This document shows, in pieces, positions 1 through 64,000 of a stretch of 64,000 nt of DNA (the stretch's first letter is position 1; the number at the start of each line of letters is the position of its first letter). The position numbers and the translations under genes were made by a program. The notes under the pieces are model-generated. The model searched no databases and was not told the origin of the DNA. It worked only from the letters and a program-made list of their open reading frames with translations. Origin of the DNA: Desulfurococcales archaeon (GTDB lineage: Archaea > Thermoproteota > Thermoprotei_A > Sulfolobales > WANQ01). The stretch is taken from positions 13,572 to 77,571 of the forward strand of contig JALVFK010000109.1 in the NCBI GenBank assembly GCA_027030065.1, given 5' to 3'.

Positions 1-285
1 TACGTATTATCTACACAACTCCTTGGAAAATCCTCAGATCTCTCATTAAACTTAATCAACAATACATTAGAAAACATTAACCGTAACATAGAGGAGATAA
101 ACCAGGTCATAAGAGAACTATCAACAATTTCTCCGCCAGTAAACAATACTCGAGACTATGAGAAATTACTAGAAGACCTAACAGACTTAAAGGCATGCCT
201 AATGCTGATGAGGAATACATTGGAGAACGGGATAAGTGATTTCAACCAGGTATCACAGGTACTGAATGCATGTTCTAGAGAGTAG
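1..285 (+). CDS. 3' end of an ORF entering from upstream (hypothetical, Asn/Leu-rich helical tail)
   Basis: Frame +1 is open from base 1 to TAG at 283-285 (...NTLENGISDFNQVSQVLNACSRE*). It is absent from the ORF track because no start lies in the window. No recognisable motif. Confidence 0.4.
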   Translation, partial: YVLSTQLLGKSSDLSLNLINNTLENINRNIEEINQVIRELSTISPPVNNTRDYEKLLEDLTDLKACLMLMRNTLENGISDFNQVSQVLNACSRE

Positions 286-348
286 TCTTTTATACAATAC
301 CTATTTTATACTCTAAGACTAGATAGGATATAAGACAATACTAGGTGA

Positions 349-1023
349 ATGTTTTTGAAATGGGATGTTTCACAGAGGCCAAGCTATTCTTTACTAAAAG
401 TCTACTTGGATCCAGGTGAAAGTGTTACAGCTGAACCCGGAGCAATGGTAATGTACCGTGGAAACGTTCAAGTAAAAACTCATACTGGTGGCGGCTTATT
501 TAAGGGTATAACAAGAGCCTTACTCGGCGGTGAAAGTGTTTTCGTGAACACCTTTATAGCTGGAAGCGGCGGTGGCGAGGTATGGTTTGCGCCAAGCCTA
601 CCCGGCGATATACAATACCATGAGCTCCGTGGAGAAGAACTAATAATCCAGGATACAAGCTATCTAGCTAACCACGGGAACATAGACTTAGGTGTTGCGT
701 GGAGAGGGTTTAGAGGACTATTAGCTGAGGGAGAGCTCTTCTGGCTTAAAGCGAAAGGCTATGGTGGGGTATGGATTAGCGCTTATGGTGGTATAGAGAG
801 AATAGACCTAGGGCCCGGGGAATCCATGATACTAGACAACTTCCACTTCGTCGCAATGACAAGTAGTCTTCAATGGCGTGTTAGAAAGTTTGGCGGCTTA
901 AAGAGCTTCCTATTGGGCGGTGAGGGAATAGTAATAGAGTTGACTGGGCCTGGAACAGTATATGTTCAGACTAGAGCCCTACCACCCTTCGTTGGACTAA
1001 TATCAAAATACATTAAAAAGTAG
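349..1023 (+). CDS. AIM24/DUF124 (TIGR00266-like) family protein
   Basis: 224-aa ORF. 'LDPGESVTAEPGAMVMYRGNVQVKT' and Gly-rich 'ALLGGESVFVNTF' strands resemble the DUF124/AIM24 family (recalled from memory). Confidence 0.65.
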   Translation: MFLKWDVSQRPSYSLLKVYLDPGESVTAEPGAMVMYRGNVQVKTHTGGGLFKGITRALLGGESVFVNTFIAGSGGGEVWFAPSLPGDIQYHELRGEELIIQDTSYLANHGNIDLGVAWRGFRGLLAEGELFWLKAKGYGGVWISAYGGIERIDLGPGESMILDNFHFVAMTSSLQWRVRKFGGLKSFLLGGEGIVIELTGPGTVYVQTRALPPFVGLISKYIKK

Positions 1024-1121
1024 TAGAGGAAAACAATTTTTCTTGAATAGTCTTGAGAGGCCATAGTATAATAACTTCTTTTTCCCAACTATTATCATAG
1101 GCTTCCAGAGGCTGAATAAAG

Positions 1122-1745
1122 TTGACGTATAGCATTGTTGCATTAGACTTCGAGTCCAAGCTTATAGGTGTAGGTGTTGCTAGTGGTAGCGTAGCTGTTG
1201 GTTCCCGTGTACCGTGGGCAAGAGCTGGTGTTGGCGGAGTAGCTACCCAGGCATATACTAATCCTATGATAGGTGTATGGGTTCTAAGGTTCCTTGAGGA
1301 AGGATACAATGCTGGTGAAGCACTATTTAGAGCACTAGCTATGGATTCTTCTCCCTCTATGAGGCAGGTAGCAGTAGTTAGCGCTAAGGGTGATGTAGCG
1401 ACACATACAGGTAATAATGTTCCAAGACATTATGCTGAATACCGAGGCCATGGATACGCATGTGTGGGTAATATGCTTGTATCGAAGAGGGTTGTTGAGG
1501 AAATGTGTAAAGTATTCAATGAGTCTAAGGGGAGTCTTGCAGAACGTCTCCTCCAAGCACTCGAAGCTGGCCATAGAGAGGGAGGAGATATACGTGGAGA
1601 TCATAGTGCTGCGATCTTAGTTGTCGGCGAACACCCTATTTATGGTAAAGACTATGATAGAATTATTGACTTACGCGTAGATTATTCCACGAATCCTATT
1701 GAAGAGTTAAAAGAATTGTACTGGCTTTGGATCAAGAGTAGGTAA
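1122..1745 (+). CDS. DUF1028 family (Ntn-hydrolase fold) protein
   Basis: TTG start. The N-terminus MTYSIVA places a Thr directly after Met, and 'GGVATQAYTNP' is typical of DUF1028. Confidence 0.65.
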   Translation: MTYSIVALDFESKLIGVGVASGSVAVGSRVPWARAGVGGVATQAYTNPMIGVWVLRFLEEGYNAGEALFRALAMDSSPSMRQVAVVSAKGDVATHTGNNVPRHYAEYRGHGYACVGNMLVSKRVVEEMCKVFNESKGSLAERLLQALEAGHREGGDIRGDHSAAILVVGEHPIYGKDYDRIIDLRVDYSTNPIEELKELYWLWIKSR

Positions 1746-1793
1746 AGATATTGGAGGATTCAAAATATCGTGTTAGTTTCCTTTCCTCTATCC

Positions 1794-3659
1794 TTATGCT
1801 TCTACTTCTTTGCGCTTCTTTTCCTCTTTCTTCCTAGCCACCTCTATCTTTAGTCTAGCTGTTCTTGCTAACTCTCTTAGTATATCATTCTTACATACGA
1901 TGCCTTGCAGTCTTCCCTCAGAGTCTACTACTGGTATACCGTCTACATTATACTTCTTCATTAATTCTATTGCTTTCACGACATCGTCGCGGTTATTGAC
2001 TGTTACTTTTAATGGTACTGTTACATCTATTGCTACTAGTGGTAGAACCTTAACATATCTTCCAAGTCTTGCTGCTCCCTTCACTAGTTTCCTAACCCAG
2101 ATCAGTTTCCTCGTCTTTATACCAGTTGTTGCGTCTTCGTAGGCTACGAAGGGTAGTCTATTCGCTGATACTACTCCCCTGATCTCGCCATCGTATACTG
2201 CTAGTGCGTCTAAGAGGAAGGTCTGCATCTTCCTTATAACATGGTGTAGGCTGTGGTGTGGGTGGACTACTCCTATTCTTCCAGGCGTCATAATGTTTTC
2301 TACTAGTGCTCTACCAGCCTGGGTTCTAGCGTAGGCTTCTACTATTACGTCCTTGGTTATATATCCTATTATTGCACCCTCCTCATCTACTACGAAGGCT
2401 ACTTCCGCCCCCTTATTGAGCATCTCGTAGGCTACTTGCTCTATGGGAGTATCGGGTTTCACTTTTGGCACTTCTTTCACAAGTATGTAGTCTATGAAGA
2501 AGCGGTCGTAGACTCTTCTACGCCATATGGGCCCCTCTGTTGCTATTGCTTTAAGCATGCTCCACTTCGACACGTAGCCTACGATTTCTCCCTTCTCGTC
2601 TAATACTATCAGATAGTTTGTTCTCCTCCGTAGCATTTCTTTTCTAGCATGCTCTATTGTATCTGTTATCCTTATAGCTGGCATTTCCTCTAAGGCTATC
2701 TCGCTCGCTCTGACACCCATGTATTCTTCTACTACTGGTTTAGTAACAGCAACTTGTTCTAGGGCTCTCTCTGATGTGATGTATGTTATACGTTCTCCAG
2801 CTTCCACCGGTTTTGGTAGTCTTACTACTGTTACTGGTACTCTGCCTGGCTTTGCTCCTTCTAAGTAGGCTCTTGCTATGTCTGCTTGTGTTACAACTCC
2901 TATAACATGTCCTTTCTCGTCTACTACTGGGAGGAGTGTGAAGTCATGTTTAATCATTATGTCGGCTACAACGTCTACGGGGGTATCTGGTGTTGCTACT
3001 ATTACTCCTCTCGTCATAACTCTCTTAATCTTCGCTGGACTAACTATGTGGGCCTCACTTTCTCGGTGGAAGAACCATCTCCCAGAGTCTACGAAGTCTT
3101 TAGGTGTAGCAATACCTACGGGTATTGGCTCTTCTTTGCTACGGACAACTATTACTGCTGGTAATGCCTTGTAGACGAACTTGCTCCACACACGGTTTAC
3201 TCTTTCATCGGGTGTGACGAGCATTTCTTCTAGTCCTTCCTTCGTCATTACTTCTGCTACGCTCTCAGCCTTCGGTGCTATACCCTGATCTCTCAATGCT
3301 TTTATTATGTCTCTCATAGTTACTACTGCTTCAACTCTCTCCTCTTGTAGATTATTTACTACCGGCGCACCCCATACTTTTTCTTCAACCATTTTCTCGT
3401 AGGCTTCACGTATATCCATGTCTCTTACGAGTACTGGTTTATCTCTAACAACTTCTCCAACAGTCATATTACTCTTCTGGCTTGTAACCATGATTGCTTC
3501 TATCCATGTAAGGTATCCTACTAGTCTATTATTACGAGTGTCTTTTACAACAGGTATTACTCTCTCCCCACTCTCCCGGAAAAGGCTTCTAGCATATGTT
3601 AGGAGTGCTCTTTTCGTTAACACGTACTTGGGCTTACGGGCTATCTCCCATAGCCTCAT
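1794..3659 (-). CDS. multi-CBS-domain protein (about 8 CBS repeats, no other domain seen)
   Basis: 621 aa. A '...G(I/V)(V/I)(T/S)..D(I/L)...' CBS strand-helix signature recurs about every 60-75 aa (VVTMRDIIKAL, GVVTQADIARAY, GYITKDVIVEAY, GIVCKNDILREL and others). Confidence 0.85.
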   Translation of the reverse strand: MRLWEIARKPKYVLTKRALLTYARSLFRESGERVIPVVKDTRNNRLVGYLTWIEAIMVTSQKSNMTVGEVVRDKPVLVRDMDIREAYEKMVEEKVWGAPVVNNLQEERVEAVVTMRDIIKALRDQGIAPKAESVAEVMTKEGLEEMLVTPDERVNRVWSKFVYKALPAVIVVRSKEEPIPVGIATPKDFVDSGRWFFHRESEAHIVSPAKIKRVMTRGVIVATPDTPVDVVADIMIKHDFTLLPVVDEKGHVIGVVTQADIARAYLEGAKPGRVPVTVVRLPKPVEAGERITYITSERALEQVAVTKPVVEEYMGVRASEIALEEMPAIRITDTIEHARKEMLRRRTNYLIVLDEKGEIVGYVSKWSMLKAIATEGPIWRRRVYDRFFIDYILVKEVPKVKPDTPIEQVAYEMLNKGAEVAFVVDEEGAIIGYITKDVIVEAYARTQAGRALVENIMTPGRIGVVHPHHSLHHVIRKMQTFLLDALAVYDGEIRGVVSANRLPFVAYEDATTGIKTRKLIWVRKLVKGAARLGRYVKVLPLVAIDVTVPLKVTVNNRDDVVKAIELMKKYNVDGIPVVDSEGRLQGIVCKNDILRELARTARLKIEVARKKEEKKRKEVEA

Positions 3660-3751
3660 CTAATATCACCAACCACTAGAAGTTTTGAAGGCTAGGATAA
3701 AAATACTACGATAAAAGAGTATATTGACATGTTCTACATAAACAATATATT

Positions 3752-5917
3752 TTAGAGCTTATACCCGCGTTTCCTTAAATATTCTTCAGCGTTCCTATAT
3801 ATTTCTTCAACTAGTTTTTCACCGAAACCGTGTAGTGATAATAAGATCTTCTTTGGTGTTACAACTAGTTGTTCGGGCGTTCTTACCCCTATTTCTGCTA
3901 GTTGTCTCGCTCTTACCCTTCCTATTCCTTTTATTTCTACTAATTCGAGTAAATCCTCTTTTACACCATGTTCTATTCTCTTGCTTAGCTTCCTATATGC
4001 TTCACCGTGAACTTGTAAGCCTGCTACATCTAGTATTCTCGCTAAAGCACTAGTTATCCAAGCCATAGTCTCCTTCATATTATAGAGGTCTCCCGAGCCA
4101 ATGTTGTAACGGTATGTTATGTAGTCTTCGTGTTTTTCTTCAATCCAGTCTCGTAGAATCCTCATAGCCTTATATGCTTGAAGCCATACCTCTTCAGCCT
4201 CGTACTCGTCTGGAGGTTTAGGTATAACTCCTTTACCAACATCCTCATATGCATCGTATTCGAGTTCTTCATCACTCTTGGAGAAATATGGGCGGCTTCT
4301 AGCATAGTCGGGTGTCATTGCCGCTAAGTGGAGATAGTATTCTTCGGGGAGCTTCTTATCCTTCTTTAATGATAGGTCTAGTATGACTATACGAGCAGAC
4401 CATGGGTCAAGATATGTTGTGGTAACGGTTTTGCCTAGAAGAGTTGGTTTCAGCTCCCCCCTCTTCTCAGAGATCATCTTCCACTCTACAAGATCGTCTA
4501 CAACCATGTTAACAGTATTTTCGAGCACCCTATACGACTGGAACCCTTGTTGCTTATAATATAGTGTTTGTGAGAAAACACCAACAACCTCGCTTACAGT
4601 TGATGCTTCTCCACTCGCTATAAGTGCTAGTGTATAAATTCTTAGAGCACGCTCATTGTTTAGAGCAGACATTATGGGTTCTGGAGCCCGGTTAATATAG
4701 CGTGTAAAGGCCTCCTTAGCCTTATACTCATCTACTATTATTGCTTCACCCAAATCATCATATTGTGGTCTCCCAGCCCTACCAGCCATCTGCTTGTACT
4801 CTAATATCTTGATACGAGTAGTCCTCTTAAGCCGGGGCTCATATCTTCTAATTGATACAAGTACTCTTCTCGCAGGCAAGTTGACTCCAGCTGCTAGTGT
4901 TGGTGTAGCGTAGAGAGCCTTCAATAGCCTCTGGCGAAAGGCCTCCTCTATTAGCCGTCTAGCCCTATGAGACAAGCCCGCGTGGTGGAAGGCTACTCCT
5001 TTCTCAACGAGTGGTTTAAGCTTCTCCGCCTCATGCCTTGACGATAGCTCGTCTCCTATTCTCTCAGACAATAGTTTAAGCTTCAACTTTTCCTCGTTGC
5101 TTAAGTAGCGGTATAAGTGTTCGCCAGTACGTTCGGCATATCGTTCTACGTACCGCCGGTTATGGATGAAGGCTAGTACTTGTAAGCCTTTAACCACACT
5201 TGTTAAAACTATGTCCATAAACCCGTTACCAGTGAATAATCTCACCTCCTCTACTCTTCCGTCAGCAAAGTATATCTTGTAGCCTCGCTTATCGAATGCT
5301 CCTTCAACTAATTTTACGGGTCTCCAAGTGGATACTACTAGCTTAGCCTTCAACCATTCTGCTAGTTCTCCGGGATTACCTATAGTTGCCGATAAACCTA
5401 TTATCTGATAATCTCTTCGGAGACACCGCGCAGCTATCATTTCTATTATTGGCCCACGCTCACCATCGCCTATATAGTGGAGTTCGTCTATAACAATAGT
5501 CCCGACACGGTTAAGCCATTGGGGTTTTTGGCGGAGAATACTATCAAGTTTCTCATAGGTTGTAACAACTATATCATATACTCCGAGTTCCTCACCCGAA
5601 GACTCGTAGTCACCCGTACTAATACCTATTCTTAACCCGAGTCTACTCCAATCTCTTAGCTCATTATACTTCTCCGAGGCTAGAGCTTTGAGTGGGAGAG
5701 TGTATATGCCCTTATAGCCTCTTAGAGCACTGGTAACGAGTGCTAGTTCAGCTATTAGTGTCTTGCCGCTAGCAGTTGGTGCTGCTACAACAACGTTTTC
5801 CCCTTCGAGGACGCCAGCCTTAACGGCTAGGGTTTGCGGTGGTGTTAGCTTAGATATACCCCGAGATCTTAATACTTCTTTTATTTTCTCCAGTACGTCT
5901 AGGTCTTCAATACTCAT
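3752..5917 (-). CDS. hel308: Hel308/Hjm-type Ski2-like DNA helicase
   Basis: Walker A 'AAPTASGKT', 'IDELHYIG' DExH box, 'MAGRAGR' motif VI and a C-terminal helix-hairpin-helix 'IKGIGRVRARQL'. The ORF track starts at 5977. ATG at 5917 (MSIEDLDVLEKI...) gives the usual N-terminus. Confidence 0.9.
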   Translation of the reverse strand: MSIEDLDVLEKIKEVLRSRGISKLTPPQTLAVKAGVLEGENVVVAAPTASGKTLIAELALVTSALRGYKGIYTLPLKALASEKYNELRDWSRLGLRIGISTGDYESSGEELGVYDIVVTTYEKLDSILRQKPQWLNRVGTIVIDELHYIGDGERGPIIEMIAARCLRRDYQIIGLSATIGNPGELAEWLKAKLVVSTWRPVKLVEGAFDKRGYKIYFADGRVEEVRLFTGNGFMDIVLTSVVKGLQVLAFIHNRRYVERYAERTGEHLYRYLSNEEKLKLKLLSERIGDELSSRHEAEKLKPLVEKGVAFHHAGLSHRARRLIEEAFRQRLLKALYATPTLAAGVNLPARRVLVSIRRYEPRLKRTTRIKILEYKQMAGRAGRPQYDDLGEAIIVDEYKAKEAFTRYINRAPEPIMSALNNERALRIYTLALIASGEASTVSEVVGVFSQTLYYKQQGFQSYRVLENTVNMVVDDLVEWKMISEKRGELKPTLLGKTVTTTYLDPWSARIVILDLSLKKDKKLPEEYYLHLAAMTPDYARSRPYFSKSDEELEYDAYEDVGKGVIPKPPDEYEAEEVWLQAYKAMRILRDWIEEKHEDYITYRYNIGSGDLYNMKETMAWITSALARILDVAGLQVHGEAYRKLSKRIEHGVKEDLLELVEIKGIGRVRARQLAEIGVRTPEQLVVTPKKILLSLHGFGEKLVEEIYRNAEEYLRKRGYKL

Positions 5918-6090
5918 GGTTACGTTATCGAATAGTGATCCCAAACACGTCACCAGGTATTTGTTAGCATTGAACACTGTTGCCGTGGGAGCCTATAGGT
6001 ATATGTTGTATAGGCCTGGATATAAAAGAGAGAGGAGGGTGAAAGTAATAGTCCAAGCTGGCTAGAGGTAAGGGCTTTATAGTCTAGGCT

Positions 6091-6837
6091 TTGATTGTAG
6101 AACTAGGTGTCTCTATGGGTTATGTTTCCCCACGTGCTAGGTTTCTCGGGAAGATAATATTGTCTGATAGCGCAATAGTCTATGGTTCAACTGTTATAGG
6201 CGGAAACTCAATTATTGGGGACTACGTGGTTTTAGGGTTTCCCCGTAGACATGGACTCAAGAGCTTGAAAAATATCTTCTCAACTACGAAGAACATATAT
6301 GAGCAATATGATAGTATAAGTAGTGGTGTAATTATAGGCGAAAACGTTGTCATAAGACCCTTCACAGTTGTATACGAGGGTTCACGTATAGAGGATAATG
6401 TTGAGACAGGACATTTCGTATTGATACGAGAGGAGGTAGAAGTAGGTGAAGGCTCTCTCATTGGCACGAATACCATCGTTGACGGATATGTTAGGATTGG
6501 GAGAAGCGTTAGAATAGAAAGTGGCGTATACATCCCGCCTAAAACCATCATAGAAGACAATGTCTTCCTAGGCCCCCATGCAACTATAACCAATGACAAA
6601 TACCCTGTTAGTAAGAGACTTGTAGGAGTAACTATAAGACGTGGAGCAGTTATAGGAGCTAACTCAACCCTCATAGCTGGAGTAGAGATTGGAGAAGAAG
6701 CAGTCGTTGCAGCAGGATCTGTTGTAACTAGAAACGTGCCCCCCAGAACAGTTGTTGCAGGAGTACCAGCAAAACCTATTGCCTCTAGAAAAGAATATGA
6801 TGAGAAAAAGAAAACCTATGAGAGTGCAGAGTCATAG
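6091..6837 (+). CDS. hexapeptide-repeat (left-handed beta-helix) acyl/acetyltransferase
   Basis: Repeated [LIV]-G-x4 hexapeptides throughout (e.g. 'GAVIGANSTLIAGVEIGEEAVVAAGSVV'). TTG start at 6091, with an alternative ATG at 6115. Confidence 0.75.
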   Translation: MIVELGVSMGYVSPRARFLGKIILSDSAIVYGSTVIGGNSIIGDYVVLGFPRRHGLKSLKNIFSTTKNIYEQYDSISSGVIIGENVVIRPFTVVYEGSRIEDNVETGHFVLIREEVEVGEGSLIGTNTIVDGYVRIGRSVRIESGVYIPPKTIIEDNVFLGPHATITNDKYPVSKRLVGVTIRRGAVIGANSTLIAGVEIGEEAVVAAGSVVTRNVPPRTVVAGVPAKPIASRKEYDEKKKTYESAES

Positions 6838-7386
6838 CTTACCCGTAACGTATTCTATAAGGCCTGCATGATAGGTTTCTTCAACACTTATCTCCTCCAA
6901 TATTATTCTCCAACCCCTAGCACCCGGTAGTCTACGGGAAACCATTTTTAGATTAGAGCTAATGAGCTGAGATAATAGTTTCACATGGTATTCTTCTCCA
7001 ACAGCTCTCTCAAGGCCAGCACACTCGGATAAAATCTCCCTCACATCACCTATAGATAATTCCTCTCTTTCAGCTTTCTCCAAGAACCCGTCTAGCACTG
7101 TTAAGAACTTGTTTCCCTCACACCTATTCCTATCAACACCCAAGGTTTTAGCGAGGAATGAGAAGAATTCAGCATGATTTCTACTTTCTCGAGCTACATG
7201 TAAGAGTATCTCAGCTAGAGTAGAAGGTAGCTTCAATGATAATCGCTCATAGAGTTCTGCTATCTTCCCCTCAAACAATATACTACAACTAATACTGTAT
7301 CCCAGTAAATCCGTCTCCCGACCACTAATACTCCTATTACTCCTACTAGCTATGCTATGATAGGTTAGAATCACTAATTCACCCAT
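6832..7386 (-). CDS. hypothetical, possibly ferritin-like/rubrerythrin-like four-helix protein
   Basis: 184 aa, helical, with several E...ExxH-type motifs (ESRNHAEF, GEEYHV, VEETYHAG). Family not recognised with certainty. Confidence 0.4.
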   Translation of the reverse strand: MGELVILTYHSIASRSNRSISGRETDLLGYSISCSILFEGKIAELYERLSLKLPSTLAEILLHVARESRNHAEFFSFLAKTLGVDRNRCEGNKFLTVLDGFLEKAEREELSIGDVREILSECAGLERAVGEEYHVKLLSQLISSNLKMVSRRLPGARGWRIILEEISVEETYHAGLIEYVTGKL

Positions 7387-7553
7387 AGCTATTATTCTAT
7401 TAAGACTCTAATACTACTTACCGTAATCTCGGAGAAAACTCGTTGACCCAGCATATTTTTAACCCACAAAAATCTGGGATCACTAAGACTATCATTGACT
7501 TATTTATCTGAAATAAGCTATTCTATCAAATAGCGGTAGAGGTAAGTAGAGCC

Positions 7554-8300
7554 TTGGAGAAAACCTTGGATACACCACTACTCTACTATATCGTTAGCCT
7601 TGTAGGAGGACTAGGATTATTAGCTGTTAGCGGTAGACTCGTGGTAGACCCGGCAAGCTATGGTATTCCCAACCTTCCAGTAATCTTACCGTCTATTCTA
7701 GCACTAATAGTCTACGAGCTACTAGTACTACCCTGGCTCTTTAAAACCAAGACAAGCTATGGGGCAATTAGAGCACCAATAGTACTATTGCTTATCCTAA
7801 CATTAGTATATGGAGCGGAAATCCAACCACTACTACTCATACTGGGAGCTACCATATTGTTCATTGAAACAAAAATACTATTAGACATAGCAGCAATTCG
7901 AAGACAAGTGCTCTATAGCCTCGCTGGCATTTTTAGAGGTCTTGCTGGTTTCATGGCAATAGTCTATAGTATATCCATAATACAGCCTACACTAGAAAAT
8001 TCTATCATAACGATAACCCAGCTAATCTTAGCCCTATTACCCTTCATAATACTTGGAGCCTATATGGGGATAACTATACACTTGCTCACAATGACGAGAG
8101 ACCCATTAAAACTAGGAGCAATCCTAGCCCCATTAACCCTACTAACAGTACTACTAACAATAATAACCTACATATACACTCAGCCAGCTCTAGCAAACCC
8201 AAATATAGCACTGGAAACCTATGGAAACATGACTCGAGCAATAAGTCTACTAGCGCCGATAACCATAACAGTACAAACACTACTAGAAAAGGAGTCATAA
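7554..8300 (+). CDS. polytopic membrane protein, unknown function
   Basis: 248 aa, about 7 hydrophobic helices, TTG start. No catalytic motif seen. Confidence 0.55.
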   Translation: MEKTLDTPLLYYIVSLVGGLGLLAVSGRLVVDPASYGIPNLPVILPSILALIVYELLVLPWLFKTKTSYGAIRAPIVLLLILTLVYGAEIQPLLLILGATILFIETKILLDIAAIRRQVLYSLAGIFRGLAGFMAIVYSISIIQPTLENSIITITQLILALLPFIILGAYMGITIHLLTMTRDPLKLGAILAPLTLLTVLLTIITYIYTQPALANPNIALETYGNMTRAISLLAPITITVQTLLEKES

Positions 8301-8311
8301 CACATTACGTT

Positions 8312-8764
8312 TTAACGTACACCATAGATCTCTACATAGAATAGCTCAGCACCAGAATCGGTTACGAGGTATGCTTCAATATAACCTCTAGCAATATCCT
8401 GGTCATCAATATATATGTTATAGGATGATACATCAAGCTCTATACGCTTAGCTTCGTTAGGATCAAATACAATGTTTACTGGAATAGTTGCATTCTTAAT
8501 CTTAATAGAGTAAACGGTTACAGGCTTATCATTAGGATTCTTAAAACCGCCAGTAATCTCAAGAAGCTTCCTAGTAGTCTCATTGTATAGTCCGTGAGGC
8601 ATAATAATAGATACTAAGTGATACTGTTGAGACCTAACAACACCAAAACTCACACCAGAAGCCATGAAGACAGCTATCAACAATATGGTTATCGCTAACA
8701 ATATCATGAATATAATACCAATAGTACTCATAACACCCTTCCTATTTCTCAAGGAGACCCTCAT
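8312..8764 (-). CDS. archaeal type IV pilin-like protein (class III signal peptide)
   Basis: The N-terminus MRVSLRNRKG|VMSTIGIIFMILLAITILLIAVF has a basic n-region, Lys-Gly, then a ~20-aa hydrophobic helix. It is a paralogue of the ORF at 8887-9363 (shared VRSQ/VKSQ, NPND/NPSD and RGYIE/RGYID blocks). Confidence 0.7.
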   Translation of the reverse strand: MRVSLRNRKGVMSTIGIIFMILLAITILLIAVFMASGVSFGVVRSQQYHLVSIIMPHGLYNETTRKLLEITGGFKNPNDKPVTVYSIKIKNATIPVNIVFDPNEAKRIELDVSSYNIYIDDQDIARGYIEAYLVTDSGAELFYVEIYGVR

Positions 8765-8830
8765 ATACTTCCCTCAAAGAGTTATCTAATACTACTCATA
8801 GATAAAAATGCAGAAGTATTTAAGACTAAC

Positions 8831-8857
8831 TAAAAATTAAGGATATTTTGTAAAAAA
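8831..8857 (-). terminator. oligo-T tracts downstream of the 158-aa pilin gene
   Basis: On the minus strand, T6 (8852-8857) and T5 (8832-8836) lie within 55 nt after the stop at 8887. Archaeal termination typically occurs at oligo-T. Confidence 0.3.
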
Positions 8858-8886
8858 GTTAATAGATTAATAAACCACGTATTATG

Positions 8887-9363
8887 TTAGCCTACTCCTA
8901 TTAGCTGTGCTGATGTTGATATTGTACCGGTTGTTGTTACTAATACTATGTCAATATATCCTCTGTATACATCATCCCACGTGACCGCTAAGGTATCTAA
9001 CGCTGGGTTAGTATTTCCTGCGTCAAGAGTTATCTCAGCCGTCTTCTTGGGTGCAACAACTGCTAGTGGATCACCCGTAGCGTTTTCAACTTTTGTGCCA
9101 GCAACGATTATAGCTGTAACATTTATCTCAGTGTCTGATGGGTTGTTTACTCTAAGGCTTAGAGATGTTAGCTTAAGACTGGTTTTATTGTAGAATGCTG
9201 CTGGTGTACCAACTATGTTTAGCTGGGCGCTCTGGCTCTTTACTGCTGATGTCGATATGTTGAAGGCTATGAATACTGCTAGGATTACTAGTATTATTGC
9301 TAGTAGCACTCCGAATATTACACCAAGGGGTGCAGATATACCTTTACGGACTTTCTTGGCCAT
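8887..9363 (-). CDS. archaeal type IV pilin-like protein (class III signal peptide), candidate major subunit
   Basis: The N-terminus is MAKKVRKG|ISAPLGVIFGVLLAIILVILAVFIAF. The gene has its own TATA-like element and a GGGTGG SD upstream, and oligo-T downstream. Confidence 0.75.
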   Translation of the reverse strand: MAKKVRKGISAPLGVIFGVLLAIILVILAVFIAFNISTSAVKSQSAQLNIVGTPAAFYNKTSLKLTSLSLRVNNPSDTEINVTAIIVAGTKVENATGDPLAVVAPKKTAEITLDAGNTNPALDTLAVTWDDVYRGYIDIVLVTTTGTISTSAQLIGVG

Positions 9364-9407
9364 AGCTTTCCCACCCTTTGAGGGTCATTTATCACTTAAA
9401 CTTAGGA

Positions 9408-9415
9408 GTATATAA
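9408..9415 (-). promoter_or_regulatory. TATA-like element upstream of the pilin gene
   Basis: The minus strand reads TTATATAC about 49 nt upstream of ATG 9363. An SD-like GGGTGG (9371-9376, minus strand) lies 8 nt before the ATG. Confidence 0.3.
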
Positions 9416-9609
9416 GTATATCTCTGTAGAAATCTGTATAATCGTAATTCTATAACTATATAATTTAGATAAAACATATGCTCTAATACGATTAGCTTAA
9501 GTAAGAGTAAGATCTTATATTTTAAATAGATATAAGAGAAAAATACCTTGTACAAAGATAATACTAAAAATAAAAAATATAATAATCATTTGATTATTTT
9601 TCAGTCCTA

Positions 9610-10653
9610 GTGTGCGAGATGAAAGAACCATACGTGAGTGTGATCATCGTAAACTACAATGGCTCGCGCCACCTGGAGGCGTTATTTAATTCCCTCCTAA
9701 AACAAGATTACTCTAACTTTGAAGTAATAGTTGTCGACAATCACTCTACTGATAATAGCATTAGAATACTTGAAAAATTTTACAAGATATTCGATAACCG
9801 TGGCATTGAATTCAAATACGTTGTTTTACGGAGGAATACTGGTTTTTGTTTAGGGAATAATATAGGATTCTTATATTCTTCTGCTAAGAGCAAGTATATC
9901 GTCTTATTGAATAATGATACTATTGTGGAGCGCTCTTGGCTTAGAGAGCTAGTAGCATTTATGGAGAAATACAGCGATGTCGCCGCTGCTTCCAGTTTAA
10001 TCTTATTTGATTTTACTAGTAGAATAGATAATACTGGTGGCCGCCTGGACATATATGGTGGATGTATTGGGCGTGGATTAATGGAGCACAAAAATGTAGC
10101 GGAGAAACATGATCCCTTTAAGGGTTTCTTTTATGCTAGTGGATGTTCAATGATTATACGGAGAAACGTGTTTGAGGAATTACATGGTTTTGACCCATGG
10201 CTATCAATGTATCATGACGATATAGATCTCTCATGGCAGGCAAGATTGCTAGGCTATAGGATAGGCTTCGTAAAGAACTCAATATGCCATCATATAAGAA
10301 GACCCGGGTTTGGAAGAAAACTACCCGTATGGAAGTTTTACTTAGCAAATAGAAATCGTATTAGAATAATAGTTAAAAACTATGAGCTAAGAAATATACT
10401 CCGCAGGATAATACCAGCAGTTATCATAACCTTTCTAGCTGGATTCTTCTTGAGCTTGATGAGTAGGAACGCCTACTATATCATGTATTCTCTCAAAACT
10501 GTAACATGGAATATACGGCACCTCAAAAACACGTTGACCTATAGAAGAATAATACAATCGAAGAGAAGAGTAAGGGACAAAGAGGTAGAGAAATATATGG
10601 ATAAGAAGCCTCTAGGAATATGGCACGCTAAAGCCTACCTTAAACTATTCTAA
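9610..10653 (+). CDS. family 2 glycosyltransferase
   Basis: 'VSVIIVNYNG...FEVIVVDNHSTDNS...LLNNDTIV' is a GT-A/GT2 N-terminal signature. GTG start at 9610 or ATG at 9619. Very AT-rich. Confidence 0.85.
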   Translation: MCEMKEPYVSVIIVNYNGSRHLEALFNSLLKQDYSNFEVIVVDNHSTDNSIRILEKFYKIFDNRGIEFKYVVLRRNTGFCLGNNIGFLYSSAKSKYIVLLNNDTIVERSWLRELVAFMEKYSDVAAASSLILFDFTSRIDNTGGRLDIYGGCIGRGLMEHKNVAEKHDPFKGFFYASGCSMIIRRNVFEELHGFDPWLSMYHDDIDLSWQARLLGYRIGFVKNSICHHIRRPGFGRKLPVWKFYLANRNRIRIIVKNYELRNILRRIIPAVIITFLAGFFLSLMSRNAYYIMYSLKTVTWNIRHLKNTLTYRRIIQSKRRVRDKEVEKYMDKKPLGIWHAKAYLKLF

Positions 10654-13334
10654 TTCCCTAGCTTTCTCCACTCAAACATCATAGGTAGGAGGAGAAGCAG
10701 AAGATATAATGTTAGTAAGACAGTCGAACCTACTACTACGTTATCGAATACTTTCTCATAGAGCCCGTAGACGTCTAGGTTTTTACCTATTATCCAGTAA
10801 CCATAGAGTAGAGACGTGAAACGTATTGTACCGTTAAATGTTACTATATTGAAAAGAGGATACGAGAACAAGTCACATACTTCCCTTGGCTCACACTTCA
10901 ATATGAGTTCCCGTATCCTTATCAAACCCTTACCAGAGACGACTAGTGTTGTATTGGGACAGTACTTTACCGAATCATTACACAATAGGCATGTTCTGGA
11001 ATTATTATGTGATATTAGTAGCTTATAACAACTAGTATTCACAACATCATGTAGCGTATTTAGCTTTATCTTACCTCTTATTTCTAGTTGCCGCAGTAGA
11101 AAGTTTAACTTAGCATTTATGTCAATAATTCTATGCGGGATCCTTTCTAGGCTTTCACGGGGTACCTCATATATTTTGAAGTATCCTATCTGCTTGAGTT
11201 CACTGTAACGTTCTCTTATAAACAACATTATTTTCGGCACATATTTTTGTTCTCTAAACACTAAGGTATTTAACACGAAATAATATCTACTACAATTCAT
11301 TGATAATAGAACTGAGACAACAATGCTCATATTGTCTTCGAAAGAAAATATGAAATTATAGAACATGTATAGTGGCTGGTTGTTTGTTGGAACGTATTGT
11401 AAGATATATCTATCTCTATTCGTGAAAGCAAATATGCATATACTGTTTCTATGCGGATTATTTTGATAGATTTTAGTAAAAAACTTAATCAACGATAACT
11501 CGTCGCTACTTAGCCTTTCTTCACTGTATACTTGTAGAGAACTATAAGTGGATACCACTACCGTTGCTAAGACTTGAACTACTATTAAGAACACTATAGC
11601 TATGTACCATAAATAATGTCTTCCTGTTCTAAGCCAGTTTACTAGGCTATCAAGACCCAACGATACAATAGGTGCTAAAAATAATAGTAGATACGGTATT
11701 AGCCTAAAAGCCCAGTAAATGAAATGAAAACTTATCATTAGTTTGAACACATTGAAGCTTCCTAGAGTAGCATAGTCTAGTAGATCTAGTAGCAGTATGA
11801 ATAATATTACCGCAAACACGTTTTTCAACGAAGCATTAATTATTCTCTGTTTAAACTTGTTGAAACTATTATACCTAGTGAAAGCATAGAATAATGGTAC
11901 TACGTAGAAGCCCAGATACCAGGGAATTTCAAATAAATTAACATACCTTAATGTTATATGCGATAACCTATAGAGAGGTAACGCACCATACAAATACTTG
12001 TTTATAAATATGAAAATAATAGATAAAGCTATAGCATAAATTATGAATTTACCTTTAAATACAATAACACTAATCTTATTCCAGAGAATCCTAATCAGCT
12101 GAAAAAGTATATGTGCTAATAACGATAAGACAGCTAATCCGAGTGTTAACAACAACAGTACCATATAATTAGTGTAAACTAATGTTAAACCGAGAAACCC
12201 GCTAATGGATAATATTATTATGTGTTCAAGTAGCTTTTTCCTATTATTAACCGTTACTCCGATAATTAGAGAATAAAGGATTAGCTGCGGAAAATATATT
12301 ATAGGCAATGTCAATGCATAGAGAAAACGCTCTACTTGACTTATCCTATCATATTGTTTTGAAAACAATAAGTATACTAGTGCTAAAAATATGAATAAGC
12401 CTATAATTTCTGGGTCGACTAGCTTAAACAAAACATAGTTGTAGAAGTAGCTATCCTCTACGCTGAGAGAACCTAGAAAACCATTTGATAACCTAGAAAG
12501 GAGGAATAGTATTGAACTAAAGCTACTAGCAAATACCCATAGATATAGGGAAATCATAGGCTTATCCGATAATCTCTTAAATAAAACATATATAGTAAAG
12601 ATGAGAAGTATGCTGAGTGGCGCCAACAAGTAGTAGAGGATCCCTATTCCCGGCTTGAAATATGCAATATGTAGTAAGAGAACGGCGAAACTATGATATC
12701 CTATGTAGGGGGTTTTCTCGTAGTCTAAAGGATTATAATATAATTCTTGAATATAGCGAAGATGCCGTGGATAATCAGAGAACGGCGTAGAGACTCCTAC
12801 AAGCGACGATATATATGAAATAATCCCCACGACCACTACTATAACGATAATTAATAATAGCTCGCTGACCTCGACCTTGTACTCTATTACATTACGACTA
12901 TTAGAGTCTTTAAGCATTATTATTGACAGCATGTATAGTACTGAGGCTATCGCTACCATGATTAAGGGGCTTGTAATATAACTAATAATTTCTGGATGGT
13001 TAATTCTCAATATTAATGTTGAAGCAATAATCAGTATTGATAATGTTATCCCAATAGACTCGATTATATTATTGAAACACTTTCTGCACAATATGTAAAC
13101 TGTGAGTAAAGTATAGGTTATGAATACAGCAGGTACTAGAAACCTTGCCGTAGATACCATAAAACTAATAAGATAAAGGCCTATGCTTGATACGAAGATG
13201 AGAGAATAAGAATACTTATTCAATTTAATACGGATTCTTTTATGACTAATATTCTTAGAACTTAGTATGAGTATTAAGCCTAGAATAAGTAAAAGCATTG
13301 ATAACAACATAACTGTAAGCGTCAATATTCTCAC
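10650..13334 (-). CDS. 894-aa polytopic membrane protein, possible GT-C-type glycosyltransferase or polymerase (function inferred only)
   Basis: At least 15 hydrophobic helices by eye over about 600 aa, then a ~250-aa non-hydrophobic region and a final TM. GTG start overlaps the upstream GT2 stop (GTGA). No AglB WWDYG motif seen. Confidence 0.6.
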   Translation of the reverse strand: MRILTLTVMLLSMLLLILGLILILSSKNISHKRIRIKLNKYSYSLIFVSSIGLYLISFMVSTARFLVPAVFITYTLLTVYILCRKCFNNIIESIGITLSILIIASTLILRINHPEIISYITSPLIMVAIASVLYMLSIIMLKDSNSRNVIEYKVEVSELLLIIVIVVVVGIISYISSLVGVSTPFSDYPRHLRYIQELYYNPLDYEKTPYIGYHSFAVLLLHIAYFKPGIGILYYLLAPLSILLIFTIYVLFKRLSDKPMISLYLWVFASSFSSILFLLSRLSNGFLGSLSVEDSYFYNYVLFKLVDPEIIGLFIFLALVYLLFSKQYDRISQVERFLYALTLPIIYFPQLILYSLIIGVTVNNRKKLLEHIIILSISGFLGLTLVYTNYMVLLLLTLGLAVLSLLAHILFQLIRILWNKISVIVFKGKFIIYAIALSIIFIFINKYLYGALPLYRLSHITLRYVNLFEIPWYLGFYVVPLFYAFTRYNSFNKFKQRIINASLKNVFAVILFILLLDLLDYATLGSFNVFKLMISFHFIYWAFRLIPYLLLFLAPIVSLGLDSLVNWLRTGRHYLWYIAIVFLIVVQVLATVVVSTYSSLQVYSEERLSSDELSLIKFFTKIYQNNPHRNSICIFAFTNRDRYILQYVPTNNQPLYMFYNFIFSFEDNMSIVVSVLLSMNCSRYYFVLNTLVFREQKYVPKIMLFIRERYSELKQIGYFKIYEVPRESLERIPHRIIDINAKLNFLLRQLEIRGKIKLNTLHDVVNTSCYKLLISHNNSRTCLLCNDSVKYCPNTTLVVSGKGLIRIRELILKCEPREVCDLFSYPLFNIVTFNGTIRFTSLLYGYWIIGKNLDVYGLYEKVFDNVVVGSTVLLTLYLLLLLLPMMFEWRKLGN

Positions 13335-14257
13335 TCCTTCTTATCCAGAGAAACAAGCCCTTGCATGTATTGTTTTAGTCTTGCTATAGCATAGAATACT
13401 AGGCCTAGAGCAACCATGAGTAATCCTACAGTAAATAGTATTAATACAGATGTTGTTAGAATAGGATCTATTATTCTCGTATCCTTGTAAACCAATAATA
13501 TACGTAGCATCATTATAAGTGATACTATAACGCTTACGAGACCAGGCAATCCCAATAGGAGGAGGGGATGACGTTCAGTAAACAATTGTATTATTCCGAC
13601 AATAAGTACAGCTAAGTGGTAGAGGGGATTGTGCTTACTGGCATCCTCGTGGGATGTTATGGTTATGGGTACCTCCTTTATCTTTAAGTTCTTATTTCTA
13701 GCTTTTGCCAGTATTTCCACACTTGCAGCCATCGTATTGTCTTCTGGTATAAGGTCTCCTACTACGCTAGCCCTATATGCTCTAAATCCGGATTGTGCAT
13801 CAGTTATCCCGTTTATATTAAATGCTGTTTTCACAGTTCGTGTTACCGCTTTCACACCTAGAATCCTCCATTTTGGCTGAGTTGTTTTTCCTAGAAAGCG
13901 TGATCCTATTACTATATCGGCTTCTCCCTTTACTATTGGCTCTACTAGTCTTGGTATTTCCTTTGGGTCATGTTGACCATCAGCATCTAGTGTTACTATT
14001 ATGTCTGGCTTTAGTTCTAGGGCTTTTTTGAAGAGTGTTCTTAGTGCTGCACCATATCCCTTGTTTTCATTGTGTTTTACTACTATTGCTCCTAGTTCTC
14101 TAGCTATTTCTGCTGTTAGGTCTCTTGACCCGTCGTCGCATACTATTATTTTGTCAACGTACTTCTTAGTCTCCACTATTACTTTTGCGATATATTTTTC
14201 CTCATTGTATGCTGGTATACATGCCACTATTACAGGCTTATCTTCCTTATACATCAA
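13331..14257 (-). CDS. family 2 glycosyltransferase, dolichyl-phosphate sugar synthase-like, with C-terminal TM helices
   Basis: 'VACIPAYNEEKYI...IIVCDDGSRDLT...TLDADGQHDP' are GT2/DPM1-like motifs. Two C-terminal hydrophobic helices follow. Confidence 0.85.
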   Translation of the reverse strand: MMYKEDKPVIVACIPAYNEEKYIAKVIVETKKYVDKIIVCDDGSRDLTAEIARELGAIVVKHNENKGYGAALRTLFKKALELKPDIIVTLDADGQHDPKEIPRLVEPIVKGEADIVIGSRFLGKTTQPKWRILGVKAVTRTVKTAFNINGITDAQSGFRAYRASVVGDLIPEDNTMAASVEILAKARNKNLKIKEVPITITSHEDASKHNPLYHLAVLIVGIIQLFTERHPLLLLGLPGLVSVIVSLIMMLRILLVYKDTRIIDPILTTSVLILFTVGLLMVALGLVFYAIARLKQYMQGLVSLDKKE

Positions 14258-14363
14258 TTCTATTTAACCCTAAGAATACAGTGCATAGATTTCCTTTATT
14301 TAATAACATTGTTTCGTCTTTAAAAACAAAATGTATTATGTGATAGAGGTATCTGAGAAAACC

Positions 14364-15848
14364 TTACATTAGGACCGTTCCGCGTCTCTCGTAGAGTGTT
14401 TCGTAGAGCTTCTTATTGTATTCTTCTACACTCCCCTCGAATTTCTCTAGGTCTTTCACTATTTTTGCACGTACACGTATTTCCTCTAATACTTCTGATG
14501 GCGTCCAGCCCCGTTTCTCTGATATCACTTTTACTGGTCTTATAGTATGGAGTGGAGTTACTAGTTCGTGTATCCCTCTAGCTGGGTTGAACTGTATTAC
14601 TGGTATTAGTTTTCCTCCACCCTCGTGGCTGTAGAGTTCTGCTACACGTCTCATCTTGCCCTTGACTAGTAGACGCCTCAAATGTACTATGATGTATATA
14701 GCATCTAATGCTGCTGGCGAGACCTCTAAGGGAGGCATTAGGAGTCGCCGGAAACCTGATTCTGGTGTCTCGGCGTGGAAGGTTGTTAGACCACCGTGAC
14801 CAAGTAGGATTGCTTGAGCCCATGCCGCGGCTTCTGGTCCACGAACCTCTCCTACTATTACGTAGTCTGCTGATTCTCTTAGAGCGTGTACTACTAGGTC
14901 GAAGGGTGTTATCTCTACACCTTTTTCCTGTCTAGGAACCCTACGTAGGGCCTTTATTGGTGGTGTGAGTTCGGGGGTGTCTTCTATTATTACTGCTGTA
15001 GCAGTAGGTGGAATAGATGATAGGATAGCGTTGCTTAAGCTCGTCTTACCTGTCATCATTCCACCAGTTAATAGTATTGCTAGTCTCTCCTGAAAGGCTA
15101 GCCAGAGGAAGCCAGCCATAATTACTGGTATCGAACCATACTTAGTCATAGCTGATAAAGTCCAGATTCGAATGGGTTTACGTATAACGAAACTAGTTGT
15201 TAGTGGGGCTACGTCGCTCTTCATCATTACTGAGAAACGATAACCTCTTGGCCCCATAAAGCTACGGTATGGTCTAATCTTAGTTAACGCTATGTTAGCT
15301 GTCTTTAACGCTGTACGTACTATACGGTTAACGTATTCTTCCCCTAACACTATGTTTGATAGTGTTGCACCAAAGTTTGAGTGAATGATCTTTAATGGAC
15401 TCTCAGCATGTATTACTTGTATATCTTCAATGTATGGATCATCCATAAGAACCTCGAATACCCCGAGACCTAGTACCTCGTCTCTTACTCTTAGAACTAA
15501 TTGTTCGGGGAGCCCAGTTTCCCTTAGGAGGTCTTCTAGTACCGCTCTAGGTTCTATTAAGTATCTTAGGAGAGCTTCCTTAACAAGTAATAATTCTTCG
15601 TCTGAGAGTATTGGTAATTTTATGTGGTATCGATGAATATACTTTTCACGATATATAAATATTTCCGCGTACCTAACCTTATAGCTCATTAATATTTCCG
15701 CCCAGCTTGGAGGAGGCATCCCCCATTCCTTCTTTATAAGAGGTTCAACTAGTTCATCTACTTCTAATATTACTCCAGCTCTACCAGTAGCCTTGGCCTT
15801 CCTTTCAGCCTTTCCCGCTTGGACTGCTGTAGCTGCTTTTGTAGCCAT
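14364..15848 (-). CDS. type IV filament assembly ATPase (FlaI/ArlI-PilB-VirB11 superfamily)
   Basis: Walker A 'GGMMTGKTS', 'VIIEDTPEL', Walker B region 'YVIVGEVRG' and His box 'GHGGLTTFHA'. 494 aa. 5-nt gap to the upstream ORF. Confidence 0.9.
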   Translation of the reverse strand: MATKAATAVQAGKAERKAKATGRAGVILEVDELVEPLIKKEWGMPPPSWAEILMSYKVRYAEIFIYREKYIHRYHIKLPILSDEELLLVKEALLRYLIEPRAVLEDLLRETGLPEQLVLRVRDEVLGLGVFEVLMDDPYIEDIQVIHAESPLKIIHSNFGATLSNIVLGEEYVNRIVRTALKTANIALTKIRPYRSFMGPRGYRFSVMMKSDVAPLTTSFVIRKPIRIWTLSAMTKYGSIPVIMAGFLWLAFQERLAILLTGGMMTGKTSLSNAILSSIPPTATAVIIEDTPELTPPIKALRRVPRQEKGVEITPFDLVVHALRESADYVIVGEVRGPEAAAWAQAILLGHGGLTTFHAETPESGFRRLLMPPLEVSPAALDAIYIIVHLRRLLVKGKMRRVAELYSHEGGGKLIPVIQFNPARGIHELVTPLHTIRPVKVISEKRGWTPSEVLEEIRVRAKIVKDLEKFEGSVEEYNKKLYETLYERRGTVLM

Positions 15849-15853
15849 CTATT

Positions 15854-18286
15854 TTACCGCCTCCTAACCCTACCTATAATCTTATTTAGGTATCTGAGGC
15901 TTATAGCCGCTACCACTGCCGCAACGAGTGCACCTATACCGTAGCTGTATGGCGGGTTTACTAGGACTACGGGGAGTTCAGGTGTATATGTTGTTGTTAT
16001 AGTTGCGAACACTGTTACTGGTGAGACTACTGTTGTAGTCGTTGTTATAGTTGTATTGTTTATCACTGTTGTGGTAACGTTTTGTGTTACTGTACTCACC
16101 TTTACTATTGTTGTATTTGCTTTCCACACGGTTTGGACTATAGTTGTGTTCGCTATTGTTACTACTGAAGTCACTGTTACGTTGGTGCAATTACATGCAG
16201 TTACTGTTGTAAATGTCGTGTTAGTTGCTGTAGTGTTTGTCATGTTTACCGGTATAGTTGTATTCGTAATATTAGGCGGCGTTGGGGGGAGAGATATATT
16301 TAGTGTTACCCGCTTTGATGCTGTAACCCAGCGGTTTCCTAGGAAGTATTGTACCTCTACTACGAGGTCGTGTACATTCATAGTTATTGGCACGTCTAGT
16401 TCTAGTGTTGTATCGCTAAGCCATCTTGAGGTTGCTGAGAATATTAGCTCTTCTTGTCCCGTGAAGGGGTTTACTAGGTAGGCCTTATATATTGTGGGAG
16501 TCATTAACAATACTTTTTCCGTTGGAGTCCAGTAGACCTTTACTGGTACTTCGACATGGACTATTCCTGGTATACTCTTAGCTACTAGGTTGACTATGAA
16601 TGGCAAGTCTATTACTACTTGGGGTTCTATTGATACAAGCTTTATGTTAAAGGATGATATTTTCTCCTCTACTATGCTCCTAATATCTTCTGACCCCATT
16701 ACGATTCCCGGCGCCTTTATCGAGAATGTTATTGTGTAGGAGTTGTTTAGTGGTACCTGGAACTCGTAGCTTATATTCATACCATTTATAGGCTTCTCAT
16801 AGGAATACTCGTTGCCACCAACGTTTACCTTAGTTACTAGGTAGTAATGAGTGAGGTAGGGGAAGTATTTATCAAGATAGGCTTGTACATCAACCATCTT
16901 GTTGATCTCTACTACCGATACAATAGCCTTCTTATACGTCTCCTCATTCTCACATGTCAAGCATGGATTAACCGGATGTGAGGGCTTTGTAATGTTAATT
17001 AACTTTAAGTTAATATTACCGTATATTGATGGCTCATTTATCGATACATTGAGCTCTGGTACCCAGTAATCGTTGAGCCTATACGAGCCTAATGGTACTT
17101 GTCTTGCTGTGAAGGGGTCACCGGAAAGAGCTCCTGGAATATATAGTGTTAGTGTTACAATATATTCTTGGAATTTCTCTGATACTGGTATTGTGATATC
17201 TTGTTTCTTACCAGTTATCTTTAATGTATATGTCCCTAGATCATATTGCATCGTTTGGTTTCCTACCACTACTACCCCTTGTACATCGTATTCTAATACA
17301 AAGTACTTTACATAGTAGTATAAATCATCTAATAGCTGATTTAGATCTGTTAGATGATAAAATGAGGCGTTGACTCCTATCATCATACCATTTAGTGATG
17401 GTTCGAGATAGGCCGTTAGTATACCAGTAGCGAAGGGAAAGTCTATTACTGAAAGCAACTTCTTCTTGTAGGATGGTACTCCTATTGTTGGAGGTCTTAC
17501 GAATTCAATGTCAACCTTATAGGGATATAGTACAAGATATGCTGCATTGGACTTTGTTATATGATAAGTTACTCCCCCAGCAAGTGTTTGCTCGAGTGCT
17601 GGAATTATTATCTCGGAGCCCTTTGAGAGAAGCATTACCTGGTATATTCTTCCCTTGAACACTCCTGCACCCTTTAAAACCATTGAGTCTACTAGAGAGT
17701 CGTCTGGCATTGGATAGTAGAAGAAGAAGTTATCGTTTGATAACTTGACGTACATGTAGAGTATTCCTGGCACATATGCTACTTCTATTCTCTCAACTCT
17801 TCCGTGGAGTGTGGCTGTATCTGTGAGGTATTCTTTATTGCTGCTCTTATCTAGTCCTCTAACGTATATGAGGATCACGTTGTCTCCGGTAAAGTTTATG
17901 TATAGACTCCATGTTGATGGTTCTCTTGTAAAGTTTACCTGGAATTCAAGTGATTCAAGACTCGATGTGTTCATGGCAATGGATTCGGGTATTTCTATCA
18001 TTACCATAGGTCTTGGCTGTGGGTAGCTTAGCTTTATGTATCCGTCTTTTCCTATAGCCACGTATCCGGTCTCATTGTCTATTATATAGTTGTTGCCCTC
18101 AACTACAGCCTTATACAATGGTTTGTACTCTTGCAATAACCGGTTAGTACTGATTATACTGTATAGTTGTGGTGGTGGGAGTATAATCATTGGATAGATA
18201 GTGCTTGCACTAACATAGATGCTAGTGAGAGATACTAGTGCTAGTATTACTATTATTAGCCCTAGTAGCGGTCTAACGTGGTGCAC
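15854..18286 (-). CDS. 810-aa secreted, C-terminally membrane-anchored protein with a Thr/Asn-rich stalk
   Basis: GTG start with an AGGAGGGG SD. Sec-type signal MHHVRPLLGLIIVILALVSLTSIYVSAS. The C-terminal ~90 aa carry at least 12 N-x-S/T sequons, followed by a TM helix and an RVRRR tail. Confidence 0.75.
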   Translation of the reverse strand: MHHVRPLLGLIIVILALVSLTSIYVSASTIYPMIILPPPQLYSIISTNRLLQEYKPLYKAVVEGNNYIIDNETGYVAIGKDGYIKLSYPQPRPMVMIEIPESIAMNTSSLESLEFQVNFTREPSTWSLYINFTGDNVILIYVRGLDKSSNKEYLTDTATLHGRVERIEVAYVPGILYMYVKLSNDNFFFYYPMPDDSLVDSMVLKGAGVFKGRIYQVMLLSKGSEIIIPALEQTLAGGVTYHITKSNAAYLVLYPYKVDIEFVRPPTIGVPSYKKKLLSVIDFPFATGILTAYLEPSLNGMMIGVNASFYHLTDLNQLLDDLYYYVKYFVLEYDVQGVVVVGNQTMQYDLGTYTLKITGKKQDITIPVSEKFQEYIVTLTLYIPGALSGDPFTARQVPLGSYRLNDYWVPELNVSINEPSIYGNINLKLINITKPSHPVNPCLTCENEETYKKAIVSVVEINKMVDVQAYLDKYFPYLTHYYLVTKVNVGGNEYSYEKPINGMNISYEFQVPLNNSYTITFSIKAPGIVMGSEDIRSIVEEKISSFNIKLVSIEPQVVIDLPFIVNLVAKSIPGIVHVEVPVKVYWTPTEKVLLMTPTIYKAYLVNPFTGQEELIFSATSRWLSDTTLELDVPITMNVHDLVVEVQYFLGNRWVTASKRVTLNISLPPTPPNITNTTIPVNMTNTTATNTTFTTVTACNCTNVTVTSVVTIANTTIVQTVWKANTTIVKVSTVTQNVTTTVINNTTITTTTTVVSPVTVFATITTTYTPELPVVLVNPPYSYGIGALVAAVVAAISLRYLNKIIGRVRRR

Positions 18287-18458
18287 TAATCATACCCCTC
18301 CTTACCTAAGATAAGTTCCTAGCTAGAATAATTCGTCTTGCTAGTTACTAAAGAGTTTACCGCTAAAGACCAGTAATAATTGTATTTGAATGAAAATGTG
18401 GATTAGTAATTAAAATAATTGAATACAGGGTACACTAGTACTACAATAATAATACTTT

Positions 18459-20273
18459 TTACGTCTTTAGTCCTCCAACGCTTGCTAGGAACATTTGCGT
18501 TAGCATTGGCTGGTACATTATTACTACATAGCTCATGAACTCAGATAGCGTGAATATTGGGAGAGATGTTAATAGACTGCCATTAGCTGCTCCATAGGAT
18601 GTTATTACTGCGAGAGGCATTACAGCTATACTAACCTTCATTGCATCAATAGTCTCTGCGCTTAGCGCTATTACTGAGGTCTGCATACCTACTTTTCCGA
18701 GAACTTTTATCATTTCAACTACTGCTCCCGCAACAATAAATGACACCAATACGATGAATACAGTTATGAGGACCGAAGCCAGCATCGTGGTACGTGAAAC
18801 GCTAACCGATTGTTTAAATGCTATTATCTTAGAAATGGTATCTGCTAGTAGATCTAGTCCCTGGCCAGTCGCATAGCCTCCTATCAATATACCCTCTAGA
18901 GTTTCATACGCAAAGGATAGGAGTGGAGAAGCAAAACCAAGTGGAGTAAATATACCAGTTTCAGCACTACGGGCGATTACCGTTAGTGCACGCTTAGAAT
19001 ACCTTGAACGAGCACGTTCTGCTAGATCCGATAGAACTCTTACTGGGTCCTCTCCTAAACTCACTCTTTCGGCAAGGCGTCTAAGAATGGTTGGTAGTTC
19101 GGCTTCAGCTCTCTTAACATTAACCATATGTAGTGAGACCACTGCTGCCGCTGGCGAGGTAACTATTGCAAGTAATAGTGCTAGATCATTGACTAGGTTA
19201 GCACCTATATTGAAATATAATGCCAGCGCTACTGGTACTCCAGCAAGCATTGCAAGTATAGCTCTTCCCTTGGGAACGTATTCTCTAAGTATTCGCGGTA
19301 TCATAAAGTACCATGGAAGAGAGATAACCGTTACCAATAGGACTGGTATGCCTCCTAGAACCAATACTATACGAAGTAATCCCATGGGCACAAATATGAG
19401 TAGAACAAATAATGTGGCTGCAATTAGTCCTAGAGTGCTTGTTACAATACTTGATATAAAGTCTATGCTATCAGCAATCTTAGTGACTTGTCTTTCAAGA
19501 GTCTTTAACTCTATATCTGATAAAAGTTCAGCTGTTTTCGTAATTCTACCAGTAGTCTCGTATTCTTCTAATAATACTCTAAGGGTATCAGCAAATTTGC
19601 GGTGAACACGTAGTGCTCTACGATAAACAGCTTCTGGTAATGTTACACCAGTGAACTGTGCCATTTTCTTTGCAATACTTATCTCGAAGGCTATTGCCTT
19701 TAGCCAGCTACGTTCAACGAATTCTAGTATTTTCTCGAAGGGGACGAGGGCTAAGTCAAGTATTCTCGCGATAACTGGAAAATATGGTAATTCTTCGTCT
19801 ATACGGCTTGCACGGAACTTTACTGTAGCACTCATAGAGAAGTGTGTTAGGAATATTGCTAGTGCTGGTGCAAGCGCCATTATACCTATTATGAGTGTCG
19901 TTGTATAGAGGGGGAGATGTAGTTGGTGCGCAAAGTATAGTGCTACGTAGAGTCCTATGGGTGTAGCTAATATTGCCGCATAAGCCACGTTACCGAAGGT
20001 GGACATAACCTTTTCTATCGCTATCGGTACACCGTATTCCGCTGCCGTTCTCATAAGCCTTGTCTTTAGTGCTCCAGCAGCATATGCGTAGAAGTATATC
20101 GCGGTGAAACTGGCCGCCGCTATTAGTACGAGGCTTAGAATCGCCATGAGCACGCCTAGAGTAAGCATCATGAGAGTAAAGACTATGGGAAGGAGCAGTA
20201 CCTCTGAGACTATTATTGTTTGGGGAATCTCTAGCTTCTCCTTAAATAATTTAAACTTAGGTACCTTTGCCAA
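18459..20273 (-). CDS. type IV filament platform protein (PilC/TadC/FlaJ-like, two T2SS-F-type repeats)
   Basis: 604 aa. Two cytoplasmic helical segments (RIDEELPYF...TGRITKTAELL and AEAELPTILRRLAERVSLGEDP...) are each followed by TM helices. The gene lies in the same operon as the ATPase. Confidence 0.8.
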   Translation of the reverse strand: MAKVPKFKLFKEKLEIPQTIIVSEVLLLPIVFTLMMLTLGVLMAILSLVLIAAASFTAIYFYAYAAGALKTRLMRTAAEYGVPIAIEKVMSTFGNVAYAAILATPIGLYVALYFAHQLHLPLYTTTLIIGIMALAPALAIFLTHFSMSATVKFRASRIDEELPYFPVIARILDLALVPFEKILEFVERSWLKAIAFEISIAKKMAQFTGVTLPEAVYRRALRVHRKFADTLRVLLEEYETTGRITKTAELLSDIELKTLERQVTKIADSIDFISSIVTSTLGLIAATLFVLLIFVPMGLLRIVLVLGGIPVLLVTVISLPWYFMIPRILREYVPKGRAILAMLAGVPVALALYFNIGANLVNDLALLLAIVTSPAAAVVSLHMVNVKRAEAELPTILRRLAERVSLGEDPVRVLSDLAERARSRYSKRALTVIARSAETGIFTPLGFASPLLSFAYETLEGILIGGYATGQGLDLLADTISKIIAFKQSVSVSRTTMLASVLITVFIVLVSFIVAGAVVEMIKVLGKVGMQTSVIALSAETIDAMKVSIAVMPLAVITSYGAANGSLLTSLPIFTLSEFMSYVVIMYQPMLTQMFLASVGGLKT

Positions 20274-20646
20274 GCCCGACCACCACTTGACTGTTTCCAG
20301 CCTTTATAACTACTCCCTCGGTGTTATAGGGTACGAGTGCCGCGAACCTTACCTCATCTCCTACTACTTGTTCAAATATTATCTTTTCTACTGGTTCTAT
20401 ACTGAGAGATGGTGGATTACCCTTGAGATATATTACTCCACTAACAATCCAGAATACATCATTTGTATCATTATCGCCATTGAGGTCAACCATTAAGGCG
20501 GTCTCATTTGCTAGATCTGTGTGTATATTAGCTACTGGTGGTGTTTGGAGACTTAAGGCTAAGTTCACGATGGTTAGGGATACAAGGACAGCTAATGCGA
20601 TTACTACTGGAATTGCTATTACTATGTCAAGAGAGATTGCAACCAA
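20257..20646 (-). CDS. small N-terminally anchored protein (pilin-like or FlaF/FlaG-like, uncertain)
   Basis: TTG start. 'MVAISLDIVIAIPVVIALAVLVSLTIV' is followed by a ~100-aa beta-rich region. It overlaps the platform gene start by 17 nt. Confidence 0.5.
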   Translation of the reverse strand: MVAISLDIVIAIPVVIALAVLVSLTIVNLALSLQTPPVANIHTDLANETALMVDLNGDNDTNDVFWIVSGVIYLKGNPPSLSIEPVEKIIFEQVVGDEVRFAALVPYNTEGVVIKAGNSQVVVGLGKGT

Positions 20647-20666
20647 GGATTCTCAACCCCAAGAGG

Positions 20667-20912
20667 TTATTTACCCATAGTATATAATACACGATAGGCT
20701 ATCCATACTAAGCCAGCTATACCTCCCCCTATGAGTATACCGGGTATAATACTATATGCTCTCAACGGGTAAAGAGCATAGGATAAAGCGAGTATAATTA
20801 TTCCTATTACGAATAAGTCTATGGGTTTTAGCTCTGGCTTCTTCTTACCCTCTTTTCGCCTCAGTATCTTTAGCTCCATTCCCCCCTCTTTCTTTTCGCC
20901 ACGTGTAGCCAC
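20667..20912 (-). CDS. small membrane protein (2 TM), first gene of the minus-strand filament operon
   Basis: 81 aa. A Lys-rich N-terminus is followed by two hydrophobic helices. GTG start. Confidence 0.5.
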   Translation of the reverse strand: MATRGEKKEGGMELKILRRKEGKKKPELKPIDLFVIGIIILALSYALYPLRAYSIIPGILIGGGIAGLVWIAYRVLYTMGK

Positions 20913-21044
20913 GTTCTACACCTGCACGAGTAAGGAGTAGTATATTATATTAACTAGTTGAAATACTATTTACCTTCACGTAGAACTTTTATTCCAGAGT
21001 AGTATAAATAGTTGTCCCAGGGGAGTAGAGAGGGAGAGAACAGT

Positions 21045-21302
21045 ATGGCAGCAACCTATGTAGTATACCTTGTATATTCTGGTCTCACAATACTCTTCTC
21101 CTTCGCAGTAGGCTATGGCTTCAAGATCCTAAAAGACGCACCAGTAAACGCGCCATCACTAGTAATAGCTGGCATAGGTATGGGACTCGTAGTTCTCGGA
21201 ATAGTAGCATACATAGATAAAATAATAAGTGGTATAACAGGATACATGAGACAACGTAAACTTAAGAAAATCCTAGGACCAGCTGAAGAGGAGGAACTAT
21301 GA
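21045..21302 (+). CDS. small membrane protein (2 TM)
   Basis: ATG at 21045 (MAATYVVYLVY...) is preceded by GGAGTAGAGAGGGAGAG. The ORF track uses TTG at 21012. The stop overlaps the next ATG (ATGA). Confidence 0.55.
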   Translation: MAATYVVYLVYSGLTILFSFAVGYGFKILKDAPVNAPSLVIAGIGMGLVVLGIVAYIDKIISGITGYMRQRKLKKILGPAEEEEL

Positions 21303-21793
21303 TCCGGATAAGAAAAGCTGTAAGCTTTATAGGAACAATCGTGGTAGCGTTAGGTGCATTAATAGCTGCTACTGTAGCTGCAATCATAATAACAACCCTA
21401 TTTAATGCCATGAGTACCCAACCCTACATTACGGCTGGCGATGCATACTATACCAATGCGACAAATTTTACACAACTACACGTACTATTCTACAATGTCG
21501 GTAAGGGAGGAGCATACTTCCAATACATGTACATTTATATTCCAACAAACATTAGCGGTACAATAAAGACAACTATAGCTAAAGTGCTCGTCACGGGAGA
21601 AGTCATAAACAATACAAGCGGCGCAGTAATAGGTTTTGCAAAATTTACACCAAGTATAGCAATCCAGCCTCAGGGAGTACTCGAAATGGTCATACAGGTA
21701 AACAATCTTAACGCCAATACAACAGCTACTAAGATCCTAGGTATAGCTGTATTTGATAAAGACTCGGTTGTCGTGACCTTTGACAAGATATAA
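21299..21793 (+). CDS. archaeal type IV pilin-like protein (class III signal peptide)
   Basis: N-terminus MIRIRKA|VSFIGTIVVALGALIAATVAAIIITTLF. 164 aa. Confidence 0.7.
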   Translation: MIRIRKAVSFIGTIVVALGALIAATVAAIIITTLFNAMSTQPYITAGDAYYTNATNFTQLHVLFYNVGKGGAYFQYMYIYIPTNISGTIKTTIAKVLVTGEVINNTSGAVIGFAKFTPSIAIQPQGVLEMVIQVNNLNANTTATKILGIAVFDKDSVVVTFDKI

Positions 21794-21925
21794 CCATAAT
21801 ATAGTATTGTGGATCCTAGCTTCTCGTTTCTCTAGTAGGAGGTTAAATATTAATAAATCCGCATAACAATATTTATGTATAAGTCGGCTAGGCTATACTA
21901 GAGAGTAGAAGAGGTGTTCAACAGA

Positions 21926-24277
21926 ATGTCTTTTCTAAGAAAAAAGACTAGGCGTGGTATCACATTTATAGGTGCAGTTATAATAGCAGTAGCCTTCCTC
22001 ATAGCCATAATGCTCGCAATTTCATGGATCCTAAGCTCTCAGAGAGCATACTTTACAAAACCCAACATGGTGACCGAGAAAGCTGAAGCCTATGGCGGAG
22101 GTAATACCCTTTGGCTAGAAATAAAGAACTATGGTATAAGTATCGCCACTTTAAAGGAAATATACGTTTATGATACTGAAGCAGGCAAATACTACATAGC
22201 ATATCCTAATGGAACAATAATAGACCCGGCGAAGAGAACAGCTGTTGGTACGGCTGAGATAAAGCCTCTTTCAGCAAGCGAGGGCGAATACATATATGCA
22301 AAACTAATATTCAATGCAGGTGTATTGCAAGGAAACCTTATAACAGGTGTAGCAGTATTCGATAAATCCCTTGCACCATGGAAGCTCTACAGAATACATC
22401 CGCCAGTCACACAACCAGGGTATGCTGTCAACGCGTGGAGAGTCAAGCTCTTCATATTCAATCCATCAGATTTAACAATATTCACTGATAACGCAAGCCA
22501 GTTTCTAGCTGGAACAATAACAAAGAAACCAATAGCAGTAATAACAATAACAAAGAACACACCTTTTGCCGGACACTTCTTCAACTGGAGCTGTGGGCTA
22601 GCAAGAGCCTACGGATGGACCCCAGGAAGCGATGTTGTATTCAGTGATGCTTATCGGAACACCATACTACCATTCTATCGTTACTATTTCAATTGTACAA
22701 GTAAGGTAGCGGTGTTTATAGTGTATCTGAAGAATACTACACTTTTCCCCAGACAAACATATCCAATATACATGTGGTATGCCCCATATGTAGTAGGTGG
22801 TGGAACAGTAACGATAACAGATCACAGCAATTTATCAGTATACTATATGGCGGTTAACAATAGCTTCCAGGACTTCTTCCGACAACAACCAGCTTGGGAC
22901 TATGATAATGGGTTAAGATCAAGGATCGCATGGATAAGAGACTATACAGCAAGCCAGCAAATGGATCCTATATACGACTATGAGGGTGAGGACGAAGATC
23001 TAAATGTAACCTCTTACGCGGACTGGCAATGGGATGGAAGCGATCATATCTACTGTACACAAGATCCAGCCGACGGAGACGTACAATGCTCCCTAACATA
23101 TCTTAACATGACGGACGGCTTCTTCGAAAGATTTCAAGGAGGAGGCAACTGGTACTACTACAAGTATCCAGAAGGCTATACATGGCTATTTGAAGTAGCA
23201 TTCAATATGACCCACAAACCACCACAAGCACCATTCAATCAAACCTATATAACAGCAATGACAACGGAGTTACACTACTTCTATGGTTGGTGGCTTGGAA
23301 GATGGTGGAGATATAGGGCATGGTATGGATGGGTCTCTAAGACTTTTGGTGCTACAGCAGCAAACTGGGCAATAATAATCTCTACAAGACGGCTTGACAA
23401 TCTAGTTCCACCGGACTACTATGTTATGCAACTCAAGAATGTAGAAGGAATAATACTTATTAACACGAGTATAACAGTTTATTGGAGATCGCCGGACTAT
23501 GCTTCAGAGACAAGTAGGCAGAACCTAGCCCTAACACCTAACTCGAGCGTGACGGTAACGGTATATAATGATACGACTACTGGTGTAGTAAGACTTATAG
23601 TTCAAACCGATATCCGGACCTATAACTTTGTATTGTATCCAAGTAATAGTAACTACGCTTTCAGAGTATTACTCATAAATACTACTGGCGGATACATAAA
23701 GTTGTTCGTAAACGCATGGACTGATGGAAGCGGCTACGGAGTATACTACGATGACTATGATTATCCCGCGCTTGGAAGAGAACTAATACCAAGCAGAACA
23801 GTTAGAGCATACTATATATGGCCTAGATACTTCGCAGTATGGTGGATAGCGTCAAAATGGAAAGACACTGATTCTACAATATGGGTTGGAAGAGAACTTG
23901 AAGCAACACTACAGACAAGAGACTTAACAAAACTAAACTTCAGCAAAATGCAGAGAATGGTATATAGCTTTACAAGTGGAGCAGACCTAGTCGGCACACA
24001 GTTCGTATGGATGGGTATAGCTAGTGAAGGAAACAGCATAGACGATGACGTAGGTAATCCACCACCACTCCAGTTCATAACAGCAGAAGCCAGCGGAGCC
24101 TATGGTGATGAACTAATAGAAGGAAACACTGTTACATTCATGGCAGTGGATACATGTTGGGATGATGACTATGGAACTAATTACTACTTAGTACAAGTAG
24201 ATTGGGCTAGAGTAATAATAGGATTAGGATACATATGGTGGGAAGGCCCAGTACTAGACCAATGGCCCTGGACCTAA
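21926..24277 (+). CDS. giant pilin-like protein: class III signal plus pilin module plus a ~620-aa Trp/Tyr-rich extension
   Basis: ATG at 21926 lies 9 nt after a GAGGTG SD (the track's GTG at 21914 sits inside the SD). The N-terminus is MSFLRKKTRRG|ITFIGAVIIAVAFLIAIMLAI. The first ~165 aa parallel the 164-aa pilin (e.g. ITGVAVFDKSL vs ILGIAVFDKDS). Confidence 0.75.
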   Translation: MSFLRKKTRRGITFIGAVIIAVAFLIAIMLAISWILSSQRAYFTKPNMVTEKAEAYGGGNTLWLEIKNYGISIATLKEIYVYDTEAGKYYIAYPNGTIIDPAKRTAVGTAEIKPLSASEGEYIYAKLIFNAGVLQGNLITGVAVFDKSLAPWKLYRIHPPVTQPGYAVNAWRVKLFIFNPSDLTIFTDNASQFLAGTITKKPIAVITITKNTPFAGHFFNWSCGLARAYGWTPGSDVVFSDAYRNTILPFYRYYFNCTSKVAVFIVYLKNTTLFPRQTYPIYMWYAPYVVGGGTVTITDHSNLSVYYMAVNNSFQDFFRQQPAWDYDNGLRSRIAWIRDYTASQQMDPIYDYEGEDEDLNVTSYADWQWDGSDHIYCTQDPADGDVQCSLTYLNMTDGFFERFQGGGNWYYYKYPEGYTWLFEVAFNMTHKPPQAPFNQTYITAMTTELHYFYGWWLGRWWRYRAWYGWVSKTFGATAANWAIIISTRRLDNLVPPDYYVMQLKNVEGIILINTSITVYWRSPDYASETSRQNLALTPNSSVTVTVYNDTTTGVVRLIVQTDIRTYNFVLYPSNSNYAFRVLLINTTGGYIKLFVNAWTDGSGYGVYYDDYDYPALGRELIPSRTVRAYYIWPRYFAVWWIASKWKDTDSTIWVGRELEATLQTRDLTKLNFSKMQRMVYSFTSGADLVGTQFVWMGIASEGNSIDDDVGNPPPLQFITAEASGAYGDELIEGNTVTFMAVDTCWDDDYGTNYYLVQVDWARVIIGLGYIWWEGPVLDQWPWT

Positions 24278-24306
24278 AGTTATCAGAAATCTTTTATCTT
24301 AGTCCT

Positions 24307-25521
24307 CTATCTTTTTCTCTTTATGACTAAGATTAATATTCCCGCTATAATTACTACAACCAGTATTAACCAATAGTTAAACTCACTACTCTTTATTGTC
24401 GTAGTAGTTATTGTAGATTTGTTAACTACTATTGTCGTGGTAGTATTCTGTACTTTTGTTATTATTTGCCCTCTACTCCTATGTACAATTATACTGAGGG
24501 TTCTCTCTGGTGTCTCAGAATATACTCTCTTCCCAGAAACCATTACTAACTTAAACGTGTATGTCCCGTTCTGCCATCCGTTTACTGGAATATAACGATA
24601 CTTGTACTCTGCTCTACCCTGGGATAATACTGGTATAGTAGCTATAGTTACATTCTCTAAGAAACTCCCATTATAGTTCACTACCAATACTATGCTGACA
24701 TTGTTAACTGGTTTATAGACATTTTTTACTACTCCTATCACTTCTGCAAACACTATATTGTTGTCCTTATAATATGGTAATATGTCAAAATAGTCAAACC
24801 ATATAGTTGAAACCGTTAAAAACACTTTTTCTGTCTCGTTTTCTTCTATTACAACTTTTTCTTCAGCGAGTAATTCTCCAGCTAGAGTTGCTTTAACGAT
24901 ATATTTACCCGGCGGTAATGATATGTTAATGTAACCAGTCTTGTTTGTTACAACAGTATATTCACCTTTTGGAGTTATTCTAAGCACTCTTACCTCAGTA
25001 ATAACATGATTCCCTTCTTTATCTACTGTCTCTACTACTAGCCTACCAGTAGGCCCTACTATTCTTATTGTTGTTCTCTGACCAGCTCCTGGTACAAGTA
25101 TAACCTTACCCTCTACAGTCTTCATCATAATATTCGCGTAGACTTTTATCTCGTACTCGCCGGGTATAGCGTTGGGAAGCGCCTTAATCTTAATATATAC
25201 TATCTTATGCTCTCCAGGCAACAAGGTTACATTTCGATGCGAAAATATTATTTCTATGAAGTCTGGTGCTTCGTATCCTAAACTCACGTTTACGGGCTTA
25301 CTCGCTGTATTAATTACGGCTATGTATATGTCCCTTCCCTCAATAGTAGTATTGGGGGCTAGTACATACTCGTATTTGTAAAATGATCCAGTTATAGCTA
25401 TTCTCGATGATTCAGATTCAGCATAACTTATCGAAAGAGATGTTAGTGAGACAAATACTGCAATAATCAATAATATTACAAATAGTAACCTGGTACTATA
25501 AACTGTGTTCACGATAAACAC
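24307..25521 (-). CDS. secreted, C-terminally anchored surface protein (beta-sandwich repeats)
   Basis: Signal peptide, CARDB/NEW3-like and CarboxypepD_reg-like segments ('GRLVVETVDKEGNHV...PPGKYIVKATLAG'), a Thr-rich stalk, a TM helix and a KRKR tail. Confidence 0.7.
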   Translation of the reverse strand: MFIVNTVYSTRLLFVILLIIAVFVSLTSLSISYAESESSRIAITGSFYKYEYVLAPNTTIEGRDIYIAVINTASKPVNVSLGYEAPDFIEIIFSHRNVTLLPGEHKIVYIKIKALPNAIPGEYEIKVYANIMMKTVEGKVILVPGAGQRTTIRIVGPTGRLVVETVDKEGNHVITEVRVLRITPKGEYTVVTNKTGYINISLPPGKYIVKATLAGELLAEEKVVIEENETEKVFLTVSTIWFDYFDILPYYKDNNIVFAEVIGVVKNVYKPVNNVSIVLVVNYNGSFLENVTIATIPVLSQGRAEYKYRYIPVNGWQNGTYTFKLVMVSGKRVYSETPERTLSIIVHRSRGQIITKVQNTTTTIVVNKSTITTTTIKSSEFNYWLILVVVIIAGILILVIKRKR

Positions 25522-25590
25522 CAGAGATAAGATATCTATGTGGGGTGTGGGGATTTTTCCAGAGTAAAAAAGAAATTACTATTTAGGAGA

Positions 25591-26610
25591 TTAGCCATTG
25601 ATTATTTGATAGTAGATTGCACCCGTATACGTTCCTGGCATTAGACCGTTGCCTAGCTGAACCCATGAGTACAATGATAGGGTGGCACCTGATTCACTCG
25701 TAGGTCCGGGATCGCTTGAGTGACCTGGTATTGTTTGATAGATATCAGTTACTAGTAGTGAATCAGTTTCGTCTAATAAGTTGTCATCGTCTGTTATTAG
25801 CTGGAATTCACCATCATTTAGAGTACCATCTGTGTCAAGTAAAGCTGTATACCCAGTCGTCGTATTCCATTGTGGGTCAGCCTTTGTTTGAACCGCATAG
25901 TTTCCATTAGCTATTAGTGTTAAGTTGTATGGATTCTCTTGTGCCGGTGTAGCTGCTGCACCTGGATCAAGGTTTCCGAAGTCTATTGTTGTTACATCAA
26001 TACTTATCTCACCGTACCATAGCATCGTTAATCCATACATTGAGGCCGTGTATGTGTTTCCACTGGAATCTGTTACTTCAACTATTATATCCCAGTCATC
26101 GGATGCGTCCGTATTTGCTTCATGGGCCACCTTACCTGGTATAAAGTGAAGCCACCAGTCGCCTTGTGTCGCCGTTAGGTCTGATGGAGCTTTGCTGCTA
26201 GCAGTATTTATACCCCAAGTGCTACCAGTAGGCCCTATTAGTTGCCAACCATTTGTTGGATCCCATTGATATGTGGCCCTTGTTGCTGGATCATCGGTTG
26301 CCGGCGGGGTACCTACAACCGTGTTATTTGTGTCATAGAATAGTATTACTTTTATCTGTGCAACATCTTGTAGGCTATTAGAGTCCGAAATAGTTATCTT
26401 TAGAGCATATTCCAGCTGTGGTGAAAGCGTTGTCGTTGTTGTTGTTTCATCACTTTCATATAATGCTATATTTATAGTCGGGGCGACATTATTTACTGTG
26501 TATTGTCCGGTAGCAGATGTTTCTGCACCATTAACATTTAGTATTGGTATTATTGATGCAAACAATAAAACTACTAACAATAACGCACTCTTACTTTTAC
26601 CTATTCCCAC
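25591..26610 (-). CDS. secreted beta-rich protein, possible fibre or adhesin subunit
   Basis: GTG at 26610 gives MGIGKSKSALLLVVLLFASIIPILNVNGA|E, with an upstream GGAGTGGGGTG SD. The track start at 26694 adds 28 non-signal residues. The protein ends with '...PGTYTGAIYYQIING'. Confidence 0.65.
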   Translation of the reverse strand: MGIGKSKSALLLVVLLFASIIPILNVNGAETSATGQYTVNNVAPTINIALYESDETTTTTTLSPQLEYALKITISDSNSLQDVAQIKVILFYDTNNTVVGTPPATDDPATRATYQWDPTNGWQLIGPTGSTWGINTASSKAPSDLTATQGDWWLHFIPGKVAHEANTDASDDWDIIVEVTDSSGNTYTASMYGLTMLWYGEISIDVTTIDFGNLDPGAAATPAQENPYNLTLIANGNYAVQTKADPQWNTTTGYTALLDTDGTLNDGEFQLITDDDNLLDETDSLLVTDIYQTIPGHSSDPGPTSESGATLSLYSWVQLGNGLMPGTYTGAIYYQIING

Positions 26611-26815
26611 AGCTAGCGCACCCCACTCCCATATAAAGAGATCATATATAAAAACTTTTATACAGTTATAACTGATAAAATAATTATTTAACATTATCTA
26701 ATTTAACAGATTAATATACATAATAGAGAGTTAGTATTTCTAACTGTACACGAAAGCAACTGTAGTTTATTCTATTAAGATAACCTACACTAGTATACTA
26801 AAATATTAGATAAGA

Positions 26816-27241
26816 CTAGTACATAGTCCTTAGTGCTTTTGTTCTTATAATGTATATTATTTCTAGTAGTTTTTCTCTTACTTTTTCTTCATTGCCTTCT
26901 TTTAGTGCCTCTACTATTTCTTTTCCTAGTGGAGGTATTCCTATAATTCTTGATATCTCGTCAAATAGTGTTTTTAGAAATGCGTCTACTGATTCGGAGC
27001 CCTTGAATTGTTCTTTTACTTGTCTATAGAATTCTATTGGTTCCTTGATCATGTATTCCACTAGTTCTTGTGGTTTCTCTATTTTACCTTGTGCTCTTAA
27101 CCCAGATAATAGTACTACTAGCATTGATTCTGTATATGTTTTTGCAATTATCTGTTTTATTATGTTGTAGAGTTTATCTCTTATTTTTTCATCTATTCTT
27201 ATTGATAGTTCCTCTATGTCGCGCTCGCCCGTATTCACCAC
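26816..27241 (-). CDS. hypothetical acidic helical protein (paralogue of the ORF at 28327-28599)
   Basis: 141 aa. It shares 'IKQIIAKTY' and 'VKEQFKGSESVDAFL' blocks with the 90-aa ORF. Confidence 0.55.
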   Translation of the reverse strand: MVNTGERDIEELSIRIDEKIRDKLYNIIKQIIAKTYTESMLVVLLSGLRAQGKIEKPQELVEYMIKEPIEFYRQVKEQFKGSESVDAFLKTLFDEISRIIGIPPLGKEIVEALKEGNEEKVREKLLEIIYIIRTKALRTMY

Positions 27242-27299
27242 CTCAATTATAATTATTCTCTCTTAGTGGTTAAAGGGTTGTGCTTAATACTTTGAGGTA

Positions 27300-28202
27300 C
27301 TATTTAACCTTTCCTACTATGTCATAATATATTCCGAGTAAGCTTTTATATGCGGAACCTCGAAATAATGGATTATTTTCCCTTACTTTTACTATATACA
27401 TTGTTTCCTCGTCGACTTCCAATAACATTTTATATATTTTGTCGGGATCTTGTATGCCCTTTCTTACTTGTTCTTCTATAAAGTTTTTCCATTCTATTAT
27501 TTTTCTCTTAGCTCTTTCCAATATCTGTATTCCGGATTCTAGTGCTAGCCCGAAATGCGATACCGCTACTTTATCTGGTTTCTCTGCTATGATTTTATCT
27601 ATGCTTTTTAATGCTAGTTCTGTTTTAAATGGTGGCGGGCTCACAGGATGCAATCTGCCATCATAGTACGTTGCTACAGCATCCCCAGTTACCGCTATGT
27701 TGTCTGGATGAACTATGTATACTACATGATGTGGTGCATGTCCTGGAGTATGAATCGCTTTAACAACTACTCCTCCTATATCTATGTTCTCGTAATCATC
27801 TATGCCTTTTACATACTCGCTACTTATAGGCTCCGGTCTTCCTTGTAGCTCAGCAACTTCCCTTCCCAAGACTCTTATTGCGGCATCCCATAGCTTTGAG
27901 GGATCTATTAAATGTTTAACACCTCTTGGGTGAACTAATATTCTCGTATTAGTCCCGATTCTCCTTACTAGTGATGTCGCTCCACCACCGTGATCTAAGT
28001 GTATATGTGTTAAAGCAATATACTTGAGTTCTTTAGGATCAATTATTTTCTCTAGCTCTGAGTAAAGCGTTTCTAAAGAACAGCGAGGACCAGTATCAAT
28101 TAACAACGAGTAATCGTCTCCTACAACCAAGTACACCGCTATTTGCCTCTCATATCCTAGAGGCTTTACATCTATCTGATAAACATGACTACTTATTTTC
28201 AT
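27300..28202 (-). CDS. metallo-beta-lactamase fold hydrolase
   Basis: 'LTHIHLDHGGG' HxHxDH motif, a later 'HTPGHAPHH', and 'TGD'. Confidence 0.85.
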   Translation of the reverse strand: MKISSHVYQIDVKPLGYERQIAVYLVVGDDYSLLIDTGPRCSLETLYSELEKIIDPKELKYIALTHIHLDHGGGATSLVRRIGTNTRILVHPRGVKHLIDPSKLWDAAIRVLGREVAELQGRPEPISSEYVKGIDDYENIDIGGVVVKAIHTPGHAPHHVVYIVHPDNIAVTGDAVATYYDGRLHPVSPPPFKTELALKSIDKIIAEKPDKVAVSHFGLALESGIQILERAKRKIIEWKNFIEEQVRKGIQDPDKIYKMLLEVDEETMYIVKVRENNPLFRGSAYKSLLGIYYDIVGKVK

Positions 28203-28326
28203 AACAAAACCCCTAGCCTATGTCCTTAGAGAACTATAATATTATATTATTAAATCTAACCCTAGAAGTTGTTTTTGTATATCATATGAAAACTTTGCAA
28301 CATATGGTGGCCTTACTTTTAATTAT

Positions 28327-28599
28327 CTAGTTCTCAAGTGAAAACTCGTCTGATTCCGTATTAATACTATCATATCTTGAGAGAATTACGTTTATTATTT
28401 CTTCTGATCCACCAAAAAATTCCTTTATAGCCTCCAATAACTCCTCTATACTATCCTTATCGACATTCTTACTACGTATGTGTTTCTCAAGCATAATCCA
28501 TGTCAACTGTCCATAGTGTTTGATAATAACTTCTCTAACAATGTCGATAACTTCTTCTCCATCTCTCGTTATACGAATTCTATTTGCTGGAGGCTTCAT
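28327..28599 (-). CDS. hypothetical small acidic helical protein
   Basis: 90 aa. 'VREVIIKHY' and 'IKEFFGGSEEIINVIL' blocks are shared with the 141-aa ORF. It is divergent from the KaiC-like gene. Confidence 0.5.
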   Translation of the reverse strand: MKPPANRIRITRDGEEVIDIVREVIIKHYGQLTWIMLEKHIRSKNVDKDSIEELLEAIKEFFGGSEEIINVILSRYDSINTESDEFSLEN

Positions 28600-28770
28600 T
28601 GAATTAGCACCTCTTATATCACGATCACTGGTAATAGTATAATTGCTCTACGATAAAATGTTATATAAATATAATCCACAAGAATCACGAGTGAAAGATA
28701 ATATACAGTTTTTTCTAGTGTAAAAGTTTTCTATAAGTGGCGGAATAGTGTAGTTTCCAGTGGGGAACTA

Positions 28771-30168
28771 GTGATGCAGGCAAGATACTATATAGAGAGG
28801 TGTCCCACAGGGGTACCGGGATTCGACGAGATTACTCAGGGGGGATTCATACGAGGATCACTAGTACTACTAGCTGGTGCTCCAGGTACTGGTAAGTCTG
28901 CTTTTGCTGCCAGGTTTCTCTACGAGGGTGCTCTGAGATGGGGTGAGCCGGGAGTCTATGTTAGTTTTGCTGAAACAAAGAATAAGTTCTATGCATTTAT
29001 GCGTAATTTTAACATGGACTTTGAAGAATTAGAGAAGAAGGGTTTGTTTAAGTTTCTACAATTACCAACAACTATTAGCCGCGAAGCTATATCGTCTTTT
29101 ATGGAGATATTGTTTAATACCATTATCTCCATGAACGCTAAGAGACTGGTAATAGACTCAATAACCCCTATAGCACAAGTATTGGGACCTATTGAGACAA
29201 GAGCAACGCTACATAATGCACTCTACAATCTAGCCAACCTATATAATGTTACTATAATAATGATACAGGATATACCCATAGGGTCTAATAGGATAGGCTA
29301 TGGTGTTGAGGAATTCATAGTTGACGCCGTAATAGTGTTGAACCTAGACTATACGAAGCCTGGAGCATATAGACGCTACATGAATATCCTGAAGTTTAGG
29401 GGAACATGGATATCGGATATAGCCATAGAATACAGTATTGTATCTGGTATAGGGTTTATACTACACCCACCAGTAACCTTTAGGAACATCTATGTTAACA
29501 GATCAAGAAGGCTTAGAACCTATATTAGAGGATTGGATGAACTCCTAGGAGGAGGACTAGTAAAGGGTTCATCAACACTAGTTGAGGGAGTAAGCGGTAG
29601 CGGTAAAACATTATTAACGCTAACAATAGCTGCTGAAAACGTACTACATGGTGAAAACGTATTCTATCTATCATTTGACGAGCCTTCAAGCCAGTTAAAG
29701 GAGACTTTAAAACTATTAGGTTATAACATAGAAGAACTTGAAAGAAAAGGATTGAAAATAATATGCATGGATCCCTACGATGTATCGCCTGGAAAACTTA
29801 GATGGTGGGTCCTGCAAAACCTAGTCTTTAAAGATACAAGGCTTGTCGGTCTCGTCGTCATCGATGGTTTATCAGCGCTTCAAAGAATATTTGATGAGAA
29901 GGAGTTCACTAGAACTATTGAGGAACTCGTAATGAATCTTAAAAATGAAAGTATTTCAACTATATTGAACTTATCTTTAAAGCATAGAGAAGATAGACCT
30001 AGCCTTGAGACCTTAGTGGACAACGTGATATTAATAGACCTTCGCTTTGAGGGTACTAAACTTGAGCGTAGAGCAATGCTACTAAAATCTAGAATGAATA
30101 TTATTAAAGGCGAATGGCATAGACTTACTCTAGACGAAAGAGGTAGACCTACAATAGAACCCCTATAA
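28771..30168 (+). CDS. KaiC-like two-domain RecA-superfamily ATPase
   Basis: Two Walker A motifs (GAPGTGKSAFAARF and GVSGSGKTLLTL) and two Walker B-like strands (RLVIDSITP and LVVIDGLSAL). 465 aa. Confidence 0.85.
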   Translation: MMQARYYIERCPTGVPGFDEITQGGFIRGSLVLLAGAPGTGKSAFAARFLYEGALRWGEPGVYVSFAETKNKFYAFMRNFNMDFEELEKKGLFKFLQLPTTISREAISSFMEILFNTIISMNAKRLVIDSITPIAQVLGPIETRATLHNALYNLANLYNVTIIMIQDIPIGSNRIGYGVEEFIVDAVIVLNLDYTKPGAYRRYMNILKFRGTWISDIAIEYSIVSGIGFILHPPVTFRNIYVNRSRRLRTYIRGLDELLGGGLVKGSSTLVEGVSGSGKTLLTLTIAAENVLHGENVFYLSFDEPSSQLKETLKLLGYNIEELERKGLKIICMDPYDVSPGKLRWWVLQNLVFKDTRLVGLVVIDGLSALQRIFDEKEFTRTIEELVMNLKNESISTILNLSLKHREDRPSLETLVDNVILIDLRFEGTKLERRAMLLKSRMNIIKGEWHRLTLDERGRPTIEPL

Positions 30169-31728
30169 CTGGCTCACAAGACTTTTAGCAAATGATCTCA
30201 GAACATTATTTAATTGTATTAGATTATGTACTGGTACTACATACATAAATGGTAATTGATACTTCATTTTACCTGCTTCAATGATAATATTATTGTCTTT
30301 CACTATCTTATTGTATTCGCTTAGAAATAATTGTATTAGACTAATATAATGATTAGGGATTCGCGTATGACCTACACCGTGGAAGTACGTGAACATTGCT
30401 ATATCCCACGCTTTTTCTTCCACACTATTAGTTTCTCTAACTTGCTCTAGGTCTACTGGAACAATCACAGGGGTTGTGTTTTTACTTGTTAGGATATAGT
30501 TGTCAGGTTTTGTATCACCCATTACTATGTTGTTAATATGTAGTTTTCCTAGAAGTCTTCCAGTTAATTTATAGGCTGTTTCCGTAGTCTTATCCATGTT
30601 TTTAGATAATTCTACTAGGGTTTTCCCCTCAATATACTCAAATACTGTTACAGCTGATATAGGGTCTACGACTACTATTCTTCGATGCGGGAACCCTTTT
30701 GACGAGAGGAGAATTGATGCATGGTATTCATTGTATTGTCTTTCCCACGAATTTACTATGAACTTCTTAGACAGTATTGATGCTATAGATGCTAGTACCC
30801 ATTTTATACTACTAGGCGAAGTATACTGCTTCACTACTAGTCTCTTTTCTCCTACTCTATATATCTCGGTTGCATGAACTATACTTGTTCTTCCCTCTTT
30901 CTCTAATATACCGTATTTTTTCTCCAATAATTCACGCCAGTCTCCTAAGCCTAGGATTCCTTCTCTCATCTTGATCAATAAGTGGGGTTTTACGAGTTCA
31001 ACTGGGAATCTCGTGTATTGAGTGAGAGTAGATCGTTCGTCCATTAAGAAGCTCGTTATGGACATTGCAATAGGAGATACCTTCTCCTTTATTCTCGGAA
31101 TATATTTCTTATAGCTTGGCTCTGATAGAACTTTATCAGTCAATTTTACATGGTGATTATCTACTGGTTTCAGCCTACCTCCCGCTATTATAGACTGTAT
31201 TATTTCACGGTGGGTTTCTCTTAGAACATTCTTAAATTTATTAAAGCTAATGTATTCTAATATTCTTGTTGTCAGCATCCCGAGTGAACCGTATAGTCTT
31301 ATTCTAATAGATAATGCTTTTAATGGGAAGTACTCTATGGGGATGACGGCATAAGATAGGATTTTACCATAGCTTGCGAGGACGCTTATCTCCTCATCAA
31401 TAATTCTTTTTCTCGTATCAATAACTGTTTTTGTTAGCATTTTGTTCTTATCGTATATTATGTTTAACGGGAAGAGCAGATATGATGTTATATAGCCGCC
31501 AACTATATCATAATATGCGTCACCTATTAGCAATGCTCTTGAAACAATTGCGACTGGTATACGTGTATTGTCTATTTCTATTATTGTCTTCTTTAACATG
31601 CTCGGGCCTTCACTAATAACTAGGGCTCCAAAATCTCTTCCCTCTAAGGATACTAGTGCCAGAGCAGTAATTTTTTCCCCTAAAACATCCTTGAAATACT
31701 CTAGTACTTTCCGTCGCATAGACACCAC
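30163..31728 (-). CDS. uncharacterised N-terminal domain fused to a Bud32/RIO-like atypical protein kinase domain
   Basis: The C-terminal ~190 aa carry 'RLVVKQY' (beta3 Lys), 'FEYIEG' hinge, 'LGKLHINNIVMGDTKPDNYIL' catalytic loop (Met replaces the usual His) and 'VPVDLEQ' (DFG position). The N-terminal ~280 aa were not recognised. Confidence 0.6.
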   Translation of the reverse strand: MVSMRRKVLEYFKDVLGEKITALALVSLEGRDFGALVISEGPSMLKKTIIEIDNTRIPVAIVSRALLIGDAYYDIVGGYITSYLLFPLNIIYDKNKMLTKTVIDTRKRIIDEEISVLASYGKILSYAVIPIEYFPLKALSIRIRLYGSLGMLTTRILEYISFNKFKNVLRETHREIIQSIIAGGRLKPVDNHHVKLTDKVLSEPSYKKYIPRIKEKVSPIAMSITSFLMDERSTLTQYTRFPVELVKPHLLIKMREGILGLGDWRELLEKKYGILEKEGRTSIVHATEIYRVGEKRLVVKQYTSPSSIKWVLASIASILSKKFIVNSWERQYNEYHASILLSSKGFPHRRIVVVDPISAVTVFEYIEGKTLVELSKNMDKTTETAYKLTGRLLGKLHINNIVMGDTKPDNYILTSKNTTPVIVPVDLEQVRETNSVEEKAWDIAMFTYFHGVGHTRIPNHYISLIQLFLSEYNKIVKDNNIIIEAGKMKYQLPFMYVVPVHNLIQLNNVLRSFAKSLVSQL

Positions 31729-31749
31729 GCTACTATGGTCTCTATGCTT

Positions 31750-32586
31750 TTAGCCTACACGGTTTAAGTCTATTCTTATACCGCTCCCAAACCCCTTTAC
31801 CGCTATGTGAAGCCTCCCCCTAGACTCATAGTATTCTGAATCTATGTAATAGTACTCATAGAGTCTCGAACCATTAATGTTTACTTCTTCTACTCCACCT
31901 ATGTTTTCCCTAACAACTCTTATCTTAGTATAATTGCTTATATTGATTCTCGAATAAGATATCGAAGTATATGATTCTAGTTCAAATGATATTTCACCAG
32001 TATAGTTTAATCTAGAGTAATCCATATAGGATTCCATTAATGATTCTTCTAGTCTCACTACAATAGCATTTATTAGACTATTATTTGCTATGAATTCCAC
32101 TATACTTCCAGTAAACCTTGCCTCAATATAATTACATCTCATGTTATTTAATGATACTAGAATGTATGATAACTTACTATCTAGTCCCAAGTAATCTATT
32201 TCCTCGGGCAACAGTATCTCAACAAAATATCCTATTACAATCATTGTCTTCACGCCATCTTCATCGTAGAGCATGTATTCAGAGGGTATGTTTGCTAACG
32301 CCGTTAACTTCACCTCTATTCCACTATTATTGTTACTATATGATGTTATTTTTACAATAGAACTCCTAAACTTGAATGCTATACGTGTAGTATTTAGTGA
32401 AAACTTTGTTGTCGCATTGGATTTCACGAGTATGTTTTCAAGTATTGTATTGTATATTGTTTTTACTAGGCTCTTGTATCCAGTCTCTCCTCGGGGGTTG
32501 TAGGCTTGCATAACTATTAATGGGTATATGAGACCTATTACCAGTATTACTACTAGTATTGATCCTATGAGTAGTTGTTTTCTCAA
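31750..32586 (-). CDS. N-terminally anchored extracytoplasmic protein, unknown function
   Basis: 278 aa. 'MRKQLLIGSILVVILVIGLIYPLIV' anchor, rest Asn/Tyr/Ser-rich. Confidence 0.55.
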   Translation of the reverse strand: MRKQLLIGSILVVILVIGLIYPLIVMQAYNPRGETGYKSLVKTIYNTILENILVKSNATTKFSLNTTRIAFKFRSSIVKITSYSNNNSGIEVKLTALANIPSEYMLYDEDGVKTMIVIGYFVEILLPEEIDYLGLDSKLSYILVSLNNMRCNYIEARFTGSIVEFIANNSLINAIVVRLEESLMESYMDYSRLNYTGEISFELESYTSISYSRINISNYTKIRVVRENIGGVEEVNINGSRLYEYYYIDSEYYESRGRLHIAVKGFGSGIRIDLNRVG

Positions 32587-32589
32587 TTA

Positions 32590-33228
32590 TTACACCATAA
32601 GTATCCCTAAGATTATTAGACCCAATACTATTATTGTTATGAGGAAAGAAGCAATAACACTACCTAATTTTACCGCATAGGCTTTCACGTATGCATTAAC
32701 GATAATACAAGACTTTAACACTAATGATACTATAGACGCTATAATCAATGTTATAGCTGAAGATACTATATCTAAGGGCAACGCTACTAGACCAGCAACA
32801 ATGATTACTGAATCAGCTATCCAAGAATAGCTCACAATAACTATGTCCTCTATTATACTATGTTTAACACCTTGTAAACGCATACTTGAATTAAAGAGTA
32901 GAGTAAAGGCAAGCATTATCAATAGATCTGCTATTACTCCTAGTGAAACTCCCCAAACGTTAACATATCCCGCATAGTATGTTAGGAAGGAGTATTGGGG
33001 GAACATTGTTACGAGCATTTTAAGTGTTTTAAACATTATTATTCCGGATACAACCTGGTATTTCGCTATACTAAACAATATTATCGTAATTAACCCCAAT
33101 ACTATGTTCGGTGTCTTCTCAAATATTCGCCTACTTACAAGTTCTTTTGGTGATACTATTATGAGTGATAGAGAACCTATGTATCCTCCGATAACTCTAA
33201 CCAGTAGTCCGTATTGCACTACAGACAC
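32590..33228 (-). CDS. polytopic membrane protein (about 6 TM), unknown function
   Basis: 212 aa, hydrophobic throughout. 3-nt gap to the downstream ORF. Confidence 0.55.
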   Translation of the reverse strand: MSVVQYGLLVRVIGGYIGSLSLIIVSPKELVSRRIFEKTPNIVLGLITIILFSIAKYQVVSGIIMFKTLKMLVTMFPQYSFLTYYAGYVNVWGVSLGVIADLLIMLAFTLLFNSSMRLQGVKHSIIEDIVIVSYSWIADSVIIVAGLVALPLDIVSSAITLIIASIVSLVLKSCIIVNAYVKAYAVKLGSVIASFLITIIVLGLIILGILMV

Positions 33229-33258
33229 TCCAATAGTATAAGGCCCTCTTATCCTTAA

Positions 33259-34239
33259 TTAACTCCTAGCTTCATGGAGACAACGCATTATGTCGTATAA
33301 GATCTTCTTGGAAACGGTTACAGGATCTAATTGATGACTCCTAACTCTCATTACTAGTTCTAGGATTTCTCTATCACTTGACAATTTCTCCTCGAGTAAT
33401 TGTTCGAACCGCGCTTTTAAGAGCATGTCTAGTTCTAGTAACCTTCGCTTCTCTCTACGTTTACCCAAGAGGTTCTTGTCTTTTAGGAACGCGTAATGTT
33501 TCTTTATTGTATCTAATAGTTCCTTTACACCTCTATTCATTACAGCTGCTGTTTTATGTATTGGGGGCTTCCATCCACCCTCTCTTATAATGTTTTCTAA
33601 CGCGAATCTTACTTGGTTGTAAGTTGTTTCTGCTTCTGGTCTATCAGCTTTATTGACAACGTATATGTCTCCTATCTCCATTAAACCTGCTTTAAGCATC
33701 TGTATTTCGTCGCCTGCACCAGGTATTATTGTAACTATTACTGTGTCTGCTACATTCATTATCTGGACGTCGCTTTGTCCAGCTCCAACAGTCTCTATTA
33801 TAACGTAATCGTATCCAGCTGCATCAAGTATTTCGAGTGAGAGAAGTGCCCTCCACGGTAGTACTCCTTCTCTTCTAGCAGGCATGCTACGCATAAATAC
33901 TCCTTCATCAAGATATCGTTGCATTCGTATACGGTCTCCTAGTAGGCTTCCACCACTTAGAGGACTTGATGGGTCTATTGCTATTATCCCTATTCTCTTA
34001 TCCTCTCTCCTCAAAAGCTTGACTAGCCTTGATATTAGAGTGCTTTTTCCCGCACCAGGCATACCAGTTACTCCAATAACATGTGCTCTCAGCGTATTGG
34101 GCCAGATTATACTTGCTATGGGTTCGAAGTTTTCTATTGATTCCTCTATTAATGTTATCAGCTTAGCTATTGCTTGTTTTTCTCCCTTTAATGCTTGTTC
34201 CGCAAGGTCTACGAGATATTGTTCGCTTGTTTTCTCCAC
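33259..34239 (-). CDS. meaB: methylmalonyl-CoA mutase-associated G-protein chaperone (MeaB/ArgK)
   Basis: P-loop 'GVTGMPGAGKSTLI', 'ETVGAGQSD' and 'VNKADR' (NKxD). 326 aa. Confidence 0.9.
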   Translation of the reverse strand: MEKTSEQYLVDLAEQALKGEKQAIAKLITLIEESIENFEPIASIIWPNTLRAHVIGVTGMPGAGKSTLISRLVKLLRREDKRIGIIAIDPSSPLSGGSLLGDRIRMQRYLDEGVFMRSMPARREGVLPWRALLSLEILDAAGYDYVIIETVGAGQSDVQIMNVADTVIVTIIPGAGDEIQMLKAGLMEIGDIYVVNKADRPEAETTYNQVRFALENIIREGGWKPPIHKTAAVMNRGVKELLDTIKKHYAFLKDKNLLGKRREKRRLLELDMLLKARFEQLLEEKLSSDREILELVMRVRSHQLDPVTVSKKILYDIMRCLHEARS

Positions 34240-34245
34240 TATCTA

Positions 34246-35241
34246 TCAACTCTTCATTAGAAGATCGGAGAGCTTCCTTACAGCATTCTTGTACAGGGAT
34301 ATACTCTTCGTAGTGCTTGGATCCACTTTATACATTCTTGCAAGATATACCGAGGCTAGTCCACCAACAATTGTACCATATATTAATTTCTGGAAATACC
34401 CGTTACCATTAAGTCTTAGTATTTTTGTTGGAAGACCGAGTTGTTTATAATAGTTTTCTGCAAAGTTCATGAGAACTTCTAAGGCCTCATCATCTATATC
34501 GTGTACTATTAGTGCTCCCCAGGGATATCTACCATTCCTCTCCCATCCTACAATATCGTTATGACCCCACTCCGGTATGATTTCTACTTTGACTGGTACC
34601 TTAGAGTTCTCGTTGAACTCGTTCTTGAGTCTCCAGCCTAAGCCCCAGTACTTGTTGGGGACAACAATTATTGGGATGCGATCATAGAGGTCCTCGGCTA
34701 TAATTTTAGCGTCCTCAACAATATTATTCATGTTCTGTCGAAGGAATAATACTAGGTCTTCTACTTCTTTGCGGGAGACAAGTGTTAGATTCGATGAATC
34801 AAGTACTCCTAGAGCTGCCGTTAACATTTCAGGTAGGGCTGTACGAGGTAGGAGATTTTCCGATACCTTTACGTATGGTATGTTTTCTTCTTCAGCCTTC
34901 TCGAGTAACATGCCGTTAGAAGCTATTACAACGATATTTAAGTCACGTTTCAATGCTTTATTAAAACATGAAATCGTTTCAATAGTATTACCTGAGTAGC
35001 TGACAATAAAGACGAGATCCCTCTCATCTAGGAACAAGGGTAGCTCATAGTCTTTAACCACAAGTACAGGGGGAAAGCCTGGCTTACGGAACGCGAGCAT
35101 TGAAACATAATCTCCAACTACTCCGCTTCCACCCATACCACAAAATACTATTGACCTGGGCTTCAAGTGTAGGCTTACCTTACCCCAAGACTCCAACATG
35201 TTACGGAACATATCTGGCCAACGTAGGTAGAGGTCTTCCAT
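34246..35241 (-). CDS. bifunctional phosphoglucose/phosphomannose isomerase (SIS-domain PGI/PMI family)
   Basis: SIS motifs 'FCGMGGSGVVGDY' and 'IVSYSGNTIET'. The 331-aa size fits crenarchaeal PGI/PMI. SD GGTGATC lies before the ATG. Confidence 0.8.
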   Translation of the reverse strand: MEDLYLRWPDMFRNMLESWGKVSLHLKPRSIVFCGMGGSGVVGDYVSMLAFRKPGFPPVLVVKDYELPLFLDERDLVFIVSYSGNTIETISCFNKALKRDLNIVVIASNGMLLEKAEEENIPYVKVSENLLPRTALPEMLTAALGVLDSSNLTLVSRKEVEDLVLFLRQNMNNIVEDAKIIAEDLYDRIPIIVVPNKYWGLGWRLKNEFNENSKVPVKVEIIPEWGHNDIVGWERNGRYPWGALIVHDIDDEALEVLMNFAENYYKQLGLPTKILRLNGNGYFQKLIYGTIVGGLASVYLARMYKVDPSTTKSISLYKNAVRKLSDLLMKS

Positions 35242-35340
35242 GCGATCACCACTATTCAGTCCTAGCTATTATAACCTGGTTTTTAAAGTATAGTCCCAGA
35301 ATACTAGTAAATAGACCTATAGTAGAGTTTACCTTTGGCC

Positions 35341-35362
35341 TAGTGGTTTTCTAATACCACTA
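35341..35362. promoter_or_regulatory. inverted repeat TAGTGGT-N8-ACCACTA in the divergent PGI/PMI-GH57 intergenic region
   Basis: Exact 7-bp arms at 35341-35347 and 35356-35362. Confidence 0.3.
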
Positions 35363-35442
35363 TGCCGGACGCCTATATTCTTAAGCCCTACCAGTCTACT
35401 ATAATGCTATAGTCTCCTTAAAGTCTACGAGGGGATAAGGTA

Positions 35443-38400
35443 TTGAAGACCATAGACCTTCTTCCAACAATACTACTGCTACTATTGATATTATCACTAG
35501 TACCAGGTATACTATTTCAGCAACCACTTATAGCGAGATCTCAGGACGAGCCGCTTTATATAGCCTTTGTATGGCACTTCCATCAACCGTGGTATAAGAA
35601 TCCGTGGAATGAGAGTCAGAGCCTCCTGCCCTGGGCTAGGCTTCACGCTATGAAGAGCTATTACCACATGGTCAAGCTCATAGCAGATTATGGTGGAAGA
35701 GTTAAGGTTACCTTCAACATAGTGGGCTCACTGATAAAACAATTAGTTGACTATGCATCAGGTAACACTACTGACCCCTACTGGGATATCTCGCGTACGA
35801 ATGCCTCTCAGCTTACCATTGATCAGAAGGTATTCATCCTACAACGCTTTTTTGATGCAAACTGGGATAGACAGATATCTCAGTGGCCCCGATACAAATA
35901 CCTACTTGACACTAGGAACAATTTGCTTGATCAGAACAATAACAATTATACGGCTATTGTAGACGACTTTACTGTAGATGACTACCGAGACCTACAAGTA
36001 TTATTCAACCTAGTATGGTTTAACAAAGAGATACTATACAACGACCCTGACCTAAGGCCTCTGTGGGAGAAAGCTGTTAGGAGCAATTATTCAAGCACAC
36101 CACTATATAATTATACTGAGTGGCAAATAGTATTAGACAAGATAAAATACTATATTAACGCTACAATAGATATCTGGAAAACAGTTGACACCAACAACTG
36201 GTCTGAATTCATAACAACACCGGGTTTCCATCCAATAGCACCACTCCTAATAAACACCAGTAATGCTCTGAGAAGAACACCTAGAGCGATAATACCTTAT
36301 CCATACTTCTCTCACCCTGAAGACCTTGAAGCTCACATAAATATATCGATAAATCAATACTCTTATCTTCTAGGACATAAGCCAACGGGTATGTGGCCAG
36401 CTGAAGAAGCTGTTTGCGACGAGCTATTACCAATAATAGCAGCTAAAGGCTTCAACCACCTCATAACAGATCAGAGCATACTCAAAGCATATCTCGGGGG
36501 AAGGAATCCCAGTGCTCAAGAACTCTATGCTGCCTGGTACAGATACGTGCGGAACGGTACTAGTCTGGCTAAAGTATACGTATTCTTCCGCGACATAGGG
36601 TTCTCTAACCTAATAAGTTTTGACTACGATGACTGGCTGGATCAGTACGGCTATAATAGCACTAATCCCGCAAATAATATAAGTGATTGGGAATACTATA
36701 AGGGAGCTGCTCAAGACCTTGTCGATAAGCTCTACAATATCTATAAGACCTATGGTGGAGGCCACCTAGTAGTAATTGCCTTAGATGGAGAGAATCCTTG
36801 GGAATGGTACTGGGATGATGGATGGGTATTCTTAAACTGGACCTATCATCTAATAGACATAAATGCAAGCCTTGAAGCAGTAAGCTTACAAGACTATGTA
36901 AACTTAGTGCAGCAGGGATCAGGCTATAGCTATGAGCTTGGCTACTTGCCAACTGGTTCGTGGATAGACGATGATAGTGATGGTATAGGAGACCTCATGC
37001 GATGGATAGGAGAATGGGAAGAAAACGCAGCATGGAGTCTTTTACGTAAAACAAGAGAAGACCTAGGAACCCTTGATCCCGATAAGACGTTAACGAAGGC
37101 ATGGTGGTACATGTATGCTGCAGAAGGTAGCGACTGGTTCTGGTGGTATGGAAGAGACCAGGAAGTACCCGGTGAGGAGAATTTTGACAACTTGTTTAGA
37201 GAATACATTGAATTCATCTACAGTGAGCTAGGATTATCGCCTCCAACTGATCCGTGGCCCGCGGATCAACCAATACATTATAGGAGCCAGACACAAGTAC
37301 AATGGGTTGGAAGAGAGAATGAAGCTATCTATGTATTTAATGGAACCGATATCAATTTCACAGTAGAGGTATATGGCAATACTTCTACTAATACAACTGC
37401 CGATCCAGGCCAATTACCGGGTATCCGTCTAATAATACATTGGAGCCCCGTAGATGAGTGGGGTGGGAGATGGAAAGAGCCCCACTATGCTCTAATGGAC
37501 TATTTAGGCGATTCGGGCAATAATGACGTATATAATTACACGTTTAAAGACCTGCCTTCGGGTAAGTATGAGGTAGTGATCATAGCTAATGCCGGCTACA
37601 ACCAGGATCATGCTTGGAGCGACGCTTATTCTACTACATGGTCTATTATAGGTAATTATCGCATAGAAATACTACCCACTACAAGTGCATCAATAACTAA
37701 TGCTAGTATTCTCGGCGCTAAGATTCTTTGGGATTACGGTTTAACTAATGGATACTATGATGTAGCATCAGCCAATATACTAAATACTAGTACACGCGAT
37801 ATAGTAGATGTTATCGTAAAAGTATATGCCCCCGGAGAAGACCCCAACTCTATATACGCAATACTACATTGGGGTAAAGTTAGTACCTGGGGAGGAACAT
37901 GGTGGCCCATAAACGACTACGTCGGCGAATACCTCTACAGTGATAGTCAGGGATACCATTACTACAAGATACCAGTAAACATACCTAAAACCGGAGCATA
38001 TGAAGCAGTAGTACATGTAGTAGCCTCAAACGATTACTGGGCTAACTGGAATGGAGCGAATATGAAGATAAACGTTACAAGCCCCGTGCTCGTAGTATTC
38101 AATGCTACTACACCGAGTACAACGCCAACGGGATCTGCTGTATTTGTTGCACCCAATATAGCTAACTGGAGTAGTGCTGGATTACTGCTTACAGCTAATA
38201 GTGAGTTCACGGACGTAGACTTATTCTCAAAGACATATGATATACAAGTCAATACCGTACCTAATCCGATACCTGAGCCCGGGTTCACAGTGTTGATAGT
38301 AGCTGTCTTAACTCTAGCATTGATAGTATTATTGAACCGTAGGAGGATCTTGTATGCACTAATACTATTGCTGTTGATAGCATCAATTGCCTCTATGATA

Positions 38401-39228
38401 CCTAGCATATCTCAATACGAGATAAAGATAGACGGCTACCTTTATGACTGGGTTGACGACTGGATAGTGGGGACAAGTACGCCTAACGTTACAGGAGGTA
38501 ATGGAGCCAATATAGCGAAGGCGTGGGTGACGTGGAATGAAACTCACCTATTAATAGCATTGAAGACGGATAATAATGAGAGCTGGAATGTTGCCTACGG
38601 TATAGCGATAGACTATGATTCAACCGACTACTCGGGATATAATGGTACGAGTGATGCATGGGGACGAGCAATAGGATTCTCTAATGCAACAATATTCCCA
38701 GACATCATGGTTTATGCTTGGTGGCAAAGCGGCAATAATACTATAACAGCAGCCGATATAGCATTATGGAATGGATCAACATGGATTTACCGAGACTTCT
38801 CAAACTTCAACGACAATAACCCAATCTTACCTGGATCCAAGATAGCGTGGACTGGTGGAGAAAATGGTTTACAAACACTAGAGTTATCGTTAAACTGGAC
38901 CGCTATCACGGGACAAAACTTTACATCAATGATAGGGAAGACACTGCATATAATATTCTTCGTTGCTGGAGACTCTGGGAGCTCTGCTATAGTGAAACTA
39001 CCATACGAGGACAGTATAAGAAACACGTTAACCTCCTGGAGAAGGGGAATCCATCTACCAGTAGGACTACACGTAGAATACAAGTATACTAGAGGATCAT
39101 GGAGCACTGTTGAGGGAACAACAAGTGGTACAACATGTGTTGACATAGCCAACCGCATAGTCGACGTATATGATCCGGGAAACGGCATGCTAATACTAAA
39201 CGATACAGTTGACTGTTGGGAAGGCTAA
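35443..39228 (+). CDS. GH57 family alpha-glucan-active enzyme (amylase/amylopullulanase-like) with starch-binding-like repeats, an internal TM hairpin and a C-terminal carbohydrate-binding module
   Basis: Signal peptide. GH57 motifs 'WHFHQPWY', 'GMWPAEEAV' (nucleophile Glu region) and 'IALDGENPWE' (acid/base Asp region). One continuous 1261-aa frame. TTG start. Confidence 0.85.
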   Translation: MKTIDLLPTILLLLLILSLVPGILFQQPLIARSQDEPLYIAFVWHFHQPWYKNPWNESQSLLPWARLHAMKSYYHMVKLIADYGGRVKVTFNIVGSLIKQLVDYASGNTTDPYWDISRTNASQLTIDQKVFILQRFFDANWDRQISQWPRYKYLLDTRNNLLDQNNNNYTAIVDDFTVDDYRDLQVLFNLVWFNKEILYNDPDLRPLWEKAVRSNYSSTPLYNYTEWQIVLDKIKYYINATIDIWKTVDTNNWSEFITTPGFHPIAPLLINTSNALRRTPRAIIPYPYFSHPEDLEAHINISINQYSYLLGHKPTGMWPAEEAVCDELLPIIAAKGFNHLITDQSILKAYLGGRNPSAQELYAAWYRYVRNGTSLAKVYVFFRDIGFSNLISFDYDDWLDQYGYNSTNPANNISDWEYYKGAAQDLVDKLYNIYKTYGGGHLVVIALDGENPWEWYWDDGWVFLNWTYHLIDINASLEAVSLQDYVNLVQQGSGYSYELGYLPTGSWIDDDSDGIGDLMRWIGEWEENAAWSLLRKTREDLGTLDPDKTLTKAWWYMYAAEGSDWFWWYGRDQEVPGEENFDNLFREYIEFIYSELGLSPPTDPWPADQPIHYRSQTQVQWVGRENEAIYVFNGTDINFTVEVYGNTSTNTTADPGQLPGIRLIIHWSPVDEWGGRWKEPHYALMDYLGDSGNNDVYNYTFKDLPSGKYEVVIIANAGYNQDHAWSDAYSTTWSIIGNYRIEILPTTSASITNASILGAKILWDYGLTNGYYDVASANILNTSTRDIVDVIVKVYAPGEDPNSIYAILHWGKVSTWGGTWWPINDYVGEYLYSDSQGYHYYKIPVNIPKTGAYEAVVHVVASNDYWANWNGANMKINVTSPVLVVFNATTPSTTPTGSAVFVAPNIANWSSAGLLLTANSEFTDVDLFSKTYDIQVNTVPNPIPEPGFTVLIVAVLTLALIVLLNRRRILYALILLLLIASIASMIPSISQYEIKIDGYLYDWVDDWIVGTSTPNVTGGNGANIAKAWVTWNETHLLIALKTDNNESWNVAYGIAIDYDSTDYSGYNGTSDAWGRAIGFSNATIFPDIMVYAWWQSGNNTITAADIALWNGSTWIYRDFSNFNDNNPILPGSKIAWTGGENGLQTLELSLNWTAITGQNFTSMIGKTLHIIFFVAGDSGSSAIVKLPYEDSIRNTLTSWRRGIHLPVGLHVEYKYTRGSWSTVEGTTSGTTCVDIANRIVDVYDPGNGMLILNDTVDCWEG

Positions 39229-39243
39229 TTGATGAGAACAAAG

Positions 39244-39248
39244 TTTTT
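39244..39248 (+). terminator. oligo-T tract after the GH57 gene (convergent terminator zone)
   Basis: T5 lies 16 nt after the TAA at 39226-39228. The opposite strand also has a T-tract (GGTTTTGTT) after the stop of the convergent gene. Confidence 0.3.
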
Positions 39249-39272
39249 AACAAAACCTTTCTTTCTCCTTAC

Positions 39273-39863
39273 CTATATATTATAGAAGGAGGAAGCCATC
39301 ACTATCAACCCCGTCTCTATAGCTGCTGCAACAACGAGCAGAATGAATACTAGTAACAATATAGTTGCTTGCTGCTTCAACCTCTTTTTATACTCCTCCA
39401 TGGAGATCTTCTTAAACACTTTAAGCCACGTTGATACACCGAAATCTATTCCCGTACTAGCTGCAAGTATTACTGCTGGAACCTCTAATACACCATGAGG
39501 CAACATGGCTGCGACAGAGAATACTGCTGGAATACCTGTTGTAGCCTCAAAGTATACGACTAGAGCTGATACCCCCGCCCCGTTAACCAACATTATTATA
39601 ACTGGTGCTACAACTGTTATACCGAGACCATAGGATAAGGGGAAGGCTATGAATAGGTTATGTTGTAGAATATAGAGGTATACTTCTAGAGCCCCCATAG
39701 ACAATATCTCGTTGACATCACCGAACTCGTTCATTACTTGTTGCGCCATATCCTCCCATACTATTACTCCAACAACAATACCCGCGGCAAAGGCTATTGT
39801 GCTTACAAGTATATAGTATCTTATCCTCCACAATCCCTCTAATAGTATCCTAAAATAGCTCAT
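39273..39863 (-). CDS. SpoIIM/DUF95-like membrane protein
   Basis: 'ILQHNLFIAFPL' and 'LPHGVLEVPAVILA' resemble the stage II sporulation protein M family. 196 aa, about 5 TM. Confidence 0.6.
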   Translation of the reverse strand: MSYFRILLEGLWRIRYYILVSTIAFAAGIVVGVIVWEDMAQQVMNEFGDVNEILSMGALEVYLYILQHNLFIAFPLSYGLGITVVAPVIIMLVNGAGVSALVVYFEATTGIPAVFSVAAMLPHGVLEVPAVILAASTGIDFGVSTWLKVFKKISMEEYKKRLKQQATILLLVFILLVVAAAIETGLIVMASSFYNI

Positions 39864-39938
39864 TAGGATTCACCAACTGTTTCCAATCAAACCTATTATT
39901 TCTCCCGCCGGAAAAATCTATTGTAGACGGTGTAGGAG

Positions 39939-41036
39939 ATGAGTATAAACGATTATGAGGGTGTAGTAGTTATAGGTGCTGGTCCCGCTGGTAGCGCTCT
40001 CGCATATCTTGCTAGACAGTACCTTAACACTAACACAATAGTATATGAGGCTTTAAGGAGACCCGGTCTCAAGGCTTGTGGATGGGGTCTTCTCCGAAGC
40101 GTTGAAGACTATATTGGCCCCATCCCTATGGAAACAGTTTTGAACAATATCAAGGGTTTTAGGATATATGTTGACGATAAACTAGTAGTAGACTATGGGT
40201 CTAAGAGAACTATAGCATATATGGTTGATAGACCCCTACTAATGGAGAATCTATTAGAACATAGTAATGCAGAGGTATTATTAGGGCATAGAATTAGTGT
40301 AAGAGAAGCCATAAGGATTCATCAGAACTATTTACCAGTAATAGCTACTGGTTTCCAATGGAGACCTAGAAATAGGAGACTTATACTTGGAATAGAATAT
40401 AGAGTTGAAAACGCCCACATAGATGAGCCGGATCTCATGGAGGTATGGACTTGGTCGGGTATCGTGGGGTATCTATGGGTTTTCCCTTTCAATAGTAGAG
40501 AGGCACATATAGGTATCGGTGGTACGCTCTCCTACGCTGAGTTGAGGAAACTATTAGACGAGTTTATTAGAAGGGACAAGAGATTCGAGAATACTCGTAT
40601 CGTTGATAGACTTTCCGGCTACGTCACGGTAAGTGGACTAGACAAAAAATTCCTAGACTTTAGCATCCCGGTTATCGGTGAAGCAATGGGAGCAGTCCTA
40701 CCATTAACTGGTGAAGGAATGAGGCCTTCTATGATTTCTGCTTGGAGCCTCGTTAAGGCATTGAAACACGGGGATTGGAGGAGGTATACTAGAGTATTTG
40801 AAAAGACCGGTTTAACTAAAAGCATTGAACTACAGTATAGGATACTACGACATATTGAGAATCGTGGAGCACGCTTAAACGTAGATAAGCTTAGAAGTCT
40901 TGTAAGGGATTGTGAGTGGCTCGTCTACGAGTTGGCCTTTGGTAAAATGAATACATGGACTGTTCTAAGAGCTTTACCCTGTGGGTTGAAGAAGGCTTTG
41001 ATTATAGCTTCGCTTATAAGACGGTATAGTGGTTAG
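39939..41036 (+). CDS. FAD-dependent oxidoreductase, geranylgeranyl reductase family
   Basis: N-terminal 'VVVIGAGPAGSALAYLA' dinucleotide-binding motif. The 365-aa size and 'GEAMGAVLPLTGEG' fit the GGR family. Confidence 0.7.
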   Translation: MSINDYEGVVVIGAGPAGSALAYLARQYLNTNTIVYEALRRPGLKACGWGLLRSVEDYIGPIPMETVLNNIKGFRIYVDDKLVVDYGSKRTIAYMVDRPLLMENLLEHSNAEVLLGHRISVREAIRIHQNYLPVIATGFQWRPRNRRLILGIEYRVENAHIDEPDLMEVWTWSGIVGYLWVFPFNSREAHIGIGGTLSYAELRKLLDEFIRRDKRFENTRIVDRLSGYVTVSGLDKKFLDFSIPVIGEAMGAVLPLTGEGMRPSMISAWSLVKALKHGDWRRYTRVFEKTGLTKSIELQYRILRHIENRGARLNVDKLRSLVRDCEWLVYELAFGKMNTWTVLRALPCGLKKALIIASLIRRYSG

Positions 41037-41078
41037 TGTTCTAAAAAGTTGTATTATAGGGTGGAAAATCTATTAGGA

Positions 41079-42647
41079 TTAGAGTGGTATGTTTCCATGT
41101 TTCTTGGGAGGTACTCTTACTCTAACCTCGCGTTTAGTTAGCAGTAGTTCTAATGCCTTTATTAGCTTGGGTCTAGTCTCATTTGGCTCTATTACATCGT
41201 CAATGTATCCCCTAGAAGCAGCTACATAGGGGTTAGCGAGTTTCTCACGGTATTCCTTAGCGAGTTTCTCTAGGAGTTCTTGCCTCTCCTCTGGTGTCTT
41301 GGCTTGTGCTAATTGTTTACGGAATATTATTTCAGCCGCTCCCTCAGCACCCATTACCGCTATTTCAGCTGTTGGCCATGCTACGACATAGTCTGCTCCG
41401 AGGTGTCTACTACTCATAGCGATATAGGCTCCACCATATGCTTTCCTCACAATTACTGTTAGCTTTGGTACAGTTGCCTCACTATAGGCGTAGAGGACTT
41501 TTGCACCATGCCTAATTATCCCACCGTGTTCCTGGCGTGTACCGGGTAGGTATCCAGGAACATCTACGAATGTTACGAGGGGTATATTGAAGGCATCACA
41601 GAATCTTACGAATCTTGCAATCTTGTCGGATGAATCTATGTCTAATACTCCTGCCATGTATGCAGGGTTGTTTGCAATTACTCCTACTACATGGCCGTTT
41701 AATCTTGCGAACCCTACTATTGCGTTCTTAGCCCACATTGAATGTACTTCAAAGAATGTGTCTTTGTCTACTACACGGTTTATTATATCATACATATTGT
41801 AGGGCTTGTTAGGGTCTGATGGGACAATGTTGTCTAACTCGTAGTCTCTTCTCTCCGGATCATCACCAGTATCTATTCTTGGCGGATCCTCCATGTTATT
41901 GCTCGGCAGATAGCTTAGCAGCTTCTTTATGAGTTCTATGGCGTGTTTATCGTCTTCTGCTAGGAAGTGAGCCATACCACTCTTTGTTGCATGTACCTCT
42001 GCTCCACCTAGCTGGAAGTGATCTACTTCCTCACCGATAGCTGCTTTTACTACTTTTGGCCCTGTTATGTACATGTAGCTTGTCTTCTTAACCATTATTA
42101 TGAAGTCCATGAGGGCTGGCGAGTATACGGCTCCACCAGCACATGGTCCCATTATTGCTGTTATCTGAGGGATAACTCCAGAAGCCATAACGTTCATGTA
42201 GAATATATCGCCATAGCCTTTAAGGGAGTCTACACCTTCTTGTATACGTGCTCCACCTGAATCGTTTAGGAATATTACTGGGACACCCACGCTCAATGCT
42301 GTTTTCAATGCCTTCACTATTTTTGCCGCATGCATTTCTCCTAGAGAACCACCCATAAAGGTGAAGTCCTGGGCTATTACGAATACTTTCCTCCCATTAA
42401 CCTTTGCAAAGCCTGTTACAACACCGTCTCCTAAAGCCTTCTTCTTATCCATTCCGAACTCGGTTGCACGGTGAGTAACAAACATGTCTATTTCAACGAA
42501 GGTTCCGGGATCTACTAGTAAATCTATTCTTTCTCGTGCGGTAAGCTTGCCCTTTTTGTGTTGTTTCTCTATTGCTTCGGGTCCTCCTCCTAGCTTAGCT
42601 TTTTCTCTCATTTCTCTTAGTTTTTGTATCTCGGGTCTAACACTCAA
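41079..42647 (-). CDS. mmdA: carboxyltransferase subunit (methylmalonyl-CoA decarboxylase alpha / PccB-like)
   Basis: 522 aa with typical carboxyl-transferase blocks ('[10 protein letters not shown]', '[13 protein letters not shown]', '[11 protein letters not shown]'). It is assigned as a decarboxylase because OadB/OadG/biotin-carrier genes are adjacent. Confidence 0.85.
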
Positions 42648-42746
42648 GATCCCACACCATATAGTAGAAAACCTACACTATTTTAAGTTAGGTGTACGGA
42701 GAGACTATCAGCTCTACTAGCATTTAAGCAAAACGGTGAGCCCGGT

Positions 42747-43070
42747 TTGAGGGATTCTACGTGGCTTAGAATAGCCTTAATGCTATGGGTTATAGCATTG
42801 ATAGTCTTATCTAGAATTAGCTTAGAACCCGGAGTCTACGATGCACTAAGGATATTTCTCATAGGGCTTGGTGCTGTGCTTTTAGCATATATGGCTAGGC
42901 TCCACAAGGCCATTAGTCTAGGGCTCCTAGGATACCTTCTAATAGCGTCTTTTATCGCATATAGTATTAGCTCACCTGGGACAAGACTATCATATACTAC
43001 TTCTATAATCCTACTCATACCCGTCGTCGCAGTAGCTATTTATGCATGGATTAAGCGCCCGAAACCCTAG
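42747..43070 (+). CDS. small membrane protein (3-4 TM), unknown function
   Basis: 107 aa, hydrophobic. It lies between the mmd alpha gene and the delta/gamma/beta genes. Confidence 0.5.
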   Translation: MRDSTWLRIALMLWVIALIVLSRISLEPGVYDALRIFLIGLGAVLLAYMARLHKAISLGLLGYLLIASFIAYSISSPGTRLSYTTSIILLIPVVAVAIYAWIKRPKP

Positions 43071-43169
43071 GATCTCTCTATTACATTAGATTTCCCTTAA
43101 CCTTATATACCTCTGCATTGCACTAAGTTTTTGTAAAATTCAAGTGATAATGTTACTTAAAGAGCTAGC

Positions 43170-43183
43170 TGAGAGATCTCTCA
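43170..43183. promoter_or_regulatory. 14-bp perfect palindrome TGAGAGATCTCTCA upstream of the decarboxylase membrane-subunit operon
   Basis: Exact palindrome 14 nt before GTG 43197. The half-site GATCTCTC occurs again at 43071-43078. Confidence 0.3.
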
Positions 43184-43196
43184 ATTAAAACTATTC

Positions 43197-43697
43197 GTGG
43201 TGGGCTACACGTTGGCTATTGAGACAATATTAGCTCAAACATTCCAGGAAGTTGCTAAGGTGCCACGTTCAGCAGAAATTGAAGCCGGAATAGTTCTCGC
43301 AGTACTAGGGTTTACAATGACCTTCGTAATACTATCAATACTTACCGTTAGCATAAAGCTGATGTCCGTAGCGGTTACAAAATATGTTAAATGGAAAGAA
43401 TCCCGGAAGAAACCAGTAGAAGCTGTTGAAGCCGCCGCAGAAGTACCAACTGCTCCAGCACCAACACCAGTAGCCCCCGCTGCTCCACCAGCAGAACTAG
43501 AGGTTCCACCAGAGATCATTGCAGCCGCTATTGCAGGTGTAAGAGCCTATATGGAGGAGAAGATAGGTAAGCGTAAGCGTAGGGAGAGGATAGCTCCTGT
43601 AAACTACTGGGTTCTCGCCTGGAGACTAGAATCAGGTTTCAATTTAAATGATCTAGACTATCTTGCTTGGAATAAATCCCGTAAGCCTAGGTGGTAG
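43197..43697 (+). CDS. mmdD: decarboxylase small membrane-anchor subunit (OadG-like N-terminus plus Ala/Pro linker; Mmd delta-like)
   Basis: 'GIVLAVLGFTMTFVILSILTVSIKLMS' is an OadG-type helix, followed by the AP-rich linker 'APAPTPVAPAAPPA'. Start is uncertain (GTG at 43197 or GTG at 43260). Confidence 0.6.
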   Translation: MVGYTLAIETILAQTFQEVAKVPRSAEIEAGIVLAVLGFTMTFVILSILTVSIKLMSVAVTKYVKWKESRKKPVEAVEAAAEVPTAPAPTPVAPAAPPAELEVPPEIIAAAIAGVRAYMEEKIGKRKRRERIAPVNYWVLAWRLESGFNLNDLDYLAWNKSRKPRW

Positions 43698-44212
43698 CTA
43701 TGAGTAGGCAATATGTTGTCCGAGTCATGGGAAAAGAATACAATGTGAGTGTTGAAGAAGTTTCCCCAGGCAAGTTTAAGGTAAAAGTAGACGGCTATGA
43801 ACTAGAAGTAGAATCACCTATAGCAGCAGGTGTAACTACTGTAGCCAAACCAGCAACCTCTGCCCCTACTCCCACCGAGACCAAGCCTCCCGAGAAACCA
43901 GAACGCAGAGAGGAAAAACCAGCACCAACAGCCCAGCCAACTACTCCAGCACCCGCACCAACGCCAGCTGCAAAGCCTACAGCACCTACACCAGCTGGGG
44001 GAGCTGTTGTAGAGGCACCTGTTCCAGGAAAGATTCTGAAAGTTCTCGTACAGCCAGGCCAGAAGGTGACTAAGAGAACAGTCATAATAACACTTGAGTC
44101 AATGAAAATGGAGCTCGAAATATATCCGCCAAAAGATGGTGTTGTTAAGGAAATTAGGGTAAAGCCCGGCGACTTCGTGAATACTGGTGATGTATTAGCT
44201 ATAATAGAGTAA
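43691..44212 (+). CDS. mmdC: biotin carboxyl carrier subunit (Mmd gamma-like)
   Basis: C-terminal biotinyl domain with 'ITLESMKMELEI' (biotinyl-Lys motif) and an AP-rich linker. It overlaps the upstream ORF by 7 nt. Confidence 0.85.
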   Translation: MVAMSRQYVVRVMGKEYNVSVEEVSPGKFKVKVDGYELEVESPIAAGVTTVAKPATSAPTPTETKPPEKPERREEKPAPTAQPTTPAPAPTPAAKPTAPTPAGGAVVEAPVPGKILKVLVQPGQKVTKRTVIITLESMKMELEIYPPKDGVVKEIRVKPGDFVNTGDVLAIIE

Positions 44213-44229
44213 CAGTAGAGGTGACTTAA

Positions 44230-45492
44230 ATGCTAGACATGCTTGCTGACTCAATAGTGAAGTTCTTCCTACATACTGGCATATTCAACTTCGACGTCTA
44301 TCAATTACTGTTCTTAGCAATAGGCATTGTACTAATATATCTCGCTGTAGTGAAGAGGATAGAACCACTATTACTAACTGGTATTGGAACTGGCATGGTT
44401 TTAGCAAATATACCGATGGCTGGACTAGCTTCTCCACCTGCAACGCTTTTCCAGACAAATACTACTGGTCTAGCTGGTATCACATTAAATGACCTCGTTA
44501 ATGGTGGTGCGGGCCCATTATTCATATTATACTATATATTTATCCAGACAGAGCTAGTGCCATTATTCATATTCCTTGGTCTTGGAGCACTAACAGATTT
44601 CAGACCACTGATAGCACAACCCTATACATTCATATTAGGTGCTGCCGCTCAGCTAGGAGTATTTGTTGCAATGCTTGGAACACTATTCCTCGGCTTCCAT
44701 TTAAACGAGGCTGCAAGCATCGGTATTATAGGCGGTGCTGATGGACCAACAACAATCTATACTACTATTAAGTTAGCACCATATATTCTCGGTCCAACGG
44801 CTTTGGCCGCGTATACGTATATGTCGCTTGTACCAATAATACAACCACCTATCATACGCCTGTTACCTAAGAAGCATAGAGCTGTTAAGATGAAGCCGCC
44901 GAGACAAGTACACCCATTAGAAGCGTTGATGTTCCCGATACTATTAATGGTTGTTGCAACAATATTTGTCCCCAAAGCAACTCCATTGATAGGAATGCTT
45001 GCTTTAGGAAACTTGTTTAGAGAGAGCGGTATAACAGAAGTTGTTGAGAGACTATCTAAGACAGCTGCAAACGAGTTCATGAACATCCTAACAATACTAT
45101 TAACTATAACCGTCGGGTCAACGATGAGTATGGATATGGTGCGCTTCTTCTCAAAGCAAATGGGTATAACAATACACGAGTTCTTAATAAAGTTCGCAAT
45201 AATATTCGTATGGGGCCTGCTAGCCTTTGCTTTCTCAACCATTGGTGGAGTAATATTCGGCGAGATAATGTACTTTGCAACTAAGGGTAAAGTCAACCCG
45301 ATTATAGGTGCTGCTGGAGTATCAGCTGTCCCAATGTCAGCTAGAGTCTGTCAGAGAGAAGCACAGAGAATCGATCCAACAAACTTTATATTAATGAACG
45401 CTATGGGCCCCAACGTAGCAGGTGTTATTGGAACGGCGACAGCTGCTGGTATATACATTGACTTCGTGCAGAGATTTTATGGTTGGACTTAG
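44230..45492 (+). CDS. mmdB: Na+-translocating decarboxylase beta subunit (OadB/MmdB family)
   Basis: 420 aa, polytopic. 'IGIIGGADGPTTIY' and 'AAGVSAVPMSARV' are characteristic of the OadB family. Confidence 0.9.
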   Translation: MLDMLADSIVKFFLHTGIFNFDVYQLLFLAIGIVLIYLAVVKRIEPLLLTGIGTGMVLANIPMAGLASPPATLFQTNTTGLAGITLNDLVNGGAGPLFILYYIFIQTELVPLFIFLGLGALTDFRPLIAQPYTFILGAAAQLGVFVAMLGTLFLGFHLNEAASIGIIGGADGPTTIYTTIKLAPYILGPTALAAYTYMSLVPIIQPPIIRLLPKKHRAVKMKPPRQVHPLEALMFPILLMVVATIFVPKATPLIGMLALGNLFRESGITEVVERLSKTAANEFMNILTILLTITVGSTMSMDMVRFFSKQMGITIHEFLIKFAIIFVWGLLAFAFSTIGGVIFGEIMYFATKGKVNPIIGAAGVSAVPMSARVCQREAQRIDPTNFILMNAMGPNVAGVIGTATAAGIYIDFVQRFYGWT

Positions 45493-45494
45493 CA

Positions 45495-45507
45495 TTTAAT
45501 AGTTTTT
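45495..45507. repeat. 13-bp direct repeat copy 1 (TTTAATAGTTTTT)
   Basis: Exact match to 45809-45821. It starts 3 nt after the mmdB stop and ends on the first base of the stop codon of the 99-aa minus-strand gene. Confidence 0.6.
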
Positions 45508-45508
45508 T
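45503..45508 (+). terminator. oligo-T (T6) after mmdB
   Basis: TTTTTT lies 11 nt after the TAG at 45490-45492. Confidence 0.3.
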
Positions 45509-45806
45509 AATAGTAACTTATTTTTCTAAATCTCTTTCTATGACTACGGATTACATGGTTTAACTCTCTTAGCCTCATAACTGTTACCACTACTAATCTA
45601 CTATGTCTTTGAATATAGACTACGCCTACACCAGTATCAAGCGATACCGCTATCAACCTATTAGTCCACGTGTCAAACCATACTTCGTCTGGATGTTCTA
45701 AGGCTTCTAGTACTTCTTCTTCACTAATATTCCGCTCATCTAATCTCTTCCTAGCATGACTAGTATATTCTATTACTAATGGATACATAGCAGTGGCCCG
45801 TCTCAT
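45507..45806 (-). CDS. DUF4258-like small protein (toxin-like fold), orphan
   Basis: 'YTSHARKRLDERNISEEEVLEAL' matches my memory of the DUF4258 N-terminal motif. 99 aa. No partner ORF is adjacent. Confidence 0.5.
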   Translation of the reverse strand: MRRATAMYPLVIEYTSHARKRLDERNISEEEVLEALEHPDEVWFDTWTNRLIAVSLDTGVGVVYIQRHSRLVVVTVMRLRELNHVIRSHRKRFRKISYY

Positions 45807-45808
45807 GT

Positions 45809-45821
45809 TTTAATAGTTTTT
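45809..45821. repeat. 13-bp direct repeat copy 2 (TTTAATAGTTTTT)
   Basis: Exact match to 45495-45507. It starts 3 nt upstream of the 99-aa gene's start codon. Confidence 0.6.
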
Positions 45822-45822
45822 G

Positions 45823-45844
45823 AGAGGTATATTTCTATACCTCT
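45823..45844. promoter_or_regulatory. palindrome AGAGGTATA-TTTC-TATACCTCT in a divergent promoter region
   Basis: Exact 9-bp arms. Each arm contains a TATA-like core. Confidence 0.3.
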
Positions 45845-45875
45845 ATTAACACCGTTAATTAATAGGTGATACAGT

Positions 45876-46865
45876 ATAATTAGAGTAGTCTACGCAATAA
45901 AAGTCCATAGAAGCGGACTTGAACTATTATATAGTAAGGGTTTTGAAGTCATAGTATACGATAAGTCGAAGCCGTTAGAGGAGTGGTTATGCGAGAATCT
46001 TAAGGGAGCTAGAGTACTAGTAGTAGCACCCTTCCACCGTATTGGAGGAGACATACTGGATTGCGGAAACATAGAACTACTAGTAGTACATGGTAGTGGC
46101 TATGAAAACATTGATTTAAACGAGTGTTCTAAAAGAGGTATCTGTGTTGTAAATACCCCAGATGCTATTGCTGAATCAGTAGCTGAGCACGCATTAGGGC
46201 TAACACTGTCTCTACTAAGAAATATTACTTACGGAGACCGCTTTATTAGGAAAGGCCTTTGGGGCTCAGGGCCAGCTCCTAGACCACTTATAGGTACTAC
46301 TCTTAAAGGAAAGACTATTGGCGTTATAGGATTAGGGCGTATTGGGTCAAGTATTGCAAAGCTTTTCCGCAGCCTAGGTAATCGCGTCATATATTGGAGT
46401 CGTAGGAGGAAACCCGAAGTAGAGCACGCCTTAGACATAGAGTATAGAGACCTCTACGAATTGCTGGGAGAAGCAGATATAGTCATAGTTTCCCTCGCAT
46501 TAAATAAAGAAACGATAGGGTTTATGGATTACGCGAAGCTATCAAAGATGAAGAAGAATAGCATTTTAGTGAATATTAGTCGTGGGAAAATAGTAGTCGA
46601 AAAAGATCTAGTGAAGGCTCTCAGAGAGGGAATAATAGCTGGAGCTGCTCTCGATGTTTTCGAGGAAGAACCCATTAGAGAGGATAACCCATTGACGAAA
46701 TTCGATAACGTAGTGTTAACCCCCCATATAGCAGGTTATACTTGGGAGGCTATGATTGAAACTAGTAGAATGGCTGCCCAAACAATAATAGATTACTTCA
46801 ACGGAAAGATACCCTATAATGCTCTAAACATTGAGGTATGTAGGAGGAATATTGAGAAAGAGTAA
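45876..46865 (+). CDS. D-isomer-specific 2-hydroxyacid dehydrogenase (glyoxylate/hydroxypyruvate reductase-like), full length but without a canonical start codon
   Basis: I translated the frame by hand. It is open from 45870 (after TGA at 45867-45869) to 46865. It encodes ...VVYAIKVHRSGLELL...GSGYENIDL...GKTIGVIGLGRIGSSIA...NISRGKIV...LDVFEEEP...TPHIAG. There is no ATG, GTG or TTG before 46461. SD-like AGGTGAT (45864-45870) lies 5 nt before ATA at 45876. Confidence 0.8.
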   Translation: MIRVVYAIKVHRSGLELLYSKGFEVIVYDKSKPLEEWLCENLKGARVLVVAPFHRIGGDILDCGNIELLVVHGSGYENIDLNECSKRGICVVNTPDAIAESVAEHALGLTLSLLRNITYGDRFIRKGLWGSGPAPRPLIGTTLKGKTIGVIGLGRIGSSIAKLFRSLGNRVIYWSRRRKPEVEHALDIEYRDLYELLGEADIVIVSLALNKETIGFMDYAKLSKMKKNSILVNISRGKIVVEKDLVKALREGIIAGAALDVFEEEPIREDNPLTKFDNVVLTPHIAGYTWEAMIETSRMAAQTIIDYFNGKIPYNALNIEVCRRNIEKE

Positions 46866-46904
46866 AATAGCTGTACTACATAGTTATTGGTCTGCTGATC
46901 CACC

Positions 46905-48167
46905 TTGAATCTTCCTAAGCGAGAACCAATACTATTAGAGAACACGCTCATATTGAATCCAGGAGAATCTCCTAGAAGAGCAAATATCTATATTGAAGAA
47001 GACCGTATAACTGGTTTAGGCAGTGAATCCTACCCCAAGCATGGCGTAGTAGTAGATGCTAGTAAATACACGGTAACACCAGGTCTTTACGCTTCACATA
47101 CCCACCTAGGATTATATCCAGTCTCCAGGATTATTGGAGAATGGAATCACCTTGATGAGTGGGCTGAAAAAATAGCGTGGAAATGGGAACCCCATCTAAG
47201 TCCCGAGGACTCGCGGAACGCGACTATAATGGCTGTCTATGATTACTTGTCTAGGGGTATTGTTGGAGTAGCTGACATGCACTTTAATATGAATGTAGTA
47301 GCAGAAGTAGTCTATTATGCTGGTATTAGGGGTAACCTGAGTGTTGCGATAATGAATAAGGGATTCTACGATAATGAGTGGAAAGCACTTAAGGATAACT
47401 TAGAGCTCGCCTCAAAATGGCATGAAAAAGACAATGGGAGAATAATTGTTAGCCTAGGCCCCTGTACTATCCGCTTGGTTTCTAAGGAGTTATTGGAGGA
47501 GGTAGCGAGGATAAAGAGGGAGAAAAATCTTGGAGTCCACATGCACGTAGCGGAAGTATATGATGATGAGAAATATTGTAGTGATAACTATGGTGTCAAC
47601 CTAATAGAGTTTCTATACCAGTGCGGTATTCTAGGCGAGAACACTATATTAGCTCACGGAGTATGGCTTAGCTCGAAGGAAATAGAACTAATATCCATGT
47701 TTAAGTCAACAATAATACATAATCCCATAACAAATATGTTGCTTGGAAGCGGTATAGCGAAAATAAGAGAAATGATTGATAGAAACGTAAACGTAGCTAT
47801 AGGCCTAGATATCTCGCCAACACAGAACATATTTGACGAAGTATTTGCTGCACTCTTAGCTTCAAGGCTTAGGAGAGCCCCAATAAGTGTTATAGAAGCA
47901 TATAAGCTTGCAACAATTAATTCATCAAAAGTATTCAATGCAAGAATAGGGGCAGTTAAAAAAGACTATAAAGCAGATATAATCGTATGGAATACCCGTA
48001 ACAATAGAATAGAAGATCTTATAGTAGAAAAACCCAAACCATACTATGTAATTGTTGATGGAAGAATGCTTGTTAATGAAGGAGAAATAGTATCGATTGA
48101 CAGAAAAGAATACTTGAAAGCAAAAGCAAGGATAATGAGCAGAGTAGAAGAAGTCTTTGGAATATAG
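46905..48167 (+). CDS. amidohydrolase-superfamily deaminase/chlorohydrolase (MtaD/SsnA-like)
   Basis: 'LYASHTHLG' HxH metal motif, 'HMHVAE', 'LAHGVWL' and 'IGLDISP'. 420 aa. TTG start. Confidence 0.75.
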   Translation: MNLPKREPILLENTLILNPGESPRRANIYIEEDRITGLGSESYPKHGVVVDASKYTVTPGLYASHTHLGLYPVSRIIGEWNHLDEWAEKIAWKWEPHLSPEDSRNATIMAVYDYLSRGIVGVADMHFNMNVVAEVVYYAGIRGNLSVAIMNKGFYDNEWKALKDNLELASKWHEKDNGRIIVSLGPCTIRLVSKELLEEVARIKREKNLGVHMHVAEVYDDEKYCSDNYGVNLIEFLYQCGILGENTILAHGVWLSSKEIELISMFKSTIIHNPITNMLLGSGIAKIREMIDRNVNVAIGLDISPTQNIFDEVFAALLASRLRRAPISVIEAYKLATINSSKVFNARIGAVKKDYKADIIVWNTRNNRIEDLIVEKPKPYYVIVDGRMLVNEGEIVSIDRKEYLKAKARIMSRVEEVFGI

Positions 48168-48246
48168 GGATGATGTTCCGGGTTTTTAGAGATTATTTCT
48201 TAAACACTCTAGTACCGAATACCTATATGGAAATACTTGAAGGTGT

Positions 48247-48615
48247 ATGTACTTGTCTGAGACAATACTTGAAGGCTATAATAGATTGTTAATAGAGATT
48301 GGATTAGGAGTAGACTTGATAGGAAATGATGATAATGAGGCTGTGAGGAGAGCTATAAATGATATAGTACATCGGGTATGCATTCCATTCTTTGAGGAAA
48401 GAAAGATACCGTTTAAGGAGGCAATACTAGTCATCGACATCTACACGCCTAACCCAGATAATGTTCGAGGAAAACTAGTTACAGAAGCGCTACCAGTCAA
48501 ACCGAAGAATATTATTATAAGGAAGCACTTGGGTGGAGCACGTATACCCGGACTCCATAACTATATAATAGCCTCAATAGTGGCTATTACAATATATGTT
48601 CCAAAGCGAGCGTAA
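48247..48615 (+). CDS. small conserved hypothetical (possibly Lin0512/TIGR02058-like)
   Basis: 'IEIGLGVDLIGNDDNEAVRRAINDIV' resembles that family from memory. Weak call. Confidence 0.45.
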   Translation: MYLSETILEGYNRLLIEIGLGVDLIGNDDNEAVRRAINDIVHRVCIPFFEERKIPFKEAILVIDIYTPNPDNVRGKLVTEALPVKPKNIIIRKHLGGARIPGLHNYIIASIVAITIYVPKRA

Positions 48616-48628
48616 ACCGGGGTATTTT

Positions 48629-49765
48629 ATGGGAAAATGCCTTCTCTGCGGTAAAACTAGCAACACTATAAGTAATGTTATTGGAGTATGTGCTAATTGT
48701 CTTAGAAAAAGACCTAGAGAAGCCTTGAAGATCGCAATGAGAAGTCATATTGAATGGAGGATAAAGCACGGTCTACCTCCCATACCCCCTAAAACAAGTA
48801 ATGGTGTTAAATGCAGTTTATGCGTTAATGAATGCATAATACCAGTTGGAGGTAGGGGGTATTGTGGTGTTATTGTAAACGATAACGGTATCCTAAGAAA
48901 TATTGCTGGTCCCAGTAAAGCTGTTGTATTATGGTATCTAGATCCTCATCCAACTAATTGTGTAGCCGAACCAGTTTGTCCTGCTACAACTAGTAGAGGT
49001 TACCCGAAATATACTCGTGTCAAGGGCGTCGAATACGGTTATTACAACTTAGCGGTATTTTTCGGTGGCTGTAATCTTGATTGCTTGTTTTGCCAGAACT
49101 GGGAGCACAGGGAAATGCCTTACAAGTTGAATGAGAACCATATACACAGTCTAAACGAACTAGTTGAAGCTGCCATGAATCCTAGGGTAACATGTGTATG
49201 CTATTTTGGAGGCGATCCGGGACCACATATAACCTTTGCTCTTGCAGCCTCACGTATAATAGCAAGGAAAGCGAGGGAAGAAGACATTATTAAGAGAATA
49301 TGCTGGGAAACTAATGGACTAGAAAACCCATTGATAATGAGGGAAATGGCTAAGATAAGTTTGGAGACTGGAGGAATCATTAAGATAGACTTTAAGGCAT
49401 GGAGTCCCAGCATATATCAAGCGTTAACCGGGATAAATGGTGTTGAAAGAGTTAAGGAAAACATTAGGCTAGTTGCTAGTCTTATTGATAAGCGTCCGGA
49501 ACCTCCATTACTCGTGGTTAGTACTCTCCTAGTACCAGGCTACGTAGACTTATATGAGGTTCGTAAGATTGCAGAATTTCTCGCAAAAATTAATCCAAAG
49601 ATCCCCTACGTTCTTTTAGGCTTCCACCCAGATCACAGGCTTACCGATTTACCGCGCACTAGTAGGGATCACATGTTCAAAGCCTACAATATTGCCCGTG
49701 AGACCGGTCTCCGAGAAGTCTTTATGGGAAACTTATTTCTATTAGGTGATGCATATAGAGTATAG
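48629..49765 (+). CDS. radical SAM enzyme (PflA/activase-like) with an N-terminal Cys4 ribbon
   Basis: 'FFGGCNLDCLFCQNWEH' CX3CX2C cluster motif and N-terminal 'CLLCGK...CANCLR'. ATG at 48629 avoids the overlap with the upstream ORF created by the track start at 48596. Confidence 0.85.
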   Translation: MGKCLLCGKTSNTISNVIGVCANCLRKRPREALKIAMRSHIEWRIKHGLPPIPPKTSNGVKCSLCVNECIIPVGGRGYCGVIVNDNGILRNIAGPSKAVVLWYLDPHPTNCVAEPVCPATTSRGYPKYTRVKGVEYGYYNLAVFFGGCNLDCLFCQNWEHREMPYKLNENHIHSLNELVEAAMNPRVTCVCYFGGDPGPHITFALAASRIIARKAREEDIIKRICWETNGLENPLIMREMAKISLETGGIIKIDFKAWSPSIYQALTGINGVERVKENIRLVASLIDKRPEPPLLVVSTLLVPGYVDLYEVRKIAEFLAKINPKIPYVLLGFHPDHRLTDLPRTSRDHMFKAYNIARETGLREVFMGNLFLLGDAYRV

Positions 49766-49782
49766 ATTAGTGCTTAGCTTGT

Positions 49783-50253
49783 CTACTTTGTTTTTGCTCG
49801 TAGCTCTAGTACACCATTCCTAATAGTGTATCTTATAGTGTTCTTCTTTATTTTTCTCGGTAGCTCTACGATGTCGCAGAGATCGCGGATGCATATTTCT
49901 ATTCTATCACTATCGAGAATATCCACCTCCACGTCCTTTTCATCAGCGTCCACTTCCCCTATAACAACTACTTCGTCTCCCTCTACGAAGACGTCATAGT
50001 CTCTCTCTACTGTTTCAATAGGTTTCTCATTAACTTCTATCCTATTGGGAGTTAGCTCACGGAAAGTAATCTTGCCGTCAGGCCCCATTGATATGTGGAA
50101 GGCTTTTACATTAGTTCTAAACCCATACTCGTTGAAACCACTCTCAGCTAGCATTCTATTAAGCATATTCATAGCCATACGTAACTGTTCTTCAAGAACC
50201 CGGAACAATTCGTCCATTTCGTCTCGATCTTTATCTTTCTTCTTATCAAACAA
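49783..50253 (-). CDS. hypothetical, possibly Hsp20/alpha-crystallin-like small protein
   Basis: The C-terminal 'DVFVEGDEVVVIGEV...VEVDILDSDRIEI...RNGVLELR' strand pattern resembles an ACD/CS fold. TTG start. Weak call. Confidence 0.45.
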   Translation of the reverse strand: MFDKKKDKDRDEMDELFRVLEEQLRMAMNMLNRMLAESGFNEYGFRTNVKAFHISMGPDGKITFRELTPNRIEVNEKPIETVERDYDVFVEGDEVVVIGEVDADEKDVEVDILDSDRIEICIRDLCDIVELPRKIKKNTIRYTIRNGVLELRAKTK

Positions 50254-50384
50254 TTTTACTCACACTTTTCTTCTAGGAAACTAGTAGTTTTCGAAGATTA
50301 TAAGTAGATACTATATTCTAATCTAATAGTTTTCACGAGAGTAAGCCCTATACACTCCCCGAATAAGATAATAGTAATAGGGGA

Positions 50385-50774
50385 TTGTCCATGGAGTCTA
50401 TAGTTAATAGTTTAAAAAACATTATATCTAGGCTAGAGGAGTTAAGGAGGAATCTAACAAGCCATATAATGGAGGGTGATGCAGCAAATATTCTAGAAGA
50501 ACTATCAACAAGACTATCAGCAATAGCGTTGGATAATTCAATATATGTTGAAGACTTAAACGGTCTCGCTAGGAGATTAAAACTCTTATCAACACTTGCT
50601 CACGCGCTACATAATCAGTGGAGGCACATACATTCCAAAAGGGTTTTTGGTAGAGTAAATTATCTTGACGAGCATTTAAGGAATGTGATAGTAGAATTAG
50701 AGGGTATCTTAGAGGATATTAGAGTGAAAAAGACTATTAGGAGAATAGAAGTTGTGAAAAGAATAGTCTTCTAG
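50385..50774 (+). CDS. hypothetical helical protein
   Basis: 129-aa ORF with no recognised motif. Confidence 0.45.
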   Translation: MSMESIVNSLKNIISRLEELRRNLTSHIMEGDAANILEELSTRLSAIALDNSIYVEDLNGLARRLKLLSTLAHALHNQWRHIHSKRVFGRVNYLDEHLRNVIVELEGILEDIRVKKTIRRIEVVKRIVF

Positions 50775-50778
50775 AATA

Positions 50779-51657
50779 TTATCTTGAAACTGTTTTACTC
50801 ATACGGTATATTGGTGTATACTTTAACGCTTGATGTGTTTTACCGCTATAGAAGGTTGTCTTTACTCCGCGGTCTCTTAGGATTTGGTCTACCTCGTCTA
50901 TTACTAGTTTATTTGGATCATATCTCTTTGACCCTATTATGAAATTGTTAGTATACCCTATTACTGGAACCCATACATTGTACTCAAAAACTATAGGGAA
51001 TACTGATTTTATAGCATCTAATACCTCGTCGTATAATTTCTCGTAGAAGAATGATGTACCGGATTGCGTAACCATTACACCGTCGTCTGATAATATATTG
51101 TAGACTTTATCGTAGAACTCTTTACTATATAGCTGTCTCGCTAGTTCTCCCGCAAAGGGGTCTACTAGGTCGAGTATGACGACGTCGAATTTCTCGTTTG
51201 TTTCTTCAACATATTTTTTACCATCAGTTATAATTAGCTTTGTGCGTGGATCTTCGAATGCTCCTTGATGCCATTTTTCTAAGTATTCCTTAGCTAACTC
51301 TATGACCTCCTCATCTATATCTACCATTACTGCTTCTTCAACAGTATTGTGTTTTAGAACCTCTCTAAGAGTAGCTCCCTCACCACCGCCGACGATGAGG
51401 ACTTTTCTAGGCTTGGGGTGTGTAACCATTGCTGGATGTACTAGTACTTCGTGATATATGTATTCATCTACTTCAGCACTCTGGACATAGTTGTCTAGCA
51501 TTAATGCTCTTCCGAAATCCTCTAGGTCCGTTATAGCTATTTCCTGATATTTAGACCTCTTAACTACTAGTATCTTCTTAACAGTGAATATCATGTATGT
51601 GTAATCACTTGAGGGCTGAATTATTACTAAGCCGTTAACACCGCTCATAATATGCAC
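50779..51657 (-). CDS. speE: spermidine synthase / polyamine aminopropyltransferase
   Basis: 'YHEVLVHPAM', 'VLIVGGGEGATLREVLKH' and 'DVVILDLVDP' motifs. 292 aa. Confidence 0.9.
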   Translation of the reverse strand: MHIMSGVNGLVIIQPSSDYTYMIFTVKKILVVKRSKYQEIAITDLEDFGRALMLDNYVQSAEVDEYIYHEVLVHPAMVTHPKPRKVLIVGGGEGATLREVLKHNTVEEAVMVDIDEEVIELAKEYLEKWHQGAFEDPRTKLIITDGKKYVEETNEKFDVVILDLVDPFAGELARQLYSKEFYDKVYNILSDDGVMVTQSGTSFFYEKLYDEVLDAIKSVFPIVFEYNVWVPVIGYTNNFIIGSKRYDPNKLVIDEVDQILRDRGVKTTFYSGKTHQALKYTPIYRMSKTVSR

Positions 51658-51705
51658 CTCATAGCTGAATAAATTGTTCCTAGTTAAAACTATTTTTATC
51701 GCCTA

Positions 51706-52395
51706 TTAGCTTACCGTCTTGTCTCCTATTAGCTTCTTAACTTTCTCTCTAAGACCGCTCCTTCCCTCGGAACGATAGGTACTCCATATCTCGTATAAAT
51801 TGAGCTTCCTCAAAGCCTCATAGAATACCTTTACTACCGGATATCCCGTCTCTGTTTCAATATCTCTTGAAACCTCCCATAACGTGTCCTGTATTCTCGC
51901 AACTAGGCTTGCATCGAATGAATCTGCATGATGCACTATTAGTGATTCAATCATTGTGAAGGGAACGTTACCATGTACTTCAGCAATAGCTCGTATCAGT
52001 TTATCGGGAGCATGTCTTACCGATAACTCGGCGACCATTGCGAAATCATGGGAGAGATACCAGTCTGTTCTAGGCCTATAGGCTCCTATTGCTGGATCCC
52101 ACTCATATTGATAATACTTGAATAGGTCATGTAGTATTGCTGCCGCAACCACTATATCTTTATCCACAGGGATTCCATATGTTTCAACTAATGCTTCAGC
52201 TATCTTTATCGAAGACCTTGTAACACTAAGGGTATGTTCAAGCAAACCTCCGGGATAAGCATGGTGTTTTCGAGGTGCTGCTGGACTCTCCTTAAACGAG
52301 ATTTTTGGTTCAACTCGCGTAAACGTTATCTTAGGGTTTTCTAATAGCTCTAATACTATTTTACGGATATCCTTGTCTACTATTTCTTTTGCCAA
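51706..52395 (-). CDS. HD-domain phosphohydrolase
   Basis: 'HHAYPGGLLEHTLSV' and 'AAILHDLFK' (HD dyad). Confidence 0.75.
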   Translation of the reverse strand: MAKEIVDKDIRKIVLELLENPKITFTRVEPKISFKESPAAPRKHHAYPGGLLEHTLSVTRSSIKIAEALVETYGIPVDKDIVVAAAILHDLFKYYQYEWDPAIGAYRPRTDWYLSHDFAMVAELSVRHAPDKLIRAIAEVHGNVPFTMIESLIVHHADSFDASLVARIQDTLWEVSRDIETETGYPVVKVFYEALRKLNLYEIWSTYRSEGRSGLREKVKKLIGDKTVS

Positions 52396-52435
52396 TGCTA
52401 ATAGTTGTTTAAATGCTTCCTCTGGGCTTATTGCT

Positions 52436-52918
52436 CTAACCCTCCTCGTTAATTATTGGTAGCCTAAAGTCTTCTTTAACTACATTAAATACTACGCTTG
52501 TTACAGTCCTCCTAATGTATGGGTTTTGTAGTGTGTTCTTTACGAATTCGTTGAGTTCTGATATGTTTCGTGTCTTTACTATTACAGCTACATCGAATTC
52601 TCCAGTTATATCGTAGACTGCTACTACTCCTTTTTGCCTTGAAAGCCATTCCTCTACATCAACTATGTGTTTGCCTTCTACGCTCAATAGGATTAGAGCT
52701 GTTACATCATAGCCTATGAGGCGGTGATCGAGTAGTATTGTGAAGGCTCGGATAATGTTTCGCTCTATAAGCTTCTTTATTCTCTCATGGATTGTCGCTG
52801 GTGATAGTCGTAGTTCTCTGGCAATTTCTCTAATACTTGTACGTGAATTCTCTATTAGTATTGAAAGAATCTTCTTGTCTACTTCATCTAGCTTTCGCGT
52901 TCTTGCAACATTCTTCAT
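52436..52918 (-). CDS. Lrp/AsnC family transcriptional regulator
   Basis: N-terminal HTH 'LDEVDKKILSILIENSRTSIREIARELRLSPATIHERIKKL' plus a C-terminal RAM-like domain. Confidence 0.9.
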   Translation of the reverse strand: MKNVARTRKLDEVDKKILSILIENSRTSIREIARELRLSPATIHERIKKLIERNIIRAFTILLDHRLIGYDVTALILLSVEGKHIVDVEEWLSRQKGVVAVYDITGEFDVAVIVKTRNISELNEFVKNTLQNPYIRRTVTSVVFNVVKEDFRLPIINEEG

Positions 52919-52998
52919 CGTCTTAACCTATGATTATAAGATAGCGGGGATTATTAAAAGTCACCACTATCGCGATGGATGTAAAGGCTTATTTACCT

Positions 52999-53020
52999 CG
53001 TGTAAAGAATCCTTTACACG
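52999..53020. promoter_or_regulatory. palindrome CGTGTAAAG-AATC-CTTTACACG immediately upstream of the membrane protein/XRE/ABC operon
   Basis: Exact 9-bp arms ending 4 nt before ATG 53025. A third half-site TGTAAAG lies at 52980-52986. Confidence 0.4.
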
Positions 53021-53024
53021 GGGG

Positions 53025-53411
53025 ATGCTGGTGAACAAGCTGAGACTACTATTAATAATAGTCATAGCGGTACTCTGTGCGTGGTTTTATACAAATAATA
53101 TGAAGATACCATTCATATTAACTATAATAGTCGGTGTTATAGCAATAAGAATAGCTGAGAGATTATCAAGTGAACCCTATTATGATGAGCGGGATAAGTA
53201 TATAGCGTTAATGGCCTCGTACATAACCTTCTTTACATCAACAACGAGTATTGCCGCACTAGTTATAATAGAGGGCATAAGCGGTATTCTAGGAATAGAA
53301 CAACTATATGAATGGTCCAAGGACATAATCACGTATCTCGCACCATACATTGTTTACATGTTCTTAGTATATTCTATTTCTTGGATTATTTTGAGAATAA
53401 AGCACTCGTAA
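53025..53411 (+). CDS. small membrane protein (4 TM; DUF2178-like by context)
   Basis: ATG at 53025 ([17 protein letters not shown]...). The track ORF from 52740 is an antisense read-through of the Lrp gene. This arrangement upstream of an XRE regulator is common. Confidence 0.6.
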
Positions 53412-53415
53412 GACC

Positions 53416-53652
53416 ATGGGGGTATTCATGGGTGGTAAGGGTTGTATACGTGTACGGTTAAGAGAAATAAGAGCGAGATACAATTTAAGACAAGAAGACC
53501 TCGCGAAAATGGTTGGTGTTACAAGACAGACAATAATAGCTATAGAGAAAGGCAAATATTATCCCTCTCTATTATTAGCATTAAAAATAGCGAAAAAACT
53601 TGGATTACAAGTGGAAGATATATTCGAGTACGTAGAATCGTGTGGTGATTAG
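53416..53652 (+). CDS. XRE-family helix-turn-helix transcriptional regulator
   Basis: '[39 protein letters not shown]' is a canonical HTH_3 motif. Confidence 0.85.
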
Positions 53653-53654
53653 TT

Positions 53655-54392
53655 TTGAGTAATGTAGTTGAAGTAGAAGATCTTGTTAAAATATATCCAG
53701 GTAATATCAAGGCCGTAGACGGGCTCTCTTTTACTGTTAGGGAGGGTGAGATCTATGGTCTTATAGGCCCTAATGGAGCCGGGAAAACAACAACCCTAAG
53801 AATAATAGCAACACTACTAAAACCAACAAGTGGTAGAGTTGAAGTAGCTGGCTACGATATCGTAGAGAATCCTGATGAAGTTCGCAGAAATATTAGTTAT
53901 CTTCCCGAAGAAGCTGGTGCATATCGCAATCTAACGGGCGTAGAGTATCTGAGGTTCATGGCAGAACTTTATGCTAAGAGTAAGGAGGAGGCTGAGAGAA
54001 TGGTAAAGGAAGCTATAGAGATAAGCGGACTTGGCGACAAAATATATGATAAAACATCGGTTTATAGTAAGGGAATGAAGAGGAGACTCTTGCTTGCTAG
54101 AACATTAATGGTTAAACCCAAATTAGCTATACTTGATGAACCAACTAGTGGACTCGACGTTGTACACGCCCTACATGTTAGAAACATTATATTGAAATAC
54201 GCAAAGGAATATAAGGTAACGATTCTACTTTCAAGCCATAATATGCTTGAAGTAGAGTATCTCTGTGATAGAGTAGGAATAATATATAAGGGTAGACTCT
54301 ATACGGAGGGTAAACCTAATGAACTAATAGAAGAATACAAGGCCAGTAATTTAGAAGAAGTATTTGCTAAAGTGGTGGGTGTTCATGCTTAA
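53655..54392 (+). CDS. ABC transporter ATP-binding protein (ABC-2 type)
   Basis: Walker A 'GPNGAGKTT', signature-like 'YSKGMKRRL' and Walker B 'LAILDEPTSGLD'. TTG start. Confidence 0.9.
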   Translation: MSNVVEVEDLVKIYPGNIKAVDGLSFTVREGEIYGLIGPNGAGKTTTLRIIATLLKPTSGRVEVAGYDIVENPDEVRRNISYLPEEAGAYRNLTGVEYLRFMAELYAKSKEEAERMVKEAIEISGLGDKIYDKTSVYSKGMKRRLLLARTLMVKPKLAILDEPTSGLDVVHALHVRNIILKYAKEYKVTILLSSHNMLEVEYLCDRVGIIYKGRLYTEGKPNELIEEYKASNLEEVFAKVVGVHA

Positions 54393-55704
54393 ATCCCTTA
54401 TAGTAAAAGAAGTAAAGGATCTATTAAGAGATAGGAAGATACTCTTCGCAATGATAATCATGCCGTTGATAATATACATAGGCATGGGCGCAGCTATGAG
54501 TTCTCTAATGGAGCAGAGTATAAAACAAGTAGAGGAAACAGTTAAAGCTGGCGTAAAAATAGCTCTCCTCAACGAAGACAATGGCCCGTGGTCTAAGACC
54601 TTTATAGAATATGCTGAAAAATACTGGAATGCAACAATAATACAAATAAACACTACAAATCTCAACAAAGCATTAAATACTACGGAATCACTAGGTTTAA
54701 GAGCACTATACATAATACCACCGGGCTTCTCAGCAAACATTAGCAATGAGAAACCAGGAGTAATCCAGGTATACTTCATATTACATGATCTAAGCATAAC
54801 ATCTATGGGACTATTATCAGTGTATAATAACATTGTCTCGGGCTTCTCTAAGTATCTGTCATCAATTATTATAACGAGGACAGCTAAGGTAAACCCGGCT
54901 TTCGCAATGGCACCTATTACTGGTAAGACCCAGGTACTCTTATCTGGAACTATTGTTAGTGCTAACCTCGTTCAAGCCCTGAGTGGTCAGTTATTTGTAT
55001 TACCTGTAGCTCCAATGCTTGTAATAGGTTATGCTACATCAATAGCTGCTATGAGTATTGGTGTTGAAAAAGAAGAAAAGACCCTAGAAGTATTGTTGTC
55101 ATTGCCTATACGTCGCAGAGATATCGTGTTGTCGAAGCTTACTGGCTCACTACTAATATCTTTGCTAGCATCTATATCGATGCTCATAGGCTTCTCGTAC
55201 TATATGAGGAGCATGACGAGTATAGGAGCAAACAGTACAAGTGAAGCAACTCAGATCTCGATGACTGGCGGTATATTTGGGCTTATAGGAGTACCTGGAC
55301 TTATCTTATACGTTCTCTCGGTGTTCTTTGCCGTATTTCTAGCATCGACTCTCGGATTATATCTCGGAAGCTTTGGAGAAAATGTTAGGAGTGCTCAGAG
55401 CATGGTAGGCTATATTTGGATTATTGTATTCTTCCCATTATACATGGCTATATTCACTGACTTTGCATTAGACCCTCTAGCAAAAATACTAGCAATATCA
55501 GTAATACCCTTTGCCGCACCCCTCGTGGTCTTAAAGGCCTTCCTTTCAGGGAAGATAATATACGGTGTAATCTCTATTGCCTCTAGCATAGGTCTTCTAG
55601 CACTAATAGTGTACTTATTAACCAAGAGGTTTGAAGGAGAAAAACTACTAGTAGGGAAGTCAAAGCGGAAAAAGAAGTCAGCATTCTTTAAGTTTGGATT
55701 CTAG
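54385..55704 (+). CDS. ABC-2 type transporter permease
   Basis: ATG at 54385 overlaps the ATPase stop (ATGCTTAA). An N-terminal TM and a large loop are followed by about 5 C-terminal TMs. Confidence 0.75.
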   Translation: MLKSLIVKEVKDLLRDRKILFAMIIMPLIIYIGMGAAMSSLMEQSIKQVEETVKAGVKIALLNEDNGPWSKTFIEYAEKYWNATIIQINTTNLNKALNTTESLGLRALYIIPPGFSANISNEKPGVIQVYFILHDLSITSMGLLSVYNNIVSGFSKYLSSIIITRTAKVNPAFAMAPITGKTQVLLSGTIVSANLVQALSGQLFVLPVAPMLVIGYATSIAAMSIGVEKEEKTLEVLLSLPIRRRDIVLSKLTGSLLISLLASISMLIGFSYYMRSMTSIGANSTSEATQISMTGGIFGLIGVPGLILYVLSVFFAVFLASTLGLYLGSFGENVRSAQSMVGYIWIIVFFPLYMAIFTDFALDPLAKILAISVIPFAAPLVVLKAFLSGKIIYGVISIASSIGLLALIVYLLTKRFEGEKLLVGKSKRKKKSAFFKFGF

Positions 55705-55994
55705 GTCATTTTTTCTAATGCTTCTCTACCAGTCATACCCGGTTCTACTCCAAGACTACGAGCCTTAGTTGTAACAGCTTTAACTGGTTTTTCTAATAGT
55801 TCTTCAACAGAGCTTACACCACTAACTATTGCTGCAGCGTCTCCGAGCTTCTCTGCTACTTCGATGTTAAGATAGCCGCACATAACGTATCCTTTGTCTG
55901 TTTTCGCGATTATTAGTGGGGCTTTCCCTAGATTCTTGACTTCTAATCCTAGTATTTTCTTACCGTTTACCTCTAATTGTTTTATAACTATCAT
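55701..55994 (-). CDS. DUF1805 (YunC-like) small protein
   Basis: 'APLIIAKTDKGYVMCGYLNIEVAEKLGDAAAIVSGV' resembles DUF1805. Confidence 0.6.
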   Translation of the reverse strand: MIVIKQLEVNGKKILGLEVKNLGKAPLIIAKTDKGYVMCGYLNIEVAEKLGDAAAIVSGVSSVEELLEKPVKAVTTKARSLGVEPGMTGREALEKMT

Positions 55995-56013
55995 TTCCAG
56001 GACACCCGAGAAA

Positions 56014-56454
56014 CTATTTCTTTTTCTTTAACTTGAATCCAGAGATTTTGAGAATTAGTTCTACTAGTTTTTCATGCTTGTTTTCCTCAGATGCTATTGC
56101 TTTTATTATTGCTTTCACGCTACCTACGTCTATTTTATCTATTACATCGAGGTATGAGGCTGATACAAGTGATTCTAGCTTATCGTGACCTAATAGTATC
56201 TTAGCTATTTCTTCATTGGATAGTTCTCCTTCAGTAGTATTGAATCTCTTACGGAATACGTTTATTTCCCTAAGGGCCTCGATTAACGCTTTTACTACAT
56301 AGTAGTGTACTATAGTGTCCTCAGCAATTGTTTTCAACGCCATTCTTACTCGTATATCCTTTGCCTTCAACGATAAGTCTACGTATTCTTTTACTTCTGA
56401 TTCCTCATCCGCTAATAACTCCATTAACCGGTGTAAAACATTGTCTTCCGCCAT
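56014..56454 (-). CDS. hypothetical helical protein, possibly ferritin-like
   Basis: 'IAEDTIVHYY' and 'ASEENKHEKL' are E/H motifs. ATG at 56454 (MAEDNVLHRL) is preferred over the track start at 56475. Confidence 0.4.
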   Translation of the reverse strand: MAEDNVLHRLMELLADEESEVKEYVDLSLKAKDIRVRMALKTIAEDTIVHYYVVKALIEALREINVFRKRFNTTEGELSNEEIAKILLGHDKLESLVSASYLDVIDKIDVGSVKAIIKAIASEENKHEKLVELILKISGFKLKKKK

Positions 56455-56529
56455 ATTACATCCTCTACTAGACAATGTAGATTACCTTTTAGAATCAAAT
56501 ATGTTATTGTAGGCTAAGCTATTTTAGAC

Positions 56530-57519
56530 TTATTCTCCTCCAAGCTCCTTTAATAATGCTCTAGCAGTAAGCCTTACAGCCTCCTTAGAGGAAAGACTAG
56601 GCTCCCAGCCAAGAGACATTGCCTTCGATATATCCAGTAACATTATCTTCACATCGCCTGGCCATCCTCTCCCATCACTTGTCATCGGCTTGTAAGTGTA
56701 TTCGACGTTTTCTAAGCCCATTTCCTCTACTACTATATCTGCTATCTCCCTTACCGTTACCCAATCAGTATTGCCAATATTGTATATCTCATAGTCTTTA
56801 CCTCTTTCTAGGAATTTCTCGAGTAGAAATAATGTTCCATTAACAGCATCTGTTACATATATGTAACTCTTCCTTTGTGTTCCGTCACCTAGTATTTCGA
56901 GTCTTCTCGGATTCTTTTTTAACTTCAATATGAAGTCATAGATGACACCATGCCTACTCCTAGGTCCTATCACGTTAGCATACCTAATTATAAGTGATTT
57001 TAAACCATAGAGTTTGCTATATGTTATGTGAAGATACTCTGATGCAAGCTTTACGCTACCATAAACGGATATCGGTTCAAGTGGATAATAGTCTTCAGGT
57101 GTTGGTAGTTTCCTCGCATCACCGTAAACAGTGCTTGTTGATGCGAATACTATGTATTTTACACTTCCCTGCCTTGATGCTTCTAATACATTGAATGTTG
57201 TGAGAAGGTTTTCGTTGAAGTGTATTCTCGGGTTAATTGATGATACTCTTACCTCAGGGTTTGCGGCATAATGGAACACTATATCAGCATTCTTAAACTC
57301 GTCTATCCAAGTATTATTCGGTTCCTTTAGGTCTGCCTCAACAATTCTCAAGTTCGGGTCATCTATTACTCTTCTAAGGTTTTCTCGGCTCCCACTACTC
57401 ATATTGTCTATTACTATTACCTCGTAATCCTTTGATAATAGTTCTTCAACTATATAGCTGCCGATAAAACCAGCTCCTCCTGTAACAATAGCTTTACTCA
57501 ATTCTCTACCTTCCCTCAA
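56530..57519 (-). CDS. NAD-dependent sugar epimerase/dehydratase (UDP-glucose 4-epimerase family)
   Basis: 'VTGGAGFIGSYIV' Rossmann motif and 'YGSVKLASE' (YxxxK). Confidence 0.9.
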   Translation of the reverse strand: MREGRELSKAIVTGGAGFIGSYIVEELLSKDYEVIVIDNMSSGSRENLRRVIDDPNLRIVEADLKEPNNTWIDEFKNADIVFHYAANPEVRVSSINPRIHFNENLLTTFNVLEASRQGSVKYIVFASTSTVYGDARKLPTPEDYYPLEPISVYGSVKLASEYLHITYSKLYGLKSLIIRYANVIGPRSRHGVIYDFILKLKKNPRRLEILGDGTQRKSYIYVTDAVNGTLFLLEKFLERGKDYEIYNIGNTDWVTVREIADIVVEEMGLENVEYTYKPMTSDGRGWPGDVKIMLLDISKAMSLGWEPSLSSKEAVRLTARALLKELGGE

Positions 57520-58474
57520 CCTTCATCTTAGTTATATACTCGTAGGCAGAAGTAGCGGCTCTAGCACCAGTATATACTGCAGTAACTATTTGTTTTAACG
57601 GAATATTTGTTACATCGCCTGCTGCAAATAGTCCCGGTATATTTGTTGACATGTCTTCACGTACCTTTATGAAGCCTTTTTCATCAAGTTCTAACCCTAT
57701 TTTCTCGAGGAATTCTCTTGGGGGTTCTTCTCCTATTTCAATAAATATTCCGTCAACCTTCAGTATTCTACCTGAACGTAGTTTAACCCATTCAACTTTA
57801 TTTGTCCCTCCTATCTCTACTACAGTCTCCTTTAACACGAATTCCACATTGTTTAGCTTCTTCGCTTGCTCAACATAAATTGGTTGTGCTCTAAACTTGT
57901 CACGTCTATGTATTAGGTATACTTTTGATGCATGTCTTGACGCTAATAATACTCCCTGGAGTGCAGAATCACCGCCACCAACTATAGCTACTACTTTCCC
58001 CTTAAACAATGGTATATCACATACAGTACAATAGCTTACGCCACGACCAGCAAATTCTTCTTCGCCTGGTACTCCGAGCTTTCTCCTAACGGTTCCTAAA
58101 GCGAGTATTACTGTTTTAGCCTTTAACTCTAAGCCACGTGTACCCTTTATAAGGAATAGACCATCTTCTCTTCTTACTATATCTGTTACCCTACTCTTCA
58201 AGACAGGTACATTGTATTTCTTTAAGTGATCTATGAATTTTCTAGCTAGATCGGGTCCGAGGATTGATGGGAAACCGGGATAGTTTTCTATTTCAGCTGC
58301 CTCAAGGAGGGTACCACCCTCATTCTCGCTTACTACAATAGTCTTCAACATATATCTTGCTGAATATATGCCAGCTGCTACGCCAGCAGCTCCAGCGCCA
58401 ATTATTACCACGTCCCATAGCTTACCTACATAGTCTTTTATCCTTGCCATTCTTAAGCGGAACTTGCTTGACAT
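57506..58474 (-). CDS. trxB: thioredoxin-disulfide reductase
   Basis: 'VVIIGAGAAGVAAG', redox 'CTVCD', second 'VAIVGGGDSALQG' and 'FAAGDV'. Confidence 0.9.
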   Translation of the reverse strand: MSSKFRLRMARIKDYVGKLWDVVIIGAGAAGVAAGIYSARYMLKTIVVSENEGGTLLEAAEIENYPGFPSILGPDLARKFIDHLKKYNVPVLKSRVTDIVRREDGLFLIKGTRGLELKAKTVILALGTVRRKLGVPGEEEFAGRGVSYCTVCDIPLFKGKVVAIVGGGDSALQGVLLASRHASKVYLIHRRDKFRAQPIYVEQAKKLNNVEFVLKETVVEIGGTNKVEWVKLRSGRILKVDGIFIEIGEEPPREFLEKIGLELDEKGFIKVREDMSTNIPGLFAAGDVTNIPLKQIVTAVYTGARAATSAYEYITKMKVEGR

Positions 58475-58541
58475 ATCCTTTTAACACCTCTTTATCGCTA
58501 TCGTACACCATAGTTATCTGTACGTGGTTTATAAGAATAAT

Positions 58542-59846
58542 CTATATAGTTTTCGATAACTTGCGCCAAGCTATAACAGGGAACAATGCTATCAACGTTA
58601 ATATTACTACCAAGAGCACAACTACTATGAGGTAATAGTCATTATATGAGGGTTTAGTTATGCCTGAGTGCTCGGTTTCTCCGCATATTTGGTTAGCCTT
58701 ATTTTCTACCATACCGAGCCACTGAATGTTTATGTCTACTATATCCTTATTCATAGGATGAGTAGCTAGTACTAGTTTTACAGGTTTGTTATAGAGTCTT
58801 GACGAATAATTATTGTAGTATGTTAGAAACTTATTATAGATTTCTCCTAATATTTCGTAGGCGTTGCCCGTTACTTGAAGTGAGGATTCATTGTATATTA
58901 TCAGAGGTTTTGTTACATTGAATTTTACACTATAGTTTCCAGTTGCTTCTGCAAAAGGGTTTTCATTTAGAACACTAGATATAAGCGATATTGTATCTTC
59001 TTCGCTGATACTAGTGTTTAAATCGTATATTATTATGAGGGAACGCGGATTAAAACTTCTCTTCGTAACTATCGGCTTATTTTCAACTATAACTAATAAC
59101 TTGCGCCTTCCATTTAGATATACGTGATAGGAGGAGAACGTCTTAGTGGTAATGTTCTCCGATATATACATATAGTATTCAGAGTAAACACTTTGAGCTA
59201 GCAGACCATTTATATTGGATAATATTATCCGCGCTTTAATATATTCTATTGTATTATTAGTCTTTTTATCTAAAGCTATAGACAATAGCGAATCCAAAAC
59301 AAGTATGGTGTTTCTCCTATCCTCTATTAACTCAAGGAATCCTCCAGGCAATCTTATATGGGAACCTATTTCCATGTTTAAATATTTTAATGGAATCCTT
59401 AATGTTTTTGTGAAAATAATCTCCATGTATGGGAGATATTTTCTGTCTGGGAGAAGAATGCCTCCTAAATCCCATATTGTGTAGATAATATTTCTATTCC
59501 AGCCGAGGTATTTCTCAATTATTTTTCTTGTATCATTGTATGGTTTATTATTAAATGCTATTATCTTCACGGTACAATTTGCTCCGCTTTCTAATGTGAA
59601 TAAAGGCTTTGATAGATTATAGTAATATATTTCTAGCGAAGTATTATTGTACATTATTTCTCCTATCTTGACAGCATTACTCCATATGGTGTCGTAGAAT
59701 TCTTTCCATTCGATCTCTACTGGTTTAACAATACATGCGTGGGAAGGTATGAGTGAAATATCTATGAGTGAGAGTATGAGTATAATTAGTGATGCTAAAA
59801 AGATTCTTTTAGAATACTTCTGGAGCCCTCCATTCACCCCATACAT
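58542..59846 (-). CDS. N- and C-terminally anchored extracytoplasmic protein, unknown function
   Basis: 434 aa. N-terminal hydrophobic segment 'KRIFLASLIILILSLIDISL', many N-x-S/T sequons and a C-terminal TM helix plus 'WRKLSKTI'. The start overlaps the mutase stop by 38 nt. Confidence 0.6.
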   Translation of the reverse strand: MYGVNGGLQKYSKRIFLASLIILILSLIDISLIPSHACIVKPVEIEWKEFYDTIWSNAVKIGEIMYNNTSLEIYYYNLSKPLFTLESGANCTVKIIAFNNKPYNDTRKIIEKYLGWNRNIIYTIWDLGGILLPDRKYLPYMEIIFTKTLRIPLKYLNMEIGSHIRLPGGFLELIEDRRNTILVLDSLLSIALDKKTNNTIEYIKARIILSNINGLLAQSVYSEYYMYISENITTKTFSSYHVYLNGRRKLLVIVENKPIVTKRSFNPRSLIIIYDLNTSISEEDTISLISSVLNENPFAEATGNYSVKFNVTKPLIIYNESSLQVTGNAYEILGEIYNKFLTYYNNYSSRLYNKPVKLVLATHPMNKDIVDINIQWLGMVENKANQICGETEHSGITKPSYNDYYLIVVVLLVVILTLIALFPVIAWRKLSKTI

Positions 59847-61500
59847 CTCTTAACACGCCGCTTATTTCTCCGAGCGTTGCCTTTGCTCTTATAGCCTCTA
59901 GTATGTATGGGAATATATTTTCATCGTCTTTTTCAGCTGCTCTTGAAAGTTCTTCTAATAGTCTCTTAACTTTTTCATTATCTCGCTCACTCTTTAGCTT
60001 CTTTAAACGTGTTATAACTCTTTCACGAACAGCTGGATCTACTTTTAGCACTTCTATTCTGGGTTCCTCGGGTTCTACGAAGACGTTTACTCCTATTATT
60101 GGTATTTCTCCTTTCTCAACCTTTAACTGGTACTCGTATGCTGATTTAGCTATTTCTCTTTGAGGGTAGCCTATTTCTATTGCTTTAACCATTCCTCCAA
60201 GCTTCTCTATTTCATCTATTATCTTCCATGCTTTTTCTTCTAACTCATCGGTTAACCATTCAATATAATATGCGCCTCCTATAGGGTCTACTGTATCTAC
60301 TATACCAGCTTCGTAGGCTAGTACTTGTTGTACTCTAACTGATAGCTTAACCGCCTTCTCTGTTGGAAGGCTCAATGCCTCATCATAGCTATTGACATGT
60401 AGGCTCTGGGTACCACCGAGAACTGCTGCTAGTGCTTGTATTGTTGTACGAATAATGTTTACTTCGGGTTGTTGTGCAGTTAAGAGAACTCCAGCTGTTT
60501 GCGTATGGAATCTTAGCATCATACTTCTAGGCTTCTTCGCACCAAATCTTTCCTTCATTATCTTTGCCCACATCCTCCTGGCAGCGCGGAATTTCGCTAT
60601 TTGTTCAAATAGATTTGTCCTCGCGGCGAAGAAGAAGCTTAGTCTTGGAGCGAACTTGTCTACCTCCATACCCCGCTCTATAACCCATTTAACATATTCT
60701 ATTCCATCTGCTAGAGTGAAAGCTATTTCTTGTGCAGGAGTTGCACCAGCTTCCTCGAAGTGGTAACCGGATATACTTATGCTATTCCATTTGGGCATTT
60801 CCTTAGCACACCACATTATTGCGTCTGTAGCATACCTCATTGAAGGATAGGGTGGATAGATGTAGTTGTTTCGAGCAATAAACTCTTTCAATATATCATT
60901 CTGTATTGTTCCTCCCAGCACCTTTCGGTCTATTCCGCGGCTCTCAGCTACAACTATGTACATAGATAATACCTCGATAGCTGTAGCGTTTATGGTCATA
61001 GACGTTGTTATCTTATCCATAGGTATATCGTTGAATACTATCTCCATTTCCTTTACACTAGGCATAGATACGCCTACTTTCCCAACCTCATACCATGCCA
61101 ATGGATGATCGGGGTCTAATCCAAGCTGTGTTGGTAGGTCGAAAGCCATGCTGAGCCCGGTTTGACCTATGCTTAATAGGTAGCGGTATCTTTGATTAGT
61201 ATCTTCAGCGGAGCCGAAACCAGCGTATTGGCGTATAGTCCATATTTTGCCACGATACATTGTTGGGTAAACTCCACGAGTAAACGGGTATTGGCCCGGG
61301 AAGCCTAGTTTTTCTAGATAGTCCCAGTCCTTTTCCGCTAAGTCTACTGGAGTATAAACTCTTTTTACAGTAAATCCTTCTTCTGTTAGAAATTCTCTTT
61401 TCCTTTCCGGGAACTTCTTTAATACTGGTTCTACTACTTCTTTAGCCCACTCACTCATTTTTTCTCTTATTTTCTCTATCTTATTGGGATCGAATACCAA
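59809..61500 (-). CDS. methylmalonyl-CoA mutase, large catalytic subunit
   Basis: 'FPGQYPFTRGVYPTMYRG', 'TIRQYAGFGSAEDTNQRYRYLL' and 'LSMAFDLPTQLG' are classic MCM N-terminal barrel motifs. Confidence 0.92.
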   Translation of the reverse strand: MVFDPNKIEKIREKMSEWAKEVVEPVLKKFPERKREFLTEEGFTVKRVYTPVDLAEKDWDYLEKLGFPGQYPFTRGVYPTMYRGKIWTIRQYAGFGSAEDTNQRYRYLLSIGQTGLSMAFDLPTQLGLDPDHPLAWYEVGKVGVSMPSVKEMEIVFNDIPMDKITTSMTINATAIEVLSMYIVVAESRGIDRKVLGGTIQNDILKEFIARNNYIYPPYPSMRYATDAIMWCAKEMPKWNSISISGYHFEEAGATPAQEIAFTLADGIEYVKWVIERGMEVDKFAPRLSFFFAARTNLFEQIAKFRAARRMWAKIMKERFGAKKPRSMMLRFHTQTAGVLLTAQQPEVNIIRTTIQALAAVLGGTQSLHVNSYDEALSLPTEKAVKLSVRVQQVLAYEAGIVDTVDPIGGAYYIEWLTDELEEKAWKIIDEIEKLGGMVKAIEIGYPQREIAKSAYEYQLKVEKGEIPIIGVNVFVEPEEPRIEVLKVDPAVRERVITRLKKLKSERDNEKVKRLLEELSRAAEKDDENIFPYILEAIRAKATLGEISGVLRDVWGEWRAPEVF

Positions 61501-61503
61501 GGC

Positions 61504-61920
61504 TTAGTGCTCCTCCTTTCTCTCAACTAGTTCTATGAGGACTCCGTGAGCTGACTTGGGATGAATGAAATTGATTATACGTTTACCATTTGATACAACT
61601 CTCGGCTTATCGTATACGAATCTTACCTTGTCTTTGAGTTCCTCCATAGCCTTCTCTATGTCTTCTACTCTGAAAGCTATATGGTGTATTCCTTCTCCTC
61701 TCTTCTCAATGTATTTTGAAATAGCGCTATCAGGGGTTGTACCCTCCAATAACTCTATATAGCTTTCACCTACTTTGAACATCGCTACTTTTACCTTCTC
61801 TTGAGGGACTTCTTCTATTTCAACTGGTTCTACTCCAAGTATCTCCTTGTAGGCCTCCACGGCTTCCTTGAGGTCTTTTACGGCTATTCCGAGATGATCT
61901 ATTTTTAGGACTCTTGCCAA
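61504..61920 (-). CDS. mce: methylmalonyl-CoA epimerase (VOC/glyoxalase fold)
   Basis: 'IDHLGIAV', '[11 protein letters not shown]' and 'HGVLIELVE'. It lies between the two mutase genes. Confidence 0.9.
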
Positions 61921-61923
61921 GGA

Positions 61924-62424
61924 CTAGCTCACCCTCCTATCTTTTTCTAGTTTGCGTTTCTCTAAAGCTATTCTATAGACAGTTTCAATTATAGTTTTAA
62001 GCGGGGTTCCAGGGCCAAACACTTCTTTTACGCCCAGCTTCTTCAATATTGGGACGTCTTGGGGTGGTATAATGCCTCCCACAAATACTGGGATGTAGTC
62101 GAGCTTCTTTTCCTTTAAGAGCTTTAGCAAGTCTTGTACTAGTTCTATATGTGAGCCGGAGAGAATACTTACTCCGATAACGTCTACGTCTTCTTCAATT
62201 GCTGTGTTTACAACGTTTTCTGGTGTTTGATGAACACCTAGATATACTACGTCGAATCCAGCTTCCTTTAATGCTCTCGCAACTACTTTTGCGCCTCGAT
62301 CATGTCCGTCGAGCCCCAGCTTGCTTACAAGAACTTTTATTCTCCTACCCTCAACAACAGGGTTTATGTCTAAGCCTAGTATTTCTAGTAGTTTCGGCTT
62401 CTTCTCCTCAACTAGAACGGACAA
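61924..62424 (-). CDS. methylmalonyl-CoA mutase, B12-binding small subunit
   Basis: '[17 protein letters not shown]' (DxHxxG), 'GVSILSGSH' and 'VFVGGIIP'. TTG start with a GAGGGGAT SD. Confidence 0.9.
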
Positions 62425-62515
62425 GAACTATCCCCTCTGCTTTCTTTGCCTCCCGGATATCAGAGAATATTTATTCAAGCTAAAATATCTAGTAGACGGA
62501 TACCCTATCCAGATC

Positions 62516-63370
62516 CTACTTACTCAACCTTACCTCTAATGGCGAACGGAACCACACATCGTGCTGCGGAAACGGTATCTCTATACCTGCACCCGTTAGA
62601 GCTTTCTTTATAGCCCATAATAGTTCTCTCTTAACATTAAGGTATTCTTGTGATGGAACCCATGCACGAACCGTTATATTTACGCTACTATCTCCTAATT
62701 CTGACACAAATGTTTCTGGAGGCGGATTAATTAGCACTAATGGGTGTTCCTCTAATACCTTTCTTATCACATTGTATGCTTTTTCTGCATCCTCTCTATA
62801 AGCTATTCCAATAACAAATTCTATTCTTCTAATGGGGTTACGTATAAAGTTCCTTATCATCGATGTAAAGACTTTATCGTTAGGTACTCTTACCACGACA
62901 CCGTCTAATCCAATAATAGTTGTTGATAAAACAGATACTTCTAATACTCTGCCTACCACACCTTCAACTTCTACTAAGTCGCCCGGCTTGAAGGGTCTTT
63001 CCCAATATAGGAATAACCCTGATACAAAGTTCGCAACCGTTGACTGGAGAGCAAAGCCTAAAATTATTCCAAGTATTCCCCCAGCTATAATAAAGCCCGT
63101 TAAATCTATTCCGAGTGCACCTAAGGCTACAATAACTGCAAGCGATACTATTACATAGTATAATGCTTTTGATACAGCATTAGCTATATAGGCTGGCATT
63201 AAACGCATGGATCCTCGATAAACGAGTAAGCGGAGCGCATAGCCTACGAGGAATCCCAGTACAACTACTATTAATGCTACTAGAACATCTTCCAGGTTTA
63301 CTCTAGTGAAAAGGTTAGTGATAATAGATGTAACGTTTCCTTGTATAGACAAAGTTCCTATAACCCCCAA
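62516..63370 (-). CDS. small-conductance mechanosensitive channel (MscS family)
   Basis: Three N-terminal TMs followed by 'RPFKPGDLVEVEGVVGRVLEVSVLSTTI', the MscS beta-domain signature. Confidence 0.85.
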   Translation of the reverse strand: MGVIGTLSIQGNVTSIITNLFTRVNLEDVLVALIVVVLGFLVGYALRLLVYRGSMRLMPAYIANAVSKALYYVIVSLAVIVALGALGIDLTGFIIAGGILGIILGFALQSTVANFVSGLFLYWERPFKPGDLVEVEGVVGRVLEVSVLSTTIIGLDGVVVRVPNDKVFTSMIRNFIRNPIRRIEFVIGIAYREDAEKAYNVIRKVLEEHPLVLINPPPETFVSELGDSSVNITVRAWVPSQEYLNVKRELLWAIKKALTGAGIEIPFPQHDVWFRSPLEVRLSK

Positions 63371-64000
63371 GACATAGTGGTTTTCAAGGATATAAGCGGT
63401 ACCTTGAGCTCGGGAGGATCTATTACTTCTCTTACTCCCGGCTTAGGTGGATTGGAGTAAACTATAGTTGCTGTCTTAGGCGAACTTATGTTAAAGACTA
63501 TATCGCGGCTATAGGCTCTCCACGTATGTTCCTCATAATATAGTTTCAATGGGTTTGCCTCCAATAGTATCTTAGATAACGTTACCCATTCGCGAGCCTT
63601 ATTATGTGCTTTAACTCTTACTAGAGCTAGCCCGACATCTAGTTCGTCTAGAGCACTCTCTTTTGTGAAGAATATTTTTGATGAGGCATACCTAGCTACG
63701 ATGCCGGCTCCTCCCGGAATACTTGTCTCTATTGGACCATATAGTGTATATTTTACCTTACCTACATTGAATACATCTATCAGTGAGTAGTAATTATGTT
63801 TCGCTGAAAGTACTGCTAAATCAACCGGCATTAATAGATAGTATTCTACTTGTTCTCCGGGAGCCAGCGTTATTTTTTCATTGTATTCTATTAGAATACT
63901 TGTAGTTATCTTTTTGGGTAGTAGAACCGGGTAGAGGGGTTGAAGTATTATTTTCTCGGATCCTACTATTCTAGTCTTCTTTTCTCCAATAACATTATAC
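63358..64000 (-). CDS. hypothetical protein, 5'-truncated by the window edge
   Basis: By hand translation the minus-strand frame stays open beyond the track's ATG at 63831 up to base 63999 (...YNVIGEKKTRIVGSEKIILQPLYPVLLPKKITTSILIEYNEKITLAPGEQVEYYLLMPVDLAV...). The family was not recognised. Confidence 0.55.
   Translation of the reverse strand, partial: YNVIGEKKTRIVGSEKIILQPLYPVLLPKKITTSILIEYNEKITLAPGEQVEYYLLMPVDLAVLSAKHNYYSLIDVFNVGKVKYTLYGPIETSIPGGAGIVARYASSKIFFTKESALDELDVGLALVRVKAHNKAREWVTLSKILLEANPLKLYYEEHTWRAYSRDIVFNISSPKTATIVYSNPPKPGVREVIDPPELKVPLISLKTTMSWGL

Follow-up and report, generated by a model that had tools for sequence, protein, structure and literature searches.

A MAG-Only Type IV Filament Locus of Uncultured Desulfurococcales, Probably Encoding an Adhesive, Aap-like Pilus

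Introduction

Does the gene cluster at positions 8312–26694 of the 64-kb stretch of DNA analyzed here (the window) specify a new kind of archaeal surface filament, or a variant of a known one? A previous sequence-only reading had described it as a type IV filament locus with a non-standard accessory gene set. Such loci have been catalogued extensively. Makarova et al. 2016 (PMC4858521, main text and Table S1) listed many type IV pili-associated arCOGs of "surface", "secreted" and "membrane" proteins, described three to four untraceable extra components in Desulfurococcales subclade 4A, and argued that many genes in the loci of Sulfolobales and Desulfurococcales "could be dispensable". Ig-rich adhesin-like or S-layer-like proteins, which help filaments cross the S-layer, have been described in archaeal type IV filament loci, as have pilin-like proteins without class III motifs and accessory genes downstream of the platform gene (Sivabalasarma & Albers 2026, bioRxiv 10.64898/2026.04.22.720090). 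Since comparable surface, secreted, membrane and Ig-rich proteins are already on record in these two studies, "non-standard" overstates the novelty of the accessory set.

Results

Layout and Core Machinery

When the ORFs of the window were checked, all were recovered at the coordinates originally reported (Table 1). The spacing given for the tightly packed minus-strand block was also correct: the start of the 894-aa gene overlaps the end of GT2_308 by 4 nt (13331–13334), followed by a 106-nt gap (14258–14363), a 5-nt gap between the ATPase and 810-aa genes, a 172-nt gap (18287–18458), a 17-nt overlap between the platform and tm129 genes, and a 20-nt gap.

Table 1. Features of the locus and its surroundings, in window coordinates. 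The arrow marks the end of the class III leader.
Feature	Coordinates	Strand	Basis
pilA150, class III pilin MRVSLRNRKG↓VMSTIG...	8312..8764	-	FlaFind-like match; pilB158 paralogue
pilB158, class III pilin MAKKVRKG↓ISAPLG..., AapB-like "PilA family"	8887..9363	-	FlaFind-like match
GT2_347, soluble-type family 2 glycosyltransferase	9610..10653	+	Pfam GT2 3.1e-27; convergent with block
894-aa polytopic membrane protein, ~15–20 TM and C-terminal soluble part	10650..13334	-	TM count; strain-specific
GT2_308, polyprenyl-phosphate sugar synthase type (AglJ/PpgS/ArnC-like), 2 C-terminal TM helices	13331..14257	-	Pfam GT2 1.4e-29
Secretion ATPase, FlaI/PilB/VirB11 superfamily, 494 aa	14364..15848	-	Pfam T2SSE 1.1e-18
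810-aa surface glycoprotein	15854..18286	-	Topology, sequons, AF2, orthologues
172-nt intergenic spacer	18287..18458	.	Alignment of spacer from 7 loci
Platform protein, FlaJ/TadC/PilC type, 604 aa	18459..20273	-	TM count; T2SSF via family members
tm129, single-pass membrane protein, β-rich ectodomain	20257..20646	-	5-orthologue alignment
tm81, small 2-TM membrane protein	20667..20912	-	First gene of minus-strand core unit
Divergent intergenic region, two core transcription units	20913..21045	.	AT-rich TATA-like boxes on both sides
tm96, small 2-TM membrane protein	21012..21302	+	First gene of plus-strand unit
pilC164, small class III pilin MIRIRKA↓VSFIGT...	21299..21793	+	FlaFind-like match; kept in all related loci
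pilD783, modular pilin with class III signal	21926..24277	+	FlaFind-like match; AF2; Foldseek
404-aa anchored surface glycoprotein: signal peptide, Thr-rich stalk, C-terminal TM	24307..25521	-	Variable slot
367-aa secreted Thr/Asp-rich protein	25591..26694	-	Variable slot shared with 404-aa protein
Two-domain KaiC-family ATPase	28771..30168	+	Pfam KaiC 1.3e-86; just outside interval 8312–26694

The ATPase has the motifs GMMTGKT, IIEDTPEL, GEVRG and GHGG, with Walker A, Walker B and His-box intact, in agreement with its previous assignment to the FlaI/PilB type. Matches in the PDB include GspE2 (2oap, 5.9e-36) and FlaI (4ii7, 1.6e-33), and the best NCBIfam match is FlaI at 157 bits (cut-off 550), with BasE at 129 bits (cut-off 1000). 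Its nearest relatives are 100, 88, 79 and 43% identical, the last being that of a sister locus (L001), followed by sequences at ≤39%. The platform protein is polytopic, with at least nine TM segments and two cytoplasmic domains. Although it has no Pfam or NCBIfam match of its own, 4 of the 11 aligned members of its family match Pfam T2SSF (best E 2.2e-6), and the family profile aligned to a Sulfolobus T2SSF protein with an hhalign probability of 82% (E 1e-5), which bears out the PilC/TadC/FlaJ-like call. Only 11 homologues were found in 5.8e9 proteins (53–98% identity). Together with the pilins described below, these results confirm that this is a type IV filament locus: its ATPase is intact, its platform is of the FlaJ/TadC type, and its class III pilins belong to two families.

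The two core transcription units diverge from a region with TATA-like boxes, read directly from the sequence as tatattatatta at 20942–20953 and tataaata at 21004–21011, which may act as promoters. The 172-nt spacer, aligned from seven loci, has a conserved TATA-like box, a motif GGTAAACTCTTTAGTAAC and a AGGAGGGG box ahead of the GTG start, and may provide the 810-aa gene, the ATPase and the GT2 gene with an internal promoter and a 5' leader.

Class III Signals and Pilins

Every six-frame ORF of at least 60 aa, including every alternative start, was scanned across the window for a FlaFind-like pattern ([KR][GA], then 20 or more hydrophobic residues in a run free of charges). Exactly four real ORFs matched (pilA150, pilB158, pilC164 and pilD783), and these are the four for which prepilin N-termini had been claimed. 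All lie within 16 kb of the 64 kb, adjoining the ATPase and platform genes, and this confinement shows that the pattern is not due to chance. Also in agreement with the sequence-only reading, none of the window's polytopic ORFs was recognisable as a prepilin peptidase of the A24 family. The scan returned a fifth match, ORF 3835–4053, which is spurious and runs antisense to the helicase gene.

The orthologues of pilC164 share the motif G/A↓[VI]SF[IA]GT. With a sequon density of 3.7 per 100 aa, pilC164 is a candidate for the major or core pilin. A profile of the pilC/D family matched the archaellins 5o4u (5.6e-4) and 5z1l (1.5e-3), while no pilin of the locus had a Pfam archaellin match. The other two small pilins are paralogues (34% identity, 6e-26), and the profile of their family matched S. 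acidocaldarius AapB (PDB 8q30, 1.7e-6; PMC11178815), 8fk7 (1.5e-4) and 9myg (0.029). Both were present in only two contigs, L002 and L003, and absent from the locus neighbourhood in other lineages, pilB158 occupying a strain-specific position inside the glycosylation island. The two pilin families are related to each other (hhalign probability 84.5%).

The modular pilin pilD783 consists of a class III signal, a pilin module (approximately residues 1–155) and an orphan, aromatic-rich domain of ~620 aa (18.6% W+Y+F). In the AF2 model, residues 1–155 form a helix (4–44) and a β-sandwich with pLDDT 70–92; beyond residue 155 pLDDT drops to about 30, leaving the C-terminal domain without a usable model. 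Foldseek matched the pilin module best to FlaG (5tuh_B, target-normalised TM-score 0.80), the P. calidifontis pilin 8fk7 and FlaF. An exhaustive phmmer search of 1.84e9 representatives returned five matches, only two of which covered the C-terminal domain. In L009 and L010 the N-terminal module alone is conserved, the C-terminal domain being swapped between lineages, and L010 has a large insertion in pilC (426 aa) and a short pilD (155 aa), indicative of module swapping. Position, composition and variability make pilD783 a candidate tip adhesin.

The 810-aa Protein and the Small Membrane Proteins

The 810-aa protein has a Sec signal peptide, ~5–6 β-sandwich domains, a Thr/Asn-rich stalk (23 sequons), a C-terminal TM helix and a basic tail. 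Its AF2 model, made from a 7-sequence MSA, is all-β and multidomain (mean pLDDT 60, pTM 0.37), and Foldseek matched it only to generic Ig/MG-domain arrays in the PDB, with a TM-score of about 0.1. Only seven homologues were found in 5.8e9 proteins; the orthologues (33–98% identity) occupy the identical position in all loci that reach the gene. Surface proteins of the locus carry 2–3.7 sequons per 100 aa, compared to about 0.3 in cytoplasmic proteins.

All three small membrane proteins are conserved. The orthologues of tm96, 43–92% identical, occupy the corresponding position in every related locus, and their N-termini indicate that translation probably begins at the ATG at 21046, giving 85 aa. 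In tm81, the C-terminal motif ALYP.R...IPG.LIGGG.AGL.W is kept in all related loci. Neither protein had a Pfam or NCBIfam match. The N-terminus of tm129 is leaderless (M↓VAIS[IL][ED]M.IA.PV), the start codon immediately preceding the hydrophobic helix in all five aligned orthologues, and comparison of tm129 with both pilin profiles and with the PDB revealed no similarity. The sister locus L001 encodes a 119-aa positional analogue upstream of its platform gene.

Conserved Core and Variable Flank

Comparison of 13 related contigs, six of which carry the same species, separated a conserved core that keeps both its genes and their order, tm96–pilC164–pilD783 divergent from tm81–tm129–platform–810-aa protein–ATPase(–GT2_308), from a strain-specific flank consisting of pilA150/pilB158, GT2_347, the 894-aa protein and the 404-aa and 367-aa proteins. 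(The contigs compared were L002–L004, L008–L014 and L017–L020; of the core, L003 and L004 include no more than the ATPase and the end of the 810-aa gene.) Both large proteins proposed as locus members, the anchored 810-aa protein and the pilin-fused pilD783, were conserved in each related locus that extends far enough to include them. Across lineages, identity was 74–89% for the ATPase, 54–81% for the platform and 33–55% for the 810-aa protein, and the C-terminal domain of pilD was replaced, a gradient of divergence as expected from cell-surface exposure. In L001 the order is pilin, leaderless TM protein, platform, a protein with signal peptide, Thr-stalk and TM helix, pilin, ATPase. A neighbourhood matching that of the window locus turned up only in MAGs and metagenomes of uncultured organisms, all carriers being MAGs, so far of deep-sea-vent Desulfurococcales/Pyrodictiaceae, and never in a characterised system.

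The glycosylation genes fared differently. The minus-strand block had been credited with three of them, forming a dedicated GT2/GT2/polytopic module. GT2_308 is one: it matched NCBIfam AglJ (1.6e-34), PpgS (1.6e-33) and Dol-P hexose transferase (9e-27), none of these reaching its equivalog cut-off, and an orthologue (72% identity) directly follows the ATPase in L008 and L014. GT2_347 lies outside the block, on the opposite strand. The 894-aa protein had no Pfam, NCBIfam or PDB similarity and no glycosyltransferase signature; its coupling to the Dol-P-sugar synthase, a matter of context alone, suggests that it is possibly a GT-C type transferase. Both genes were found in the same-species contigs L002 and L003 only and GT2_308 alone is kept in the next lineage, so the module is not a dedicated part of the system.

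The 404-aa and 367-aa genes are likewise confined to same-species contigs, and both proteins are outside the conserved system. The 404-aa protein was found in L002 only and is missing in L011 (platform 97% identical), where pilD abuts a 141-aa gene; the 367-aa protein had no Pfam, NCBIfam or PDB match.

The statement that ArlC/D/E/H/X-like ORFs were lacking holds for ArlX and ArlCDE and must be qualified for ArlH. ArlH belongs to the KaiC family, and a KaiC-family ATPase, scoring 92.6 bits against NCBIfam ArlH (cut-off 215), is encoded just outside the interval. It is syntenic with the locus in four lineages, with orthologues of 60–94% identity 2–8 kb from pilD in L008, L009 and L011, and is a possible regulator. 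KaiC association with type IV pilus loci has been described before (PMC4858521, PMC10334743).

Discussion

We consider it probable that the locus encodes an adhesive, Aap-like (non-archaellar) type IV pilus specific to a small group of uncultured Desulfurococcales/Pyrodictiaceae. The label "Aap-like" refers to the pilins only; the ATPase plays no part in it. A PibD-type peptidase encoded elsewhere would remove the short basic leaders, and the platform, driven by the ATPase, would pull pilins out of the membrane and assemble them into a polymer. The shaft would be formed by pilC164, with the AapB-like pilA150 and pilB158 also supplied in trans in this strain. Modular pilins of bacteria sit at the tip as adhesins, and pilD783 would take that place here as an adhesin with a lineage-swappable C-terminal domain, since this bulky, aromatic-rich domain cannot fit in the shaft. 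After export by Sec, the 810-aa protein would stay anchored in the membrane through its C-terminal helix, with its glycosylated Thr-rich stalk lifting it outward. It would most likely act at the envelope, where it might make a local opening in the S-layer for the filament, brace the S-layer there, or else serve as a second adhesin. The small proteins tm81, tm96 and leaderless tm129 would be membrane subunits of the base. GT2_308 would make a dolichol-phosphate sugar that is used outside the cell to glycosylate surface proteins, and in this strain the 894-aa protein probably uses that donor.

Alternatively, the ATPase and platform might build only a short envelope pseudopilus, presenting pilD783 or its replacements for substrate or mineral capture in the manner of a bindosome, the 810-aa protein then serving as a scaffold in the envelope. 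In being a class III protein whose ectodomain is very large, pilD783 recalls the binding proteins that BasEF assembles (bioRxiv 10.64898/2026.04.22.720090), a Bas-like Sulfolobus sp. locus (L021) has a ~514-aa protein after its platform gene, and a ~500-aa secreted protein is known from the bindosome locus (PMC4858521). We nevertheless consider this unlikely. The ATPase stays below the BasE cut-off, pilD783 has no substrate-binding-protein domain in Pfam or NCBIfam and no adjoining ABC transporter, and the presence of the small, conserved pilC164 together with AapB-like pilins fits a true filament.

A Ups-like pilus for glycan-dependent, species-specific aggregation, with the 810-aa protein as UpsX counterpart and the two paralogous pilins, pilA150 and pilB158, as UpsA and UpsB, is quite unlikely. 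The multi-β-sandwich protein and ATPase genes do mirror upsX–upsE, and UpsX is a multi-Ig protein with "several Ig folds" (bioRxiv 10.64898/2026.04.22.720090), so the claim that no UpsX-like ORF is present is untenable at the level of architecture, which is the level of this likeness. Glycosyltransferases and a Hel308-type helicase (3752–5977) lie nearby, as in the Ups neighbourhood (same source). However, the platform gene is upstream of the ATPase here, not downstream, and L008 and L014 show no synteny for the helicase, for pilA/B or for most glycosyltransferases. Hel308 is a housekeeping gene. The annotated ORFs included no endonuclease III or ParB-like nuclease, the best match of the pilin profile was AapB, with no Ups pilin among the PDB matches, and subsystem 4I is reported to be exclusive to Sulfolobales (bioRxiv 10.64898/2026.04.22.720090).

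It is very unlikely that only the ATPase, platform and pilins belong together and that the 810-aa protein, small TM proteins and glycosyltransferases are unrelated neighbours kept by recent common ancestry. Carriers of the full synteny all fall in one narrow lineage, the outer genes are not conserved, and many genes of such loci may be dispensable (PMC4858521), but the 810-aa gene stays between the platform and ATPase genes while diverging to 33%, tm129 overlaps the platform gene, and in L001, despite its distant ATPase, the platform gene is still preceded by one for a leaderless TM protein and followed by one for an anchored Thr-stalk protein. An archaellum-like or "flagellar-like" filament, with archaellin/FlaF/FlaG-like pilC and pilD, a stator-like tm129 and the nearby KaiC replacing ArlH, would account for the archaellin, FlaG, FlaF and P. 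calidifontis flagellar-like pilin matches, the FlaI match of the ATPase and a syntenic KaiC as in the P. calidifontis locus (PMC10334743), but is close to negligible, given FlaI and ArlH scores below cut-off, no ArlX, ArlCDE or Pfam archaellin match, a tm129 without resemblance to pilin profiles or the PDB, a gene order unlike that of arl operons, and an Ig-like fold that is common to all archaeal pilins, archaellins and FlaF/FlaG (COG3430, "FlaG/FlaF/PilA family").

For the Aap-like pilus that we favour, there are precedents: Ig-rich surface proteins, large class III proteins, motif-less pilin-like proteins, a nearby KaiC and glycosylation genes are all already known from archaeal type IV filament loci. 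The locus is a family-level variant of a type of archaeal machine that is already well catalogued, and does not amount to a new kind of system. What is new is a rare family, found only in MAGs, in which the usual ATPase, platform and pilins go together with several orphan proteins of the surface and membrane.

Class III Signals and Organization of the Locus

The 64-kb window was searched with a FlaFind-like scan ([KR][GA], then an uncharged stretch of at least 20 hydrophobic residues) of all six-frame ORFs of at least 60 aa, using every alternative start. Exactly four real ORFs were returned, the same four to which the sequence-only reading had assigned class III (prepilin-type) signals; these are listed below as pilA150, pilB158, pilC164 and pilD783. 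Each has a class III signal followed by an N-terminal hydrophobic helix; an Ig-like β-sandwich, likewise generic for archaeal type IV filament subunits, is indicated by the model of the pilD783 N-terminal module and by the fold and profile matches to archaeal pilins, archaellins, FlaF and FlaG described below. The sole further match was a spurious ORF, antisense to the helicase gene. The ORF coordinates and the gap and overlap lengths of the sequence-only reading were reproduced; its placement of three glycosylation genes in the minus-strand block was corrected, as GT2_347 lies on the plus strand.

Features of the window and of related loci (coordinates are those of the window unless a locus is named)
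Feature	Position	Strand	Observation
Hel308/Hjm-type helicase	3752-5977	-	DEAD, Helicase_C, archaeal helicase domain 4 and HHH_5; 2.3 kb from pilA150
Strain-specific glycan island	6091-14257		Encloses pilA150 and pilB158
NeuD/PglB-type sugar acetyltransferase	6091-6837		In glycan island
Orphan 248-aa polytopic membrane protein	7554-8300		In glycan island
pilA150	8312-8764		Class III ORF, FlaFind-like scan: MRVSLRNRKG/VMSTIG
pilB158	8887-9363		Class III ORF, FlaFind-like scan: MAKKVRKG/ISAPLG
GT2_347	9610-10653	+	In glycan island
ATPase	14364-15848		T2SSE
Spacer, platform gene to 810-aa gene	18287-18458		172 nt
pilC164	21299-21793		Class III ORF, FlaFind-like scan: MIRIRKA/VSFIGT
pilD783	21926-24277		Class III ORF, FlaFind-like scan: MSFLRKKTRRG/ITFIGA
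Slot between pilD and the 141-aa gene	24307-26694		Two surface/secreted proteins (404 and 367 aa)
141-aa protein	26816-27241		
Metallo-β-lactamase-fold protein	27300-28202		
Two-domain KaiC-family ATPase	28771-30168	+	Just outside the interval of the sequence-only reading
Polytopic ORF	32590-33228		No A24 match
1261-aa GH57 protein	35443-39228	+	Signal peptide, GH57 glycoside hydrolase domain, 35 sequons, C-terminal TM segments
Decarboxylase cluster	41079-45492		Carboxyltransferase with oxaloacetate-decarboxylase β and γ subunits
Sister locus L001, layout			Pilin, leaderless 119-aa TM protein, platform, 197-aa protein (signal peptide, Thr-rich stalk, TM anchor), pilins, ATPase
Sister locus L001, following genes	9928-13799 (L001)		Two Ser/Thr protein kinases (one with an FHA domain), zinc-ribbon and FHA proteins
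Same slot in L008	3264-5796 (L008)		Four small, unrelated ORFs; three or more begin with a signal or TM segment
Same slot in L011	5707-6010 (L011)		Empty

The core genes lie close together or overlap. They form two units, tm96–pilC164–pilD783 in one direction and tm81–tm129–platform–810-aa protein–ATPase in the other, separated by an AT-rich region with TATA-like boxes on both sides. Called mechanically, the tm96 ORF begins at a TTG at 21012; the N-termini of orthologues and a TATA-like box at 21004–21011 point to an ATG at 21046, giving the 85-aa protein called in the same-species contig L002. Within the second unit, the spacer that separates the 810-aa gene from the platform gene contains a TATA-like box and the motif GGTAAACTCTTTAGTAAC, which is kept between lineages whose flanking proteins share only 55–81% identity; the spacer may be an internal promoter or a leader element. 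Neither Rfam families nor tRNAs were detected in the window.

Examination of the window's polytopic ORFs revealed no A24 prepilin peptidase (PibD/FlaK/EppA), in agreement with the sequence-only reading. The 248-aa protein, the polytopic ORF downstream of the KaiC gene and others gave no A24 match, and the 212-aa candidate among them had no GxGD motif. Since the prepilin peptidase is usually encoded elsewhere, its absence does not exclude that the locus encodes a type IV filament.

The ATPase and Platform Protein

The ATPase matched Pfam T2SSE with an E-value of 1.1e-18 and, in a PDB sequence search, the solved structures of GspE2 (5.9e-36) and FlaI (1.6e-33). Its Walker A, Walker B and His-box motifs are intact, as in the FlaI/PilB/VirB11 family of ATPases. 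In a database of 5.8e9 proteins, its relatives fell at 100, 88, 79 and 43% identity, followed by none above 39%. One homologue, P0148 / P0003 (79% identical), carries an insertion of about 457 aa placed exactly in the His box (GHGGL/CLPED...LTHN/TTFHAE). Because of this position and the presence of LAGLIDADG-type motifs (LFLADGSM, GFWDGDGT), the insertion is an intein, missing from the window ATPase.

The 604-aa platform protein, which has at least nine TM segments, yielded no Pfam or NCBIfam match alone, and its identification as a FlaJ/TadC/PilC-type (T2SSF) platform comes from its family. Four of the 11 aligned family sequences match T2SSF (PF00482; best E-value 2.2e-6), and with hhalign the family profile could be aligned to a Sulfolobus platform protein over its T2SSF region (probability 82%). 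A PDB sequence search with the profile found nothing. The same 5.8e9-protein database contained 11 relatives, at 53–98% identity.

The Pilin Families and the Modular pilD783

The four class III proteins fall into two families, which are themselves related (hhalign probability 84.5%). The first comprises pilA150 and pilB158, paralogues with 34% identity. A profile of this family, built with pilins from L001, L005 and L006, matched AapB, the solved subunit of the Aap pilus (8q30; E-value 1.7e-6). The single pilB158 sequence found nothing in a PDB sequence search, so the relation to AapB holds at the family level only. The second family comprises pilC164 and the N-terminus of pilD783 (24% identity, 1e-8), and a joint pilC/pilD profile matches archaellins (5.6e-4).

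An AF2 model of pilD783, made from a six-sequence MSA, was confident over residues 1–155 (pLDDT 70–92), which are predicted to form a long N-terminal helix and a β-sandwich. Its best PDB matches were S. acidocaldarius FlaG (TM-score 0.80 on target), a flagellar-like pilin of P. calidifontis, and FlaF. For the C-terminal ≈620 residues, of which 18.6% are aromatic, AF2 gave no usable model (pLDDT about 30). An exhaustive HMMER search of 1.84e9 representatives returned five relatives, only two of which reach past the pilin module. In related loci the C-terminal domain is replaced (L009) or absent (L010), and in L010 it is pilC that bears an insertion of about 260 aa, making the large domain a mobile cassette on a pilin scaffold.

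The layout of pilD783, a pilin module joined to a large domain, is that of the bacterial modular (bimodular) pilins, such as Streptococcus sanguinis PilB and PilC. These consist of a full pilin module fused to a big functional domain, which is thought to be located at the filament tip and to be adhesive (PMC8179133, PMC9934059); in S. sanguinis, modular pilins carrying adhesive domains are well established. However, pilD783 comes from another domain of life and has an archaeal Ig-like pilin fold instead of the bacterial α/β fold, and its C-terminal domain is an orphan without a recognisable vWA or lectin fold. Orphan domains of this kind are candidate adhesive domains for minerals or glycans at very high temperature.

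The 810-aa Protein and the Small Membrane Proteins

The 810-aa protein begins with a Sec signal peptide and ends in a TM helix followed by a basic tail. A Thr/Asn-rich stalk contains many of its 23 sequons (N-glycosylation sites), and sequon density is high in the surface proteins generally. The body was predicted to be all-β and multidomain, and the model returned only generic Ig/MG-domain arrays with Foldseek. Seven relatives were found in the 5.8e9-protein database.

Among the small membrane proteins, tm81 and tm96 are conserved and have two TM segments, and tm129 is single-pass. The gene for tm129 overlaps the platform gene, and its start codon lies immediately before a conserved hydrophobic helix (M/VAISIEMLIALPV), in which about position +6 is acidic. 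Only this helix would make tm129 a leaderless pilin, a reading that profile comparison did not support, as the tm129 profile was unlike either pilin family; a PDB sequence search with the profile also found nothing. No Pfam or NCBIfam match was obtained for the 810-aa, 783-aa, 894-aa, tm81, tm96, tm129, 404-aa and 367-aa proteins, nor did the 367-aa protein find anything in a PDB sequence search.

In architecture and position, the 810-aa protein is comparable to the S-layer-like multi-Ig proteins of archaellum loci in Methanococcales (arCOG05057) and Thermococcales, which have been proposed to prime or locally remodel the S-layer for passage of the filament (bioRxiv 10.64898/2026.04.22.720090). 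Yet the 810-aa protein belongs to another filament system and lineage and has no detected sequence similarity to the arCOG05057-type proteins, and the function is hypothetical in both cases.

Comparison with Known Archaeal Filaments

The machinery might be a bindosome-like one, displaying large class III proteins such as pilD783. This is less likely. The ATPase is 30% identical to that of a Sulfolobus sp. with an apparently Bas-like locus. In view of an NCBIfam BasE score of 129.2 bits against a cut-off of 1000, the ATPase does not qualify as a BasE orthologue and the locus is not the bindosome. Nor does pilD783 have a substrate-binding-protein domain (Pfam, NCBIfam) or an adjoining ABC transporter.

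Another reading is an Ups-like aggregation pilus. In common with the upsX-upsE-upsF-upsA-upsB system, the locus has a pair of paralogous pilins, genes for glycosyltransferases and a helicase close by, and a multi-β-sandwich protein encoded immediately upstream of the ATPase; the likeness to UpsX, which has been described as a multi-Ig protein (bioRxiv 10.64898/2026.04.22.720090), is at the level of architecture. However, the platform gene lies upstream of the ATPase gene here and downstream in Ups, the 810-aa protein is equipped with a Sec signal and C-terminal anchoring, and relatives do not conserve the helicase and glycosyltransferase genes of the flank, making this reading less likely as well. 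The helicase may simply be a housekeeping Hel308; together with the glycosyltransferases it recalls the surroundings of the Sulfolobales ups operon, and it is not syntenic in L008 and L014.

An archaellum-like filament, to which the archaellin match of the pilC/pilD profile might point, is again less likely. The NCBIfam FlaI equivalog scored 157.4 bits on the ATPase (cut-off 550), short of ArlI orthology, and ArlH scored 92.6 bits (cut-off 215) on the nearby KaiC-family protein. No locus ORF had a Pfam or NCBIfam match to the stator proteins ArlF/ArlG or to ArlH, ArlX or ArlCDE. Because of these scores and absences, the locus is not an archaellum.

The Aap pilus of Sulfolobales (aapA/aapB, aapE, aapF, aapX) resembles the locus in the family-level match of pilA150/pilB158 to AapB/AapA-type pilins. 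Aap pilins may be encoded apart from the machinery genes (PMC11178815). The same is possible for the window locus, and the pilins are glycosylated in Aap and, as predicted, here. In contrast to Aap, where the ATPase and platform genes are adjacent, here they are split by the gene for the 810-aa surface protein, and the locus adds tm81, tm96, tm129, pilC and the modular pilD. Aap assembly requires AapX, which has an Fe-S/FAD domain or is membrane-anchored. As the sequence-only reading had indicated, there is no AapX-like ORF: no protein with an Fe-S or FAD domain was found in the locus by Pfam or NCBIfam.

Conservation of the Core and Its Relatives

A scan of one genome per GTDB species identified four loci, all in MAGs labelled Thermoprotei, Desulfurococcales or Pyrodictiaceae archaeon, and a scan of JGI metagenomes identified four more. 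Several contig names suggest an origin in deep-sea vent-deposit studies. In the orthologue table of the fetched contigs, the core genes had the same order and orientation in each locus reaching them; of the core, L003 and L004 contain just the ATPase gene and the last part of the 810-aa gene. The sequence-only reading had treated the accessory genes as one system. The conserved core of that set is real, but about half of the set is strain-specific flank, since only part of the genes recurs in related loci. A bare three-gene core amid unrelated neighbours, as the variable flank might suggest, is less likely given this conserved order.

Divergence rises with exposure. The ATPase is 74–89% identical between loci, the platform protein 54–81% and the 810-aa protein 33–55%, and the C-terminal domain of pilD is replaced. 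For the accessory proteins, no sequence relatives could be detected beyond their own family.

An ATPase of intermediate identity (43%) is present only in the sister locus L001, which has other accessory proteins in the same layout. The next ATPase clade (L005, L015) has ATPases of 465 aa with 35–39% identity in a conserved six-gene locus. Among its products are a ≈485-aa protein that opens with a pilin-like helix and a ≈647-aa protein bearing a signal peptide and C-terminal anchor. No sequence similarity between the L005 and L015 accessory proteins and those of the window was found by phmmer, and the resemblance is architectural only. The layouts of L001 and L005/L015 suggest a recurrent theme, in which a core is accompanied by a large pilin-like protein and an anchored surface protein, with the proteins themselves replaced from clade to clade. 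The kinase and FHA genes following L001 resemble the Arn network that regulates the Sulfolobus archaellum.

Glycosylation Genes and the Strain-Specific Flank

GT2_308, the gene after that of the ATPase, is also found after the ATPase in Pyrodictiaceae MAGs (72% identity). Its best NCBIfam scores, to AglJ, PpgS, Dol-P hexose transferase and ArnC, mark it as being of the polyprenyl-phosphate sugar synthase type. The 894-aa protein, with about 15–20 TM segments, is encoded by a gene overlapping the end of GT2_308 by 4 nt. It had been counted among the glycosylation-type genes; no glycosyltransferase similarity was detected in Pfam or NCBIfam, and a PDB sequence search was empty. A putative GT-C transferase is a reasonable guess.

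The pilA150, pilB158, GT2_347, 894-aa, 404-aa and 367-aa genes were found only in same-species contigs (L002, L003). The glycan island enclosing the two pilins further holds GT2_347, the 894-aa protein and GT2_308. In the slot beyond pilD, the content differs between loci. The 404-aa and 367-aa genes are missing from L011, where pilD abuts the 141-aa gene and the platform protein is 97% identical.

On the far side of this slot, the 141-aa, metallo-β-lactamase-fold and KaiC-family proteins are syntenic with the locus in L008, L009 and L011, at 60–94% identity. KaiC-type ATPases have been linked to archaeal type IV pilus loci (PMC4858521), and a regulatory role in such pili has been proposed for them. 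Further downstream, the GH57 protein is probably a surface-anchored enzyme of the amylopullulanase type, and the decarboxylase genes form a membrane Na+-translocating decarboxylase cluster unrelated to the pilus locus.

Discussion

The locus is a coherent and conserved system, and the finding stands as real. It is best read as encoding an adhesive, non-archaellar type IV pilus, in support of which are the exposure-graded divergence, the sequon density, the tight spacing of the core genes and the AT-rich intergenic region with its TATA-like boxes. In such a pilus, the prepilins would be cleaved by a peptidase encoded elsewhere, and the ATPase and platform protein would polymerise pilC164 and, in this strain, probably also the AapB-like pilA and pilB. 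Since its bulky domain cannot pack in the shaft, pilD783 would cap the filament as a tip adhesin. The anchored 810-aa protein would act at the envelope, the small TM proteins would belong to the base, and GT2_308 would supply a lipid-linked sugar for extracellular glycosylation.

Lineage-specific type IV filament loci that evolve fast are well documented in archaea, and this locus fits the pattern. Compared by description, it shares features with the clade 4 loci of Thermoproteota, especially subclade 4A, which are lineage-specific, diverge fast and have extra secreted, surface or membrane components. Subclade 4A loci of Desulfurococcales have three to four extra components of untraceable origin, and the table of Makarova et al. 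ties many "surface", "secreted" and "membrane" arCOGs to type IV pili (PMC4858521). The 4A accessory arCOGs, which include arCOG10615, arCOG08837 and arCOG10426, are listed mostly in Desulfurococcaceae (Desulfurococcus, Staphylothermus, Thermogladius and Thermosphaera), and cultured Pyrodictiaceae have a single protein each of only two, arCOG03511 and arCOG12314 (PMC4858521). Also described are accessory genes that follow the platform gene, adhesin-like or S-layer-like proteins rich in Ig domains and proposed to help the filament cross the S-layer, pilin-like proteins without a class III motif, and widespread large class III proteins (bioRxiv 10.64898/2026.04.22.720090). Thus, of the "non-standard" accessory features of the sequence-only reading, each type is already published (PMC4858521; bioRxiv 10.64898/2026.04.22.720090), but the proteins themselves are sequence orphans. 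As a further difference from the 4A loci, they have no detectable relatives beyond their own family. The ATPase is at most 39% identical to anything outside its family, apart from the one sister locus (43%).

A bolder proposal, which we consider improbable, is that the conserved non-core genes (810-aa, tm129, tm81 and tm96) constitute an undescribed envelope module obligatory for assembly, such as a gate in the S-layer or pseudoperiplasm, or a stator, for a pilus whose giant tip domain can be exchanged between the pilC and pilD scaffolds. If true, vent-chimney archaea would have a modular adhesion organelle that can be re-targeted, without counterpart among studied archaeal pili.

With only uncultured carriers and an overall pattern that has been documented before, the proposed adhesive-pilus locus has limited practical value. 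Two questions still open in the field are how archaeal filaments pass through the S-layer and by what route simple type IV machines gain new functions. The locus is a compact, conserved example bearing on both, with the gene for an Ig-rich anchored protein between the platform and ATPase genes and a pilin scaffold with a swappable giant domain. It adds to these systems a family from Pyrodictiaceae-like vent archaea; the cultured Pyrodictiaceae are almost without the listed 4A accessory components in the 2016 census table.

Follow-up and report, generated by a model that had tools for sequence, protein, structure and literature searches.

In bacteria, modular pilins have been defined as proteins in which a complete pilin module carries an extra module at its C-terminal end (Raynaud et al. 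2021, PMC8179133). The S. sanguinis pilins PilB, with a vWA module, and PilC, with a ConA-like lectin module, belong here together with CofB/TcpB and GspK (PMC8179133, PMC9934059), and some members are predicted peptidases (PMC8179133). That survey holds no archaeal example, and the word 'archaea' does not occur in it even once. Two archaeal systems are nevertheless relevant. The subunits of the Sulfolobus bindosome are large proteins with a class III signal which are assembled by a dedicated ATPase/platform pair (PMC4371748). Makarova et al. (PMC4858521) link the DUF2341 domain to PilY adhesins and to large proteins from type IV pilus loci of archaea, and propose that DUF2341 proteins from Epd-type pilus loci are PilY-like tip adhesins; a transformation screen hit the DUF2341 gene of the M. 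maripaludis epd locus (PMC10133366). The 2016 study also proposes that the extra components of complex pilus loci form a minor pilin set (PMC4858521).

The locus described here lies within a stretch of 64,000 nucleotides (the window) and encodes a giant protein, which in our best reading is type IV pilin-like and modular and comes from a hyperthermophilic archaeon of the Desulfurococcales/Pyrodictiaceae type. It has the arrangement that defines modular pilins, a complete pilin module with a C-terminal extra module. The bacterial signature IPR012902 (G, then F/M, with E5) is not present, as the site is of archaeal type (RRG/ITFIG) and has no Glu at position +5, and the bacterial pilin families in Pfam and NCBIfam did not match the giant pilin. 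We would thus compare the protein with bacterial modular pilins by the way it may work, not count it among them. Common to both are a small complete pilin as carrier of a bulky non-pilin module at the C-terminus, a single low-copy gene beside that for the major pilin, and payloads which differ among relatives, a logic of carrier and effector (Raynaud et al. 2021, PMC8179133; Shahin et al. 2023, PMC9934059). Unlike its bacterial counterparts, the archaeal protein has a pilin fold of the Ig-like beta-sandwich type, and its payload comprises 632 aa without a database signature above threshold.

The giant pilin gene and its N-terminal module

The giant pilin gene (21926..24277, forward strand) codes for 783 aa from ATG 21926, while the mechanically called ORF begins at GTG 21914 and has 787 codons for amino acids. 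The ATG is the likelier start because a Shine-Dalgarno-like motif, GAGGTG, precedes it and because the orthologues are called from MSFL.... The ORF is a genuine gene. Its orthologues are full length, 64–99% identical and found in many independent assemblies; collinearity over the entire 773–786 aa is seen in at least 20 member sequences, whose contigs reach 693 kb. The dN/dS ratio is 0.04–0.06 in each region except for one variable domain (0.05–0.16), and is about 0.05 across the junction between pilin module and extension. The initial annotation had described a pilin module fused to an extension of ~620 aa, encoded after a stand-alone paralogue, and this arrangement was confirmed at its original position. 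The frameshift fusion of two genes, which the annotation had named as a possible objection, is excluded by the collinear orthologues and the dN/dS values. An artefact, in which frameshift or misassembly joined a pilin gene to the next gene downstream or the N-terminal resemblance reflects mere helix composition, has a practically negligible probability and we regard it as refuted: in addition to the conserved length and the selection spanning the junction, the homology to pilins survives removal of the helix (see below), and at least 20 clusters show the same architecture with another extension that is unrelated to the first. No point in favour of such an artefact was found.

The protein begins MSFLRKKTRRG/ITFIGAVIIAVAFLIAIMLAISWIL, a basic leader followed by at least about 20 hydrophobic residues as is typical of class III signals. 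The predicted leader peptide MSFLRKKTRRG (21926..21958, forward strand) would be cleaved after the Gly, and the motif around this site (basic residue-Gly/Ala, then [IVLM]-T-F-I-G) is kept in the orthologues as well as in the adjacent pilin. It is followed by a hydrophobic alpha-helix (aa 12–44; 21959..22057, forward strand), placed by AlphaFold2 (AF2) at residues 15–48 in the numbering of the 787-aa ORF, which is the only TM-like segment found in a hydropathy scan of the giant pilin. The pilin beta-sandwich (aa 45–151; 22058..22378, forward strand) ends with GVAVFDKSLAP, the module junction. In the AF2 model, residues 20–160 have a pLDDT of 70–86 and form the helix plus Ig-like beta-sandwich that characterises the archaeal pilin/archaellin superfamily. 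With this module, Foldseek returned the P. calidifontis type IV pilin 8fk7_A as top match (E=6e-5), followed at ranks 2–6 by FlaG/FlaF (E=7e-4 to 6e-3, TM up to 0.79 on the target), so that FlaF/FlaG, which are not filament subunits, fit the fold almost as well as the pilin does. The module profile also matches the archaellins 5z1l (E=1e-5) and 5o4u (E=7e-4) at the sequence level.

The stand-alone pilin encoded directly upstream (21299..21793, forward strand; 164 aa) is the candidate major subunit and has a class III-type leader (MIRIRKA/VSFIG), a hydrophobic helix and a beta-sandwich. By BLASTP it is 24% identical to residues 11–151 of the giant protein, over 156 aa (E=1e-5). The hydrophobic helix does not by itself account for this similarity: when it was left out, Smith-Waterman alignment gave z=3.8, a score reached by 13 of 2000 shuffles, and hhalign aligned the two beta-sandwich families over 106 columns with a probability of 95.9% (E=6.2e-9). 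We conclude from these comparisons that the N-terminal module is a paralogue of the adjacent pilin and a member of the archaeal pilin/archaellin superfamily. The pairwise alignment that the initial annotation had called for thus bears out the homology, and the blocks it had matched by eye (the [ST]FIG helix, the N.G...Y.Y strand and the G.AVFDK end) are conserved columns of the joint alignment. Members of the small-pilin family (P0011–P0025, 159–180 aa) are always located directly upstream of a giant pilin. Removal of the leader by a PibD/FlaK-type peptidase and polymerisation of the giant pilin into a filament are predicted from these features; a point against this is that the scan of window ORFs brought up no gene for an A24 prepilin peptidase.

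A conserved type IV pilus-like locus

The gene for the giant pilin is part of a type IV pilus-like locus that is conserved, with synteny kept in L002, L003, L005, L006, L008, L009 and L011/12. A type IV pilus-type secretion ATPase (14364..15848, reverse strand) was identified by Pfam T2SSE (E=1e-18) and by matches in the PDB to afGspE (2oap, E=6e-36) and FlaI (4ii7, E=2e-33); NCBIfam matches to FlaI and BasE are both far below their cut-offs. The platform protein that goes with it is presumed, from position and conservation only, to be a FlaJ/TadC-type polytopic membrane protein of 604 aa (18459..20273, reverse strand), which is 62–81% identical across loci and for which Pfam, NCBIfam and PDB gave no match. 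Between the two lies the gene for a secreted protein of 810 aa (15854..18286, reverse strand) with a Thr-rich stalk, a C-terminal TM anchor and 23 sequons; it is kept in every locus and matches no Pfam or NCBIfam family. A conserved protein of 129 aa (20257..20646, reverse strand) has a leaderless hydrophobic N-terminus (MVAISLD...) and may be a pilin-like accessory protein, its comparison with the pilins giving no detectable similarity. Two small membrane proteins kept in all loci, one of 81 aa (20667–20912, reverse strand) and one of 96 aa (21012–21302, forward strand), flank a divergent promoter region, and the gene for the latter overlaps the start of the pilin gene by 4 nt. Taxon and complexity fit the Desulfurococcales pilus loci treated in the available part of PMC4858521; the present locus may belong to its subclade 4A. 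The modular pilin architecture and the payload exchange reported below are not described in that part of the study.

The extension and its exchange

The extension of the window protein, here called type A (22379..24274, forward strand; 632 aa), is rich in Trp and Tyr and has 5 Cys but no internal repeats. It is translated and under strong purifying selection. By its topology, with no further TM segment, it is predicted to be extracellular. N-glycosylation sequons are numerous: the extension has 15 of them, the pilin module of the same protein 1 and the small pilin 6. In a search of 1.84 billion representative proteins, this extension turned up only in fusion with this pilin module. Searches of Pfam, NCBIfam and PDB sequences gave nothing above threshold, and the AlphaFold2 pLDDT is below 50 for most of its length. 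The initial annotation had envisaged a pilin-anchored adhesin or a surface- or carbohydrate-binding module, with lectin, CBM or propeller folds as candidates. The complete pilin module, paralogous to its neighbour and fused to a large extracellular extension, stands, while no lectin, CBM or propeller fold or signature was detected in the extension.

The sole recognisable part of the extension is a DUF2341-like beta domain (aa 231–330; 22616..22915, forward strand), the similarity being below the Pfam threshold; in its full extent, the domain probably begins around aa 165. Profile positions 80–179 of the extension family match all six DUF2341 copies of the proteins P0008 and P0010 (library-wide E-values 4e-11 and 3e-4). 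The best single domain scored 31.5 bits, as opposed to 7 bits at most for 400 shuffles, and the family aligned with DUF2341 by hhalign (67% probability, E=5e-5), so that the similarity to bona fide DUF2341 domains is reciprocal at the profile level. Pfam DUF2341 (PF10102) reached only 16.5 bits (E=0.012) on a 174-aa crop, below the gathering threshold of 23.4 bits, and nothing was reported by Pfam for the whole extensions of six family members. P0008 and P0010 have DUF2341-LamG tandems, an architecture of these two proteins and not a formal family definition, and no LamG (Laminin_G_3) similarity was found downstream of the DUF2341-like segment. The euryarchaeal Epd-type DUF2341 proteins (arCOG03508; the M. 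maripaludis epd gene) are likewise large secreted proteins within an archaeal type IV pilus locus, with a hypothesised role in tip adhesion (PMC4858521, PMC10133366). The domain described here, which is fused directly to a pilin module, differs from them in being divergent and below the Pfam cut-off and in not being followed by LamG, and lineage and system differ as well, the present locus being from Desulfurococcales.

In sister lineages, the type A extension is replaced at the same junction by an unrelated module of ~600 aa (type B), with the same pilin module and the same syntenic position. The junction follows FDK.LA[PS], which reads FDKSLAP/W in the window protein. When the window is compared with L005, every gene of the locus is 45–79% identical and the pilin module 50%, but the extensions are without similarity; by hhalign, the probability that types A and B are related stays under 2%, also when type B is represented by a profile of 20 sequences. 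Type B giant pilins (P0007, P0026–P0044), which are unannotated, occur in Desulfurococcales, have 710–963 aa and follow a small pilin; those from the closest lineages share the pilin module with type A at 40–50% identity. Type B is found more often and varies more, with 20 clusters against 6 for type A. The AF2 model of a type B protein (pLDDT 77) has several beta-sandwich/jelly-roll domains and a C-terminal alpha/beta domain, and in Foldseek its top match is again the archaeal type IV pilin 8fk7_A, with FlaF/FlaG recurring. Several type B genes seem to have no canonical start codon upstream of the leader and some appear to begin at the +1 residue, so that processing may be restricted to a part of the family.

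Possible roles of the giant pilin

We consider it somewhat probable that the giant protein is a modular minor pilin which displays an exchangeable payload, that is, a filament-borne adhesin, presumably located at the tip. A PibD-type prepilin peptidase would cut after RRG, and ATPase and platform would then extract the protein from the membrane by its N-terminal helix, so that it could enter a filament or short pseudopilus in which the heavily glycosylated 164-aa pilin is the main building block. As a bulky protein with a single copy, it would probably be a low-abundance subunit at the tip or in priming. The aromatic, N-glycosylated extension would thereby be displayed outside the S-layer and could be a lineage-specific adhesin or a ligand-binding, possibly glycan-binding, payload. 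Two observations are in keeping with a displayed effector module, namely the DUF2341-like domain and the exchange of the extension against a background of orthology in the pilin module and all other parts of the locus.

Display in the manner of a bindosome has to be weighed against this, with class III signal and pilin module serving only to anchor the protein in a short pseudopilus embedded in the envelope, and with a binding or scavenging domain held in the pseudoperiplasm or S-layer in place of an adhesin on a long pilus. The Sulfolobus bindosome is a precedent for it, with proteins alike in size (at least 4x that of a pilin), in class III signal and in the dedicated ATPase/platform pair (PMC4371748), and a 2026 preprint argues that functionalised machineries of this sort are widespread in archaea (10.64898/2026.04.22.720090). 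In addition, BasE is the second-best NCBIfam match of the locus ATPase, and a single giant gene is present in each locus, along with the gene for the anchored surface protein of 810 aa. However, the BasE score is 129 bits at a cut-off of 1000, the extension has no homology to substrate-binding proteins and no ABC transporter adjoins the locus, so that membership among the bindosome substrate-binding proteins was rejected. Those carry the signal only, whereas the giant pilin has a full pilin globular domain that is paralogous to a co-encoded small pilin. We judge this explanation rather unlikely. A role as a component of the machine itself, comparable to FlaF/FlaG, would make the protein a non-polymerising, membrane-anchored archaellin-fold protein whose ectodomain spans the pseudoperiplasm and contacts the S-layer, so anchoring the filament or letting it pass. 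The recurrent FlaG/FlaF fold matches for types A and B agree with it, as do the single copy in every locus, expected of a structural part, and the apparently leaderless type B genes. On the other hand, the canonical basic-Gly cleavage motif is kept in type A and several type B proteins, the module has its closest relative in the neighbouring pilin, and a core part of the machine would not be expected to swap 600 aa while all else stays orthologous. Nor is this an archaellum operon: archaellin and FlaH/X genes are absent from the locus and FlaI scores 157 bits at a cut-off of 550. The candidate assignment to the archaellum stator proteins FlaF/FlaG was therefore dropped, the resemblance being confined to the fold, and we regard such a role as improbable.

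Trp-rich, acidic regions are common in carbohydrate-active proteins, and the extension has such a composition. On this basis the extension could be an enzymatic domain, acting for instance on glycans, that is tethered to the filament or envelope, and weak fold matches of the type B model to glycosidase accessory domains and an SGNH-type fold point the same way, as does the occurrence of predicted peptidases among bacterial modular pilins (PMC8179133). These Foldseek matches, however, have TM values of 0.15 or less and stem from type B, not from the window protein, and no catalytic family was found in the Pfam, NCBIfam or PDB sequence searches; a pilin-anchored enzyme is very unlikely in our view.

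Little is known about the way in which type IV pili of archaea recognise surfaces and partners, and adhesive specificity is usually ascribed either to "adhesin-like" genes that are not linked or to the major pilin. As a displayed minor pilin, the giant protein makes the locus a concrete candidate for this function, with a pilin-fold carrier covalently joined to a large, conserved and otherwise orphan ectodomain, and with a natural swap experiment in which one carrier is found with two unrelated payloads while the locus is orthologous in all other respects. It extends the bacterial modular-pilin principle to archaea, ties a DUF2341-like domain physically to a pilin and would give a role to at least one "untraceable" extra component of Desulfurococcales pilus loci, although the finding would carry less weight if the protein were a static envelope component. 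A more far-reaching proposal, which we make tentatively and hold to be doubtful as a whole, is a carrier-payload display system not previously described in archaea. The pilin module would be a universal adaptor to the type IV pilus machine, upon which payloads of ~600 aa without relatives elsewhere are exchanged by recombination at FDK.LA[PS], providing hyperthermophilic vent archaea with lineage-specific attachment or partner recognition. The DUF2341-like domain would be a shared pilus-tip adaptor that links crenarchaeal, euryarchaeal and bacterial PilY-type adhesins.

Aromatic residues make up 18.5% of the extension (4.9% Trp) and 17.4% of the whole giant pilin, the highest share for any of the 55 window ORFs tabulated. 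Within the extension, only the variable domain mentioned above is confidently folded, a beta-sandwich (23411..23713, forward strand; pLDDT 60–87) that is absent from the distant homologue P0006, where the alignment is gapped, has the lowest conservation and reached a dN/dS of 0.16 in one comparison.

The N-terminal module and its stand-alone paralogue

The initial annotation held that the N-terminal module of the giant pilin, a 783-aa protein (21926-24277, + strand), parallels block by block the small pilin of 164 aa encoded just upstream (21299-21793, + strand). This parallel is borne out. BLASTP aligned 156 residues of the small pilin with the giant protein at 24% identity (E=1e-5). As hydrophobic helices can inflate alignment scores, these were removed before the small pilin was compared again with the giant module. 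In a Smith-Waterman comparison of the globular parts alone, z was 3.8 and 13 of 2000 shuffles scored as well; a profile-profile comparison of the giant-family beta-sandwich with 15 small-pilin clusters gave 95.9% probability (E=6.2e-9, 106 columns). A likeness due to the hydrophobic helix alone can be excluded, as the profile-profile match was obtained without it. The previously noted blocks recur in the joint alignment: the cleavage site is followed by [ST]FIG, N.G...Y.Y comes next, and G.A.F[DN]K closes the module.

Structural comparison points the same way. In an AlphaFold2 model built from an 8-sequence alignment, residues 20-160 form a long helix and a beta-sandwich (pLDDT 70-86), for which the best Foldseek match in the PDB is the archaeal type IV pilin of Pyrobaculum calidifontis (8fk7_A, E=6e-5), followed by S. 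acidocaldarius FlaG and FlaF. The sequence profile of the module also matches the archaellins 5z1l (E=1e-5) and 5o4u (E=7e-4). The N-terminus, MSFLRKKTRRG followed by ITFIGAVIIAVAFLIAIMLAISWIL, is a signal of the class III type, at which we infer that the leader is cleaved; the motif, a basic residue and Gly/Ala before the cut and [IVLM]TFIG after it, is also present in the orthologues and in the small-pilin paralogue. The N-terminal helix is the sole hydrophobic segment, so the giant protein is extracellular beyond about residue 45. We regard its structural identity as solid and hold it with high confidence.

Start and integrity of the giant gene

Counted from the first GTG, the giant ORF spans 21914-24277 (+ strand) and encodes 787 aa. 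A 783-aa product starting at ATG 21926 is likely, because the orthologues are annotated as beginning MSFL... and GAGGTG precedes this codon. A scan for sigma-70 promoters and terminators is not applicable to an archaeon; the 132-nt gap ahead of the gene contains AT-rich, TATA-like boxes, as judged by eye only.

A frameshift that fuses two genes had been named as one finding that would overturn the proposal, and it can be dismissed. Full-length, collinear orthologues with 99, 86, 83, 71 and 64% identity have 783, 783, 782, 773 and 780 aa, respectively, and a 36%-identical homologue has 687 aa. Some 20 sequences belong to these clusters; they come from independent assemblies, with contigs as long as 693 kb. 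Selection acts along the whole length: relative to two related loci (L003 and L001), dN/dS lies at 0.04-0.06 throughout the helix, sandwich and extension, except for a variable domain (residues ~497-596), where it reaches 0.16 in one comparison. That the large ORF or the N-terminal likeness is spurious is thus refuted, its residual probability being negligible.

The 632-aa extension

The extension is aromatic and rich in sequons, as originally described: 18.5% of its residues are aromatic (4.9% Trp) and it carries 15 sequons, compared with one in the giant's pilin module and six in the small pilin. At 17.4% aromatic residues, the whole protein ranks highest among the 55 window ORFs tabulated. 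A search of 1.84 billion representative proteins with the extension profile yielded just two strong matches, both to giant pilins of the same family; the extension is therefore detectable nowhere else and never without the pilin module. Searches of Pfam, NCBIfam and PDB sequences with the extension and four crops gave nothing above threshold, and no internal repeats were found. Its C-terminal 'VDWARVII' may resemble the end of a jelly-roll glucanase.

In the same AlphaFold2 model, residues 500-600 of the extension adopt a confident beta-sandwich fold, and the remainder has pLDDT values of 20-46. A deeper alignment is impossible, as the exhaustive profile search yields only two representative clusters. 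This beta-sandwich is the least conserved domain and is deleted in a distant homologue (P0006).

The remaining profile matches were confined to P0008 and P0010, which are DUF2341 and Laminin_G_3 proteins, and to P0009, a repetitive GTPase-like protein whose match consists of five 6-9-bit repeats and is spurious. All six DUF2341 copies of P0008 and P0010 map to profile positions 80-179 (aa 231-330), the best single domain scoring 31.5 bits vs at most 7 bits in 400 shuffled controls, and hhalign gave 67% probability. With the Pfam DUF2341 model, a crop reached 16.5 bits, short of the 23.4-bit cut-off, and whole extensions gave no match; for this reason aa 231-330 are termed DUF2341-like and not a family member. 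A LamG/ConA-like domain was not detected after this part of the extension. We take the DUF2341 link to be meaningful. In euryarchaeal Epd-type pilus loci, Makarova et al. located DUF2341 in large proteins; they also pointed to its presence in PilY adhesins and put forward a role at the tip (PMC4858521). In the epd locus of M. maripaludis, a DUF2341 gene was repeatedly struck in a transformation screen (PMC10133366).

Unrelated extensions at a common junction

A giant pilin follows the small pilin in every related locus examined (L002, L003, L005, L006, L008, L009 and L011/12), and in five of these (L005, L006, L008, L009 and L011) only its pilin module is shared with the window protein (38-51% identity, E down to 1e-35). 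There, the module continues into another extension (about 600 aa), termed type B here, the window form being type A. No relation of the two extensions was found by hhalign, the probability remaining below 2% even when type B was represented by a profile of 20 sequences. Identity of the window to L005 is 79% for the platform candidate, 58% for the 129-aa protein, 53% for the 810-aa protein, 52% for the small pilin, 69% for the lactamase-fold and KaiC-like genes further downstream, and 50% for the pilin module of the giant, yet no similarity is seen in the extensions. These values about equal those between the window and L002, a type A locus, and all other genes of the locus are orthologous.

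Of the two forms, type B is found more often, with 20 clusters of 710-963 aa whose N-termini are all class III-like (e.g. RRGQAEVIGG), and so type A is probably a lineage-specific replacement. An AlphaFold2 model of type B (pLDDT 77) again contains the pilin module, with 8fk7_A as best Foldseek match, followed by several beta-sandwich or jelly-roll domains and a C-terminal alpha/beta domain; the additional domains weakly match phage receptor-binding and tail proteins and accessory domains of glycosidases. A PA14-like insert suspected in one type B cluster (P0043) was not supported by Pfam.

In three type B genes (at L005:9137-9230, L008:10304-10397 and L009:5857-5950) the called ATG encodes the +1 residue (MTFIG...). 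The in-frame codons upstream specify a conserved leader, ...N.RKG, and differ synonymously from locus to locus; no ATG, GTG or TTG occurs between this leader and the upstream stop. The genes would either use a non-canonical start codon or encode leaderless pilins.

Among type A loci, the window (21065-24277) and L001 are 90-97% identical at the nucleotide level across the small pilin and the pilin module of the giant; identity falls to 77-87% from ~22465 onward, just past the module boundary; dS rises in parallel, from 0.21 in the module to 0.82 in the extension. This is a hint, not proof, of recombination near the junction.

A conserved pilus-type locus

The window has ~40% GC, and its nearest relatives are metagenome-assembled genomes labelled Desulfurococcales, Pyrodictiaceae or Thermoprotei. 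The locus is divergent, with the small pilin and giant genes on one side (+ strand) together with a gene for a 96-aa membrane protein. The minus strand encodes a type II/IV secretion ATPase (14364-15848; Pfam T2SSE, E=1e-18; best PDB relatives afGspE, 2oap, and FlaI, 4ii7), an 810-aa secreted protein (15854-18286), a 604-aa polytopic membrane protein, a 129-aa protein (20257-20646) and an 81-aa membrane protein. The 604-aa protein, without family or PDB match, is a putative platform from position and conservation only.

Between the ATPase and this putative platform, the 810-aa protein is found in all loci (40-54% identity). It has a signal peptide, a Thr-rich stalk, 23 sequons and a C-terminal TM anchor; a family search gave no match. 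Within the same machine, the protein may act as an adhesin or be associated with the S-layer. The 129-aa protein is kept in every locus (126-137 aa). Its family begins MV(A/S/N)IS(L/I)(D/E), passing directly into a hydrophobic helix without a basic leader, and has a DLNGDGD motif resembling a calcium site. A third pilin paralogue was considered and rejected, there being no detectable similarity to pilins; the protein could serve as an accessory, being either pilin-like without a leader or similar to FlaF/G.

Proposed role and alternatives

The data establish a carrier with a pilin fold, joined to a module that is extracellular, under selection and exchangeable, within a conserved pilus-type locus. 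We favour a process in which prepilin peptidase would cut the giant pilin after RRG, ATPase and platform would pull it from the membrane, and its helix would enter a filament whose main constituent is the glycosylated 164-aa pilin. The extension would then be displayed, probably at the filament tip or as a priming subunit, as a 70-kDa appendage is hard to accommodate at every helical position; the same bulk argument has been made for bacterial modular pilins (PMC8179133). The uneven sequon distribution fits a carrier buried among its neighbours and an exposed payload. Aromatic richness and the DUF2341 association, and these only, suggest that the payload may bind a glycan or surface. Our confidence in this functional reading as a whole is moderate.

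Display in a bindosome-like envelope structure has precedents (PMC4371748; 2026 preprint 10.64898/2026.04.22.720090), but the giant protein possesses a true pilin globular domain and neither a substrate-binding-protein domain nor a transporter accompanies it, so that we consider such display unlikely. A static component comparable to FlaF/FlaG would agree with the fold matches of the module and with the unusual starts seen in some type B genes; the conserved cleavage motif and wholesale replacement of the payload are hard to reconcile with it, and we judge it unlikely as well. That the extension is a tethered enzyme is very improbable, as no catalytic signature was found in it.

The favoured filament subunit would work like the bacterial modular pilins, but its archaeal signal and archaeal pilin fold place it outside the bacterial set; the survey defining modular pilins makes no mention of archaea (PMC8179133). 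Large proteins with a class III signal have been described before, as have "adhesin-like" genes in archaeal pilus loci (PMC4371748, PMC4858521, 10.64898/2026.04.22.720090). For Desulfurococcales loci, Makarova et al. remarked on extra components that were untraceable and guessed that these are minor pilins (PMC4858521). What appears to be new is that a full pilin paralogue bearing a 630-aa orphan module is among such components, that a DUF2341-like domain is fused to a pilin, and that two unrelated payloads occur at one junction.

Variation and gene content around the locus

In two sister lineages the ATPase (L005:377-3214, L008:1570-4407) has 945 aa and contains an intein (Intein_splicing and a LAGLIDADG homing endonuclease); the window ATPase has 494 aa and no intein. 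Adjoining the pilin payload is a surface-protein gene indel of 2.5 kb (24296-26816), encoding two secreted proteins of 404 aa (C-terminal TM anchor, 12 sequons) and 367 aa (Thr-rich). It is present in the window and L001 and missing from L003, L005 and L006, where a 141-aa gene or a lactamase-fold gene lies within ~0.4 kb after the giant pilin.

Further downstream are a metallo-beta-lactamase-fold protein (27300-28202) and a two-domain KaiC-like ATPase of 465 aa (28771-30168, + strand; orthologues in L003, L005 and L006). The synteny of these genes, a few kb from the pilus locus, is kept in all lineages examined, and they might be linked to it in the manner of ArlH-like regulators. Another protein very rich in Trp (4.8%) and in sequons (35), 1261 aa long (35443-39228, + strand), has a GH57 domain at its N-terminus (E=1e-37) and is probably extracellular.

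Several genes adjoin the ATPase end of the locus (9610-14257): one for an AglJ-like GT2 glycosyltransferase (13331-14257), one for an 894-aa protein without family match (10650-13334) and one for a second GT2 (9610-10653). This group may have a bearing on how the sequon-rich pilins are N-glycosylated.

Follow-up and report, generated by a model that had tools for sequence, protein, structure and literature searches.

The window analyzed here is a 64,000-nucleotide stretch of DNA from a Desulfurococcales archaeon (GCA_027030065.1 JALVFK010000109.1:13572-77571). Its plus strand carries at positions 35443-39228 an ORF of 1261 aa with a TTG start and full-length orthologues at 65-99% identity, which is predicted to encode a secreted, membrane-tethered GH57 enzyme. 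Across the whole protein, Kyte-Doolittle hydropathy (19-aa window) rises above the threshold of 1.6 in just three segments. The first, at aa 1-31, corresponds to a predicted N-terminal signal peptide (aa ~1-33, 35443-35541), whose low conservation (0.47) is near that of the TM segments; the other two are found at aa ~946-966 and ~968-990. The GH57 catalytic domain (aa 41-490, 35563-36912) is matched by the Pfam model Glyco_hydro_57 (PF03065) with 130.1 bits (E=1.4e-37, cut-off 21.2), and its motifs HQP, WPAEEAV, ALDGENPWE and AEGSDWFWWYG show no variation across orthologues. E321/E322 of WPAEEAV and D448 of ALDGENPWE are presumably the GH57 nucleophile and acid/base. From its sequence, the product is predicted to be an alpha-glucan hydrolase of family GH57 that is secreted by a hyperthermophilic, uncultured crenarchaeon.

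The first-pass annotation of this DNA had pointed out an anchor-like ending followed by a signal-peptide-like helix in the middle of the ORF. This feature is real: positions 38278-38412 encode aa 946-990, PGFTVLIVAVLTLALIVLLNRRRILYALILLLLIASIASMIPSISQ, which divide into PGFTVLIVAVLTLALIVLLN-RRR-ILYALILLLLIASIASMIPSISQ. The segment is preceded by a stalk, FTDVDLFSKTYDIQVNTVPNPIPEP (aa 922-945, 38206-38277), that opens a 273-aa insertion and contains an invariant PIPEP; AF2 predicts a strand in it at fragment residues 59-66. TM1 (aa 946-965, 38278-38337) is a predicted stop-transfer helix identified by hydropathy and modelled as a helix at fragment residues 79-96. It is followed by the basic loop RRR (aa 966-968, 38338-38346), predicted to be cytoplasmic, and by TM2 (aa 969-990, 38347-38412; AF2 helix at fragment residues 100-115), a putative signal-peptide-derived helix that would restart export. 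AF2 models the whole hairpin as helix-turn-helix. All orthologues retain two helices of ~20 aa that are hydrophobic yet variable: mean pairwise column identity is 0.52 for TM1 and 0.57 for TM2, whereas the folded domains reach 0.76-0.86 and the N-terminal signal peptide has 0.47. Hairpin length differs by no more than one residue among them, and the loop is basic in every case (RRR, RKR, RKK, YRNRK, YKRK, LRRK or YKKY), with two to four K/R and never D/E. Both flanks look extracellular when judged by the density of N-glycosylation sequons, which is 2.6-3.0 per 100 aa before the hairpin, 0 inside it and 4.4 in the module that follows, against 0-0.9 in cytoplasmic ORFs and 2-3 in other surface ORFs of the window. 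Export of the flanks is also indicated by the N-terminal signal peptide and by an extracellular fold that both flanks appear to share. Together, the helices, the basic loop and the flanks point to an internal N-out/C-out TM anchor.

The junction is not specific to one assembly. Approximately 20 distinct orthologues (65-99% identity), taken from independent Desulfurococcales/Pyrodictiaceae assemblies in NCBI and ENA, carry one continuous ORF of 1250-1263 aa that reads through it. This set brings together five orthologues (65-99% identity), sequences from four genome loci and the 15 members of a 90% cluster, and every sequence compared derives from a metagenome-assembled genome. The first-pass annotation had proposed aligning orthologues at this point; none is split, and all ~20 distinct sequences contain the hairpin in frame. 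Because the same in-frame hairpin recurs in orthologues from independent assemblies, we regard it as neither a chance feature nor an assembly error.

Two further claims had been attached to the hairpin. The first was that its ending is shared with the 810-aa and 404-aa surface proteins of the window and resembles the euryarchaeal PGF-CTERM sorting motif. A TM helix and basic tail do close both of these ORFs, as well as a further ORF of 434 aa (...ISLRYLNKIIGRVRRR; ...ILILVIKRKR; ...LFPVIAWRKLSKTI), but PGF is absent from all three. The PGF-CTERM resemblance itself does not hold. Orthologues have PSF, PKW, PGW, PGI, PRI, PRV or PVY at the PGF position, the motif is internal (in all of them, 293 residues follow RRR), and an NCBIfam scan of the ORF returned no family at E<=1, the curated PGF-CTERM model included. 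The second claim concerned the hexamer AGGAGG at 38341-38346, within the loop codons, and the in-frame TTG at 38350. Both are present, but they are not conserved as an initiation signal. The hexamer is unremarkable in this ORF: AGGAGG occurs 54 times over the two strands of the window (40% GC), and AGG and AGA are the ORF's main Arg codons. Since neither PGF nor AGGAGG with TTG is conserved, the ideas of an archaeosortase substrate and of an internal start both lose support.

The region around the hairpin was examined for folded domains. By profile comparison, one CBM20 is present as two complementary, non-overlapping halves: aa 880-921 precede the hairpin, and aa 1195-1260 follow the inserted module. 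Using an HMM built from 44 contiguous CBM20 domains only, the N-terminal half (aa 880-921, 38080-38205; strands 1-3, with W909) matches positions 4-45 with 23.5 bits, and the C-terminal half (aa 1195-1261, 39025-39225; strands 4-8, with W1199, K1214, N1237 and the invariant C1232 and C1258) matches positions 44-105 with 44.9 bits. The combined score is 70 bits, and the halves, although 273 residues apart in the protein, meet at HMM position 44/45 with nothing lost. A HMMER search of 1.84 billion proteins with a profile of aa 870-1261 finds the two matches adjacent in at least 79 unrelated proteins (105 instances) with a median gap of 8 aa; among the best 150 hits from these 1.84 billion representatives, an insert in the CBM20 was found only in the orthologues. 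MAFFT aligns the 44 contiguous domains to both halves by opening a gap of 266-278 residues (276 in most rows inspected). Only orthologues and contiguous CBM20s align correctly in this way, as mixed module and CBM fragments misalign. Pfam CBM_20 is detected in 46 of the 49 members of the resulting alignment, and the alignment profile matches 1AC0, the starch-binding domain of glucoamylase, from end to end (E=3.5e-7) as well as AMPK-beta CBM48 and CGTase domain E.

The native sequence gives little sign of this domain. Pfam scans of the long segments aa 620-969 and aa 970-1261 do not find CBM_20 at E<=1, and the aa 870-1261 fragment matches with 16.8 bits through the C-terminal half only (positions 45-68). 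When the halves are spliced together, the match to CBM_20 runs across the splice with 22.0 bits for the window protein and 28.7 bits for the orthologue P0002 (gathering score 23.3). W909, W1199, K1214 and N1237 align with W543, W563, K578 and N595 of 1AC0, which we take to be the binding residues of the glucoamylase domain, and are invariant in five orthologues. Conservation of the halves (0.78 and 0.76) is on par with that of the other folded domains. AF2 run with the five orthologues only (pLDDT 46) is uninformative except for the hairpin helices. Adding the contiguous-CBM20 alignment raises the pLDDT of both halves from 26-30 to 87-97 (87-95 for the N-terminal and 92-97 for the C-terminal half), in a model that is biased towards the CBM20 fold by the contiguous CBM20s in its alignment and that samples the module shallowly. 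Foldseek returns weak CGTase matches only (E=7e-4, low TM-score). Taken with homology, the pLDDT values suggest that the halves contact each other, and starch is the probable ligand. The earlier description of the C-terminal sequence as carbohydrate-binding-like is apt for the last ~66 aa, but these form half a domain whose other half is upstream of the hairpin.

The 273-aa insert consists, in order, of the stalk, TM1, RRR, TM2 and a beta-rich module of ~200 aa (aa 991-1194, 38413-39024). The module belongs to an unnamed family starting with IDGxLxDW that has many HMMER homologues. Searches of Pfam and PDB sequences give no match for it; weak matches are CBM9_1 in one homologue and CBM74 (7UWV) at E=0.013, and with 94% probability hhalign relates it to the domain at the C-terminus of GH57 relatives that lack the hairpin (P0006-P0012). 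On such remote similarity it can be called DOMON/CBM9-like and nothing more specific. Standalone homologues of the insert have the order signal peptide, module, PIPEP stalk, TM and RRR, and the stalk, TM helix and basic residues are the true C-terminus in P0149 (LLPIPEPGILVAILTVATALGLLLDPRRNKP) and P0188. TM2 in turn aligns with the signal peptides of 11 standalone module proteins. The insert thus resembles the meeting point of two successive standalone module proteins, with the C-terminal anchor of the first running into the signal peptide and module of the second, and the anchor-signal-peptide junction may be explained most simply as the fossil of one module gene's end and the next one's start, captured between CBM20 strands 3 and 4. 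An ancestral two-gene fusion, which the first-pass annotation had offered as one reading, thereby survives as history, given that TM1 and TM2 match real anchors and signal peptides. Because the junction is inside a domain, two complete genes were not simply fused end to end. Another origin, in which two CBM20-bearing genes fused and then underwent reciprocal deletion, is not separable from a clean insertion with the present data, but the exact, non-overlapping abutment of the halves fits clean insertion better.

In the arrangement that we consider probable, the ORF yields a single polypeptide that an N-out/C-out hairpin tethers in mid-chain and whose CBM20 is reassembled outside the cell. This was among the readings first proposed (a single chain with a TM hairpin at its center and the sequence on either side of it outside) and is the best supported, by continuity of the frame, the basic loop, the constant length, the sequons and the shared CBM20. 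The export route that we infer follows standard Sec topology rules. The N-terminal signal peptide would start export of aa ~34-945, comprising the GH57 domain, a conserved beta-rich region, CBM20 strands 1-3 and the stalk. TM1 would then halt transfer, the RRR loop would remain cytoplasmic, and TM2, left uncleaved, would set export going again for the module (~200 aa) and CBM20 strands 4-8. Finally, the CBM20 halves would pack outside the cell into one starch-binding beta-sandwich beside the membrane. The fuller proposal joins this to the origin of the insert: a discontinuously encoded CBM20 whose chain leaves the fold at the end of strand 3, passes through the membrane and back, forms the module and returns with strands 4-8, the insert being a captured gene-end/gene-start junction (anchor plus signal peptide) of the standalone surface-protein family. 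We favor this joint claim by a narrow measure.

The same sequence could be read in other ways. A two-chain complex would result if export followed the route above but signal peptidase cut after TM2 (~SIS|QYE), leaving the module and CBM20 C-terminal half as a separate chain, held on the membrane-anchored N-terminal chain by completing the sandwich. TM2 is indeed homologous in position and character to the cleavable signal peptides of the standalone proteins, and small residues occupy -3/-1 in the window protein and its close relatives (S-I-S, S-L-S). The standalone homologues, however, have cleavage sites of the canonical A-x-A type (VSA|A, ASA|M, ASA|L, VNA|L), and the site in the fused clade has drifted to SET, RSS, YAT and TTS, as expected once cleavage is no longer selected; we consider this outcome unlikely. 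Slightly less likely again is that the hairpin topology is right but the CBM20 halves are leftovers that do not reassemble, with anchoring and the module as the sole functions of the region. The spliced window sequence does score slightly under the Pfam gathering score, and the contact between halves is drawn from AF2 pLDDT and secondary structure. Relic halves would not be expected to be conserved like the other folded domains, to keep the equivalents of the glucoamylase binding residues invariant or to abut exactly.

Internal initiation at TTG 38350, with AGGAGG as the ribosome-binding site, would give a second, secreted product of ~30 kDa with TM2 as its signal peptide. The 3-nt spacing of hexamer and TTG and the signal-peptide look of TM2 had suggested it, but an orthologue with 95% identity (L002) has AAGAGG in place of the hexamer and two others (L003, L004) lack it, so that the pair is lost by 95% identity. 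The hexamer, so frequent in the window, here encodes two Arg residues, a TM helix cannot avoid L, V and M codons, and the product would hold only half a CBM20. This reading finds no support and is highly improbable. Two genes joined by an error in sequencing or assembly, through loss of a stop codon or a frameshift, would account for a signal-like start coming right after an anchor-like end and nothing more, and this reading can be set aside as having a negligible chance given the in-frame junction in the independent assemblies and the half CBM20 on either side.

Taken singly, GH57 enzymes, CBM20 domains and TM anchors are nothing unusual; the novelty would lie in a CBM20 interrupted by a membrane hairpin. 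If true, a small domain tolerates an insert of 273 residues with two membrane crossings, a starch-binding domain would need the chain to enter the membrane a second time before it could fold, and it is through the middle of a domain that the enzyme would be fixed to the membrane. The arrangement suggests a design in which a hyperthermophile holds a starch-binding site at the membrane surface, beside the catalytic domain. If confirmed, it would be a case from nature in which a signal peptide and a terminal sorting signal have been put to new use as an internal anchor. For annotation, domain callers applied to the native sequence miss the CBM20 entirely, and gene callers or readers may wish to split the ORF at the junction.

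Several known systems share parts of this architecture. Archaeal GH57 amylopullulanases (Thermococcus hydrothermalis Apu, Pyrococcus furiosus Apu) and bacterial proteins with GH57 and Glucodextran_C (PF09985) have the GH57 domain and a large secreted multidomain build in common with it. GH57 relatives carry a C-terminal DOMON-like domain, and some have a C-terminal TM anchor (P0013, P0016); the inserted module is remotely related to the C-terminal domain of P0006-P0012. T. hydrothermalis Apu likewise has a C-terminal TM region. The window protein differs in having an internal two-helix hairpin instead of a terminal helix and in its discontinuous CBM20; beyond the five close orthologues, the 120 GH57 relatives listed gave no match to the aa 870-1261 profile. 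The best counterparts of the insert's module, anchor and signal-like helix are standalone archaeal and bacterial surface proteins (P0130, P0135, P0149, P0188), which are multi-copy in Thermococcus sp. P6 (WP_088881740.1). Their order is signal peptide, module and anchor at true termini, whereas the window protein has anchor, signal peptide and module, internal and nested in another domain. The PGF-CTERM/archaeosortase A signal similarly combines Pro-Gly-Phe with a TM helix and basic residues, but the window motif is internal, unconserved, without an NCBIfam match and in a crenarchaeal host.

The split domain has whole-domain profile homology to CBM20 (PF00686; Aspergillus niger glucoamylase SBD 1AC0; CGTase domain E; in a clan with CBM48), whose contiguous homologues reside in GH13 alpha-amylases. 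Unlike these, it is broken after strand 3 by 273 residues that are predicted to cross the membrane twice and that include a second folded module. Literature searches on GH57 with CBM20 and transmembrane, and on archaeal GH57 amylopullulanase with transmembrane, returned no precedent and nothing directly relevant, and we know of no described CBM or other extracellular beta-sandwich interrupted by a membrane-spanning hairpin. In topology, the closest comparison is with E. coli Lep (leader peptidase), which forms an N-out/C-out helical hairpin. As in Lep, there are two TM helices, a short positive cytoplasmic loop and a large exported C-terminal domain. The window protein differs from Lep in that its exported N-terminal part is ~910 aa long and requires its own cleavable signal peptide, and in that its two exported parts would share one fold.

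The GH57 gene occupies positions 35443-39228 of the + strand, begins with TTG and encodes 1261 aa, with the GH57 domain at aa 41-490 (Pfam, 130 bits). By hydropathy, this ORF has just three hydrophobic segments: the N-terminal signal peptide and two adjoining segments near the middle, TM1 and TM2, which form a hairpin translated as PGFTVLIVAVLTLALIVLLN-RRR-ILYALILLLLIASIASMIPSISQ (aa 946-990, nt 38278-38412, + strand). The first-pass annotation described the domain, the two adjacent hydrophobic segments and their coordinates accurately. It had also compared TM1 with the ends of 810-aa and 404-aa surface proteins in the window; both of these, and a 434-aa ORF as well, indeed terminate in a TM helix and basic tail, and PGF is present in none of the three. 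Five window ORFs have a hydrophobic N-terminus and 2.0-3.0 N-glycosylation sequons per 100 aa (15854-18286, 24307-25521, 58542-59846 and 31750-32586 on the - strand; 21914-24277 on the + strand), and three of the five end in a TM helix and basic tail. They have zero Pfam matches and appear, from sequence, to be uncharacterised surface glycoproteins. Upstream of the GH57 gene and divergent from it lies a bifunctional-type phosphoglucose isomerase (SIS + bact-PGI_C; 34246-35241, - strand), so that a sugar-metabolism gene adjoins it; downstream is a SpoIIM-family membrane protein (39273-39863, - strand), and no sugar ABC transporter directly adjoins the gene.

The stretch that precedes the hairpin, VLVVFNATTPSTTPTGSAVFVAPNIANW..., resembles one end of a starch-binding domain, and the C-terminal tail, ...WRRGIHLPVGLHVEYKYTRGSW...NR...DTVDCW, resembles the other end of the same domain. 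Long segments on either side of the junction have no Pfam CBM_20 match at E<=1, and the aa 870-1261 fragment matches the model below threshold in the C-half only. When the halves (aa 880-921 and 1195-1260) are spliced, the match spans the splice with E=1.5e-4 and 22 bits (gathering score 23.3), and the spliced halves of orthologue P0002 exceed the gathering score (E=1.1e-6, 28.7 bits). An exhaustive HMMER search of the aa 870-1261 profile against 1.84 billion representative proteins returned 203 hits, the best 150 of which were re-scored locally. Among these 150, profile positions ~10-52 and ~330-396 match neighbouring stretches in 79 proteins (105 instances), separated by a median of 8 aa and by <=25 aa in 104/105 instances; an unbroken match across the ~280 positions in between is confined to the orthologues. 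MAFFT alignment of the orthologues with 44 contiguous domains places a gap of 266-278 residues between ORF aa 914 and 1190; in most of the inspected rows it measures 276. Pfam CBM_20 is found in 46 of the 49 members of the combined alignment (best E=3.7e-13), whose profile matches 1AC0, the starch-binding domain of Aspergillus niger glucoamylase, from end to end (E=3.5e-7) and also AMPK-beta CBM48 and CGTase domain E. Contiguous homologues occur in GH13 alpha-amylases at the places where Pfam annotates a CBM_20. The two CBM20 halves meet exactly, with nothing duplicated and nothing missing, and the interruption (aa 922-1194) lies in the loop that joins strand 3 to strand 4. With very high confidence, both segments are homologues of CBM20 halves.

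The binding residues of the glucoamylase domain, W543, W563, K578 and N595, align with W909, W1199, K1214 and N1237, and the five-sequence orthologue alignments show no variation at these four positions of the ORF. Since the aligned residues lie on both flanks, putative binding site 1 would be shared across the hairpin. Two cysteines of the C-half (TCVDIANR ... DCWEG), C1232 (39136-39138) and C1258 (39214-39216), are invariant in orthologues, and in many contiguous homologues cysteines occupy comparable positions (e.g. GCAERANR...DLCK); the pair likely forms a stabilising disulfide, which would fit an extracellular location. With the five orthologues only, AF2 reaches pLDDT 46 and models the hairpin alone confidently. 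The mean rises to 73 with an alignment that includes contiguous CBM20s and so biases the result to the CBM20 fold: the N-half (fragment residues 11-50) scores 87-95, the C-half (330-392) 92-97 and the hairpin, as two helices (79-96 and 100-115), 82-88. The pLDDT values and the homology suggest that the two CBM20 halves pack together. In the stalk, residues 59-66 are predicted as an extra beta-strand (pLDDT ~70), and its first part (aa 922-936, 38206-38250, FTDVDLFSKTYDIQV) is well conserved with an invariant DLF.

None of the orthologues examined is split at the junction. The full-length proteins P0001 (99% identity) and P0002-P0005 (65%, 1253-1263 aa) all cover the ORF end to end and read through it. 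A genome scan yields four further loci, with identities of 96%, 95%, 65% and 80% (the last partial), in uncultured Desulfurococcales, Thermoprotei and Pyrodictiaceae MAGs, all with the junction in frame. The 90% cluster of P0001 comprises 15 proteins that are 1250-1261 aa long and come from separate NCBI and ENA assemblies, and the ORF is continuous in every member whose sequence was inspected. Continuity of the ORF is thus practically certain. In a comparison of 20 distinct sequences, TM1 has a mean pairwise column identity of 0.52 and TM2 one of 0.57, compared with 0.76-0.86 in folded regions and 0.47 in the N-terminal signal peptide; hairpin length is constant to <=1 residue, and every loop carries 2-4 Lys/Arg with zero acidic residues. 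By these measures the divergence pattern is that of a membrane-embedded segment, unlike a decayed intergenic region.

The insert also contains a ~200-aa module beginning IDGYLYDW (aa 991-1194; 38413-39024, + strand), for which no Pfam or PDB sequence match was found. A word-indexed search with the C-terminal 272 aa (38410-39225) gave zero matches despite near-identical full-length proteins in the database, so such an empty result for an ORF sub-fragment does not signify absence of homologues. HMMER finds many, a sizeable family (P0121-P0165) without a Pfam model or solved relative and with the pattern IDGxLxDW ... GANL..LYV.WD...LYIA ... SWxVAYG ... GLQTLEIxIPW ... SSAVD. They include small standalone proteins (P0130, P0135) built as signal peptide-module-stalk-TM-RRR, multi-copy surface proteins, for instance the CARDB protein WP_088881740.1 of Thermococcus sp. 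P6 (three copies), and a GH13 amylase that also carries CBM20 (P0154). The module has a remote relative in the C-terminal domain of archaeal GH57 relatives that lack the hairpin (P0006-P0012; hhalign probability 94%, E=9e-8). Two homologues have ends close to the window's stalk-TM1, P0149 with LLPIPEPGILVAILTVATALGLLLDPRRNKP and P0188 with ...PVPIPEPLTVTLLIAG..., and the N-terminal signal peptides of eleven standalone proteins align to TM2. The initial impression of an anchor followed by a signal peptide therefore holds as homology, with TM1 resembling a true C-terminal anchor and TM2 a true signal peptide.

Per 100 aa, there are 2.6-3.0 sequons ahead of the hairpin, 0 inside it and 4.4 in the module; elsewhere in the window the density is 0-0.9 in cytoplasmic ORFs and 2.0-3.0 in other surface ORFs. 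Together with the N-terminal signal peptide, the basic loop and the fold common to both flanks, this pattern fits the first of three proposed readings, a single chain with a central hairpin. An N-out/C-out topology is highly likely, and the assembled, uncleaved, single-chain model as a whole is probable. A second reading, fusion of two ancestral genes, survives only as history: the order anchor-signal peptide-module would be expected at the boundary between two tandem standalone genes. With a domain interrupted by the junction, this reading needs modification. Cleavage after TM2, giving two chains, is improbable: the standalone signal peptides have A-x-A sites (VSA↓A, ASA↓M, ASA↓L, VNA↓L), and in the fused clade this position has drifted to SIS, SET, RSS, YAT or TTS, which argues against selection for cleavage. 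Internal initiation of a separate binding protein fails, as its product would hold half a CBM20 and its proposed ribosome-binding site, AGGAGG (38341-38346, + strand) before the in-frame TTG at 38350, is two Arg codons, occurs 54 times in the 40% GC window, reads AAGAGG in an orthologue with 95% identity and is missing at two further loci (L003, L004). The suggested resemblance to PGF-CTERM, and with it the archaeosortase lead, is likewise rejected, since PGF is replaced in orthologues by PSF, PKW, PGW, PGI, PRI, PRV or PVY and the NCBIfam PGF-CTERM model does not match the GH57 ORF.

On evidence that is all computational, we favour the single-chain hairpin protein. No precedent for its arrangement was found in the literature, and this clade alone has an interrupted CBM20 among the 150 best-scoring hits in the search of 1.84 billion representative proteins. 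The parts, a GH57 amylopullulanase-like enzyme, CBM20 and a TM anchor, are already known; their arrangement is not.
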